From Isurus oxyrinchus (taxonomy: Eukaryota): 64,000 nucleotides of DNA. The stretch is from the NCBI GenBank assembly GCA_026770705.1, contig JANJGN010000008.1, positions 9,672,001 through 9,736,000 of the forward strand, read 5' to 3'. Made by a program: the position numbers and the translations under genes. Below are positions 1 to 64,000 of this stretch, in pieces (position 1 is the stretch's first letter; the number at the start of each line of letters is the position of its first letter). The notes under the pieces are model-generated. The model was not told the DNA's origin. It saw nothing but the letters and a program-made list of their open reading frames with translations, and made no database searches.

Positions 1-3000
1 TGCTCAGAAACAACTAAAATAACAAAGCAGAAAATTACTTCTGCAAAAGTGTTTGTCCATTGTGAGGACAAACGGATGAGGAATTGGCTAGCAGCCAGAA
101 ATATCCCAGCTTATGCCAAACTGCAGATCTCTGATTAAACATGAGCAGCTTTCAGCATTAGGTGGGAAGAGATAAACGACTGATTGATGTTAGCACACCC
201 TAAAGTACCAGACATTCCCTCATTCAACTGTGAACTCAGTGCTGAAGGTTATTCTTACATTATAGCCTGAGATCTATAGCTTGGGTGTTAAACCACCAGC
301 TTTGGTGGCACAGCAAGCATGCTGTGTATACGTATCCAAATGGTGCATTGACACCCCTCGTATTTAATGTAGGTGAGAAGCCCAAACTGCTTTTCCCTCT
401 ATGTTAAACTCTGATCATAAATCAAGTTCGATTTAAGTGCGAGTCCCTGTAAGGATTTTCAGTTAAATCCTTCCAAGGATTCTCACTTTGGTTCTGTAAA
501 GTGTAAAGTTAGAGGTTCAGGTAATGAGCAGTTGTGCACAATTTTTCTACAGTTGTAATATAGAAGTGCACTGAGGCTATCTCCAAGAAGCGTTGTCAAT
601 GATCCTTCATAAACATTATTTAGGGAACTTCATATAAGAGTTATTCTAAATATTTAAACTAATGTAAAAAAACAAAAATATGTAGTATGATTGATTTATA
701 AATACAAAGATAATATTGTTCAGGGAACTAACTATATCTAGTATATCACTTCAAGGAAACAAAACCCAGCATCACTCAACCAATATGAAATAAAGCACAT
801 TCTAAATATATGAAAACTATTTTCACATCATGTGATGTCCAATATTAAATTGAAAAAAGTCTGCATCTATTAAAGTGCTAAGTTTGTGATTTACTGGTGT
901 ACTTTGGACCCTCCGACATACCTATTGCTTAGGAAAAACTTCTTGCAGGATATCACCTGAGGTTTTTCTTTAATCACCAACCCAATTCTAATGATTTAGC
1001 TTATGTATCATTCCAGTACTCCCGTGTAATTACTTTCCGCAGGCTCGAGAACCCATTCCTTTATACATTGTTCAGTTCATAGGAAAATCGTTTTTCGCAT
1101 CACACCATTCTGCAGAATGGTGAAAGGACAAAAAAGATGCAACTTTGTAACATTTTTGTGAATTAATGACAAAATTTCAACTAAATTGTATGAAATTGAA
1201 TATTTAATCTAATGCTCAGATCATCTGAGTTCTGATCTTACACTTATAAATCTCCTCAAATCTCCACTGCATTATTTCACTTTTTGATGATATACAGATT
1301 GCATTCATTTGGCATGATTTTGGCTTTGCATTGATACAGACCATACAGCACAATTGAGCTGCAAATAACAATTATAATGTGTAGTCCAGCCAAGAAGGTC
1401 CAAGTTATACTGGAGGTTTGATGCATAATTTGCATACAAAGAAATTTGTATGCTTTCTGTGGCTACTGTGTAATATTGAGCTAGAGTCAGTGACAATGCT
1501 TGTTTTCTCAAATTATTAAAAATGTAACATTAAAGTTTATCAAGTTTGCCTGAACACTTTTTAAACTTTGATGGAACACTGGCAGTATCATTGCAGCTTA
1601 AAGTGTGTACTGTGAGTGCCTCTTCATGGGATAGTCTCACATCATTTTGGCTTTATATCAGCTTCTATATGACTGCTAGTGTGGCCTGGAAAGTAATCAA
1701 ACTTAATGTTTTCTGATTTAATCTTAACACTTGGCCAAATGGGCAGACAGCTTTCTCTGAACATTAAAATTTAACCAGTGAGTGGAACTTAATGCATGTC
1801 TGCAAGCATCTTACTCCATTTTCTCTGGACCCTGAAACAATGCAGAACTGAAAATATAACTTAGTAATCTGGATCCTTTGCAAAGGCATTAGCTTTAGAC
1901 AGATACCCACAGCAAAGAAACAACCTTTCTCTAACCAGAAGAACTTACTTATACTATATCTATATCAGCTAAATCCTGTACAGATGTAGAGATTCCAACA
2001 TGAGCTTCAATATAATAGCAAAAACAATCTTTTGAGTGAAGGGGAACAGCTTATAAACTATTTTGGGGTACCACTGATAAAAAAAATCTCAGCCTTCAAA
2101 CATAACAAATCTCCTAATACAAACCAAACTTGCTGTGAAATTTAAATTTATTTAGAATGTTTGAGGTCAATTTAATGGCTATCATTTATACCACTTCTGA
2201 CATTTTAGTGTTATTCACCCACTTTGCAAATGTATTCAATAAAGAGCTAAGTTGAAGCAAACTAAATTAGACAGTTAACTTAAATTTTGTATATGGCAAA
2301 ATAGAACAAACAAAGGACAAAGAAAGTCACCAAGTTTAATTCAGCAAGGGGAAAAACACCCAAGAAGTCTATCAGAAGGCATGAAATAGAATAAGGTGAC
2401 TCATTGTGGAATTGAGAAGATACCAATTTTTGGCATCTAAAAAATTATAAAATCCTATGTGTATCAATGCCTTGCAGCACATATTAGTCCATGTGTTGAC
2501 ACTGCTGCAAAGGGTGAGATTCTAGCATCCTGGGCTTCGGCTTGCACTTGTATATATGTTTTCATACACAAAGGCAAGAATTGGGTAGTTCCCATTGTAT
2601 GATTTTGCCAAGAGACATGAGCATGGAAAAGTGCCTCCACTATATGGAGCCGCAGACTGGAGCAGCAGCATACATATTCTGCTAGAAACATCATGGAGCA
2701 GATAAATGCTGACATTATTTTTCAGTATGTAGGCAATATATAAAAGTTCTTTGAAATGTATCACATTGCCTTTCACATCTGAAATATGCAGCAGGCTGAT
2801 TAAATTAGTGGAGAAAGCAATCCTTTTTTTGTTGGTATTGAGGAGGATATTTTAATGTGAACGAGTCCACAGCCCAAAATCGATTTGGTGACCAGTACAT
2901 AACAATTTCAAAAAAAGTTTTGTTGAAATTATTGTGCTGGTTTTGACAGAATCTCAGTCAGTTGTATTTACGGTTGGGATGGTGCTCAGTTATCCACTTG

Positions 3001-3569
3001 GGACTCTGTTCATGTAAATGTGCTCCTGATGTAGTAGAACAGCAAACTCAGCAGTTTCAGGGGTACTTCATCTCTTGGAAGACTAGGATAATGTTTCATT
3101 TACATCCACTTCTTCAGTTGGGTGCATTGCTCATCGAACTTCAAGGTTGGCCTAGAATAAATAGAGGTTCAGCTTCTGAAGGGTTTTCTATCTTTTTAAT
3201 TCACAAATGGAAACGAATCCTCTAAACTGTTCACCAACTAGGATTTCTTGGTGTCAGAGGTGTGCAGTCTATGCTGAGCTGCCTCTCTTCTGACATTTGG
3301 AACAGTACTGCATGTAACCATCCAAACCAAACTACCTTGACACAGTCCTCCTGGAACATTTGATATATTTGCAAGGAATTGGATTCCAAAATAGGGACAA
3401 ATATAGCTCCCATATTCCACTGAACTTATCTGAGGATACTCCTTGGCCAACAAAATGGGACCTATAAATATCATAAACTGTCATGGGCATTGAAGGCCAA
3501 ATCCACTATTAATTTGTAGAAGAATTGAAGCAAGTGCACCCAACACATTCTAAGGGAGTTTAGTTGAAA

Positions 3570-3682
3570 GGCCTTCAATTTGAAAAATTAACTCTGTTTT
3601 CTTTCCCTGATGCTCCCTGACTTGCTGAGTATTTTCAGCATTTTCTGCTTTCAGTTCGCAGTACCCACAATATTTTGCGTTT
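3570..3682 (+). mobile_element. Degenerate fragment of Penelope-like terminal repeat (same family as 3937-4173 and 7810-9086)
   Basis: ttaactctgttttc...gatgctccctgacttgctgagtattttcagcattttctg matches the arm sequence at 4107-4173 and 9027-9086; hammerhead core decayed. Confidence 0.6.
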
Positions 3683-4025
3683 GACTTTCTAAACGATTAA
3701 ACGTGGTAATATTGCAAAGATTATTGGTTGTATCGTCCAGTATTCTTGAAAAGAAACACAACTTCCTGGTCTGATTTGTGTCATGAACAACCTTACTCGC
3801 TCAATCAATTTTAACCTTCATATTAAAATATACTCCAAAAACAAACAAAAAACCCTAAGTGATTGATATGATTTAGTACTCTTGGGTGGGAGTTTGAATT
3901 CCCAATGTCCCTCCAATGCTTCTAAAATATTAAGGTAAAAGCAAAATACAGCGGATGCTGGAAATCCGAAACAAGAACAGAAAATGCTGGAAAAACTCAG
4001 CAGGTCTGGAGAGAGAAACAGGGTT

Positions 4026-4056
4026 AACGTTTCGAGTCCGCATGACTCTTCTTCAG
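4026..4056 (-). ncRNA. Minimal type I hammerhead-ribozyme-like motif (core intact, stem I weak)
   Basis: CUGAAGA, 5-bp stem II GAGUC/GACUC, GAAAC-GUU with palindromic ACGU helix III, as in Penelope-associated minimal hammerheads; activity untested. Confidence 0.55.
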
Positions 4057-4077
4057 AGCTAAGAGTGTCCTTTAACT

Positions 4078-4108
4078 CTGAGGAAGAGTCATACGGGCTC
4101 GAAACGTT
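4078..4108 (+). ncRNA. Minimal type I hammerhead-ribozyme-like motif (opposite arm)
   Basis: CUGAGGA, stem II GAGUC/GGCUC (one G-U pair), GAAAC-GUU; stem I weak. Confidence 0.5.
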
Positions 4109-4645
4109 AACTCTGTTTCTCTCTCCACAGATGCTGCTAGACCTGCTGAATTTTTCCAGCATTTTCTGTTTTTGCTCCCAAATATTCCTGACATCGAGAG
4201 CACATTGTTTCGTTAAGCACCCAGAATATTGAAATTGTTCATCATATATAGCCCAGGCCACAATTTCTGCCCCGCCACTGAATTTATATTGCTTTCCAGC
4301 ATATGAATCTAACATTTGCAACACTACCATCAGCACTGTCTCAATTCCAGGCGGGTGCGCACCGATATAAAACAATGTGTAGAAAGAGCGGCCAGTTCTG
4401 TTTACGCATTTGCCAGTTTAAATATACAACATAATCTGCACTTGGAGAACAGCCAAAATTGAAGCGAGGAAACATTTCCGGGAGTAGGGGTGGTGGTTGA
4501 TGGGCGCATATTTTAACTATGCTATACACAGAAGACCAACAGATAGATATTATTCTGTCAATTGTTGACAGTGAATCAGAAGACATGCGCAAATCAAACT
4601 GTGGCTCTTGAGAATCACCAGGTTTCTTTGAACGGTGTATCTCAC

Positions 4646-7108
4646 CTCATTGAATAAATTGGCTCTATTATTTACAACATTTGAAGTCTGAACATATTTT
4701 TTGGTCACATTAATGCGGTTGCCCGTCGCAGTTGGACTTTGAATCCAGGGAAATATGTTGCCGCTTGTGTCTCTATCCGATGTAGAACATACCTCGTAAC
4801 GAAAGTTCTGAGGCAGTGGGTCCCGGCCAAACACTTCAACGTAATTCGGGGGGATCTGAAGGTTGACACTGGCTTTTTGTACTCCGTTAAGGGAATGTGT
4901 TGATCCCAAGCAGAAGCATGTATCCAGAGAGCAGCTGTGGCGGTTCAACACGTTCCTACTTCTGTGGATCTTTACAGCGAGGATGACCAAAACCACGAGA
5001 AAAATGGACGAGGTTGTTCCCAAAGCGATGACCAAATATAGGCTTACATCGGAAGGGAATCCGAGATCTCCTGTCAGGCTGTTCACTTCAGAGAGGACGT
5101 CGGCATCACTGTCGGCCAGTGATAAGATGATGTTCATTGTTGCGCTAAGCTGTGGGATCCCATGGTCTTGTACCCGGATAACCAAGCGCTGTTTAGCTGC
5201 ATCCTTGTCCACAATGCGACGGATGGTCCAGACCTCTCCAGTGTCTGGAGAAATAGTAAAAAGACCAGGGTCAGAGGCCTGGACCAACTGATAAGAAAGC
5301 CTTGAATTCGGGCCCGAATCAGCATCAATAGCTGACACCTTGGTCACCAGGTAACCCGGCTCTGCTGATCTAGATACTGTCTCCACTGATGCCGAACCAT
5401 CCTCCGGCCTTGCGGATATGATGACTGGGGCATTGTCATTCTGATCTAGGATGACCACATCCACGGACACGTCACTGCTCAGCTGTGGAACTCCAGCGTC
5501 CACTGCTCGGACCTGCATCTGAAACTTCTTTAACTCTTCGTAGTCATAAGAGCGCTCAGCAGATATTATGCCACTGTCTGAATTAATGGAGACATAATTA
5601 GTTACAGGCAGGTCGCCGACTTGTGTCCTTAGAATAGAATAGGACAGTCGAGAGTTCTGATTTAAATCGGCGTCAAAAGCTGGCACCGAGTAGACAGAAC
5701 TACCGATGACATTGTTCTCTGTCACATAGGCTGTGTATGAGGTCTGTGAGAAACGTGGGGGGTTGTCGTTTATATCTGAGATATTTAGTTGAATGGTTTT
5801 GTTAGAAGTGAGCACGGGCGAACCTTCATCCCTGCAGGTAATGGGGATGTCATATTGAGAGACCATTTCTCGATCTAGTAGATCTTTGGTGACCAATCGA
5901 TAGTAATTTTTAAATGATGAATCTAATTTGAAAGGAAGGCTATTTGGGATCTGACAGTGAGTGTTCCCATTCCCTCCCACATCTGAATCAGTTACACCGA
6001 TTAAAGCTATCACAGTCCCAGGCTGGGCATCTTCAGGAACTGAGCTGGACAAAGAGGTCACTGTTACCTCGGGCGCATTATCATTCACATCAACGATGTC
6101 CACTAGCACATCGCAATGCACAGGCACAGAAAGGAAACCCTTATCGACAGCTTGCACACTAATCTCCAACTCCTTTGCTGTTTCAAAATCCAGATGTCCT
6201 TTAACTCTGATCTCTCCCGTTTTAGGGTCCACACTGAACAGCTCCCGCACTTTGACAGGAGCGTGGCTACCAAAAGAGTAAACGATTTCCCCATTGGAGC
6301 CTTCGTCCGGGTCAGTGGCGTTCACTTGGATCACCAACGTTCCTATGGGCACGTTTTCTAACAAACTGACCCTGTAAAGGGACTGGCTAAAGGTAGGGAT
6401 GTTGTCGTTGGCATCCAGTGCATGGATGATAATCTGTGCCGTGCCAGACCTCTCTGGATTGCCCCCGTCGGTGGCCGTGAGCAGTAACTGCAGTGTGGGC
6501 TGCTGTTCCCTGTCGAGAGGCTTCCCCATCACTAAAACTGGGAGTTTACCGCCCTCACTGCGAGATTGTACATCCAGCTTAAAATATTGGTTCGGAGCTA
6601 ATTGGTAGGTTTGCAATGAGTTGGTGCCTACATCCGGATCGTGCGCAGACTCGAGTGGGAAGCGGAATCCGGGCACCGCCAACTCGGATATTTCCAAACG
6701 GAACTGTCCCTTTGGGAAATGGGGAGCGTTGTCGTTTATGTCCAGAATCTCCACCTCGACATGATAGACATTCAGTGGCTCGTCAATCACAGCCTCCAGG
6801 GCCAAAGAGCAACCGAGGCTCGATCCACAGAGCTGTTCTCTGTCAATGTTCTCCTTTACAAGTAAAATCCCGCTGTCTAAGTTTACGTCGAAATACTGTT
6901 TCCTGGGACCCGACACGATCCGAAAATTCCGGCTGGAGAGCTGGTTTACATCTAAACCCAAATCGGCCGCGATATTCCCGACAAAGGCGCCCCGCTGCAG
7001 CTCCTCAGGAATCGAGTACCGAATCTGACCAGAAACCACAATCCAGGAGGAGAGCAATAAACACAATATTTGCCATTTTAACAGCCAATATATTTTATAA
7101 AATCCCAT
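4646..7108 (-). CDS. Clustered protocadherin variable exon V1 (signal peptide, EC1-EC6, TM, variable cytoplasmic domain)
   Basis: ATG at 7108 (MGFYKIYW...[12 protein letters not shown]); cadherin motifs DRE, DxNDNxP, AxDxG; EC1 C-X5-C; TM SLYLVIALG...; phase-0 donor GAG|GTGAG at 4646/4645. Confidence 0.95.
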
Positions 7109-7333
7109 TTCCAGCACAAAGCATTTCAATTCCTTCGGCACGTCACAGCGCTGCCCAATTATTCACTGGAATAACATAATTGCGTACCATTTTTTTCAAA
7201 ATCTAAAATTAAAAGCTACATTGTACCATAATACCTGTAGTTGTGATAAATCTCCGAGATAATTTCTGATAAATATCCTCAATTCTTCTAAAATCACTGA
7301 TAGTTAGACATACAAAACCTGACATGTCACACG

Positions 7334-7532
7334 GCTCGCTATCCAATTTCACACTGTAGCTGATCCTATGTGATGGCGAATAGGAAGGGAAGGGGGCAGT
7401 CGGGATCTCCAGTCGCCATTCAGCTTCTGATTGGCGAATGGAGCGACATTCGTCTTTAGCCAATCACCATAGGCAGCATTTCTTAAAGCTGGCAGCCTTA
7501 GAGGTTGAACATTTATTGCTGTGCAATCAAAA
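7334..7532 (-). promoter_or_regulatory. Conserved promoter-like block of V1
   Basis: Shared with all ten promoters (+ strand): cgctatccaatttcacactg, agggggcagt (7391-7400), ATTGG 7430, CCAAT 7460, cttaaagc 7482, atttattgctgtgcaat. Confidence 0.8.
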
Positions 7533-8426
7533 TTTTTGCCAGCATCGCTGATCCATTATTTTAGAAATCTGATTGTCTCAGGGAAAAATATTTTCAAAAG
7601 AAGCCTCAGGTAGGGGAACTTAAGGACCATCTATCTCTATATTCCTTGCAGAACACATGTCACCAAGTAGGCAAATTTACTAGCTACAGTGATTTTAGCC
7701 AGAATCCCCAATTGATCTATTTCAACCCTATGCCGAATATGAAAGCTTCACTTGTCTTATTCTTGCATTCATTTTTGATAATCTGACTTCTGAACCTGAC
7801 ATAAGTGATATAAAAACAGAAAATTCTGGAAATACTCAGCAGGTCAGGCAGCATCTGTGGAGGGAGAAACAGAGTTAACGTTCTGGATTGATGACCTTTA
7901 TCAGAACTAGGAATTTAGTAGATTTTGGGCAAGGGGTGGGTGGACAAGGGCAAAGGAAGACCTGTGATAGGGTAAAGGACATGAAGATTGAATGACAAAG
8001 AATAAAGTTTTTCCAGGGCCAAAAGGACTAGAGATGGGCCAAGAATGGAAACAAAGAAACAAAAAAAAAGTCCCTAGAGCAGGTGAGCTGCTGACTGAAA
8101 GCACAAGTAAGGGAGAAGCTGAAGCAAGCAAAGAAAAGGAAATACAATATGGGCCGAGGTTATGGTCTGAAATTGCTGAACTCAATGTAAAGTTGCTAAA
8201 TAAAAGATGAGGCACTGTTCCTCAAGCTTACATTGAATTTCACTGGAAAGTGCAGCAGGCTGAGGACAGAGATGTCAGCATGAGAGTAAGGTGAAATGAA
8301 AGGCCACTAGAAACACGGAGGTGCTCCACAAAGCAGTCACCCAATCTGAGAGTTGACCACGTTGTGAGAAGTGAATACAGCACCTCATCTTTAAATTAGA
8401 CACTTTACAGTCTCCTGGACTAAACC

Positions 8427-8918
8427 ACTTGCCTAGATGAGTGTCGCTCCCACAACACTCAAGAAGGTTGACACCACCCAAGACAAAGCAGCCCACTTGA
8501 TTGGTGCCACATCCACAAACTTTCACTCCCTCCATCACCAATGCACAGTAGCAGCAATGTGTACCATCTACAAGATGCACTATAGGAATTCACCAAGTCT
8601 CCTTCGACAGCATCTTCTGAACCTATGACTGCTACCATCGAGAAGGACAAGGGCAGCAGATAGATAGGAACACCACCACCTGGAAGTTCCCCTCAAAGCC
8701 ACTCACCACTCTGACTTGGAAATATATCACCATTCCTTCACTGTCACTGGGTCAAAATCATGGAACTCCCTCCCTAACAGCACTGTAGGTGTACCTACAC
8801 CACATGGACTGTAGCAGTTGGAGAAGGCAGCTCACCACCACCTTCTCAAGGGCGAGTAGGGATGGGCAATAAATGCTGGCCCAGCCAGCGAAGCCCACAT
8901 CCTGTGAATGAATAAAAA
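8427..8918 (+). mobile_element. 3' fragment of CR1/L2-group LINE (family A, gaatgaataaaaa tail)
   Basis: Homologous to 26839-27731, 45709-46365 and 60449-61574, the last of which carries RT motifs; ends in gaatgaataaaaa. Confidence 0.8.
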
Positions 8919-8995
8919 GACCCTATGACAAAACCTCCTTTAACCTTGTCCCAACCATCTCTTGCTCAAGACCTATTACATGTCTAACTTTTCCC

Positions 8996-9031
8996 AGTTC
9001 TGATGAAAGGTCATTGACCTGGAACGTTAAC
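8996..9031 (+). ncRNA. Hammerhead-like motif with GAAA->GGAA core substitution
   Basis: AGTT-CTGATGA-a-AGGTC att GACCT-GGAAC-GTT-AAC; stems I and II pair. Confidence 0.45.
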
Positions 9032-9573
9032 CCTGTTTCCCTCTTCACAGATGGTGCATGATCTGCATTTTCTGTTTTTATTTCAGGTGTTGGCTCTTCC
9101 TCAACAAAAAATAATATTAAGAAATATGATTATTACAACTTTTCCTAGGTCAAATTTGAATTCAGCAATTGGAGTAATGCTAATAAGGTGATAGTATTTT
9201 GTTGATTTTTTTCAAAATTACTTATTGGTAGATGTATTTGTTTATCATATAACATTTTCTGTGTTACACATTAGAATAATATTTTGTATATTTTTCCAAT
9301 TGGGAGGAAGGTCCTTCAATGATCATTATGTATTAATGGTAAATAAAGCTGAGCGCCCCCTCCCCCTCGAGGAGGTGTTACTAAACGATATATTGCTAGT
9401 TCAGAAAGTACAAGTAAATAACATAAGGCACTCAGATTGTAACGTTTAGCATCACCTTCAACTTCAGGTTACTACACGGAAATAGCTATCCGTTAGACTT
9501 TTCCCATGGGTTTAAGAGCAACCAAACCAAACTTGTGAGGTATTTATTTTGCCCTTTTGAAATAACACCTCAC

Positions 9574-12048
9574 CTCACTGTTTACATGGTTTCTATAATT
9601 TGCAGAAGGTGACGTGTGTGGATTTTTTCCCTTCTCAATATTTTCTCCCCTGACGTTATATTTCAATACAGATGAACCGCACGTGTTGGGAAAGGCGGAG
9701 TCTCGCTTAGTGGAACCCAAAGTTGAATATGTCTCGTAGCGGAAACTCTGCGAAAGTGGATCGCCTCCGAATACCTCCACATAATTCGGAGGTATCTGAA
9801 TGTTTCTGCTGGCTTTTTGGGTCCCATTGAACGAATTTCTTGATTCATAACAGAAACAGGCATCCAAGCCATAACTGTAAACACCAAACCCAGTTCTGCT
9901 TTTATGCACTTTCACAGCCAGGGCGATTAAAATTACCAGGAAAATGGACGAAATTATCCCTAAGGATATCACCAGGTAAAAGCTCAAACCGGAAGTAAAT
10001 CCAGGATCTTCAGTCAAATTGCTAACGTCAGAAAGCAGCTGTGTGTCCCCATCCATCACCGATAAACTGATAGTCATGGACGCTGAAAGCGGTGGTGTTC
10101 CGTTGTCTTTGACCACGATTGTTAACCTTTGCTTCGTTGCATCTTTGTCCCCAATACCACGCACTGTCCAGATTTCGCCTGTGTCAGGCGAAATTGTGAA
10201 AAGCCCTGGGTCAGTAGCCTGGGTAATCTGGTAAGAGAGGCGAGCATTCTGGCCGGAGTCAGCATCGATGGCAGACACCTTGGTAACCAGGTAACCAGGC
10301 TCTGCGAAGCGGGACATTGTCTCTGTTACTGTTGACCCATACTCAGGTAGCGGATGCAGGATCACCGGAGCATTGTCGTTCTGGTCAAGGATAACAACCA
10401 CCACCGAAACATTGTTGCTGAGTGGTGGCACTCCAGAGTCCCGAGCCTGAACCCAGAGCTGAAAGTCTTTGAGCTCCTCGTAATCAAAAGTTCTCTGAGA
10501 AAACAGGATTCCATCCTCTGCATTAATATACACGTAGCTGGCCACGGACTCATCCTGGATCAGCTCCCTCGGAATGGAATAAGATATTCGAGCGTTCTCG
10601 TTAAAATCCGGGTCAGACGCTGTCACCGAAAAGATAGAGGATCCGATAATGTTATTCTCCATCACATAGGCTGTGTAGGCAGACTGTTTGAAACGTGGCG
10701 CGTTGTCATTCACGTCTGAGATCTCCACCTGCACCGTTTTCTTGGAAGTGAGAGGAGTCGATCCTGAATCACTACAGAGAATAGCGATGTCGTACTTGGA
10801 GGTATTTTCACGGTCCAGTTGTTCCTGGGTTAGCAATTTGTAATAGTTCTTTAAGGGAGAACTTAATTCAAAGGGAAGGTTATTTGGGATTTGGCATTGA
10901 ACTTGACCATTTTCTCCTGAGTCTTTGTCTGTGGTACTAATCAGAGCTACCACAGTCCCGGGAACAGCGTCTTCGCGAACTGGGCTGAACAGAGAAGTCA
11001 CTATAACCTCAGGTGAGTTATCATTCGCATCAGTAACGTCCACGTGTACATGACAGTATGTAGGAGCTGCATAAGGTCCCTTATCTATTGCTTGAACGTT
11101 GATATCAAAAGCACTGTTTTCCTCATAGTCCAAATTCCCCTTCACTCTGATTTCCCCAGTTTTGGAATCCAGACCAAACAGTTGACGCACTGTCGCGGAG
11201 GTATGACTGGTAAAAGAATATTCTATCTCACCATTAGCACCATCATCCAAGTCAGTTGCATTAAGTTTAATCACTAATGTTCCTTGGGGCACGTTTTCAT
11301 TCAGGCTGACCCTATAAACCGACTGGGGGAACACAGGAGAGTTGTCATTGGCATCCTGTACCATGATTATTATTTGAGCAGTGCTGGACCTCGGAGGGTC
11401 CCCGCCATCCTTGGCAATTAACTCTAACCTGTGGGTTGACTCTTTCTCTCGGTCCAATGGCCTTTCAAGCATTAACACTGGCAGCTTCTCGTCTCCGCTG
11501 CGGCTCTCAATGTCGAGGGCGAAGTACCGGTTTCCGACCAGCCGATAGCTTTGTAGGGAGTTGGTTCCAACGTCCGGGTCTTGCGCGCACTCGAGGGGGA
11601 AGCGCGCTCCCGGTGCCGCCACTTCAGAGATTCCAAGGCGGATTTGGTTCTTTGGGAAATGGGGAATGTTGTCGTTTACATCCAAGACCTCCACTTCCAC
11701 TCGGTAGACATTCAAAGGATTTTCGATCACAGCCTCTAAAGACAATAGGCAAGTGGGGCTCGACCCACAGAGCTGCTCTCTGTCAATTTTCTCCTTCACA
11801 AACAAAATCCCATTGTCTAAATTGACGTCCAAATAGCTTTTTCTGGGACCGGGCACAATTCGAAAATTCCGAGCCGAGAGCTCTTCCACGTCTAAACCCA
11901 AATCGCCTGCGATATTCCCAACAAAGGCGCCCAGTCGTAGCTCTTCAGGAATGGAGTAGCGAATCTGTCCCGATACCAGCACCCAAAAGGGGAATACACT
12001 GTACAACAGTTGCCATTTTACTAAGTAATATATTTTATAACATCCCAT
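9574..12048 (-). CDS. Clustered protocadherin variable exon V2
   Basis: ATG 12048 (MGCYKIYY), six EC repeats, [22 protein letters not shown]; phase-0 donor GAG|GTGAG at 9574/9573. Confidence 0.95.
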
Positions 12049-12260
12049 TTCCAGCGAAAAACATTTCAAATGCTTCAGCGCAGCACCGCTCCGTTCGCCA
12101 ATTCGCCTCAATAAACTGCTTTATATATCATTTTAAGAAACCTATAATTTGCAAAATACCTGTACTATTTGAACATCCTGCCGTTAATTGTGACAAATGT
12201 TCTTATAGTTTCTAAAATCATCCATAGATGCACGTACAAATAGTAATATAGCGATACGCA

Positions 12261-12465
12261 GCTTGCTGTCCATTTTTACACTGTGGCTGATCTTACGTTG
12301 ATGGTGGATGGGGAGGGAAAGAGGATCTCCGGGCAAATTCTAGCTTCTGATTGGTGAACGTAGGCATGTTCACATTCAACCAATCACTGCTCTAAACATT
12401 ACTTAAAGCTAGAACAGCTTGGTAAACCTCTGCGTAAAAGTAACATTTATGGTTGTACAACCAAA
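12261..12465 (-). promoter_or_regulatory. Conserved promoter-like block of V2 (lacks the GGCAGT segment)
   Basis: ttttacactg, ATTGG 12350, CCAAT 12380, cttaaagc; the G-rich tract runs straight into ggatctcc. Confidence 0.75.
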
Positions 12466-12761
12466 AATATCTTCAACATTTCCTTCAATATTTTGACTTT
12501 ATTTTCTCTATCAAGGAATATTTTGAACTATGGGACAAGATTTGCTGATAAAATAAAAAGCAAGGCTAATTAAGCTTGCTGTTATTTTCAGGTAAATGTC
12601 ACAGCAGGTTCTGGCCAAGGTGAGATACCCCTTTAACGTGGATCTGTTAACTGTTTGTCCCTTGCGAAGGATCCTGCACGAAACACAGGAGCTTGTTCAT
12701 TAGGTAGGCATAAATGCTACAGAAAACAAGCTAATATTTCTATTGTCATAAGGTATTAAAC

Positions 12762-13105
12762 CATAAGAACACAAGAAATAAGAACAGGTGTAAGGCAGGG
12801 GGCCAATCGAACCTGCCCCGCCATTCAGTAAGATCATGGCTCAATTAACTCATCGCATCCACTTTCTCGCCCTATCCCGGCAGCCCTTGGCTCACTTCAT
12901 GCCCACAAATCTATCCATCTCAGTTTTGTATATGCTCAGTGACTGAGCATCCACAGCTTTCTGGGGTAGGGAATTCCAAAGATTCACAACCCTCTGAGCG
13001 AAGAAATTCCTCCTTATCTCGGTCCAAAATGACTGACCCGTCATCCTGAGACTGTGACCATTAATCTTGCATTTCCAGCCTTGGCAAACAGCCTGACAGC
13101 ATCTC
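12762..13105 (-). mobile_element. 3' fragment of CR1-type LINE (family B)
   Basis: Minus strand GHSLRMTGQSFWTEIRRNFFAQRVVNLWNSLP, typical of a CR1 ORF2 C-terminus; cataagaac-type tail. Confidence 0.8.
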
Positions 13106-13422
13106 AAACATGTTTTTTTTTGTCTATAATAATGGATTCTGCATTGTGTATGAAAGCATTTTAAAAATACCTTCATGCTGGATAACAATTGCAATTATAA
13201 ATATAATGGAATAATTATCAAGGAAATGGTAAGACGCCTCTAGCGTTGAGCCTGGTCAGAGATAATGGTGTAGAATTTAAAAAGCGAGGAATATTAATAG
13301 CCTAGGCAGCATCTCTCCCATCTCTTCATCTGCACCTGTAGAAATCCTTAGGGTGATATGAGTACATCAGAATCAAACACATTTCGTGTTCTCCCGTCCC
13401 ACCCTTCAGGGGGGTGTCTCAC

Positions 13423-15882
13423 CTCACTACTAGCAGTGTTTCTAGAATGGTCAGAATTCAACACCGGTGGGTTCTCGTCCTTCCCAGTAGGGCCGCTATG
13501 GGTGTTCTTCTTGCCGGCGTATGAACTATACATGTTGCGAAACATGAAGTCTCTCTTGACTGTACCCGAGGATGAACACGTGTCGTAGCGAAAGCTCTGG
13601 GAAAGCGGATCGCCCCCAAACACTTCCACGTAGTTTGGAGGAATCTGAAGGCTCCTCCCGCCCTTCTGAGTTCTTGCCTCAAAGCAGCAACTGGTGCCCT
13701 GGCAAGAGATACAGCTATCAACGCCTGGTCTGTTTCGGTGAACCTTAACAGCGAGGATAATTAAAATGACCAGAAAAATGACGGAAAGTAAGCCGAGAGA
13801 TATGACTAAATAAAAGTTTGTACCCGAAGCAAAAACATGTCCTTCAGATAAACTGTCCACCTCGGATAACATTTCTGTTTTACTTTGTTCCACTGATATA
13901 ATGATGGTCATTGTAGCTGAAAGTGATGGCGACCCGTTGTCCTTTACTACAACGACCAACCTTTGCTTACTGAGATCTTTGTCCAGAATACCACGAATTG
14001 TCCATATTTCCCCCGAGTCCGATGAAATAGTAAAAAGTCCAGGATCAGTAGCCTGAAAGATCTGGTAAGAGAGGCGACCGTTCTGGCCAGAGTCTGCATC
14101 GGTTGCGGATACTTTAGCAACCAGGTAACCTGGCTCTGCGAGTCTCGATACAGTTTCTATCACCGCAGAGCCATACTCTGGAGATGGGTGTGTGATAACC
14201 GGGGCATTGTCATTTTGGTCAAGGATAATAATGTCCACTGAGGCGTTGCTGGTCAGTGGTACTGCCCCAGAGTCCTCTGCTCGGACCTGGATCTGAAAGC
14301 TTTTAACTTGTTCATAGTCAAACGTTCTCTGAGAATAGATAACACCAGTTTCTGAATTAATGTGCACATACGCGGAAATCGGCAGGTCCTGATCCCCAGT
14401 TTCCAGGATGGAGTAGGACAGGCGAGAGTTCTGGTTTAAATCTGGATCAAAAGCTGTCACTGAGAAGATGGAAGAGCCAATAAGGTTATTCTCCATTACG
14501 TGGGCTGTGTAAGCAGGCTGCGTAAAGCGGGGCGCGTTGTCATTTATATCAGAAAGTTCCACCCGGATGGATTTCTTGGTTGTGAGGGGAGGGATTCCTC
14601 TATCGCTACATAGGATTGCAATGTCGTACTTTGAGGTATTTTCGCGATCGAGTGGCTGCTGAGTGAGCAGCCTGTAATAATTCTTCAAAGAAGAATCTAG
14701 TTTGAAAGGAGGGCCATTTACAATTTGGCATTGGACCTGCCCATTATCACCCGAGTCTCTGTCCTCCACATTAAACAGGGCCACCACGGTCCCAGGCGGA
14801 GCGCCTTCGCTAACAGGACTGAACATCGAAGTCAAAGTCACCTCAGGTGCGTTATCATTGACATCAGTAATGTTCACCAGCACATCACAGTACACAGGAG
14901 TAGCATTAGGCCCCTTGTCCATCGCCTGCACGTTAATCTCAAAAACCCCATTTTCTTCATAGTTCAAGTTACCTTTGATTCTAATTTCCCCAGTTCTGGA
15001 ATCCACGTTAAACAGTTCACGGACTCTGGCAGAGGCGTGACTACTGAAAGAATATACAATCTGTCCGTTAGGACCGTCGTCTAAGTCAGTAGCGTTTAAT
15101 TTGATTACCAAAGTTCCTTTGGGTGCATTTTCCAGTAGCCTCACCCGATATACTGACTGTGGGAACACGGGCGCGTTGTCGTTAACGTCCTGGACGGTAA
15201 TAATTATCTGGGCAGTTCCAGATTTTTCAGGGATGCCCCCATCCTTGGCAATTAGCACTAACCTGTGTGTCCTTTGTTTTTCTCTGTCCAGCGGCCTTTG
15301 CAACACTAACACTGGCAACTTGCCATCTCCACTGCGCGACTGGATGTCTATTGTGAAATATTCGTTAGCCACTAGCTGGTAGGTTTGTAAGGAGTTGATG
15401 CCAACGTCCGGATCCTGAGCCGACTCGAGGGCAAAACGCGCTCCTTGCACGGCCACCTCTGAGATTTCCAAACGGAATTGGCTTTTGGGGAAACTGGGAG
15501 CGTTGTCATTTACATCCAGAATCTCCACTTGAAAATGATACACGTTCAAGGGATTTTCGATCACAGCCTCGAAGGACAATGTACAAACAGGGCTCGGCCC
15601 ACAGAGCTGTTCCCGGTCAATTTTTTCTTTCACGACCAATATCCCACTGTCCAAATTTACATCCAGATACTGCTTCCTGGGACCAGACACAATCCGAAAA
15701 CTGCGAGCCGAGAGCTCTTTCGCGTCCAAACCCAAATCGTCTGCGATATTCCCAACAAAGGCGCCCAGTTGCAGTTCTTCAGGAATCGAATAGCGAATTT
15801 GTCCCGAAACCAGAACCGAGGAGGACAACACACAGCATAAAAGTGACCATTTTAACAGCCAATGTATTTCAGAAAGTCCCAT
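13423..15882 (-). CDS. Clustered protocadherin variable exon V3
   Basis: ATG 15882 (MGLSEIHW), six EC repeats, TM, conserved cytoplasmic motif; donor at 13423/13422. Confidence 0.95.
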
Positions 15883-16102
15883 TTCCCGCACAAAGCATTC
15901 CAATTACTTCAGCGCGAGACGCCATTCAATCACATCTTGGAATAAGATTCAATATAAACCATTTTCAACGATAAATGGGGGCGATATTTCATAAAGGTAC
16001 CTGTATTTCTTTCAAATATCACTAAGACTTCGTTCTATTCTGCAGATTTCTTTTTAAAATTACCAATATATGCGAACACAAAACCCAGTGAAGCGCCGCG
16101 CA

Positions 16103-16305
16103 GCTCGCTATGCTGGTTTTACACTGTATCTGATCGTACGTAATGGTGGATGGGAAGGGAAGAGGGCAGTCAAGATCTCCAGACACATTACAGCTTCTCA
16201 TTGGTGAGCTGGGATTCAACCAATCCCCATACAGAACATTTCTTAAAGCTGCAATGCCTCTGTGAGTCGCTGTGTGATATTTACATTTAGTATTGTGCAA
16301 TCTAA
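16103..16305 (-). promoter_or_regulatory. Conserved promoter-like block of V3
   Basis: ttttacactg, agagggcagt, ATTGG 16200, CCAAT 16220, cttaaagc, attgtgcaat. Confidence 0.8.
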
Positions 16306-17066
16306 ATTTCTTCCATCTTTTTCTGAATGATTTTGGCGATTTTTCCAACTTTAGTGGGTTTTCTAAGAATTGCTTCATCGGATCTCACTTAAAAACCTGA
16401 CCTCGTGTTATCTCTTTCCTAATGAGGCATTATGAGACTAGACTGAAGTCCAAGAAAATCTTCTCTCAGGCCCCTTTCAACATAAATTGCCAGGATCACA
16501 CTTTGTTCACCTGTAACATTTAAACCCCACTGAGTCCATTTAATTACATATTCAGTTGATTTGAATACTTCCCTGAGAGAAATATGCAATGCTTTAATTC
16601 TCCATTAAATGGTACATGTAAATGTAGAACTATAACTCATGCCAACCATATGGAGTACGCCCATCAGAGCACTGATAACTAATTTCTTTTAACATCACAG
16701 ACCCAGGTGGAATTCTAGAGTGAGCTTTCGTTTCTTTCTTTTTCTAAAGTTTAAACCACAACATGTTACAAATGGCGTGCCGGGTTTGTGGATTGTGCTT
16801 TATCCACACTTACACAATGGTAACTTTCTCTAACTGGCACAATCAGCATTATGGTAAAGCCATATGAACGCACCGAAGGACAGCTTATTGAATAGCACAG
16901 GAGCTGGTCCAGGATTAGTGACTGGGCATTCAGATAGCAAAGCAGATTGAAAGGGTTCCCTCTTGGGTATAATCCAATCTCCAGGATCGATATGTTTTTG
17001 GCGGATATTTGTACTTCCAAATCAAACCCATGAGGTGTTCTCTTCGCCCTCGAATAAGATCCTCAC

Positions 17067-19508
17067 CTCATTATTCACAGAGTTCCTGCACTGCACAGTG
17101 TTTGGTGCCCCAGGGGTATCTCCATTCCCCAAAATACCACTTGGGATGTGATTCTTCCGTGAAGACATGCTGCATCTGTTGGAAGGCGTGAAATCTCTCT
17201 TTGTGGAGTATGAAGTTGAGCATGTATCATAACGGAAACTCTGAGAAAGTGGATCACCTCCAAACACTTCAACATAGTTCGGTGGTATCTGAAGACTTCT
17301 GCCGCCCCTTTGAATTCCATGTCGGGTATTTCTTGCAAAACAGCCACATGTGTCCAGAGAAGAGGTGTTGTGGACCTTGATAGCGAGGGTAATCAAAATC
17401 ACCAGAAAAATGGTCGAGATGATGCCTAAAGTAATGACCAGGTAAAAACTGGTATCAGAAACGAACCCAGGATCTTCATTGGCCACATTGGAGAGCATTT
17501 GTACATCGGTTCCTGTCACAGACAAGATGAATGTTACGGTGGCTGTAAGCGGAGGTAATCCATTGTCTTTAACTCCAATTACCAACCTTTGCTTAGTAGC
17601 ATCATTATTCATTATGTTGCGGATAGTCCAAATTTCCCCTGTGTCTGGTGCAATAGTAAAAAGGCCAGCATCAGTAGCTTGGAGAATCTGGTAAGTAAGG
17701 CGGGCATTCTGACCTGTGTCACCATCAGTAGCAGAAACTTTAGCAACCAGGTAGCCTGGTTCTGCGAACCGGGACACCGTCTCTAATACCGTGGAGCCGA
17801 ACTCGGGTAATGGATGCACGATCACGGGGGCATGGTCATTCTGGTCGAGGATAATTATATCCACTGAAGTGTTGCCAGAAAGTGGCGGGGCTCCAGAGTC
17901 CCGCGCCTGAACTTGGATTCGAAAGTTTTTGAGATGCTCGTAGTCGAACGTTCTCTGAGAATAGATTACACTGCTGACCGAGTTAATGGAGACATAAGTG
18001 GAGGCTGGCTTGCCCTGAATCAGAGTCTCCGAGATAAAGTAGGACAGGCGAGCGTTCTGATTTAAATCTGGATCGAAAGCACTCACCGAGAATATGGACA
18101 CACCAATAGCATTGTTCTCCATCACCTGAGCTGTATATAAAGGCTGAGGAAACTGGGGTGGATTGTCATTTGTATCAGAAACCTCCACCAGGATGGTTTT
18201 GTTGGAGGTGAGTGTGGGGATTCCCGCATCCCTGCACACGATAGTTACACTGTAGTTTGACACATGCTCCCGATCCAGTGCCTCCCTGGTAACTAATCTG
18301 TAGTAGTTGTTTAAGGACGAATCCAGTTTAAAGGGAAGGCCATTTGGGGCTTGACATTGTACGTGTCCGTTTTCTCCCGAGTCTCTGTCTGTTGAAATGA
18401 TCAGAGCCACCACAGTTCCAGGGAGAGAGTCTTCACTGACAGGACTGAACAAAGACGTTAGAGTCATCTCAGGTGCGTTGTCATTCACATCAACGACGTC
18501 AAGCACAACGTGACAGTACACAGGGGTTGCGTTAGGTCCTTTGTCCTTTGCTTGTACATTAATCTCAAAAATACTATTTACTTCATAGTCTAAATTCTTC
18601 TTAATCTTGATTTCACCAGTTTTTGGATCCAGGCCAAAATGTTCACGGACTCTATTCGAAGTGTGACTGCTAAATGAATAAACTACCTGCCCATTGAGAC
18701 CCGCATCCAAATCAGAGGCGTCTAGTTTGATCACCAATGTTCCTTTAGGTACATTCTCCAGCAAACTGACCCTGTAGACTGACTGGGGGAAAACAGGTAC
18801 GTTGTCGTTGGCATCTTCCACTGCGATCATTATTTCAGCAGTGCCTGACCTCTCAGGAACCCCTCCGTCCTTCGCAATTAACACTAACCTGTGTGTATTT
18901 TCCTTTTCCCTGTCCAGGGGTCTTTCCAAGACTAAAACCGGTAACTTTCCGTCCCCACCGCGCGTCTCGACATCCAGGCTGAAATAATCGTTGGCTACCA
19001 GCTGGTAGCTCTGTACGGAATTGGTTCCAACGTCCGGGTCGTGCGCACACTCCAGGGCAAAGCGCGTTCCCGGGGCAGCCACCTCTGAGATTTCCAGACG
19101 GAACTGGCTCTCTGGGAAAGTCGGAGCGTTGTCATTTACATCCAGAATCTCCACTTGAAAATGGTACACATTCAGGGGATTTTCAATCACGGCTTCAAAG
19201 GACAATGTGCACGTGTGGCTCGGCCCACAGAGCTGCTCTCTGTCCATTTTTTCCTTCACAAGCAAAATCCCATTGTCTAAATTTACGTCCATATACTGCT
19301 TACTGGGACCGGGCACAATCTGAAAGCCGCGAGCTGAGAGCTCCTTTTTATCCAAATCCAAATCCTCTGCGATATTCCCGACAAAGGCGCCTACATTCAG
19401 TTCCTCAGCAATTGAATAACGTATCTGTCCAGAAACTACTTCCCAGGACGAGATGGTACAATATAGAAGTTGCCATTTCAATAGCCAATATATTTTATAA
19501 TATTCCAT
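17067..19508 (-). CDS. Clustered protocadherin variable exon V4
   Basis: ATG 19508 (MEYYKIYW), six EC repeats, TM, conserved cytoplasmic motif; donor at 17067/17066. Confidence 0.95.
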
Positions 19509-19729
19509 TTCCAGCACAAAGCATTTCAAGTGATTGAGCACAACGCGGCTCCGTTGAATAATTCCTCGCAAAACACTGAATTACGTTTCCATTTTGGCGA
19601 AACAACTGGTTTGCATGAACACACGTACATTTAAAAAAATAAATCGGCGAAATTATTTCTGACAAACCTTCTTATTCCTTCTAAAATCACCAGTGGATGA
19701 ATGTAGAAAACGTAATCTAACGAGAGGCA

Positions 19730-19937
19730 GCTCTATCCAACGTTACACACTTTCAGGTCGTATATAATGGCGGAAGAGGAGGGTAGGGCAGTAAGGATCT
19801 CCAGTCACGGTACAGCTTTTCATTGGCCAAAAGGGCTGACTTGCATTCAGCCAATCACCACACTAAGCATTTCTTAAAGCTGGACTGTCTTTCAAAACCT
19901 TTGCGCAATATTTACATTAATTGTTGTGCAATGTAAA
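19730..19937 (-). promoter_or_regulatory. Conserved promoter-like block of V4
   Basis: tagggcagt, ATTGG 19822, CCAAT 19851, cttaaagc, attgttgtgcaat. Confidence 0.8.
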
Positions 19938-20451
19938 ATCTAACTAGCCGTTTCCTTCACCATTTTGGAGCTGTTTTCATTCAATAACATTAATAATTAT
20001 ATTTTGAATAGATTTGACACTTAATTGACAGGATATCGGAACCTGATCAAACAATACACTTCACTGAATGCTTCATTGATGAGCCGAACGTTTGATTCAC
20101 CACAGTGCTCAGGGTGTGGAATTCATTTCTCCATTAAACATATCTAATCCACCTGGACGTATTGTGGCTATCTGGTGACGAAAACGTTATCGAGAAAAAG
20201 TTAGGTGGTGTGAATTTTAATAAACTATTGGCAAAAAACACAATACATTTCCACCTGGACCCTCCTCCCGAACCCCCACATTGAGTTAAAATTGGGTGGT
20301 TGCAACAGTAACACTGCCTCATATTATGGGCCTTGGTTTCAGAACAGAAACATGTAAACACATAATGAAATACCTATGATGGACTGTTAAACATAATTAC
20401 TGAGCCAATGACAATCGTTCATATTTAGCCCCATAAGTTAGTCTTATAAGT

Positions 20452-20890
20452 GGGATGAAGGGAAGAAATGTTGAGCAGGTTGGGCCTAAACACATTGGAA
20501 TTAGAATTAGAACTCATTAGAAGAATGAGTGGTGAACTGATTGAAACATATAAGATTCTGAGTAGGGACTTGACAGGCTAGATGCTGAGAGGATGTTCCC
20601 ATTCGTGGGAGAATCTAGAACTAGGGAGCAGAGTTTAAAGATTAGGGGTCTCCTATTTAAGGTGGAGAAGAATTTCTTCTCTCAGTGGCTCACAAACCTT
20701 TGGAATTCTCTTCCACAGAGAGTAGTGGAGGCTGGGTCATTGAATATATTCAGATTTTTGATTGACAAGGGAGTCAAAGGACATGGGGGACAGACAAGAA
20801 AGTGGCATTAATGCAGCAATCAGATCAGCCATGATTGGTGGAGCAGACTCGATGGGCCAAATGGCCTACTCCTGCTCCAATTGCTTATGA
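20452..20890 (+). mobile_element. 3' fragment of CR1-type LINE (family B)
   Basis: MFPFVGESRTREQSLKIRG...NFFSQWLTNLWNSLPQRVVEA; 3' end gatgggccaaatggcctactcctgctcc. Confidence 0.8.
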
Positions 20891-21166
20891 GCTCACAATC
20901 AGATATCTTACCTGCAGCAGTGAAGCACCCAATTTAGAAAATGTCTCACTGTGCGTGGTAATGGGGGTGCAGAACAGTGACAGTGACAGCCACAACAGCT
21001 GTTCACCTGTAAACGAATATTAAAGTGTCTATTTGTTACCCCACATCTGAGCCGTTGAGTAAATAGCCATAAGGAAAAGCATAAAACAGTCAAGAGAGTG
21101 TTCTAAATTCCCGATTCTGCATTTGCCCGATTAAGATCGAATTTTCTTTCCATTCAGGCGCCTCAC

Positions 21167-23620
21167 CTCACTAGGCATAGCATTCTCCGAATTTGAGAAA
21201 GACGCTTTCCCCCCGTTTGCAATGATTTCACTCCCGGCTTTATTCTTTTCCGAACTGCACGTGTTGGGAAACTGGAGGTCCCTCTTTAGCGAACGTGAAT
21301 ATGTCTCATAGCGGTAGCTCTGGGATAGCGGATCGCCCCCAAATACTTCAACATAGTTGGGGGTGATGTGGAGGTTCCGGCTGGCTTTCTCAATTCCATT
21401 CCGCGAGGGCCTTGATGCAAAACAACAGCACGTCCCCAAAACACAACTGTGCCCACCAAAAGTGTTTCTGCTTTGATGAACTTTAACAGCTAGAATAATT
21501 AAAACTACCAGAAAAATGGATGAGATGATCCCTAACGATATGACTAAGTAGAGGCTTGTGTCGGAAGTGAAGTCTGGGTTTTCCGACAAGCTGCCTGGGC
21601 CGTTGAGCATTTCTGCATCCCCCTCTACCACTGACAGGATGATAGACATTGTCGCAGAAAGGGCTGGTGTTCCATTGTCATTTACAATGATGACCAACCT
21701 CTGCTTGGTTGCATCTGCCTTTGTAATACTACGGCTTGTCCATATTTCCCCCGTTTCCAGTGAAATTGTAAAGAGCCCCAAGTCAGTAGCACGGAGGATC
21801 CGGTAGGACAGGCGAGCATTTTGTCCAGAGTCCGCATCAGTGGCCGTCACCTTCGCCACCAGATACCCTGCTTCCGCGAATCGGGACACCGTCTCTGTCA
21901 TTGTTGCCCCGCGCTCCGCTATTGGATGCACGATCACTGGGGCATTATCATTCTGGTCGAGTATAACGATGTCTACAGAAACGTTGCTGGCGAGTGGTGG
22001 GACTCCATGATCACGCGCCTGAACTTGAATCCGAATTTTTTTAAGTTGTTCATAGTCAAAAGATCTATAGGAATATAGCACGCCACTCTCTGCGTTAATA
22101 TAGATGTATTTGCTTACTGATTCGCTCTGAATCCGACTCTCTGGGATAGAGTAGGAGAGACGACCGTTCTGACCTGTGTCCGGATCAAATGCTGTCACAG
22201 AGAAAATGGACGCACCGATATTGTTGTTCTCCATCACGTACGCTGTATGGGAAGGCTGTGCAAATTGTGGTGCGTTGTCATTCTTGTCCGAAACTTCAAC
22301 CAAGATGGTTTTGTTGGCGGTGAGAGGCGGGGACCCTCCATCACTGCAGGTGAGAGTAAAGTCGTAGGTGGCGATGTACTCGCGGTCCAGCAGGTCCTGC
22401 GTGAGCAATCTTAAATGCTTCTTCGAGGACGAATCCAGCGCGAAAGGAAGATTGTTTCCGATTAGACATCGCAACTGCCCATTTTCACCGGAATCTCTGT
22501 CTGACGCGCTGATCAGAGCTACTACAGTCCCAGGCAGAGAGTCTTCAGGAACTGGGCTGAATAAAGAAGTCAGTGTCACTTCAGGCGCGTTATCATTTAC
22601 GTCAATAATATTCAATACAACGCTACAGTACGCCGGAGTCGCGTGTGCGCCCTTGTCCTTTGCTTGCACAATAATCTCAAAAACACTAATATCCTCATAG
22701 TCCAAATTCGCTTTAGTTCTTATTTCGCCAGTTTCGGAATCCAAACCAAACAGCTCACGGACCCTGGCAGTTGTATGGCTGCTGAAAGAGTACACAATCT
22801 CCCCATTAGAGCCATCATCCAAATCAGTAGCATTTACCTGGAGTACTAGGGCCCCTTTGGTCACATTCTCTGATAGGTTGATTCTGTAAATCGGCTGAGG
22901 GAAAAGCGGCGCGTTATCATTGGCATCTTCAACCATGATGCTGATCTGGGCAGTGCCAGATCTTTCGGGTACCCCTCCGTCTTTGGCTAATAGCAGTAAC
23001 CTGTGGGTCGACTGCTTCTCTCTGTCCAGGGACTTTTCCAGCACCAGCACGGGTAACTTTCCATCCCCAATACCCGCCTCAACATTCAGCAAGAAGTATT
23101 CATTTGCAACTAGCTGGTAGGTTTGTACGGAGTTGGTTCCAACATCCGGATCGTGCGCGCACTCGAGGGCGAAACGGGTTCCTGGCGCAGCAACCTCGGA
23201 GATTTCGAGGCGGATCTGGCTCTTTGGAAAACTGGGAGCGTTGTCATTTATATCCAGAATCTCCACTTCGATTTGGTGCAGATTCAGAGGATTCTCAAGC
23301 ACGGCCTCCAAAGACAAAAAGCAAGTGAGGCTAGGGCCACAGAGTTGTTCCCTGTCAATTCTTTCCTTTAGAAACAGAATCCCATTGTCTAAATTGACTT
23401 CCAAATGCCGCTTTCTTGGACCTGATACAAGTCGAAAATTCCGAGCCGAAAGCTGCTTCACATCCAGTCCCAAATCGTCTGCAATATTCCCAATAAACGC
23501 ACCCAGTTGCAATTCTTCAGGAATCGAATAACGAATTTCTCCTGCAACTAGATCCCAGGAGATAAACATGCAAGATAGCAGTTTCCATTTTAAAAAACAA
23601 AATGCGTTATAACATCTCAT
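21167..23620 (-). CDS. Clustered protocadherin variable exon V5
   Basis: ATG 23620 (MRCYNAFC), six EC repeats, [22 protein letters not shown]; donor at 21167/21166. Confidence 0.95.
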
Positions 23621-23831
23621 CGCCAGTGTTAAACATTCCAATTGCTTCAGCACGGCTCCGTGGCGTTCGGCTTCTCCTTAGATTAAAATTATGAATGTCT
23701 ACTGTCTTTGCCTAAAAAGGCTGCAACGCATAAAAAATACCTTCATTTTAAAGGAATCGTCGAAATGGTTTCAGAAATATTTTCATTTTGTTGATAAAAC
23801 CCATCCGAGAAAACTGCCGGAACCCTCCGTA

Positions 23832-24031
23832 GCTCGCTTTCCAATCTCATATTGTTTCGGGTCATATGTGATGGTGGATGGGAGGGGAAACGGCAGTCAG
23901 GATCACCAGGCCCTTACTAGCTTCTGATTGGCGGACTCTTATTCAGCCAATCAGAACACTTTTCAGTTCTTAAAGCTAGAATGTCCTGCCAAAGCGTTAT
24001 TAATTCTTTCTTTTTGGTTGTACAACTAAAA
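23832..24031 (-). promoter_or_regulatory. Conserved promoter-like block of V5
   Basis: gctcgctttccaat, cggcagt, ATTGG 23927, CCAAT 23947, cttaaagc. Confidence 0.78.
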
Positions 24032-24420
24032 ATATAACACACCTTTTTAATACTTTGAATTTTTTCCCTCTTTCTGAAAAATTATTTTATGGCCATGGAT
24101 ACAATGGACATAGGAAAATTCATCCTGCTTAGAGACCACTGAGGGCACTTAGTCAAATCCTAAACTCTCTGATATTATTGTCCTTTCATTGGCTTTATCT
24201 AGTCTTTTAAAATAATTTTATCATACGAGATCCTGAAGAGAAAGAACACATCACTGGGTTAGCACTAATCTTTTGCATACTTCAAAGCAAGGATCCGAGT
24301 CCTCTCTACATTGTTAACACGTGGGTCCGCTAACTTTTTGCGAACAACATCCAAAAAGTTTAAGCAGAGAGAACTCAGATCTGAATAGGTGCACTAATGG
24401 AGCTAGGGTACTGGGCAGGG

Positions 24421-24680
24421 AAGATCTTAGGATTGTACCATGCAGAAGAATGTTATTTGATCCTTCGTGCCTGTACTGCCTATTTGCAAGAGCAATCCTA
24501 TTAGTCCCACCCCCTTGCTTTTTCCCAATAGCTTTGCAAAAAATTAATTTCAACTATATATCCAACACCCCTTTGAAAGCCACAAGTGGTCACTACCCTT
24601 TCAGATGTTATATTCTAGATTTAACAACTTGCTGTGTAAAAAAATAAAATCTCCTCACCTCCCCTCAGGTTCTTTTGTTT
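24421..24680 (-). mobile_element. Old CR1-like LINE 3' fragment
   Basis: Degenerate match to the CR1 3' ends elsewhere in the window (gcagaagaatg..atttgatcc, acaacttgctgtgtaaaaaa...tctcctcacctcccct). Confidence 0.45.
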
Positions 24681-24987
24681 TATGTGTTCTACATACTATG
24701 AGAATATTTGATGCTTCATGCTATTTTAAGACTACTTCTTTTAAATAAACTGAAATTTTACTGGAAAGTAACTTCATGTGACAAGACCACTTCAGCTAAT
24801 TCTCTTCTCGCCCTAATAGGACATGATCAAATGTGCTGTACTTTCAGAGTTCCCACTTCCACTTCAAATAAGTACCAGCTTCTTTCTTTCATTATATTTC
24901 ATGATTGTTCACCTAACCTGGGAGTATTTAATGCTTTACTGCACAGGTAGCTGTATTACATCTAACCTGGGAGTATTTAATGCTTTA

Positions 24988-25217
24988 CAAAAACAGAATT
25001 ACTTGGAAAAACTCAGCAGGTCTGGCAGCATCGGCGGAGAAGAAAAGAGTTGACGTTTCGAGTCCTCATGACCCTTCGACAGTTCTGTCGAATGGTCATG
25101 AGGACTCGAAACGTCAACTCTTTTCTTCTCCGCCATTGCTGCCAGACCTGCTGAGTTTTTCCAGGTAATTCTGTTTTTGTTTTGGATTTCCAGCATCTGC
25201 AGTTTTTTTTTGTTTTT
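24988..25217. mobile_element. Young hairpin element derived from Penelope-like termini, with hammerhead-like motifs on both arms and a target-site duplication
   Basis: 95-bp inverted arms (24988-25082 / 25085-25179, ~4 mismatches, 2-nt loop); flanking direct repeat gtatttaatgctttac at 24973-24988 and 25218-25233. Confidence 0.85.
25081..25119 (+). ncRNA. Hammerhead-like motif variant (CUGUCGA core, GUC cleavage triplet)
   Basis: AGTT-CTGTCGA-a-TGGTC atgag GACTC-GAAAC-GTC-AACT; stem I AGUU/AACU pairs; core position A6 is U. Confidence 0.45.
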
Positions 25218-26384
25218 GTATTTAATGCTTTACTGCACAGGTAGCTGTATTACACCGAACCTAGAAGTATTTAATGCTTTACTGCACAGGTAGTTGTATT
25301 ACACCTAACGTGAGAGTATTTGATGCTACAATGGATTGTTTACATGGAATGTCAATCTGATCCCGAGTAATAAAGCCTCTCAGAGGAATGTACGAAATTT
25401 TGGGAACAATACATTGCTGCTCAGAACAATAGCATTGTTTATCTGCATATAACATAACTTCCTGCCACTTTTCCACCTTCTCTTTCATACTTTTTTCTTC
25501 CTGCACTGAATTGAGTTGATTCATGTCCATCCCCACAGTACACACACAACTCTACCGTTTGTCTGACTTTTTTACTTACTTCTAAAAACACCTATCTTTA
25601 AAATAAGTGGCCCTGTCTTTTGAAATAATTATTATAATTAACAATTTACCTAATGATACCTGTCACTTTCCTTCACTACCTGTTAGGTCACCTCAAATTC
25701 TTATTAATTTTACAGTAGTGTGCTTAAATTTAATTGCTTTTCCTTATAAAACTCCAGATGCCCACAATCTTTTGATGTCTCTGCATTGTTCCAAAGGTAA
25801 TAGTATAAATTGAATTTTAGAAAACGTCTGGCCAACTCCCTTTGCATGATAATGCAAATTATTTCAATGTCTGCCACATTTCTCTGAATATCCAAATCAA
25901 TATGCTTTTCCTTGCCTATAGCATTGCACTGAGATATATTTTTCAGTTTCTACTTTTTAATTTATTGTTCATTTATTAACATTGAGATGGACTTGATACC
26001 CATAGCCGCAGTTATCAGGAAGATATTTCAATCCTTCTGAATAGGGCTGCAATGTTGTTTGTTATTTGCCTTGCGGGCTATCTATGCATCACGTTATTGT
26101 TTGTGCGCACACACATAGCTCTTTCTATTAGTGTACCTTTGATGTCAGCACACGTGCACCAGAGCAAATGCAGTCCATTCAAAACGAAATAACAGTCCTC
26201 AATGTAGCACGTTATCAACCTATTAGTGACACAACATCCATCAACTATAGATCAGCAACATACATGACATCAAATCCAGGTCTGACCATTAAGTAGCCTC
26301 TGGTTGGACATTTTCCTCTTATTTGATTGCACCTTTATCGTATATGAACAATAAATTGATATGATATACAATGGGCCATGACAT

Positions 26385-26820
26385 TGAACATAGGAACACA
26401 GGAAATAGGAGCTATACAGACTTTTGAGCCTGCTTTGCTATTCAACTGACCTTCTCAATGCCATTTCCCCACGCTGTCCCCATATCCCTTGATGCCTTTA
26501 CTAAATAGAAATCTATTGATCTCTGTCTTGAACATAATCAATGACAAAGCCTCCATAAACCTCTGGGGTACAGAATTCCAAAGAGTCGCTACCATTTGAG
26601 TCCTAAATAGCCTACCCCTTATTCTGAGACTCTGTCCCCTGGTTCTAGGCCCCCCAGCCAGGGGAAATATCCTTCAATCATCTACCTTGTCCTGCCCTTT
26701 AATGATGTTTTATGTTTCAACTGGACCACTTCTCATTTTTCTGAACTCCAAAGAATGCAGGCCCAGTCTCCTCAAAGGGCGACTCCATCATCCCAGGAAT
26801 CACTGTTGTGAACCTTCATT
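26385..26820 (-). mobile_element. 3' fragment of CR1-type LINE (family B)
   Basis: Homologous to 35841-36350 and 12762-13105 (aggaacacaggaaataggagc..., ctctggggtacagaattccaaaga). Confidence 0.75.
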
Positions 26821-26838
26821 AAACCCATCTGCCCCCTC

Positions 26839-27731
26839 TTTTTTTATTCATTCATGGGATGTGGACTTCGCTGGCTGGGCCAGCATTTATTGCTCATCCC
26901 TAATTCCCCTTGAGAAGGTGGTGGTGTTGCTGCCTTCTTGAACTGCTGCAGTCCATGTGGTGTAGGTACATCCCTGGAAGTGTTAGGAAGGGAGTTCCAG
27001 GAGTTTGACCCAGTGACAGTCAAGGAACGGTGATACATTTCCAAGTCAAGATGGTGATTGACTTGGAGGGGAGCTTCCAGGTAGTGGTGTTCCCATCTAT
27101 CTGCTGCCCTTGTACTTCTAGATGGTAGGGGTCATGGGTTTGGAAGGTACTGCCGAAGGAGCCTTGGTGAACTTCTGCAATACACCTTGTAGATGGTACA
27201 CACTAATGCTACCGTGCATCAGTGGTGGAGGGAGTGAATGTTTCTGGATCTGGTGCCAGTCAAATGGACTGCTTTGTCTTAGATAGCATCAAGCTCCTTG
27301 AGAGTTGTCGGAGCTGAACTTATCCAGGCAACGGGGGTGTATTCTGTCACACTCTTGACTTGTGCCTTGTAGATGGTGGACAGGCTTCGGGGAGTCAGGA
27401 GGTGGGTTACTCGTCACACAATTTCTAGCCTATGACATGCTCTTGTAGCCAGAGTAATTATATGGCTAATCCAGTTCAGCTTCTGGTCAATGGTAGCCCC
27501 CGGGATGTTGATAGTGGGGAATTCAATGATGGTAATGCCATTGAACATCAAGGGGCGATGGTTGGATTCTTTCTTGTTGAGGATGGTCATTGCCTGACAC
27601 TTGTGTGGCACGAATATTACTTGCCACTTGTTAACCCAAGCCTGGATATTGGTCAGGTCTTGCTGCATTTGGACATGGACTGCTTCAGTATCTGATGAGT
27701 CGTAAATGGTGCTGAACGTTGTGCAATCATC
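26839..27731 (-). mobile_element. CR1/L2-group LINE 3' portion (family A)
   Basis: MQQDLTNIQAWVNKWQVIFVPHKCQAM RT C-terminal motif; ttttttattcattc tail. Confidence 0.85.
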
Positions 27732-27734
27732 TTA

Positions 27735-27842
27735 GATGGGTGTAAAAATTACGTGGCATTTTCAAAAAAGAGCAGGAGAGATCTTCCAATGTCTTGGTCA
27801 ATATTTAACTCCCAACCAAAATAGTTTATCTGCTCATTTACC
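27735..27842 (+). mobile_element. DeuSINE/SacSINE1-like fragment
   Basis: gtaaaaattacgtggcattttcaaaaaagagcaggagagatcttccaatgtcttggtcaatatttaactcccaacc resembles the Deu-domain SINE core (recalled similarity, not searched). Confidence 0.45.
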
Positions 27843-28091
27843 CAATTAACGGGAGTTACAATGGTGGGGTCAATTACGCCAAAAGCCACAATTATTTCAC
27901 CTTGCGGTATTGGGGAAGCATTCTCATGGATACCACGCAGAGTTGGCGTTTGCTTAGCGCAGGGTGAGTAGAAAGGGCAAAACGAGACTTAACAAGTTTA
28001 TCTATTGAAACTCAACGCTATCAAAGAAACATTTCGACGAACTTTACAATGGATGTTTGTGGATTCAGATATAACTAATAAAGTTATAATA

Positions 28092-28226
28092 CAAAAGTAA
28101 AATACTGCGGATGCTGGAAATATGAAATAAAAACAGAAAATGCTGGAAATACTTAGCAGATCTAGAAGCATCTGTGGAGAGAGAAACGGAGTTAACGTTT
28201 GTCCAATATGACTTCTTGAGAACTGC
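28092..28226 (-). mobile_element. Single arm of Penelope-like terminal repeat with decayed hammerhead motif
   Basis: aaaatactgcggatgctggaaat...gcatctgtggagagagaaacggagttaacgttt matches the left arms at 3937 and 7810. Confidence 0.75.
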
Positions 28227-28260
28227 TATAACTCCGGAAGTGACATTGCAACTAGCTCAC

Positions 28261-30720
28261 CTCACTAATGTTCCTACAGTTGGTGGAATGTGATGCTGGT
28301 GGTTTTTTTTTATCCCACATAGTTTCATTGCCGGGATTATTCTTGCCGATAGAAGAACTACACCTGTCGGAGTACAATAACTCTCCTTTGGTCGAATCCG
28401 AAATCGAACAGGTCCCGTAGCGGAAACTTTGGGAAAGTGGATCGCCTCCAAATACCTCGACGTAGTTCGGGGGTATCTGGATATTTCGACTGGCTTTCTG
28501 AATCCCATTCCTCGTTCTAAAGCAACAACACAAATCCAGAGCACAGCTATAGCCGCCAAAACCGTTCCTGGTTTTATGTACTGTAATTGCAAGAGCAATT
28601 AAAACGACTAGAAAAATGGACGAGATTATCCCTAAAAATATAACTATGTAAAAACTTGCATCATTAGTCAAGCCAGGATTTGCCGATAAATTGCTCATAT
28701 CAGAGAGCATTTCTGTATCTCCCTCCACCACTGACAAGATGAGTGTCATTGTAGCAGAGAGCATTGGTGTCCCATTGTCGTTTACCGCGACAACCAGCCT
28801 TTGCTTATTTGCATCTCTACTCGCGAAGCCACGGATTGTCCAGATTTCTCCTGTATCAGGTGAGATGGTGAAAAGTCCTGGGTCAGTAAACTGGAGAATC
28901 TGGTAAAAAAGTCGAGCATTCTGGCCCGAGTCAGCGTCAGTGGCGGTGACCTTAGTGACCAGGTAGCCTGGCTCTGTGAACCTTGACACTGTCTCCAATG
29001 CTGTTGAACCGTACTCCTTGTGAGGATGGACGATCACCGGGGCATTATCATTCTGATCAAGGATAATTACATTCACCGAAGTATTGCACATGAGAGGGCG
29101 GGGCCCAGAATCCCGTGCCTGCACGTGGAGCTGAAAATTTTTCAGTTGTTCGTGATCAAACGTTCTCTGAGAAAATATCACCCCATTTTTGGAATTGATG
29201 TTGACGTAACTGGACATCGGCTCGCTCTGAACCTGGCTCTCGAGGATAGAGTAGAATAATCGGGCATTCTGGTTCAAATCTGGATCGAGAGCCGTCACTG
29301 CGAAGACTGAAGTCCCAACCACGTTGTTTTCCATCACATAGGCTGTGTAGGAAGTCTGTGTAAAGCGTGGCGCGTTGTCATTTACGTCCGAGATTTCCAC
29401 TCGAATGGTTTTCCTGGATGACAGGGGAGGAGACCCTGAATCGCTGCAGATAATGGAAAGGTCATACTTTGAAATATTTTCTCTATCCAAGAGCTGGCGG
29501 GACAGCAATGTGTAATAGTTCCTCAAAGACGAATCTAACCTGAAAGGCAGGTTATTTGCGATTTCACAGTCTACCTGCCCATTCTCTCCAGAATCTTTGT
29601 CCGATACACTGACCAGGGCAATCACAGTCCCGGGTTTGGAGTCTTCACTGACAGGACTGAACAAAGAAGTTAGTGTCACCTCAGGTGCGTTATCATTTAC
29701 ATCAATAATATTAACTAAAATGTGACAGTATCCAGGAATTGGATTCGGACCCTGGTCCATTGCTTCTACGTTAATCTCAAATACACTGTCTTCTTCATAA
29801 TCCAAAGGTCCTTTAACTCTGATTTCACCATTTTTGGAATCCAGACTAAACAGACCACGGACCCTGGCTGAGGTATGGCTGCTGAAAGAGTACAATATCT
29901 CTCCATTGAGACCATCATCTAAATCAGTGGCATTTAGCTTGATAAGCAACGTTCCTTTAGGTGAGTTTTCTAACAGACTAATTCGGTAAACTGAATTTGG
30001 GAAGACTGGTGCGTTGTCGTTTGCATCCTGCACTGTAATTATTATTTCAGCAGTGCCCGACTTTGGGGGAATCCCGCCGTCTTTGGCAAGAAGCTCTAAC
30101 CTGTGAGTCGATTGCTTTTCTCTATCCAAGGGCTGTTCCAGCACCAGTACTGGCAACTTCCCGTCCCCGCCACGCGAATCAATATTTAATGTGAAATATT
30201 CGTTAGCAACCAGCTGGTAGGTTTGCAGGGAGTTGGTTCCAACGTCGGGATCGTGCGCGTACTCCAGGGCAAAGCGCGCTCCCGGTGCCGCAAGCTCAGA
30301 GATTTTAAGGCGAAACAGGCTGTTTGGAAAACTGGGAGCGTTGTCGTTTACATCGGAAATCTCCACTTCGATGTGATACACGTTCAATGGGTTTTCGATC
30401 ACGGCCTCCAAAGATAACATGCACAGGAGGACCGCCCCACAGAGCTGTTCCCTGTCGATTTTTTCTTTCACAAATAAAATCCCATTGTTTAAATTTACCT
30501 CCAAATGCTGCTTCCGGGGACCAGGCACAACCCGAAAATTGCGAGCTGAGAGCTGTTCTGCACGTAATCCCAGGTCATCTGCAATATTTCCGACAAAAGC
30601 GCCTGGTGGTAGCTCCTCGGGAATCGAATAGCGAATCTGTCCAGAAACTACAGCCCAGAAAAGGGACACGCAATGCACCAGTTGCCAAGTTAGCCACCAA
30701 TATATTTGATAATATCCCAT
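28261..30720 (-). CDS. Clustered protocadherin variable exon V6
   Basis: ATG 30720 (MGYYQIYW), six EC repeats, TM, conserved cytoplasmic motif; donor at 28261/28260. Confidence 0.95.
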
Positions 30721-30936
30721 CGCCAGCACAAAGCATTCCAACTGCTTCAGCGCTATGCAGCGCCGTTGGTTCAATCCTTAAAATTGAGGTCCTTATATAT
30801 CATTTTCTTGGAGTGAAGAAGCTCCAATGTATAAAATAACTGCACGATTTGTACCTCACTCAGACTATTCCCGACAAGCATTCCTATCTTGTCTGAAAAC
30901 TCTCAATAGCCGCAAAGACCTCACATATGCTACGCA

Positions 30937-31150
30937 GTTCGCCATTCGGTTTTACACTGAATCTGATTGTGTGTGATGGTTGGTAAGCAGGCAAGGGGGC
31001 AGTCAAGATCTCCAGTCACATCCCCGCTTCTGATTGGTTAACAGAGTGCTCTCACATTCAACCAACCACCGTACGGACCACTTCTTAAAGCTAGAATGTC
31101 TTGAGAAATCATTTTGTTTCAGTTAACATTTATTGTTGTGCAATTTAAAA
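30937..31150 (-). promoter_or_regulatory. Conserved promoter-like block of V6
   Basis: ttttacactg, agggggcagt, ATTGG 31033, degenerate CCAAC 31062, cttaaagc, atttattgttgtgcaat. Confidence 0.8.
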
Positions 31151-31941
31151 TATGGGTTTCTTTTTTTCCTTCATAATTTTAGTTCCGTTTGGTAAAGTGC
31201 TCCTTGGGAATATTTTATAGTGACTACCGATGAGCATTTACTTCTCGCTTAACAAAACACATTGCTTCGGACACGACTTTTTACACAAAACATTAATTTT
31301 CCACATTTTTTTCCATTAAATACATTAATTTGAATTTAACTTCGTACATGGCAATGCATAATATTTATTACCTACTGATCCACAGCGGACATATTTTATG
31401 ACTCAACAACAGGATTGCCTGGAGAACAGAAAAGCTTGAGAAGTATGATTTCAGTCACTGCTCCGAGAGCAAGGTGGATTATGGTGTACGCGAAGGGGGT
31501 AGGGGGAGGGTGGTGGCGGGGAGAAATGGGCCAGGTTGAAGCTGTAGTGTATACAGCTCACAAGCGGGCGCACTGTGAAACTGGGCGACTGTTCTCAGTA
31601 TTACTCGGCACTTATGCATCAATGCATGAGTCAGGGAGCCGAGGACCACTTTTCATCCTTGCTTTGGGAAGGAATAAGATGGCAACACAGGAAAAATAGC
31701 AGTGCATTACTGAAGACTGCCTATCGACCTGCAGCCGTTGCCAATGGTATTAAAAATGGATGGCGACCTCAATGAGGTATACACATTGGGGTCCTGTGAC
31801 CTCAGTACAATTTGCAGATGCCAGTGGACATCAATGCTCCTCTTACCCTAAATCATCCCACCCACCGCTGGTCCTACCAAGACACACTCCACCTCAATCC
31901 CACCCTGCTACATCCTCGGAATTCCTGTCTTTAAAGTTTTA

Positions 31942-32110
31942 AAGAAGTTGCATTTATATAGAACACTATCTAGTTACTGAAAAAGATCTTAAAGTACTGC
32001 ATATGCCATTAAGCACTTTGGAGCGTTGCAACTGCTTTTACGTGGATAAAAGAGAACATTTTTATGCAGTGGAGGGACCCACAAGTATACAGATGGTCAA
32101 TATGTTTATT
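31942..32110 (-). mobile_element. Decayed SINE 3' end (DeuSINE/SacSINE1-like)
   Basis: aagaagttgcatttatatag...cttaaagtactgcatatgccattaagcactttggag resembles the reverse complement of a shark SINE tail (recalled similarity). Confidence 0.35.
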
Positions 32111-32640
32111 ATTTTTTGTAGAAATTATGGCGGAGAGAGGAATGCCAATCAGAATCCTCAGCAACAATCAGGTCTCCTTTTATTGGACCTATACCAGATG
32201 CAGCTATACACAACGGCCTTACAAGGTTGGATGGCACAACAATTCTGCCGCCAAGGTTACATGCAAACTCAGAGCTCCTGGATAAACAGTTGAAAGGTAA
32301 ATGCTCAGAGAGTGTATATAATGCCTACGTATTTTACGCATTTAAATAAAAGCATGTGCGTTTAGAAAGTATCCATGGAATTAAGTGGACACAGAGCTTT
32401 AGTTAAACCCGGTTTGACAATGCACTGGAGTTGCATCTGATCACAAAGCAGTGGAAACACATCCCATAAGATACGGCAACAAATCATTAAAAGGGCTTTT
32501 GTCACAAATGGATATAGCACCAAAAAGTGAAAAAAAAATGGTTTGAAGAAAATACTTTCATTCTCCCATTTCCAGGTACAGCAACCATACATCCAAATGA
32601 AATCTGCGTGGAAGCTACTCTCTTTTTCGAAGTGGCTCAC

Positions 32641-35109
32641 CTCATTGCTCACAGTGTTGCTGCGCTTTTCAGAATTCATCAACCCTGGATGCTCTTTACC
32701 AGTAGATTCATTCCGGAAATAATTCTTGTCTGTCGATGTCCTGCCTGTGTTGGGGGTTATGAAGCCTCTCTTTGTTGATTGCAATGTTGAACATGACTCA
32801 TAGCGGAAACTCTGAGAAAGTGGGTCACCCCCGAATACCTCAACATAGTTTGGGGGTATCTGAAGGTTTCTACTGGCCTTTTGAATTCCATTCAGAGAAT
32901 TTCTTGTTTCAAAGCAGCAACAAACACCCAGGGAACAGTGCTGATTAACCAAAGCATTTCTGCTTTTATGAACCTTCACAGCGAGGGGAATTAAAATCAC
33001 CAGAAAAATGGTAGAAATGACTCCTAATGTTATGACCAAGGAAAGGCTCAGATCAGGGGTGAACCCTGCATCTTCAGACGATCCACTGACGCTGGAGAAT
33101 GTTTCAGTGTCACCACCTACCACAGATAAGATGATGGTCACTGTGGCAGAAAGTGATGGTGTTCCATTATCTTTCACCACAATCACCAACCTTTGCTTAG
33201 AGGCATCTTTATTGGCAATATGACGGATAGTCCAAATTTCCCCAGTGGCTGGTGAAATAGTAAAAAGGTTATGCTGGGTAACCTGGAAAATCGAATAAGA
33301 AAGGCGAGCATTCTGACCAGCATCAGCATCAGTGGCCGATACCTTGGTAACCAAGTAGCCTGGTTCTGCAAACCTGGATATTGTCTCTACTGCTGTTGAC
33401 CCATACTCAGCTAATGGGTGCACGATCACTGGAACATTGTCATTCTGATCAAGGATAATAACATTCACTGAGACATTGCTGGCAAGTGTTGGGGTTCCAG
33501 AGTCCGTGACCTGAGCTTGGAACTGAAAGTTTTTCAATTTCTCGTAGTCAAAAGATCTCTGAGCTAATACGTCCCCAGTCTCCGAGTTAATAGAGATGTA
33601 AGTGGATACCGAGGCGTTCTGAATTTGCGCCTCCAGGATAGAGTATTTTAGCCGAGCGTTCTGACCAACATCTGGATCAAAGGCTGTAATGGAAAATATA
33701 GAAGCACCAATAACATTGTTCTCCATGACGCTTGCTGTGTATAAAGACTGTGTAAATCGTGGGGCATTGTCATTTATATCTGTAACCTCCACCCGAATGG
33801 TTTTCTTGGATGTGAGAGAAGGAGTTCCTGAATCTGTGCATGTGACAGTGACGTCATATTTGGAATCATTTTCACGATCCAGTGAATGTTGAACAAGTAG
33901 TCCATAATAATTTTTCAAAGAAGAATCTAACTTAAAGGGGAGTTTATGAGATATTTGACATTGTACCTGCCCATTCGGTCCCGAATCTTTATCTGCTGCA
34001 CTGAAAAGAGCGACTGCAGTTCCAACTGGAGCATCTTCTGAGACTGTGCTGGATAAAGACGTCAATGTCACGTCAGGGGCGTTATCATTCACATCAATAA
34101 CATGCACCAGCACATCACAGTGCTCCGGGATTGCGTCGGAACCCATGTCCATTGCTTGTATGTTAATCTCAAATGCTTTGTTCTCTTCATAGTCCAGATT
34201 CCCCTTTAATATGATTTCACCAGTTTTGGAATCCACGTCAAAAAGTTCCCGAACTCGAGCAGAAGAATGGCCACTGAGCGAGTACGTTATCTCTCCATTG
34301 GGTCCATCGTCCAAGTCAGTGGCATTTAACATGATTACCCGAGTCCCTGTGGGTGCCGTTTCCAATAGGCTGACTCTGTAAACTGACTGGGGAAAAACAG
34401 GGGCGTTGTCGTTTGTATCCTTCACTATGATTGTGACCTGAACCGTGCCGGATCTCACAGGGACCCCGCCGTCCTTGGCTATTAACTTTAACATGTGGCT
34501 GGATTCCGTTTCTCTGTCCAAGGAACTCTGCAGCACCAATACTGGCAACTTTCCTTCTCCACTGCGCACCTGTATATCGAGAGTAAAATAATCGTCGGGA
34601 AGGATCTCGTAGGTTTGCAATGAGTTAGTTCCGATATCGGGATCTTGCGCGGACTCGAGGGGAAAGCGCGTCCCCGGCGTCGCAAGCTCTGAGATTTCAA
34701 GGCGGATTTGTGTCTTTGGGAAACTGGGAGCATTGTCATTCACATCGAGAATCTCCACTTCAACCTGGTACAGCTTTAAGGGATTTTCAACTAAACCGTC
34801 CAAGGAAATCACACAACTCAAACTAGTCCCGCAAATCTGTTCTCTGTCAATTTTCTCCTTGACAAATAAAATGCCAGTGTCCAAATTTATGTCCACGTAT
34901 TGTTTCCTGGGACCGGGTACAATCCGAAAACGGCGAGCCGAGAGCTGCTTTATATCTAAACCCAAATCATCTGCGATATTCCCAACAAAGGAACCTAGTT
35001 GCAGTTCTTCAGGAATCGTGTAACGAATCTGCCCAAACACGAGATTCCACCAGGAGAATACACAGTAAAATAATTGGCATTTCAGCAACCAATATATTTT
35101 ATATCTCAT
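32641..35109 (-). CDS. Clustered protocadherin variable exon V7 (homogenised subgroup)
   Basis: ATG 35109 (MRYKIYW), six EC repeats, TM, conserved cytoplasmic motif; donor at 32641/32640; the 93 extra codons in the ORF track are intron read-through. Confidence 0.95.
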
Positions 35110-35315
35110 TTCCAGCGAAAAACATTCCCCTTGTTTCAGAACGTGTCCGTACCATGAATTATCCTTTTTACAGTTATATCACAATATTTTAAATCCAGAA
35201 CAACTGCGATGTAGTAAATACCTGAATGTTTTACGAATCTCTCGGATTATTCCATTTAAATCTTCTAGTATTGTCTAAAATTGCCGGTTGGTTTGTGCAG
35301 AAATCCTACCGAGCT

Positions 35316-35524
35316 GTTCGCCATCCAATTTTACACTGCGTCTGATCGTGCGTGATGGAGGATGGGTAGTGAAGGGGGCAGTCCGGATCCCCAATCGCAT
35401 CTCAGCTTCTGATTGGTGAACAGGAGCACATTGAATTTTGGCCAATGAAATTACTGTACATTTCTTAAAGCTGGAATCCCTGAGATCAGCGCAGATTGTT
35501 TGATTTATTGTTGCACAATTAAAA
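35316..35524 (-). promoter_or_regulatory. Conserved promoter-like block of V7
   Basis: ttttacactg, gaagggggcagt, CCAAT 35391, ATTGG 35412, CCAAT 35442, cttaaagc, atttattgttgcacaat. Confidence 0.82.
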
Positions 35525-35840
35525 GTTGAATTAAGATATTTTTTCAATGTTCTGCAATGTTTCTGTCTTTTGCCTAGAATTTCTCTACAGCCATATTACA
35601 ACAAACATCTTACGTGTCAGGTTTATAGAATATGCGGCAGAAGAAATAAATTAATAGTTAAGAACCTAAGGAGTCAGTTTAATTCATTGGTCCCCTTAAT
35701 TTAATTCAATTTACAATCTAGCTGAGATAATTCCTTTGTGGTTTTCCATCCCCAAGTAGCTGTTATTTCTCACAAAGGAAAGAATAAACTCGCTCCTCAT
35801 TCTCCTAAACAATTAAGGACTGGGCATTATTGAACTGATA

Positions 35841-38610
35841 CATAGAAACATATTAACTAGGAGCAGGAGAAGGCCATTTGGCCCTTTGAGCTCGCGCCAT
35901 CATTCAATGTGACCATGGCTGATCCGCCATCTCAATGCCATTCTCCTGCCTTCTCTCCATACCCCTTAAAGCCCTTAATGGCCAAAAAATATCAAATTAT
36001 TTCTTGAATATACTCAGTGACCTGGCCTCCACAGCCTTCTGTGGTAGAGAATACCTCAGCTTAACCACCCTCTAAGTGAAGAATGTTTTACTCATCTCAG
36101 GCCTAAATGGCCAGCCCCCTACCCTGAGACTGTGGCCCTGGTTCTAGACTCCCCAACCAGGGGAAACATCCTCCCTGCATCCAGTCTGTCTAGCCCTGTT
36201 AAAATTTTATAAGTTTCAAACAGATCCCCTCTCATTCTTCTAATCTTTAGTGAATACAGGCCCAGTCAAACCAATCTCTCCTCATACGACAGTCCTGCCA
36301 TTCCTGGTATCAGCCCAGTGAACCTTTGCTGCACTCCCTCTGTGGCAAGTATACCCTTTCTTTGGTAGGGAGTCCAAAGCTGCATGCAATACTCCAGATG
36401 TGGTCTCACCAAGGCCTTGTATAACTATAGTAAAACATCCCTAATTCTGAACTCAAATCCTCTTGCAATGAAGGCAACATGTCATTTGCCTTCCTAATTT
36501 CTTGCTGCACCTGCCTGTTTACTTTCATTGGCTGGTATATAAGGACACCCAGATCCCCCTGTACATCCACATTTCCCAATATATCACCATTTAAATAATA
36601 CCCTGCCGTTTTGTCTTTCACTCTGAAGCATATAACTTCACATTTATCCACGGTATACTGCATATACCATGTATACCACACTTACAACTTGTCGAAGTTG
36701 CCCTGAAGCCTCCTTGCATCCCACTTACAACTCTCAACCCCGCCCAGTTTTGTGTCGTTAGCACTCTTGGAAATAGTGCATTTGGTTTCATCATCCGAGT
36801 CATTTATATACATCATGAATAGCTGGGGCCCAAGCACTGACCCCTGTGATATACCACTAGTCACTGCCTGCCGTCCAGAATAAGACCCATTTATTCCCAC
36901 TCTCTGTTTCCACTCTGTCAACCAATTCTCAATCCGTACCAATATAATACCCCCAATCACATGTGCTTTAACTTTGCCCACTAGGCTCTTATGTGGGACC
37001 TTATAAAAAGCCTTCTTGAAATCCATATACCCCACATCCAGTGGTTCTCCCTTATCTATTCTACTAGTTACATCCTCAAAAATCCTTAGTTAAGCATGAT
37101 TTTTCATTCATAAACGCATGCTGACTTTGTCTAATCCTGTTAATGCTTCCAAGTGTTCTGTACCACGTCTTTTATAATAGGCTCTAGCATTTTCCCCACC
37201 ACTGATGTTAGGCTAACTGGTCTGTCATTCTCCGTTTTCCCCCTCCCTCCTTTTTTAAATAGAGGGGTTACATTTGCCACCCTCCAATCTGAAGGAACCG
37301 CTCCAGAGTCTATAGCGTTTTGGAAGATTACCACCAATGCAACCAATATTTCCAGGGCCCCTTCCTTTAGGACCACGTGGTGCAGGTTATCAGGCCCTGG
37401 GGATTTTTCAGCCTTTAACCCCATTAATTTCTCTAGCATCATTTCTTTTTTACTAATACTGATTTTCTTCAATTCATCCATCTCACTAGACCCTTGGTTC
37501 CCTAACATTTCTGGGAAATTATTTGTGTCCTATTTTGTGAAGACAGCACAAAATATGTGTTCAATCATTCTGCCATTTCTTTGTTCTCCATTATAATTTC
37601 CCCCGTTTCTGACTGTAAGGGGCCTACATTTGTCTTTGCTAATCTTTTTCTCTTCACATATTTATAGAAGATTTTACAGACAGCTTTTATGTTCTTTGCA
37701 AGTTTACTCTCATACTTCGTTTTCCTCTTCTTGATCAATCTTTTTGTCCACTTTTGTTGAATTCTAATCCAATCCTCAGGGTTGCTGCTTTTTCTGACAA
37801 TTTTATGCGTCTCCTCTTTGGATCTAATACTATCCCTAATTTATTTTGTAATCCATGGATGAGCCACCTTTCCTTTATATGTTTGCACCAGACAGGAATT
37901 AATTATTATTGTAATTCATGCATACGTTCCTTAATTATTAGCCATTGCCTATCCACCATCAACCCTTTTATTAACGTTGCCCAATCCATCATTGCCAACT
38001 CATGCGTCATGCACTCATAGTTCCCTTTATTTAGATTCAATACCCTAGTTTCAGATTGTACTTCATCACGCTGCATCTTAATGGACAATTCTATCCTCTT
38101 ATAGTCGCTCTTCTCGAAGGAACCCCACACAACAAGATTGTTAATTAATCCTTTCTCATTGTACAATACCCAGTCCAGGATAGCCTGCTCTCTGGTTGGT
38201 TCTCAACGTATTGGTCTAAAATGTCATCATGTACACACTCCAGGGCGTCCTCCTCCACAGTATTATTGCTAGTTTGGTTTGTCTGATCTATATGTAGATT
38301 AAAATCACCCATGATTACAGTTGCACCCTTATTATATGCATCTCTAATTTCCTGTTTAATGCCTTCCCTCACATCTCTGCTACTGTTTGGGGGCCTATAG
38401 GCAAGCCCCACCAGCGTTTTCTGCTTCTTGGTGTTTCTTACCTCCACCCAAACAATTCCACATTATGATTTTCCGAGCCAATATCCTTCCTCACTATGGC
38501 ATTGATTTCCTCCTTCACTAACAATGCTACCCACCTCCTTGCTCAATTTATCTTTCCTTTCTTAGCACTGAATACCCCTGGATGTTCAGATTCCCATCCT
38601 TGGTCACCAG
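35841..38610 (-). mobile_element. 5'-truncated, decayed CR1 LINE (APE endonuclease and RT remnants)
   Basis: Fragments GLAYRPPN, IMGDFNLH (APE); KSPGPD, WRVANVTPLFKKG, RPVSLTSVVGKMLE, DFKKAF, GISQGSVLGPQLF (RT); CR1-type 3' tail at 35841. Confidence 0.92.
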
Positions 38611-40421
38611 GGATGATACTTGATTCTTGATACATTTTATGCTTCCAAAATACTCCACTTCTCTTCTAGAAATTCGGCTAGCCACCTTAATTGGTTGTTT
38701 TTGGATCTAAATAATCTCAGTTCTCAATTCTCAGATGCATTATCCTGTAAAAAATGTGCATTCGAATCTCAAACTTAGCATGAATATCGAGAATTGTATA
38801 TTTGCAGCACCCTCCCCACACCCCCCCCCCCCCTCCCACCGGCCCTTCCACCCCATCCCTAGTCATACACTCAAGTTAAATACTTTGTTATCTTCAATTT
38901 TATCCACGAAGGTCAATAATTTAAAAGCATGCAAAGTGTACCATACATGTAATTCATTAAGGTATTCTAAAATACACAAAGGTTGGCTTTCAAGTTCTAA
39001 GGTAAGATTTGTTTTTTTTTATCAATGCTACAGACGATACTCCAGAATTGGCCACATAATAAATTTGCATAATAACTTTTCATGACTCGAAATCATTGAT
39101 TTCCAGATACTTCTCCATTTTCAATTTGCTATATTATTAACTCTTTCTCATTGCCAAAATCCTCTCACTGTTTAATGTATGATTGCTCCCATTCTTTCTT
39201 ACTCTGTCCTGGGTCATATATGTATTAGCTTACTCTGATCCTCATTAAATATATTTCATAGCTTAAAGCAGTTTTTATAATTTTTAAATGTCTCTCTGAA
39301 AATAATCTTTTTTGTTTCATCACAATTGGCTCACAGACATTTGCACCACGGGGATAAGTAATTGCAGGGCTACAAAGTGTCCATATGATGTACACATTGT
39401 GTGAAAGGTTGGTATCCAAGGAAAGATCCATGAAAAACATGCCAGGAAGTTCTCCTGTCGATTAAAAAAAATAAATGTATAGGAGGCGTCGACTTTGTTC
39501 CACACTCTCTAAATTCTCAAACCTAAATATCTTGTGAGGAACTCTGGGCAATTAAAGGGGACTTTCCCTGACAAGAAACCAGCATTTTTAGTCAGGTACT
39601 GCAAAACTCCTAAGTTCCTAATTGTTAATGTCTCAGCACAGCAGTTCTAATCAATATCCAGATGTTTTTGAATAGCAAATCATCCTAAATTGGTCAGGTT
39701 GTATTGTAGGAAAATCACCATAGCCTTCAGGTAGCAAATTAAGTCTCATTTCATCTAGATAATCTGCCATCAATTCTATGAATTTTAAAATCCAGAAGCA
39801 GTATCACCTCTGGACTACTGTCAAATGTCCATTTAAAATCTTCGTTCACAAAAATATGAGACTATCTGATCAATTTAGAATGATCCAACACTCAGAAACA
39901 TGATGATATTAGTTAAGTAGAACTAATATGCTAAGGCTATGACAACTAAGAACTAACCAAACAATGTACAGGAGCTGTGTGAAAGTGCTATTCAATTCCT
40001 GATGAGAGGGTTCTGTACTTGCACGTTCCATGAAATCACAGATTTCCTCAAAGATAGTTACAATCAAAAGTTGAGAGTTTGTGGAAGAAAGTGAAATTCC
40101 CTTAATTTTAATAAAAATTCAGTGGGATTAGAAAGTGCCAACAAACAACGTGGACTCCCAGGACAAAACTAAACCTTGGTTTGACAATGCAACAAGATAC
40201 ATATAATCACAAAACAACCCAAATGCAATCTGCAAGATACCACTAGATAGCAATGAAAAATAAATGTTGACAGGAAATAGAAATATTGCAGAAAACTAAA
40301 TAATCCACTTAAGATATTGCTTCCATCCAATTCAATTTAATGTGCACAATTTCGCCCCAAAATCTCTGTACTTTGAAATCAGGTCTGTGAAGATCGTACT
40401 CGCTTTTCAAAAGAATCTCAC

Positions 40422-42890
40422 CTCGTTGTTTACAGCATTGTTGTAATTTTCAGAGGTAACCTTTCCCGTGCTTTCTTTCCTCAAAGAGTCATTCTGGATA
40501 TAATTCTTGTCTGTAGATGACCTGCAAGTGTTAAGGGACAGGAAGTCTCTCTTTGTTGAATGCAATGTTGAACATGACTCATAGCGGAAACTCTGAGAAA
40601 GTGGATCACCCCCGAATACCTCTACATAGTTCGGGGGTATCTGAAGGTTTCTACTGGCCTTCTGAATTCCATTCAGAGAATGTCGCCTTTCAAAGCAACA
40701 ACAAACACCCAGGGAACAATGCTGACCACCCAAAGCATTTCTGCTTTTATGAACCTTCACAGCAAGGGGAATTAAAATCACTAGAAAAATAATAGAAATT
40801 ACTCCTAATGCTATGACCAAGGAAAGGCTCAGATCAGGAGTGAACCCTGTATCTTCAAATGATCCACTGACGCTGGAGAGTGTTTCAGTGCCACCACCTA
40901 CCACAGTTAAGATGATGGTCACTGTGGCAGAAAGTGATGGTGTTCCATTATCTTTTACCACAATCACCAACCTTTGCTTAGAGGCATCTTTAGTGGCAAT
41001 GCGACGGATAGTCCAAATTTCCCCAGAGTCTGGTGAAATAGTAAAAAGGTTATGCTGGGTAGCCTGGAAAATCGAATAAGAAAGGCGAGAGTTCTGACCG
41101 GCGTCAGCATCAGTGGCTGATACCTTGGTAACCAAGTAGCCCGGTTCTGCAAACCTGGATATTGTCTCTACTGCTGTTGACGCATACTCGGCTAATGGGT
41201 GCACGATCACTGGAACATTGTCATTCTGATCAAGGATAATAACATTCACTGAGACATTACTGGCGAGTGTTGGGGTTCCAGAGTCCATGACCTGAGCTTC
41301 GAACTGAAAGTTTTTCAATTTCTCGTAGTCAAAAGATCTCTGAGCTAATATGACCCCAGTCTCCGAGTTAATAGAGATGTAAGTGGATACCGAGGCGTTC
41401 TGAATTTGCGCTTCCAGGATAGAGTATTTTAGCCGAGCGTTCTGACCAACATCTGGATCAAAGGCTGCAATAGAAAATATAGAAGCGCCAATAACATTGT
41501 TCTCCATGACGCTTGTTGAGTATAAAGACTGGGTAAAACGCGGGGCATTGTCATTTATATCTGAAACCTCCACCCGAATGGTTTTTTTGGATGTGAGAGG
41601 AGGATCTCCTGAATCCGTGCATGTTATAGTGACGTCATACTTGGAATCATTTTCACGATCCAGTGAATGTTGAACAAGTAGTCCATAATAATTCTTCAAA
41701 GAATAATCTAGTTTAAAGGGGAGTTTATTAGATGTTTGACATTGTACCTGCCCATTCGGTCCCGAATCTTTATCTGCTGCACTGAACAGGGCGACTACAG
41801 TTCCAACTGGAACATCTTCTGAGACTGTACTGGACAAAGACGTCAATGTCACCTCAGGTGCGTTATCATTCACATCAATAACATCCACCAGCACATCACA
41901 GTGCTCAGAAACAGCGTATGGACCCTTGTCAATTGCTTGTATGTTAATCTCAAAGGCCTTGTCCTCTTCATAGTCCAGATTCCCCTTTAATCTAATTTCA
42001 CCAGTTTTAGAATCCACGTCAAAAAGTTCCCGAACTCGAGCAGAAGAATGGCCACTGAGCGAGTACGTTATCTCTCCATTGGGTCCATCGTCCAAGTCGG
42101 TGGCATTTAAAATGATTATCCGAGTCCCTGTGGGTGCGGTTTCCAATAGGCTGACTCTGTAAACTGACTGGGGAAAAACAGGGGCGTTGTCGTTTGCATC
42201 CTTCACTATGATTGTGACCTGAACCGTGCCGGATCTCACAGGGACCCCGCCGTCCTTGGCTATTAACGTTAACATGTGGCTGGATTCCGTTTCTCTATCC
42301 AAAGAACTCTGCAGCACCAATACTGGCAACTTCCCTTCTCCACTGCGCATCTGAACATCGAGAAGAAAATAATCGTTCGGAATGAGCTCGTAGGTTTGCA
42401 ATGAGTTAGTTCCAATGTCCGGATCGTGCGCACCCTCCAGCGGATAGCGCGCTCCCGGCGTAGATATCTCGGAGATTTCAAGGCGTAATTGTCTCTTTGG
42501 GAAACGGGGAGCATTGTCATTTACATCGAGAATCTCCACTTCAACCTGGTACAGCTTTAAGGGATTTTCAACCAATCCGTCCAAGGAAATCACACAACTC
42601 AAACTAGGCCCGCAAATCTGTTCTCTGTCAATTTTTTCCTTTACAAATAAAATGCCATTGTCCAAATTTATGTCCACGTATTGTTTCCTGGGACCGGGTA
42701 CAATCCGAAAACGGCGAGCCGAGAGCTGCTTTATATCCAAACCTAAATCATCTGCGATATTCCCAACAAAGGAGCCCACTTGCAGTTCTTCAGGAATCGT
42801 GTAACGAATCTGCCCAAACACGAGATTCCACCAGGAGAATACACAGTAAAATAATTGGCATTTCAGCAACCAATATATTTTATATCTCAT
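40422..42890 (-). CDS. Clustered protocadherin variable exon V8 (homogenised subgroup)
   Basis: ATG 42890, six EC repeats, TM, conserved cytoplasmic motif; donor at 40422/40421. Confidence 0.95.
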
Positions 42891-43096
42891 TTCCAGCGAT
42901 AAGCATCCCCCTCGTTTCAGAACGTGTCCGTACCATGAATTATCCTTTTTATAGTTATATCAATATATTTTAAAGGTGGAATAACTGTAGTATAACAAAT
43001 ACCTGAATATTTTACAGATCGCTCGAATTACTCCATTTAAATCTTCTATGTTTGTCTAAAATTGCCAGTGGATTCGTGCAGAAATCCTACCGAGCT

Positions 43097-43304
43097 CCTC
43101 GCTATCCAAAATTACACTGCGTCTGATCGTGCGTGATGGTGGCTGGGTAGTGAAGGGGGCAGTCCGGATCCCCAATCACATCTCAGCTTCTGATTGGCGA
43201 ACAGGGGCACATTGAAATTCGACAAATCAGAAGAGCGTTCATTTCTTAAAGCTGGAAGTTCTGAGATCAGCGCAGATTTTAGATTTATTGTTGCACAATT
43301 AAAA
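43097..43304 (-). promoter_or_regulatory. Conserved promoter-like block of V8
   Basis: gaagggggcagt, CCAAT 43172, ATTGG 43193, degenerate CAAAT 43223, cttaaagc. Confidence 0.82.
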
Positions 43305-45708
43305 TTTGAATGAAATCTTTCTTTCACTACCCTGTATTGCTTCTGTCTGTTGCCAAAATTACTGCAGAACTGAATTGCAACGAAGATCTTTAGAGTCAAA
43401 CTCATAGAATTTATGATACAAGAAACTGAAAAATAAATAAATAAGAACCTAACGAGTCATCACAATTTATTGCCACATTAATTCATTTCAATTTAAAATC
43501 CATGTAGGATTATTGCGTTATGGTATTCCATCCCCAAGTTGCTGTTAATTCGCACCAATGAACTGCTAACTGATTTCGTCATTCTCCTATATAGGTAAAC
43601 GCTGGGCATTGCTGTACTGACACTTCTAAATTCATCCGCTTCTCTTCCAGACATACGGATAGGCATCTGAATAGCAGGTTATCTGACCTACGATAATCTC
43701 AATTCTCTCCACACATCCACCAGCCTGTGAAAAAATGTGTTCTTACCTGGGATCTTGCATGAGCATCGGTAATAGTATAGTTAACCCCACACCCACAGTG
43801 TTACATTCAGGTCCAGGTTATGTGGTCTGACATCTTCAATATCATCTTCAATATTTTCATGGCATGCATACATGATCCCCTCCACCCTCTTTTCTAAAGT
43901 GTAGTATAATGTAAATCCTTAAACTATTCGAAACCACCTAATCCCAAAGATCTACAATCTGCATGGTCCCTGTTCCTGTTCTAAGACAGGAATATATTTT
44001 TCATCAATACGACAGACCATACTACAGAATTGGCCATATAATTAATTTGCATAATGTCAGCATAATAACCTGCTTTGACTCGAAACCACTAACTTACAGG
44101 TATTGCCTAGTTTCAATTAGTTATATTGCTGCATCGTTCTCATTGCAAAGACCCTTTCCCTGTTTAATATCTGATCGCTTCCATTTTTTCTTACTTTTGC
44201 TACCCGATCATATACGCATTAGCTTATCTTGATCCACATTAGATGCATTTCATAGCTTAAAACAATTTTTATAATTTTTAAATATCACTCTGAAAACAAT
44301 CATTTTCTTTCACCTCACCATCCGCCCACACCTATGCATCACTGGGGAACGTAATTACATGACTATAGTGTGATTTACAAACAAAACTCAGGATCCGAGA
44401 CAGGATCCATGAAGAATATGCCAGGAAATTTTCCTGTCACTTTCTAAATACACATAGGAAGTATTAAATTCATTCCACACACTCTAAATGCTCAAACGTA
44501 AGTATCCTGTGACGAACTCTGAGCATGCACAGAACCATGCAATTAAAGGACACTTTCCTTGACAACAGACTAGGAATTTCAGCCAGGCACTGTAAACCAG
44601 GTTTGTTTCTAATTGTTATGGTGTCGGGGCAACAGTTCTAACCAATCAATACCAGGACGTTTTTGAAGAGCAGATCATCTTAATTGACCAGGTTGTACTG
44701 ACTTCCAGGAAAATCACAGTCTTCTGGTAGTAAGGCAATGTTCATTTCATCTAAACAACATCGTATCTAGTCTTAAAATCCAGAACTATTCTCGCTTCTG
44801 GACTGCTGCCAAATGTCCATTCAAAATCACCGTTAACAATGTCTATGAATTTACCCTAGCTTAGATAACTCTCTGGGAATTCTATTATATTTCATAGAGC
44901 AGCTTATCATTTTTATAAGCATCTTAGGATTTCTCTGCTCCCTGGCTGGCACTTGCAGTGTCCTGTGAATGAGTCAGAATGTCTCAATTTGGGTGGCCGG
45001 CGGAATTATCAGCAGTATAGTTTGTTACTTTGTTTTGAAGACTGAAACAGATTTAGCTCCTACGGAGCCAAATTGCTGCATTCGTAGAACTCTGACAAAT
45101 GTTAGTTGGTCCACTATAAATTACTATTTTCTAACCATTATATTGTGGCAGTTCACCAAAGCTACAATCTCCTGTTCTAATTACCCATCTTGATCTTATT
45201 AATGCACATTTCGGCCACATGTTTACAAATGTTGATCAAATTTCAAATCCAGGAGCGAAGGTTGGCATATTGCAAGAGCACGCAGCCTTCTTTGCTTAAA
45301 TGTAGGGGTTTCAATTCCACCCAGGCTAATTAGGTGAAATTACCTTCTCCTTTTTTACTGCTAAATATCAGATATTACAGGTACCAAATTACGACCAGCA
45401 CTTTAGAGTGCAATGGGATTTGAAGGATGAGTGGATTTAGACTGTGGACCCACCTGCAGCCATTCCCAAACACCGAGGTTTTTTTCCACTTGTTTATGCA
45501 CGTAAACAGATCTCTTTTCACTGGGTATTTAAATATCAGTCCGAAGGAACACGACACCTATACCCTGCTGACAATAAAAAGATTCAAAATAAATATGTTT
45601 TAAATATTAAATTGATTTAAGCCAGCTTTTCAGCAGCTTAACTAAAGCCTAATGATGTAGGACTAGCTGATCAATGTAGAATGATTTGACAGTTGGAAGC
45701 ATGTTGAC

Positions 45709-46365
45709 TTTTTTTATTTGTTCATAGGATATGGGCATAACTGGCTAGGCCAGTATTTATAGCTGATCTCCAATTGCCCCTGAGGTGGTGGCAGTGAACT
45801 GCCTTCTTGAACTGCTGCAGTGGTGTAGGTACACCCACAGTGCTGTTAGGAAGGGAGTTCCAGGATTTTGACCCAGTCACAGTGAAGGAATGGCGATATA
45901 TTTCCAAGTCCGGCTGTTGAGGGACTTGGAGGGGAACTTCCAAGTGGTGGTGTTGCCATGTGTCTGCTGCCCTTGTCCTTCTAGAAAGTAGAGGTCGCAG
46001 GTTTGGAATGTGCTATCTAAGGAGCCTTATTGAGTTGCTAGTGTGCATCTTGTAGATGGTACACACTGCCATTGTACATCGATGGTGGAGGGAGTGAGTG
46101 TTGAATGTGATGGATGGGATGGCAGGCAAGCATAATGTTTTATCGTGGATGATGCTGAGCTTCTTGAATGTTGTTGGAGCTGCCCTCATCCAGGCAATTA
46201 CATCACACTTATGAATTGTGCCTGGTAGATGGTGCACAGGATTTGGGGAGTCAGGAGGTGAGATACTCTCTACAGAGTTCCCAGCCTCAGGCCAGCTCTT
46301 GTGGTCACAGTATTTAAATGTGCGGACCAGTTCAGTTTCTGGTTAATGGTAACCCCCAGGATGTT
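45709..46365 (-). mobile_element. CR1/L2-group LINE 3' portion (family A)
   Basis: Homologous to 26839-27500; VTGSKSWNSLPNSTVGVP; poly-T tail at 45709. Confidence 0.82.
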
Positions 46366-46871
46366 TATATTAGTAAGTGAGAACTACCGAATTGAGACCT
46401 TGACAACTAGGAAGTAACTGTCTGGTTTACAGGATCTGGGTTAACCTGCTAATGCACTATCAACAAAAAGAAAAGTGTTCAGCACTTGCACGGTTTCGTG
46501 AATGCACACAATTCTCAAAAGATTTAAACATTAAAAGAGTGTGGAACAAAGTCATTTAAGTAATTAAAATGGGTTTAGAAATTGTCAACAGACAACATGG
46601 AATTGCAAAACACATTTTAAACTCGGCTTGACAATGCAGTAACTTACATATAATTACAAAAGAATGCAAATATATCCTCCAAGATACCACTACATAGTAA
46701 TGATACTATTACTACCACTGTCATGAAGTACAAAGTGCAGAAAACTGCGAATGTTGTTTTCAAGTTATTAATTCAATCCTATTAATTTCAACATGCAGGA
46801 TGTTCCCAGATATATCTGTATATCCAAATCAAATCTGAGAAGATCTCACAAACATCGCCAAAGCACCTCAC

Positions 46872-49334
46872 CTCATTGTTTGCAGGGTTGCTGTCATTTT
46901 CAGAATTAATCATTTTCGTGTTCTCTTTCCTCATAGAGAGGGTCTGGAGGTAATTCTTGTCTGTCGATGTCCTGCATGTATTGGGGGTTATGAAGTCTCT
47001 CTTTGTTGACTGCAATGTTGAACATGACTCATAGCGGAAACTCTGAGAAAGTGGATCACCTCCGAATACCTCAACATAGTTCGGGGGTATCTGAAGGTTT
47101 CTACTGGCCTTTTGAATTCCATTCAGAGAATTTCTCGTTTCAAAGCAGCAACAAACACCCTGGGAACAGTGCTGACCACCCAAAGCATTTCTGCTTTTAT
47201 GAACCTTCACAGCGAGAATAAGTAAAATCACTAGAAAAATGATACAAATTACTCCTAATGCTATGACCAAGGAAAGGCTCAGATCAGGAGTGAGTCCTTC
47301 ATCTTCAGACAATCCACTGACGCTGGAGAATGTTTCAGTGTCACCACCTACCACAGATAAGATGATGGTCATGGTGGCAGAAAGTGATGGTGTTCCATTA
47401 TCTTTTACCACAATCACCAACCTTTGCTTAGAGGCATCTTTATTGACAATACGACGGATAGTCCAAATTTCCCCAGAGTCTGGTGAAATAGTAAAAAGGT
47501 TATGCTGGGTAGCCTGAAAAATCGAATAGGAAAGACGAGCATTCTGACCGGCATCAGCATCAGTGGCCGATACCTTGGTAACCAAATAGCCTGGTTCTGC
47601 AAACCTGGATATTGTCTCTAGTGCTGTTGACCCATACTCAGCTAATGGGTGCACGATCACTGGAACATTGTCATTCTGATCAAGGATAATGACATTCACT
47701 GAGGCATGAATTGCGAGTGGTGGGGTTCCAGAGTCCATGACCTGAGCTTGGAACTGAAAGTTTTTCAATTTCTCGTAGTCAAAAGATCTCTGAGCTAATA
47801 TGTCCCCAGTCTCCGAGTTAATAGAGATGTAAGTGGATACCGAGGCGTTCTGAATTTGCGCCTCCATGATGGAATATTTTAGCCGAGCATTCTGACCAAC
47901 ATCTGGATCAGAGGCTGCAATGGAAAATATAGAAGCGCCAATAACATTGTTCTCCATGACGCTTGCTGTATATAAAGACTGTGTAAATCGTGGGGCATTG
48001 TCATTTATATCTGAAACCTCCACCCGAATGTTTTTCTTGGATGCAAGAGGAGGATTTCCTGAATCCGTGCATGTAATAGTGACGTCATATTTGGAGGCAT
48101 TTTCACGATCCAGTGAATGCTGAACAAATAATGCGTAATAATTCTTCAAAGAAGTATCCAGTTTTAAGGGTAGTTTATTTGATATTTGACATTGAACTTG
48201 CCCATTCGGTCCCGAATCTTTATCTGCTGCACTGAATAGAGCGACTATAGTTCCAACTGGAGCATCTTCTGAGACTGTACTGGACAAAGACGTCAATGTC
48301 ACCTCAGGGGCGTTATCATTCACGTCAATAATATCCACAAACACATCACAATGTCCTGGAACTGCATCCGGACCCCTGTCCATTGCTTGTATGTTAATCT
48401 CAAAGGCCTTGTTCTCTTCATAATCCAGGCTTCCCCTTAATATGATTTCTCCAGTTGTGGAATCCACGTCAAAAAGTTCCCGAACTCGAGCAGAAGAATG
48501 GCCACTGAGCGAGTACGTTATCTCTCCATTGGGCCCATCGTCCAAGTCAGTGGCATTTAATATGATTACCCGAGTTCCTGTGGGTGCAGTTTCCAATAGG
48601 CTGACTCTGTAAACTGACTGGGGAAAGACAGGGGCGTTGTCGTTTGCATCCTTCACTATGATTGTGACCTGAACCGTGCCGGATCTCACAGGGACCCCGC
48701 TGTCCTTGGCTATTAACGTTAACATGTGGCTGGATTCCGTTTCTCTATCCAAGGAACTCTGCAGCACCAATACTGGCAACTTCCCTTCTCCATTGCGCAC
48801 ACCGAGAACAAAATAATCGTTGGGAATGAGCTCGTAGGTTTGCAATGAGTTAGTTCCAATGTCCGGATCGTGCGCGGACTCGAGGGGAAAGCGTGTTCCC
48901 GGCGTCGCAAGCTCTGAGGTTTCAAGGCGGATTTGTGTCTTTGGGAAACTGGGAGCATTGTCATTTACATCGAGAATCTCCACTTCAACCTGGTACAGCT
49001 TTAAGGGATTTTCAACCAAACCGTCCAAGGAAATCACACAACTCAAACTAGGCCCGCAAATCTGTTCTCTGTCAATTTTTTCCTTGACAAATAAACTGCC
49101 AGTTTCCAAATTTATGTCCACATATTGTTTCCTGGGACCGGGTACAATCCGAAATCGGCGAGCCGAGAGCTGCTTTAGATCTAAACCCAAATCATCTGCG
49201 ATATTCCCAACAAAGGAGCCCAGTTGCAGTTCCTCGGGAATCGAATAACGAATCTGCCCAAACACGAGATTCCACCAGGAGAATACACAGTAAAATAATT
49301 GACATTTCAGCAACCGATATCTTTTATATCTCAT
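46872..49334 (-). CDS. Clustered protocadherin variable exon V9 (homogenised subgroup)
   Basis: ATG 49334, six EC repeats, TM, conserved cytoplasmic motif; donor at 46872/46871. Confidence 0.95.
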
Positions 49335-49539
49335 TTCCAGCGAGAATCATTCCCCTTGTTTCAGAACGTGCCCGTACCATGAATTATCCTTTTTATAGTT
49401 ATATCAATATATTAGAAACCGGAAAAACTGCGATGCTGCAAGTACCTGAGTGTTTTACGAATCGCTCGTATTATTTCATTTAAATCTTCTATTTTTATCT
49501 AAATTTGCCAGTGGATTCGTGCAGAAATCCTACCGAGCT

Positions 49540-49748
49540 GCTCGCTGTCCAATTTTACACTGCGTCTGATCGTGCGTGATGGTGGCTGGGTAGTGAAAGG
49601 GGCAGTCCGGATCCCCAATCGCATCTCAGCTTCTGATTGGTGAACAGGGCCACATTGAAATTCGACCAATCAGAGGAGCGTTGATTTCTTAAAGCTGTAT
49701 GTCCTACTATCAGCGCAGATGCTTAGGTTTATAGCTGCACAATTAAAA
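49540..49748 (-). promoter_or_regulatory. Conserved promoter-like block of V9
   Basis: cgctgtccaattttacactg, aaggggcagt, CCAAT 49615, ATTGG 49636, CCAAT 49666, cttaaagc. Confidence 0.82.
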
Positions 49749-50039
49749 ATGGAATCAACAATCTCTTTCAGTATTTTGCATTGTCTCTGAAAAAGATCTC
49801 TCGAACCCAGTTACAACAAACATCCTCGCTGTCAGCGTAATTGAATATGCGATGCGATGGAAAAAAAAATCAAAACACAAATAAATAGGCACCCAACGGG
49901 CGAGCATAACTCATTGGCCCAATTAATTTAATTCAATTTATTAGCCGTGTAGGATTATTCTGTCATAGCTTTCTATCCCAAATAGGGTATTGATTCTCAC
50001 TAAAGAAAGAATAAGTCTGTCACTTTTTCATACAGCACT

Positions 50040-52170
50040 TGAGCATTGCTGAAAAAAGCGACCTATTGGCGAAGCTTTTCTGAATTGCACTCACCAGGAC
50101 AGATGCAAGAATGCCAATTTTCAAGGGGCGAAATCATTTATACTGCATGAGGAGAGGCTGCTAATATGTTGGCATGTTGACTCTGAATGATCGAGGCCTA
50201 GAGGATCTAAGTGATCTAGATATGGATATGCAGGGGACAAATTCAATGTTTGCAGATGACACAAAATTTGGGAGAATTGTAAGCTGTGAGGAGTACAGTG
50301 TAGAATTTCAAAAGGACATTGGCACATTGGTGGGGTGGGCAGATAGGTGGCAGATAATGTTCAATGAGGAGAAGTGTGTGCTGGTACATTTTGGTACAAA
50401 GGACATGGCGCGCCAGTATAAGAGTGTGCATGAGCAGAGAGACCTGGGTGTATATGTACACAAGTCATTAAAGGTGGCAGGGCAGGTAGAAAGAGCTGTT
50501 TCTAAGGCATACAGTATTGTAGGCTTCATTAATAGGGCATAGTGTACAAGAGCAAGGAGGTTATGATGAACTTATATAAGACACTGGTTAGACCTGAGCT
50601 GAAGTGCTGTGTACAGCTCTGGGCACCACATTACAGGAAGTATGCAAACACATTGGAGAGAGCGTAGAATAGTTTTACAAGAATGGTCCCAGGGATGAGA
50701 CACTTCTGTTATGAGGAAAGATTGGAAATTTGGGACTGTTTTCCTTGGAGAGAAGAAGACTAAGAGCAGACTTGATAGAAGTTTTCAAAATCATGAGGGG
50801 TCTGGACAGAGTAGATAGGGAGAAACTGTTCCTGCTCGTAAACAGATCAGGAACCAGAGGGCACAGTTGTAAAGTGTTTTGCAAAAGAAGAAATGTGAGT
50901 TGAGTAAAAGCTTTTTCAAACAGTGAGTACTTCGGGTTTGGATGCATTACCTGGAAGTTTGCTGGAGGCAGGTTCAATTGAAGCATCCAAGGGGGCATTG
51001 GATGATTATTTAAATAGAAACGATGTGCAGGGTATGGGGAAAGGGCAGGAGATTGACACTAAATTGAAATGCTCAGAGGGTGGTTGCAGAAATGATGGGC
51101 CGAATGTCCTCCTTCTGCAGCGTGTCAATTCTGTGATTCGGTGATGTATTGCCATGGAGAATGCACTTGCCCCCAAACTTCTGTTTTATTCGAAAAAGAC
51201 GTGGAGATACCCCTTCAGGCTGCAGAGGACAGAGCTCTGCGTATGAACATACAAAGATCCTAGCAAGCCTAAGTGAGCTACATTGCGAGCCCGACTGATA
51301 ATCTTGAATTGGCAGTTACTTCAATTTGTAGCACATTCGGGATTGGTGAGCAAGACCTGCCGATTACAGAATCATGTCTAACGTTAGACATTAAGTTCTG
51401 AGTTCTGCATGCATGGGTTGGTTGAATATTGGCTTTTTGAATATTGGCTGGTTGGCACCCAGTCTACCTTAAGTATCCCTGGAAGGGTTAGGTATCTCAA
51501 AACAAAGGGCAACAGCTAGCAGGTAGCTAGCTGTTTCACACAGCTACTATGCAGTAGCAACATGATTTACATTTTTCACTAACAGGATGCTGCGCTCAAG
51601 CCAATCAGATGTTCTTCCTAACACACAAAGGAGTAACCTTGCATATGAATTTCACTACCAGTGTGAGGTCATGTACACACGCTGTGCATCCCAACAACTA
51701 ATGAGTCGTGTGATGTTCTGTGTCCATTCGGCTCATAACCATAGTCAACCAGCCCATGCTTCCAAAACTCAGAATATATTGGTTAAGGTTAGATGTTATT
51801 CTGCAACTGGGCAGCATATGCTCAACAATCCCGACTGTGCTAAGAATTACACCAACAATGAATTTAAGATTATCATTTGGGCTTGTAATTTTGCTCGCTT
51901 ACCCTTCCTAGAAGCTACATATGTTCATACACAAGGGCCTGTTGTCTGCAGAGAAAGGGAATATGTCTGGGCATTGCACATTTGTGATTTAAACAGAAAC
52001 ATGATGGTCAATAGATCTCTATGGAAATGCCTCGACCAGTCAGAGTGAATTGCCAAACAATCAGCACCCTTTTCTCATGCAGAATAAATTGTTGGTCCCT
52101 TTGAAATTTACCATTCTTGATAAGTAGCAGATGAAAAGCATCGACTACATGCCCCTTTTTCACCAATACT
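50040..52170 (+). mobile_element. Second family of Penelope-like retroelement (RT C-terminal/GIY-YIG remnant) with inverted terminal repeat, interrupted by a CR1 fragment
   Basis: PVYLKYPWKG at ~51460; ORF 51587-52048 (SNLAYEFHYQC..Y...SATGQHMLNNPDC...LEATYV...P) resembles a Penelope GIY-YIG; 50040-50197 is the reverse complement of ~52030-52170. Confidence 0.8.
50198..51146 (+). mobile_element. CR1 LINE 3' portion nested in the Penelope-like arm
   Basis: MFADDTKFG, WADRWQIMFNEEKC, QRDLGV motifs; attctgtgattcggtgat ((ATTCTRTG)n-like) tail. Confidence 0.88.
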
Positions 52171-54750
52171 GAAGACTAATTTTTTCCCTCAATCTCCTAT
52201 AAACTTTATCAATTGGGACTACTGTATTGAAATTTCCATATCCTCCACTTCTCTTCCATTCAGTCAACCATCTGATTAGAGTGTTTATGACCTATCATAA
52301 ACTCCATTCTCTGAGCCACATATGAATTAACATGTGCAAAATGTGTTCGAGTCTCGAATCTTGCTTGAATATCGAGAATTATATCCTTGAAAGCACACCC
52401 CCTCTGGTCTTACACTCAGGTCTAAGATCATTTCTCTTCGATTTCATCTATAGCGATCAATATTTTAAAGGCATGCATACATGAACCCCGCTATCCTCTT
52501 TTCTAAAATGAAAGTGAACCATACATCTTGGTCCTTAAACTGTTCAATGACACCTAATTCCAAAGGCTTCAAATTATCATAGTCGACTTTCAAGTTCTCA
52601 GGCAGGAAATATATTTTTGATCAATACTACAGACTACACTCTAGAATTGGCCACACAATTGATTTGCATAATAATTTGTCATGACTCTAAACCATTAACT
52701 TTCAAGTGTTTCTACATTCCTAATTTGCTATATTACTACCACTTTCTCATTGCCTACGCCCTTTCAGTGTTTAAAATCTGATCACTCATTTTCTTGCTCA
52801 TTGTATATGATCATACACATATTAGCTTATTTTTTATCTACGACAAATACATTTTGTATCTTAAAGGAATTTTTATAGTTGTTAAATGTCACTGAGAATA
52901 ATCATTTTTCTATAACCTCTCTACCTGCCCACACATCTGTATGCCACTGGGAAAAGTTTATGAAGAACATGCCATGAAGTTGCACTGATCCTTTCTAAAT
53001 TTAAATGCATAGGAAATGTTGACCTGATTACACATGCTGTAAATGTTGAAATGTAAGTATCTTGAGAGGAACTCGGACCATACAAATAACTGTGCAAGTA
53101 TTGAACACTTTCTTTGACAACAGACTAGGAATTTCAGCTAGGTGCTCTAAACCAGATGGTTAGTTTTTCGTGGTTTTGGTGTCAATGTGTGAGTTAGGAG
53201 CAATTAATATCAGGATGTTTTTGAATATCGGATCAGCCTAAATTGATCAGGTTGCCTTGTATTCCAGGAAAACCATGACAATCTTCTGGCAGTAAAGCAA
53301 TCTTCATTTCATCTAGAGTCATTGTCAGAACTTCTGAACTGTTTTGAAATGTCCACTGAAAATCTTCCTTAAAAGTAATGATTTATTTATCCTCACTGAT
53401 GTAACTCTCAGAGGTTGCTAATATATTTCATCTTGCAACCTATCATTTGCAAACCTGTCTTAGCATTTCTATACTCCCTAGCTGTCACTTGTACCATCCT
53501 GCAAATGATTCCGAAATGTTTTCTTTATTTGCATGGTCGGTGGACTCAGATATAAGCACCAGTATAGTTCGTTAGTTTTTTTTTGAACACTGTATTGAAA
53601 CTGAATAGTTGTTCTTAGATCCCTAGGTGCTTTATTCATAGATGTCTGAAAAATGTCAGCAGGTCTACTTTAAGTGTTTATTTCATGATTCTTATGTTGC
53701 AGTGATTTACCAAACCTGCAACTTTTTGTTCTAAATATGCAAATCTGGGTTGCAGTTTTAACAAATGTTGATCAAATTTCAAATTCAGGAGAGATGTTTG
53801 AGATATTGCATTTTCAGACCGCCCTTGTTGAATAATGCAGGGGGTTCAATTCAGCTCAGAGTAATTGGATGAAATCATCATCTTTTCAGCTGTTAAGGGC
53901 CAGATACTACAGGTACCAAACTTCTGTGTACCTTTAGAGTGTAATGGCATCTAAGGGGTGAGTGGAATTGGACAATGATCTCATTTGAAATGTTGCCCAT
54001 ACAGGGAGCATTCTTTCCGTTTCTTTATGCATGTGAACTGATCTTTTTTCACTGGTATCTAAATATCAGTTCCCAGAAACATGACACTTTTACCCTGTCT
54101 ACACTAAAGCAATTCAAATATCTTTAAATTATTGAATTAGCTCAAAGTCAGTTTTTATGTAGCTTAAATGAAGTGGAATAATATAGGGCTACCAGATCAA
54201 TTTAGAATGAACCGATACCCAGAAACATGATAATATTAGTTAATTAGTACTACTGCACTATGACTGCAACAACTGGTAACTAACCAACAGGTTTGCAGGA
54301 CGATATGGAACTCCTATTCTACTATCAAGTAATATGTTCTATGCTTGCATGGTTTCGTGTATGCACAGAGTTCCTCAAAATTTGGTGAGATTTAAATGGT
54401 TAAAGTGTGTTGGACATAGGCAACAATTCCTGGCATTTAAGGGAACACCATGTTGTACAGCAGATGCCAACAGACAACATGTCCTCCCAGAAAAAAATGC
54501 AAACTCGGGTTGACAGTGTAATAATTTACATGTAATCATAAAATAACACAAATACAATCTACAAGATACTAGTACACAGCAATGGCACACAGATGTTGAC
54601 AGGAAATAGAAACATGGCACAAAACTGCAAAAGAGGGCTGTAAGGTAATACTTCTATCATTTTGTTCCAACGTGCAGGATTTCCTTAAATATATCTGTAA
54701 AGCCAAATTAAGTCTGAGAAGGTCTTATTGACTTTTTAAAAGCATCTCAC

Positions 54751-57213
54751 CTCACTATTTATATGATTGCTGCAATTTTCGGAATTATTCATTTTCATGT
54801 TTTCTTTCCTGCCAGAATCATTCCGAAAATAATTCTTGTCTGTCGATGACCTGCATGTGTTGGGGGTTATGAAGTCTCTCTTTGTTGACTGCAATGTTGA
54901 ACATGACTCATAGCGGAAACTCTGAGAAAGTGGATCACCTCCGAATACCTCAACATAGTTCGGGGGTATCTGAAGGTTTCTACTGGCCTTTTGAATTCCA
55001 TTCAGAGAATTTCTGGTTTCAAAGCAGCAACAAACACGCAGGGAACAGTGCTGACCACCCAAAGCATTTCTGCTTTTATGAACTTTCACAGCGAGAATAA
55101 TTAAAATCACTAGAAAAATGATAGAAATTACTCCTAATGTTATCACCAAGGAAAGGCTCAGATCAGGAGTGAACCCTGCATCTTCAGACGATCCACTGAC
55201 GGTGGAAAATGTTTCAGTGTCGCCACCTACCACAGATAAGATGATGGTCACTGTGGCAGAAAGTGATGGTGTTCCATTATCTTTTACCACAATCACCAAC
55301 CTTTGCTTAGAGGCATCGTTATGGGCAATATGACGGATAGTCCAAATTTCCCCAGAGTCTGGTGAAATAGTAAAAAGGTTATTCTGGGTAGCCTGGAAAA
55401 TTGAATAAGAAAGGCGAGCGTTCTGACCGGCGTCAGCATCAGTGGCTGATACCTTGGTAACCAAGTAGCCTGGTTCTGCAAACCTGGATATTGTCTCTAG
55501 TGCTGTTGACCCATAGTCGGCTAATGGGTGCACGATCACTGGAACATTGTCATTCTGATCAAGGATAATAACATTCACTGAGACATTGCTGCTGAGTGTT
55601 GGGGTTCCGGAGTCCATGGCCTGAGCTTGGATCTGAAAGTTTTTCAATTTCTCGTAGTCAAAAGTTCTCTGAGCTAATATGTCCCCAGTCTCCGAGTTAA
55701 TAGAGATGTAAGTGGATACCGAGGCGTTCTGAATTTGCGCTTCCAGGATAGAGTATTTTAGCCGAGCGTTCTGACCAACATCGGGATCAAAGGCTGTAAT
55801 GGAAAATATAGAAGCGCCAATAACATTGTTCTCCATGACGCTTGCTGTGTATAAAGACTGGGTAAACCGTGGGACATTGTCATTTATATCTGAAACCTCC
55901 ACCCGAATATTTTTCTTGGATGTGAGAGGGGGATTTCCTGAATCTGTGCATGTTATAGTGACGTCATACTTGGAGGCATTTTCACGATCTAGTGAACGTT
56001 GAACAAGTAGTCCATAATAATTCTTCAAAGAAGAATCTAGTTTAAAGGGGAGTTTATTTGATGTTTGACATTGTACCTGCGCATTTGCTCCCGTATCTTT
56101 ATCTGCTGCACTGAATAGAGCGACTACAGTTCCAACTGGAGCATCTTCTGAGACTGTACTGGACAAAGACGTCAATGTCACCTCAGGGGCGTTATCATTC
56201 ACATCAATAACATCCACAAAAACATTACAGTGTCCGGACATTGCATCTGAACCCTTATCCATTGCTTGTACGTTAATCTGAAAGGCCTTGTTCTCTTCAT
56301 AGTCCAAATTCCCTTTCAATCTGATTTCACCAGTTTTGGAATCCACGTCAAACTGTTCCCGAACTCGAGCAGAGCCATGACTACTGAGCGAGTACCTTAT
56401 CTCTCCATTGGGGCCATCGTCCAAGTCAGTGGCATTTAAAATGATTACCCGAGTTCCTGTGGGTGCCGTTTCCAATAGGCTGACTCTGTAAACTGACTGG
56501 GGAAAGACAGGGGCGTTGTCGTTTGCATCCTTCACTATGATTGTGACCTGAACCGTGCCGGATCTCACAGGGACCCCGCCGTCCTTGGCTATTAACGTTA
56601 ACATGTGGCTGGATTCCGTTTCTCTATCCAAGGAACTCTGCAGCACCAACACTGGCACATTTCCTTCCCCACTACGCACATCGAGAATAAAATAATCGTT
56701 GGGAATGAGCTCGTAGGTTTGCAATGAGTTAGTTCCAATGTCCGGATCGTGTGCGGACTCGAGGGGAAAGCGTGTTCCCGGCGTAGAAAGCTCTGAGATT
56801 TCAAGGCGGATTTGTGTCTTTGGGAAACTGGGAGCATTGTCATTCACATCGAGAATCTCCACTTCAACCTGGTACAGCTTTAAGGGATTTTCAACCAAAC
56901 CGTCCAAGGAAATCACACAACTCAAACTAGGCCCGCAAATCTGTTCTCTGTCAATTTTTTCCTTTACAAATAAACTGCCAGTTTCCAAATTTATGTCCAC
57001 ATATTGTTTCCTGGGACCGGGTACAACCCGAAAACGGCGAGCCGAGAGCTGCTTTATATCTAAACCCAAATCATCTGCGATATTCCCAACAAAGGAGCCC
57101 AGCTGCAGTTCTTCAGGAATTGAGTAACGAATCTGCCCAAACACGAGATTCCACCAGGAGAATACACAATAAAATAATTGGCATTTCAGCAACCAGTATC
57201 TTTTATATCTCAT
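54751..57213 (-). CDS. Clustered protocadherin variable exon V10 (homogenised subgroup)
   Basis: ATG 57213, six EC repeats, TM, conserved cytoplasmic motif; donor at 54751/54750. Confidence 0.95.
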
Positions 57214-57418
57214 TTCCAGCGAGAATCATTCCCCTTGTTTCAGAACGTGCACGAACCATGAATTATCCTTTTTACAGTTATATCAATATATTATAAACCG
57301 GAAAAGCTGCAATGCAGCAAATACCTGAGTGTTTTACGAATCGCTTGTATTATTTCATTTCAATCTTCTATTTTTGTCTAAAATTGCCAGTGGATTCGTG
57401 CAGAAATCCAACCGAGCT

Positions 57419-57628
57419 GCTCGCTATCCAATTTTACACTGCGTCTGATCGTGCGTGATGGTGGCTGTGTATTGAAGGGGGCAGTCCGGATCCCCAATCA
57501 CATCTCAGCTTCTGATTGGTGAACAGAAGCACATTGAAATTCGACCAATCAGAAGAGTGTTCATTTCTTAAAGCAGGATGTTCTGAAACAAGCGCAGAAG
57601 TATAGATTTATTGTTGCACTATTGAAAA
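57419..57628 (-). promoter_or_regulatory. Conserved promoter-like block of V10
   Basis: cgctatccaattttacactg, gaagggggcagt, CCAAT 57494, ATTGG 57515, CCAAT 57545, cttaaagc. Confidence 0.82.
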
Positions 57629-57854
57629 TTAAAGAAAGCGTTTGTTTTACTATTCTGCATTACTTGCGTCTCTTGCGAACTTATCTCTAGGTCTCAGTTG
57701 CAATGAACAGGTTAAGAGTCAGCTTTGTATTAAATGCAATAAAATAAATCAAAATTAAAAAAAATAAATTTGACCTTAGGAGTCAGCTTAGCTCACTCGT
57801 TCTGTTAATTTCACGCAGTTCTGATTCTGCTTCATTATTTCGTCATAATGTCAA

Positions 57855-59086
57855 TTCAATGTGACTAGCAGAATAGAGAAGGGGGAAACTGCTGGTGGTG
57901 GTATATTTCGACTTTCAGCAAGCTTTTGATGAGGACCCACACAAAACGTTAGTAAAAAAAAATCAGCGCACATGGGATTGGGGATAATGTCCTGACATAG
58001 ATTGAAAACTGATTTGTGGACAGAAACAGAGAGGAGGATTAAATGGGTTATTTTCAGGTTGCTTCGTTGTGGCTAGTGTGGTACCACAACGATATATGCT
58101 TGGGCCCCAGCTGTTCACAATGCTTATCAATGATTTGGAGGTGGGAATTAAATGGAATATTTCCAAGCTTGCAGATGATACAAAAACTGGATGGAAATGT
58201 GAGTTTGTGAGGAGGATGCAAAGACACTTTAAGGAAATTTGGAGGCTAAGTGAGGGGGCAAAATGTTTGTTAGGTGGGATGTATGGTATGGAAACATGAG
58301 GTTATTCACTTTGGTAAGGAAAAACAGAAATACAGAGCAATTCTTAAACGGTGAGAGGCTGGGAAGCATTGAGTTTTAAAAGGACTTGGCTGCCCTTGTC
58401 CATGAGTCAGTGAAAGCTAACATGCAGAAAGCAAGCTATTAAGAAGACAAATGGTATGTTGGCCTTCATTACAGGATGATTTAAGTACACAAGTAAAGAT
58501 GTGTCACTGAAATTATATAGAGACTTGGTGGGACTACCCCTGGAATATTGTGTGCAGTTTTGGTGCACTTACCAAAAGTAATATATACTTGCCATAGAGG
58601 GAGTGCGTTGGAGACTCATTAAATTAATTCCTGGGGTGGAGGGCTTGTCCTGTCAGGAAAGATTAAATAGTCTGGGCCTTTATCTCTGTGGTATCTCATG
58701 CGAACATACAAAATACTTACAGGGCTGAATAGGATAGATGCAGGAAGGATTTCTCCTTGGCTAAGGGGCCTAGAACCAAGGGACGCAGCCTCAGGATAAG
58801 GGGCAGGTCATTTAGGACTGTGATGAGGAGGAATTTCTTCACTCAAGAATGTGGTGAACCTTTGGAATTCTCTGCCCCAGAGGGCTGTGGAGACTCAGTC
58901 ATTGAGTATGTTCAAGACTGAGATCGATAGATTTCTACTTATTAAAAATAAGTATGGATACGGGGATGGTGCAGGAAAATCTTCTTGAAGCAGAAGATCA
59001 GCCATAATCTCACTGAAGGGCACAATGCGCCCGAAGGGGTGAATGGCCTGGGTGTTGGGAAATGGCTCCTGTTTATTATGTTCTTG
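57855..59086 (+). mobile_element. CR1 LINE 3' portion (family B), decayed RT
   Basis: gactttcagcaagcttttgat (DFQQAFD), VPQRYMLGPQLFTMLINDL, KLADDTK; 3' gaatggcctg...ttattatgttctt. Confidence 0.88.
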
Positions 59087-59649
59087 TCCTCAAGCAGATA
59101 TTGATTCTTATAAAAGAACTCTAAATGATATCCTTGTTTTCATATAAAACTAATGAAACTGCAGCACTGATATTTCCATAATCCTCCCCTTCTCGTCCAA
59201 ACATCGAGCTAACCATTTTATTAGAATGTTATTTGATCAATCGTGAGCTCCATTCCCTGTGACAAACATCCATTAACCTGTGAAAAAATATATGTTCTAA
59301 TCCTGAACATTGCATTATTATTGAGAATTTTATCCTAAGCACAGTGCCCATTGTCTTACACTCCGATCCAAGGTAAATAGTTTATTATCTTCAATATCAC
59401 CTTTCTAGCTCAATATCTTAAAGTCATGCGTACATGGACACCTCCATCGCCCTTTCTAAAGTGTAGTATGCATGTAATTCCTTAAGGTATTCGAAAACAT
59501 CCAAAGAGCTAAAATCATCATGGTTACCTTTCAATTTCTAAGGCAGGAAATATAGCTTTGATCAAGATTACAGACCATACTCCAGAATGGGCCTTCTAAT
59601 TAATTTGCATAACGTCAATGTAATACTCTTGCTCCTTGTATGTATGTTC

Positions 59650-59845
59650 GTATGATGGTGGAAGCAGAGTATCTGAATATTTTTAAGGCAGAGGCGGATA
59701 GATTCTTGGTAAGCAAGGGGGTGATAGGTTATCGGCGGTAGTTGGGATGCAGATTTTAAGTTACCAACAGACCAGCCATGATCTTATTAATTGGGGGAGC
59801 AGGTTCGAGGGCCTGAATGATCTACTCCTAATGTTCTAATGTTCA
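59650..59845 (+). mobile_element. Short CR1 3' fragment
   Basis: ggtggaagcagag..tctgaatatttttaaggcagag...gggcctgaatg..ctactcctaatgttct matches the 3' ends at 20720-20890 and 58880-59086. Confidence 0.7.
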
Positions 59846-60448
59846 TAATACATTTTCATCACTCAAAATCACTAACTTCCAATACTTCTATAGTTTCAAT
59901 TTGCTATATTACTGCCACTTTCATATTGCTCAGTTGATTTCAGTTTTTGCTGTTTGATCATGCCCATTTTTCCTACTTTTAGTATTCGATCATATGCGCA
60001 TTAATCTTATTTTTATGCATCTTAAATCCTTTTCATATCTTTAAGCAATCTGTATAATCGTTCCATTTAACTCCGAAAATAATTATTTTTCTTTTATCTC
60101 ACTATCTGCCCACACACTATACATAACTGGGAGAAGTGATTACACAGCTACATCGTGTTCATATGATTTACAAGCTTTGTAAAAAGTTGGTAACCAAGAA
60201 AGGGTCCATGAAGAATACGTCAGGAAATTCTCCAGTCACTTTCAAAGCCTAAATGCATGGGAAGTGTTGACTTTGTTCTGCACACCCTAAATATTCAAAT
60301 AAAGGTACCTTGAGAGCAAATCTGAGCATGCACATAATGTGCAAGTACAGGACACCTTCGTCAACAACAGCCTAGCAATTTCAGCCAGGTACAGTATATC
60401 TGCTTGATTCTTGTTATTACCATCTCAGTGCGCCAGTTCTAGTTAACT

Positions 60449-61574
60449 AGCATTTGACCGAGTATAGAGTCAAGAAGCATTAGCAAATCTGAAGTCAATG
60501 GCAACAAGGGAGAAAGCTCTCCTCCGGTTGGATTCATGCCTAGCAAAAAATGAAATGGTTGTGGCTGTTGGAGGTCAGTCATCTCCGCTTCAGGACATCA
60601 CTGCAGGAGTTCCTCAGGGTAGTGTTGTCGGCCCAACCATCTTCAGCTGCTTCATCAATGAGCTTCCTTCCAACATAAGGTCAGAAGTGGGGATGCTCGC
60701 TGATGATTGCATAATGTTCAGCACCATTTGCGACTCCTCAGGTACTGAAGCAATACATTTCAAAATACAGCAAGACCTGAGCAATGTCCAAACTTGCCCA
60801 GAGAAGTGGCAAGTAATTTTTGCACCACACAAGTGTCAGGCAATGGCAATCTCCAGAAGCATGAATCCAAGCATCACCCCCTGATGTTCAATGGCATTAC
60901 CAAAACTGAATTCCCCCACTATCAACACGCTGGGAGTTACCATTGACCAGAAACTGAATAGCCATATAAATACTGTGGTTAGAAGAGCAGGTCAGAGGTG
61001 AGGAGTCATGAGGCGAGTAACTTCCCTAAGCTTGTCCACCATCTACAAGGCGTGTAAGGACTGTACCGAAATATTCTCCACTTCCCTGGATGATTGCAAC
61101 TTCCTCAACACTCAAGAAGCATGACACCGTCCAGGACAAAGCAACCTGCTTGATTGGCACCATATCCACAAACATTCAACCCCTCCACCACTGATGCATT
61201 GTAGCAGCAGTGTGCCATCTACAAGATGCAATTGCAGAATTCACCAAGACTCATTCGACAGCACCTACAAAACCTACGATCATTATCATCTGGAAGGACA
61301 AGGGCAGCAGATACATCGGAACACCACCACCTGGAAGTTTCCCTCTAAGTCACTCACCATCCTGGCTTGGATATATGTCACTATTCCGTCACTATCATTG
61401 GGTCAAGATCCTGGAACTCCCTTCTTAACAGCACTATAGGTGCACCTATGCCACATGGACTGCAGCAGTTCAAGAAGGCAGCTCACCATCACCTTCTCAA
61501 GGGCAACTATGAATGGGCAATAAATGCTGGCCCAGCCAGCGAAGCTCACATCCCGTGAATAAATTAAAAAAAAA
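60449..61574 (+). mobile_element. CR1/L2-group LINE 3' portion (family A) with RT motifs
   Basis: GVPQGSVVGPTIFSCFINELP, MLADDC, KWQVIFAPHKCQAM; gaataaattaaaaaaaaa tail. Confidence 0.88.
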
Positions 61575-63368
61575 TAATGTTAGGACGTTTTTGAATCTCA
61601 TATCATCCAAAAGTGATTAGGCTGCCTTGTACTGCCTTCCAGCACCAAATCAATCCTCGCTTCATCTAGACAAACTGCCATCAACTCGATGAGTCATAAA
61701 ATCCAGAAGCAGTCTCACTTCTGAACTGTTGTCAATTGTGCATTGAAAATCTTCATTAACAATACCCTTTGATCTGCCCAAGCTCCTGCAACTCCCAGAG
61801 AATTCTGTTCTTTGTAAAGTGCAGTCTCTCATTACTTAAACAGTCTTATGATTTTTGTGCTCCCTGGCTGTGAATGATTCATAAATGTTTTCTCAATTTG
61901 GATGGTTGGTGGAATTATACTTCATCACCCGATGGAATTAAAATGAACTGACACTCAGAGCCATGTTGATATGAGTTAATGAGAATTACTGAGCAGGGAC
62001 TGTGACAACGAGGAACTAACCAAATAGTTTACAGGGCCTGTGTGGAACTGATATTCTATTATCATCAAAAGCACTTGCATGATTTTGTGAAAGTAGAGTC
62101 CCTCACAAGACAATTACATTGAAACATTTAGAGTTTGTGAGACAAATCAACAATTCCCATACATTTAAGTATACTGCAGTTGGTTTAGGAAATGCCAAGA
62201 ATATAGTTACTTAGCTTATTTTTTGAACATTGAAACCGATTAGCTGTTCTATGGTCCCTAGGTGCTGTATTTATAGAACTGTGAATATTGTTAACATGAC
62301 TATTCCATCATGCTTATGTTGTGGTGAGTTCCCAATCCTATAAATCCCTATTTGAATTATGCAACTTGATTTTAGTTATGCCAGGTTTGGCTGCAGTTTT
62401 AAAAACTGCTGATCAAATTTCAAATGCATGAGTGAAGATTCCCGTGCTGTGTGAGCACATGGCTTCAATTCCACTCAGACTAACTGGGTAAAATTATCAT
62501 CTCACTTTATGCTGTTAAGGACTAGATGTTCTGGATACCAGGTTTTTACCATACCCTGAGAGCGCAATGGCATCAAAGTGCAGCTGGGTGGTTGTCTCAC
62601 ATGCATACTCTCCTAAACAGGGATATTTTGTTTCACATGTTTAAGCATGTCAGAAGATCTCCAATCACAGCGCTCTAAACATCAGTTAAAAGAACTATGA
62701 CATTGATTCCCTGTTGAGAGCAAAATGATTCAAAATGGATTTTTGAAAAACATTGAATTCACCTGAAGTCACTTTTTCTGCAGCCTAATTGAAGCATGGT
62801 CATCTTGGACTAGCTGATCAATTTGGAATGATCCATTACGCAAAAACATGCTAATATTAGATAATCAGAACTAGTATGCTGAGACTGTGATAACGAGGAA
62901 CTAATCAACTGTTTTACAGGACCTGTGTGGAACTGCTAATCTACTATCAGCAAAAGTGTTCTTTTCTTGCACAATTTCATGCATGCACAAAACTCCTCAC
63001 AAGATAGTTGCAGTTTAATGTTCATAGTGTGCAAAAAAGTCAACAATTCTCATTCATTGAAGTAACCTTCAGTTGAGTTAGACAGTGTCAACAGGCATGC
63101 TGAGCACCCAGAACACCGGATTAACTTGGCTTGACAATGTAACAAGTCACATATAATAAAGAAACGATGCAAATTCATCCTACAAGATGCCATTACATTG
63201 CGTTGGTAAAGGGATGTTGAAAGGAATTGGAAATATGGCAGAAAGCTGATCAAGATCCATTTAAGGTATTACAACTATTGAATTCAAAAGGTAGGTATTT
63301 CCCTAAATACATCTATGCATTCAAATCAAATCAGTGAAGACCTTATTCACTTTCTAAAAGCACCTCAC

Positions 63369-64000
63369 CTCGTTGTTCACAGAGTTGCTGTACTTTTCAA
63401 AATTAATCACTCTCGTGTCTTCTTTCCTGATAGACTCATTCCGGGCAGAATTCTTGTCTGTAGATGATCTGCGTGTGATGGGGGTTATGAAGTCTCTCTT
63501 TGTTGACTGCAATGTTGAACATGACTCATAGCGGAAACTCTGAGAAAGTGGATCACCTCCGAATACCTCTACATAGTTCGGGGGTATCTGAAGGTTTCTA
63601 CTGGCCTTTTGAATTCCATTCAAAGAATTTCTCCTTTCAAAGCAGCAACAAACACCCAGGGAACAGTACTGACCACCCAAAGCATTTCTGCTTTTATGAA
63701 CCTTCACAGCGAGAATAATTAAAATCACTAGAAAAATGATAGAAATTACTCCTAATGCTATGACCAAGGAAAGGCTCAGATCGGGAGTGAACTCTGCATC
63801 TTCTGACGATCCACTGACGCTGGAAAATGTTTCAGTGTCGCCACCTACCACAGATAGGATGATGGTCACTGTGGCAGAAAGTAATGGTGTTCCATTATCT
63901 TTTACCACAATCACCAACCTTTGCTTAGAGGCATCGTTATGGGCAATATGACGGATAGTCCAAATTTCCCCAGAGTCTGGTGAAATAGTAAAAAGGTTAT
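63369..64000 (-). CDS. Clustered protocadherin variable exon V11, 3' part only (EC6-TM-cytoplasmic)
   Basis: Near-identical to the 3' ends of V7-V10; donor GAG|GTGAG at 63369/63368; 5' part lies outside the window. Confidence 0.93.

What the first reader, a model, noticed from the sequence alone, without database searches (positions are those of the whole stretch)
7095..57259. Out-of-frame ATG at exactly -16 in all ten complete variable exons forms an overlapping uORF
Seen: uATGs at 7124, 12064, 15898, 19524, 23636, 30736, 35125, 42906, 49350 and 57229, each 16 nt before the main ATG and each with G at -3. In 9/10 the frame closes 8-9 codons later, just inside the CDS (e.g. V1 ATG CTT TGT GCT GGA AAT GGG ATT TTA TAA). 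V3 keeps the stop as TGA although the protein changes YK->SE; V6 alone reads on to 30575. An in-frame N-terminal extension is an unlikely explanation, because that frame has stops in V3 (TAA) and V9/V10 (TGA). Known: overlapping uORFs block reinitiation and leave only leaky scanning. Inference: a cluster-wide translational damper of Pcdh dosage; I know of no description of this.
Basis: partly seen in the sequence, partly recalled or inferred. Interest (0 to 1): 0.75.

Follow-up and report, generated by a model that had tools for sequence, protein, structure and literature searches.

The report
Decoy start codon in shark protocadherins
All ten protocadherin variable genes in this shark DNA carry an out-of-frame start codon exactly 16 bases before the real one, inside an anciently conserved 33-base block, and it likely diverts part of the ribosomes and so would cap how much of each neuronal identity protein is made.

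Summary
Confirmed, on the minus strand: 10 of 10 variable exons of a shark protocadherin nu-type cluster have an out-of-frame ATG at -16 with G at -3. The frame closes after 8-9 codons in 9 of 10. V7-V10 are one young clade, so there are 7 lineages. These are near saturation at silent sites (0.45 identity), so neutral survival of the triplet is improbable (about 1e-4). Spliced-RNA contigs run ungapped through the ATG in V2 (three studies) and in V3 and V5 (one run), and 11 of 11 read-through gene models from eight other sharks and rays are compatible with it. However, the whole -33..-1 block is conserved, an imperfect dyad fits it about as well, the likely 230-245-nt leaders hold 36 other upstream ATGs, and the early stop is not clearly selected. 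Best reading (0.55): a conserved overlapping uORF that competes with the main start 16 nt away and lowers protein output. No translation data exist and contigs cannot fix the transcription start. Overlapping uORFs are a known kind; my searches found no report of one in clustered protocadherins.

The parts
7095..7124 (-). V1 overlapping uORF, 9 codons, ATG at -16
12035..12064 (-). V2 overlapping uORF, 9 codons
   Evidence: inside RNA-like contigs of X1, X3, X4
15869..15898 (-). V3 overlapping uORF, 9 codons, TGA stop
   Evidence: inside X1 contig
19495..19524 (-). V4 overlapping uORF, 9 codons
23607..23636 (-). V5 overlapping uORF, 9 codons
   Evidence: X1 contig at depth 5 ends 16 nt beyond the ATG
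30575..30736 (-). V6 overlapping uORF, 53 codons
35099..35125 (-). V7 overlapping uORF, 8 codons; a second ATG at -46 is in the same frame
42880..42906 (-). V8 overlapping uORF, 8 codons
49324..49350 (-). V9 overlapping uORF, 8 codons
57203..57229 (-). V10 overlapping uORF, 8 codons
12049..12081 (-). Conserved -33..-1 block (V2 copy). Other copies: 7109-7141, 15883-15915, 19509-19541, 23621-23653, 30721-30753, 35110-35142, 42891-42923, 49335-49367, 57214-57246. Holds the uATG, an imperfect dyad centred on -19 and a TGA at -29 and/or -20
   Evidence: 0.76 pair identity, 15 of 33 columns invariant in 7 lineages, against 0.39 and 1 of 27 at -60..-34
12049..12282 (-). Predicted V2 mRNA leader, about 234 nt, with five further upstream ATGs
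   Evidence: start site inferred
15883..16125 (-). Predicted V3 mRNA leader, about 243 nt, with four further upstream ATGs
   Evidence: start site inferred
12282..12409 (-). Conserved promoter region (V2 copy): GCTTTAAG box near -361, ATTGG near -336, CCAAT at -306, initiator-like CAGTGT at -234; present at matching places in the other genes (initiator-like motif not found in V4)
   Evidence: motif names are recalled
9574..12048 (-). V2 coding part of the variable exon, main ATG to splice donor (V1 4793-7108, V3 13423-15882, V5 21167-23620 likewise)
   Evidence: Pfam cadherin domains; RNA-like contigs stop at the donors while DNA goes on at three of them
12129..12131 (-). Semi-conserved strong-context AAA-ATG at -80..-84 (V2 copy; A also at 7190, 15962, 19592, 30803), opening short uORFs that end before -16
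   Evidence: 5 of 7 lineages

Best explanation
Each variable exon carries a conserved out-of-frame ATG 16 bases before its main start, which likely lies in the mRNA leader and is predicted to capture part of the scanning ribosomes, so that less protocadherin would be made per transcript. Shown: position, frame, -3 purine, conservation across seven old paralog lineages, and RNA-like contigs through it. Inferred: transcription starts about 230-245 nt upstream, below paired CCAAT boxes. Ribosomes, first-pass or reinitiating after the leader's other short uORFs, meet the -16 AUG (purine at -3, no G at +4). Those that start there end 9-12 nt past the main AUG and make no cadherin. The rest reach the main AUG by leaky scanning or short-range competition. 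The peptide itself probably does not matter. The conserved bases around the ATG would tune the split between the two starts. The same element in every cassette would set a similar ceiling for each isoform.
For:: silent sites near saturation (0.45; 3 of 111 invariant), yet the ATG and its -3 G are invariant in 10 of 10 while -2, -1 and +4 vary; neutral retention 8e-5 to 5e-3; invariant purine-N-N-ATG in 0.7-1.6% of column shuffles; 11 of 11 gene models from 8 other shark and ray species that read through this region have K/E/G/Q then C/W at codons -6/-5. Two have W and V9/V10 have a stop, so the TG is kept and cysteine is not. It is the only codon column whose first two bases hold in all 11; contigs from three runs of three studies stop at variable-exon donors where the DNA run goes on, and pass ungapped through the V2 ATG to -134, -230 and -429; V3 to -241. 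The two X1 ends lie 4 and 2 nt from a conserved initiator-like motif. Literature passages: oORFs and uAUGs near the CDS are the most depleted class, and conserved uAUGs tend to be more repressive (PMC7889888); out-of-frame uATGs from -30 to -3 lower output, less when closer (PMC9743702, yeast).
Against: No ribosome or reporter data. 8 of 13 invariant columns are not explained by the ATG and the two -3 bases, and a Watson-Crick dyad scores as well (P 0.013). Contigs are unstranded, cannot show a start, and could include intron or antisense RNA; X3 runs to -429, past the proposed start. None of the runs is on record as RNA. The leaders hold 36 other uATGs, so -16 may add little. Protein models show only compatibility (the A is not readable) and exist only where the main frame is open. 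One chimeric Mustelus model (P0007) lacks the C/W and may be an exception. V6-V10 leaders were not tested with RNA.
Confidence: 0.55

Rival explanations
1. The -33..-1 block is a protein-binding DNA or RNA element (for example a dyad AAGCA-N7-TGCTT centred on -19, about 200 nt below the transcription start), and the ATG is a tolerated by-product.
For: The whole block is conserved and sharply bounded. 41 of 50 cells pair Watson-Crick, P 0.013 against column shuffles. The dyad accounts for the invariant AA, TT, TG and central G. A hairpin is predicted with probability 0.4-1.0 in V2, V3, V5, V6. Identity stays at 0.72-0.80 to +39.
Against: No covariation above shuffles (203 of 500). With G-U allowed P is 0.15-0.20. 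No consensus fold there and no hairpin in V1, V4, V7-V10. The TG is invariant while its partner arm breaks in V1, V3, V8 and in several other-species models. The dyad does not explain the invariant A. No CTCF or NRSE match above shuffles.
Confidence: 0.28
2. The main transcription start lies within or just below the block, so most mRNAs have a very short leader without a usable -16 AUG; the block is a core-promoter element.
For: A 230-nt leader with 2-7 ATGs is a poor template; the block is as conserved as the upstream promoter; contigs cannot give level or start.
Against: Contigs pass through to -134, -230, -241 and -429; CCAAT boxes lie about 290 nt upstream of the block and about 70-80 nt above the X1 ends.
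Confidence: 0.08
3. The block encodes an in-frame N-terminal extension begun at a CUG or GUG at -30/-33; the ATG is a by-product of Glu/Lys-Cys codons.
For: The frame is open in 7 of 10; pN/pS 0.71; the V3 stop is absent from two orthologous models.
Against: Two independent stops; CTG missing in V1 and V4; Cys changes to Trp twice and to stop once; silent divergence is halved (0.31 against 0.60), which protein selection does not predict.
Confidence: 0.06
4. Gene conversion or slow neutral evolution made the copies alike; the ATG has no role.
For: EC1 silent identity is raised (0.62, 16 sites); chondrichthyan cluster copies can be young (V7-V10).
Against: Paralog-specific marks in the block are shared with orthologs in rays and distant sharks, so the copies were not recently homogenised; flanks at -60..-34 and in the signal peptide are diverged; limited conversion reported for elephant shark (PMC2764143, passage).
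Confidence: 0.03

Closest known systems
Out-of-frame overlapping uORFs (oORFs) with conserved start codons (PMC7889888; PMC11685710)
   Same: Out-of-frame AUG in the leader whose frame ends inside the CDS; start codon conserved, peptide not clearly so.
   Different: Here the same element sits at one fixed distance in every variable cassette of a gene cluster, across paralogs that are near saturation at silent sites; translation is untested.
Closely spaced competing AUGs (PMC9743702, yeast libraries)
   Same: Two AUGs 16 nt apart, at the edge of the roughly 17-nt range in which they compete.
   Different: Those were synthetic variants; natural proximal out-of-frame AUGs are described as purged, not conserved.
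NRXN2-alpha 5' leader (PMC7042298)
   Same: Neuronal adhesion gene held down by upstream AUGs in a conserved leader.
   Different: Single gene, acts with a G-quadruplex; not a repeated cassette element.
Clustered protocadherin CSE/CGCT box, eCBS and NRSE (PMC7811963, PMC4978886, PMC2926608)
   Same: A conserved element repeated ahead of each variable exon.
   Different: Those act on transcription, about 200 bp upstream or inside the exon; this block abuts the start codon and matches neither consensus.
ATF4-type two-uORF switch (recalled, no call)
   Same: Short upstream uORF followed by an overlapping one, in 5 of 7 lineages.
   Different: Only 16 nt separate the two final starts, which leaves little room for delayed-reinitiation bypass.

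Membership tests
Chondrichthyan protocadherin nu subcluster | Tandem large variable exons encoding signal peptide, six cadherin repeats and a tail | tested here: met
   Ten ORFs of 822-915 codons; Cadherin_2 plus five Cadherin and Cadherin_C_2 in V2
Chondrichthyan protocadherin nu subcluster | Splicing to shared constant exons like those of elephant shark nu | tested here: met
   RNA-like contigs stop at donors of V1, V2, V3, V5; P0032, 98.4% identical to V1, has a constant tail alike to C. milii nu17 (P0063); V1-V10 are 67-71% identical to P0063. No tree was built.
Overlapping uORF (oORF) | AUG upstream, out of frame, stop inside the CDS | tested here: met
   10 of 10
Overlapping uORF (oORF) | AUG lies within the mature mRNA leader | tested here: inconclusive
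   Unstranded contigs of spliced-RNA runs cover it in V2, V3, V5; start site and strand not shown
Overlapping uORF (oORF) | Start codon conserved beyond background | tested here: met
   Met against neutral sites; only modest against the surrounding block
Overlapping uORF (oORF) | Translated, and represses the main ORF | not testable with these tools
   Needs ribosome profiling and reporters
Conserved-peptide uORF | Peptide under purifying selection | tested here: inconclusive
   pN/pS 0.46 on four codons only; codons 2 and 3 vary widely
CSE / CTCF site | CGCT box and CTCF core at a fixed place near -200 | tested here: not met
   Best match 3-5 mismatches, as in shuffles; CGCT at no fixed place in all ten (consensus recalled, no weight matrix)
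NRSE (REST site) | Match to the 17-base fugu consensus | tested here: not met
   4-7 mismatches, as in shuffles (consensus from PMC2926608)
Conserved RNA hairpin | Covarying, stable stem in all copies | tested here: not met

The most novel reading that the evidence does not exclude
Clustered protocadherins have a built-in translational layer of control: a two-start element copied into every variable cassette before sharks and rays split, which sets a common low ceiling on each isoform, may respond to initiation-factor state, and has counterparts in bony fish (three of four teleost-like loci here show an overlapping ATG at exactly -26).
Probability: 0.2. Interest if true: 0.72.

Novelty: new member of a known kind. 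Interest (0 to 1): 0.42.

Why it matters
Work on clustered protocadherins concerns promoter choice; the two reviews I searched by term gave no passage on translational control of the cluster (PMC7339444: 0 hits for uORF, UTR, start codon; PMC7811963: 0 for UTR). Neuronal self-recognition is thought to depend on the mix of isoforms at the surface (recalled), so an element that fixes output per transcript in every cassette would bear on how that mix stays balanced. uORFs have been reported to buffer translation (PMC12143884, abstract). It is cheap to test with ten short leaders in a reporter, and it prompts the same look at fish and mammalian clusters.

Tried and rejected
Whole-genome search: no genome held, so no further paralogs and no genome-wide background rate of uATGs at -16. 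Yu et al. 2008 (PMC2268768) was not held; its promoter motif could not be compared and may cover part of what I describe. Short-protein search: nothing. Representative search: 25 hits, no new shark read-through model. Prokaryote genome scan: nothing. Metagenome scan: 68 loci, of which 4 vertebrate-like ones with a start were examined. No RNA holder listed on record; V4 leader and V6-V10 had no listed contig or were outside the stretch laid, which proves nothing. A 5' leader intron from the donor-like CAGGTA near -120: listed contigs pass it ungapped in V2 and V3, but 712 joints were not shown. Consensus RNA structure: -1 kcal/mol, not over the ATG. Selection on the early stop: 81 of 90 protein starts are compatible with it by script (one miss is a mis-parse), but Lys/Arg there is expected in a signal peptide and stops make up 6% of that frame. 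Models P0005 and P0007 were left out of the 11 because their upstream residues come from another exon. Earlier scan notes: none bore on this. Paper searches with no report of this element: (0 papers).
Full report
Locus. The window holds ten large cadherin reading frames on the minus strand. V2 has the Pfam layout of a protocadherin variable exon. V1 is 98.4% identical to a Carcharodon carcharias protein, whose constant tail resembles Callorhinchus milii protocadherin nu17; V1-V10 are 67-71% identical to nu17. This is a nu-type cluster of a shark close to the white shark. That elephant shark has delta, epsilon, mu and nu subclusters comes from passages of PMC2764143 and PMC4978886.

Observation. 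All ten ATGs are present, at -16, out of frame, with G at -3; the uORFs have 9 (V1-V5), 8 (V7-V10) and 53 (V6) codons. V7-V10 are one young clade (0.86-0.88 at fourfold sites); the seven lineages are 0.41-0.52 identical there, with 3 of 111 columns invariant. The -33..-1 block is 0.76 identical with 15 of 33 columns invariant, the 27 bases before it 0.39 with 1 invariant. Neutral retention of a triplet in 7 of 7 is 8e-5 at the mean silent identity, 5e-3 at the EC1 value. Given the block's own conservation, an invariant ATG arises in 4-7% of column shuffles and one with an invariant -3 purine in 0.7-1.6%; these tests are post hoc. So selection on the block is clear, selection on the ATG as such is likely but not proven.

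Is it in the mRNA? Four of 18 listed runs were laid on 4400-24300, which covers V1-V5 only. None is on record as RNA. In X1, X3 and X4, contigs stop at variable-exon donors (4791, 9570, 13415-13419, 21163) with unaligned tails, while the DNA run X11 continues across three of these; the V1 site equals the variable-constant junction of P0032. They are therefore spliced RNA. Listed contigs pass without a gap through the V2 ATG to -230 (X1), -429 (X3) and -134 (X4), through V3 to -241 (X1) and V5 to -32 (X1). The X1 ends lie 4 and 2 nt below a conserved CAGTGT motif, about 70-80 nt below a CCAAT box that pairs with an inverted one further up (motif names recalled). This is a weak hint of a start near -230 to -245: one run, two genes, unstranded contigs, most table rows not shown, and X3 runs past it, as intron or antisense RNA would. 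Such leaders hold 36 other ATGs in ten genes against 48 in base shuffles. All of these end before -16 except those at -43/-46 in V3 and V7-V10, which share the -16 frame.

Other species. No DNA of distant sharks could be fetched. Among 103 protein hits, 13 shark or ray models have residues before the usual Met; 11 read through the block, and 2 (P0005, P0007) join another exon and were left out. All 11, from eight species including two rays, have K, E, G or Q followed by C (9) or W (2), which is what A-TG requires. Neighbouring codons vary more: first two bases compatible in 8-9 of 11 at codons -9, -8 and -4 (read by eye). The models are orthologs of V1-V4 and V7-V10 or other paralogs and keep paralog-specific marks, which argues against recent conversion. 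Limits: the A cannot be read from protein, the models exist only where the main frame is open, the query contained the extension, and P0007 may be a true exception.

Rivals. In-frame extension: main-frame pN/pS 0.71 with pS 0.31, against 0.44 and 0.60 in the signal peptide and 0.22 and 0.52 in EC1; two independent stops; no common near-cognate start. The constraint is on nucleotides. Dyad: five pairs around -19 hold in 45 of 50 cells, with no covariation above shuffles; P 0.013 as Watson-Crick, 0.15-0.20 with G-U; a hairpin is predicted in 4 of 10 copies. It explains more invariant columns than the uORF does, but not the A, and its left arm breaks where TG does not. It stays the main rival, and both could hold. 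CTCF and NRSE consensus matches were no better than shuffles. The early stop is weak evidence.

Mechanism. Inferred: scanning or reinitiating ribosomes meet an AUG with a -3 purine and no +4 G; those that start there end just past the main AUG. In yeast libraries, out-of-frame uATGs from -30 to -3 lower output, less so when close, and AUGs within about 17 nt compete (PMC9743702, abstract and passages), so a partial rather than complete block is predicted, possibly with some decay of the mRNA. oORFs and uAUGs near the CDS are the most depleted class across eukaryotes, and conserved uAUGs tend to be more repressive (PMC7889888, passages); uORF number and oORF context were top predictors of translation in zebrafish reporters (PMC11685710, passages). 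Keeping such an ATG in every cassette is therefore unlikely to be free. A strong-context ATG at -80 to -84 in 5 of 7 lineages may feed reinitiating ribosomes into the pair; this is borderline.

Novelty. Overlapping uORFs are well known; NRXN2-alpha is a neuronal example (PMC7042298, abstract). Searches of the held library (listings only) showed no report for clustered protocadherins, and term searches in PMC7339444 and PMC7811963 gave none (passages). The library lacks most subscription papers, Yu et al. 2008 could not be read, and no supplements were read, so prior mention is not excluded. PMC2926608 was seen as passages, PMC12143884 as abstract. Three of four teleost-like protocadherin loci have an overlapping ATG at -26 in weak context; they are few, related and A+T-rich, so this is a lead only.

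Verdict. Real, old and non-neutral feature; a conserved overlapping uORF acting as a partial brake is the best reading (0.55); new member of a known kind; interest 0.42.

Noticed in passing
L001 (ATG 26 nt before 929), L002 (before 520), L048 (before 809): Three of four teleost-like protocadherin starts from metagenome contigs have an out-of-frame overlapping ATG at exactly -26, in weak context; L003 has none overlapping.
   Followed up: partly
window -29 and -20 of each main ATG (e.g. 12077 and 12068 in V2): Every copy has a TGA in the third frame at -29 and/or -20; V1 and V4 lack the first but have the second, so uORFs in that frame always end just before the -16 ATG. Could be chance.
   Followed up: partly
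window 7190, 12131, 15962, 19592, 30803 (minus strand): Strong-context AAA-ATG at -80 to -84 in 5 of 7 lineages in an otherwise diverged stretch, opening 3-15-codon uORFs.
   Followed up: partly
window 7355-7489, 12282-12409 and matching places in all ten genes: Conserved promoter of about 150 nt: a near-invariant GCTTTAAG box, inverted and direct CCAAT boxes, GGAGATCC and CCACCATC motifs, with no clear CTCF/CGCT site, unlike mammalian promoters.
   Followed up: partly
about -100 to -130 of each main ATG (e.g. near 12162): Conserved CAGGTA-like motif; resembles a splice donor or a ZEB site (recalled); listed contigs show no splicing there.
   Followed up: partly
+29/+32 of the main ATG in 9 of 10 genes: A second out-of-frame ATG in the uORF frame (Lys-Trp/Cys codons); V6 lacks both it and the early stop.
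   Followed up: no
window 7800-9100, about 12400-13030 and 20450-20900: Very high read depth in RNA and DNA runs marks high-copy repeats between V1/V2, V2/V3 and V4/V5.
   Followed up: no
window 11059-11101: All three RNA runs differ from the window by a dense cluster of substitutions and a compensating one-base insertion and deletion within V2: a short frame-shifted or converted patch, or an assembly difference.
   Followed up: no
window 63357-63998 (minus strand): 3' part of an eleventh cadherin frame cut by the window end.
   Followed up: no
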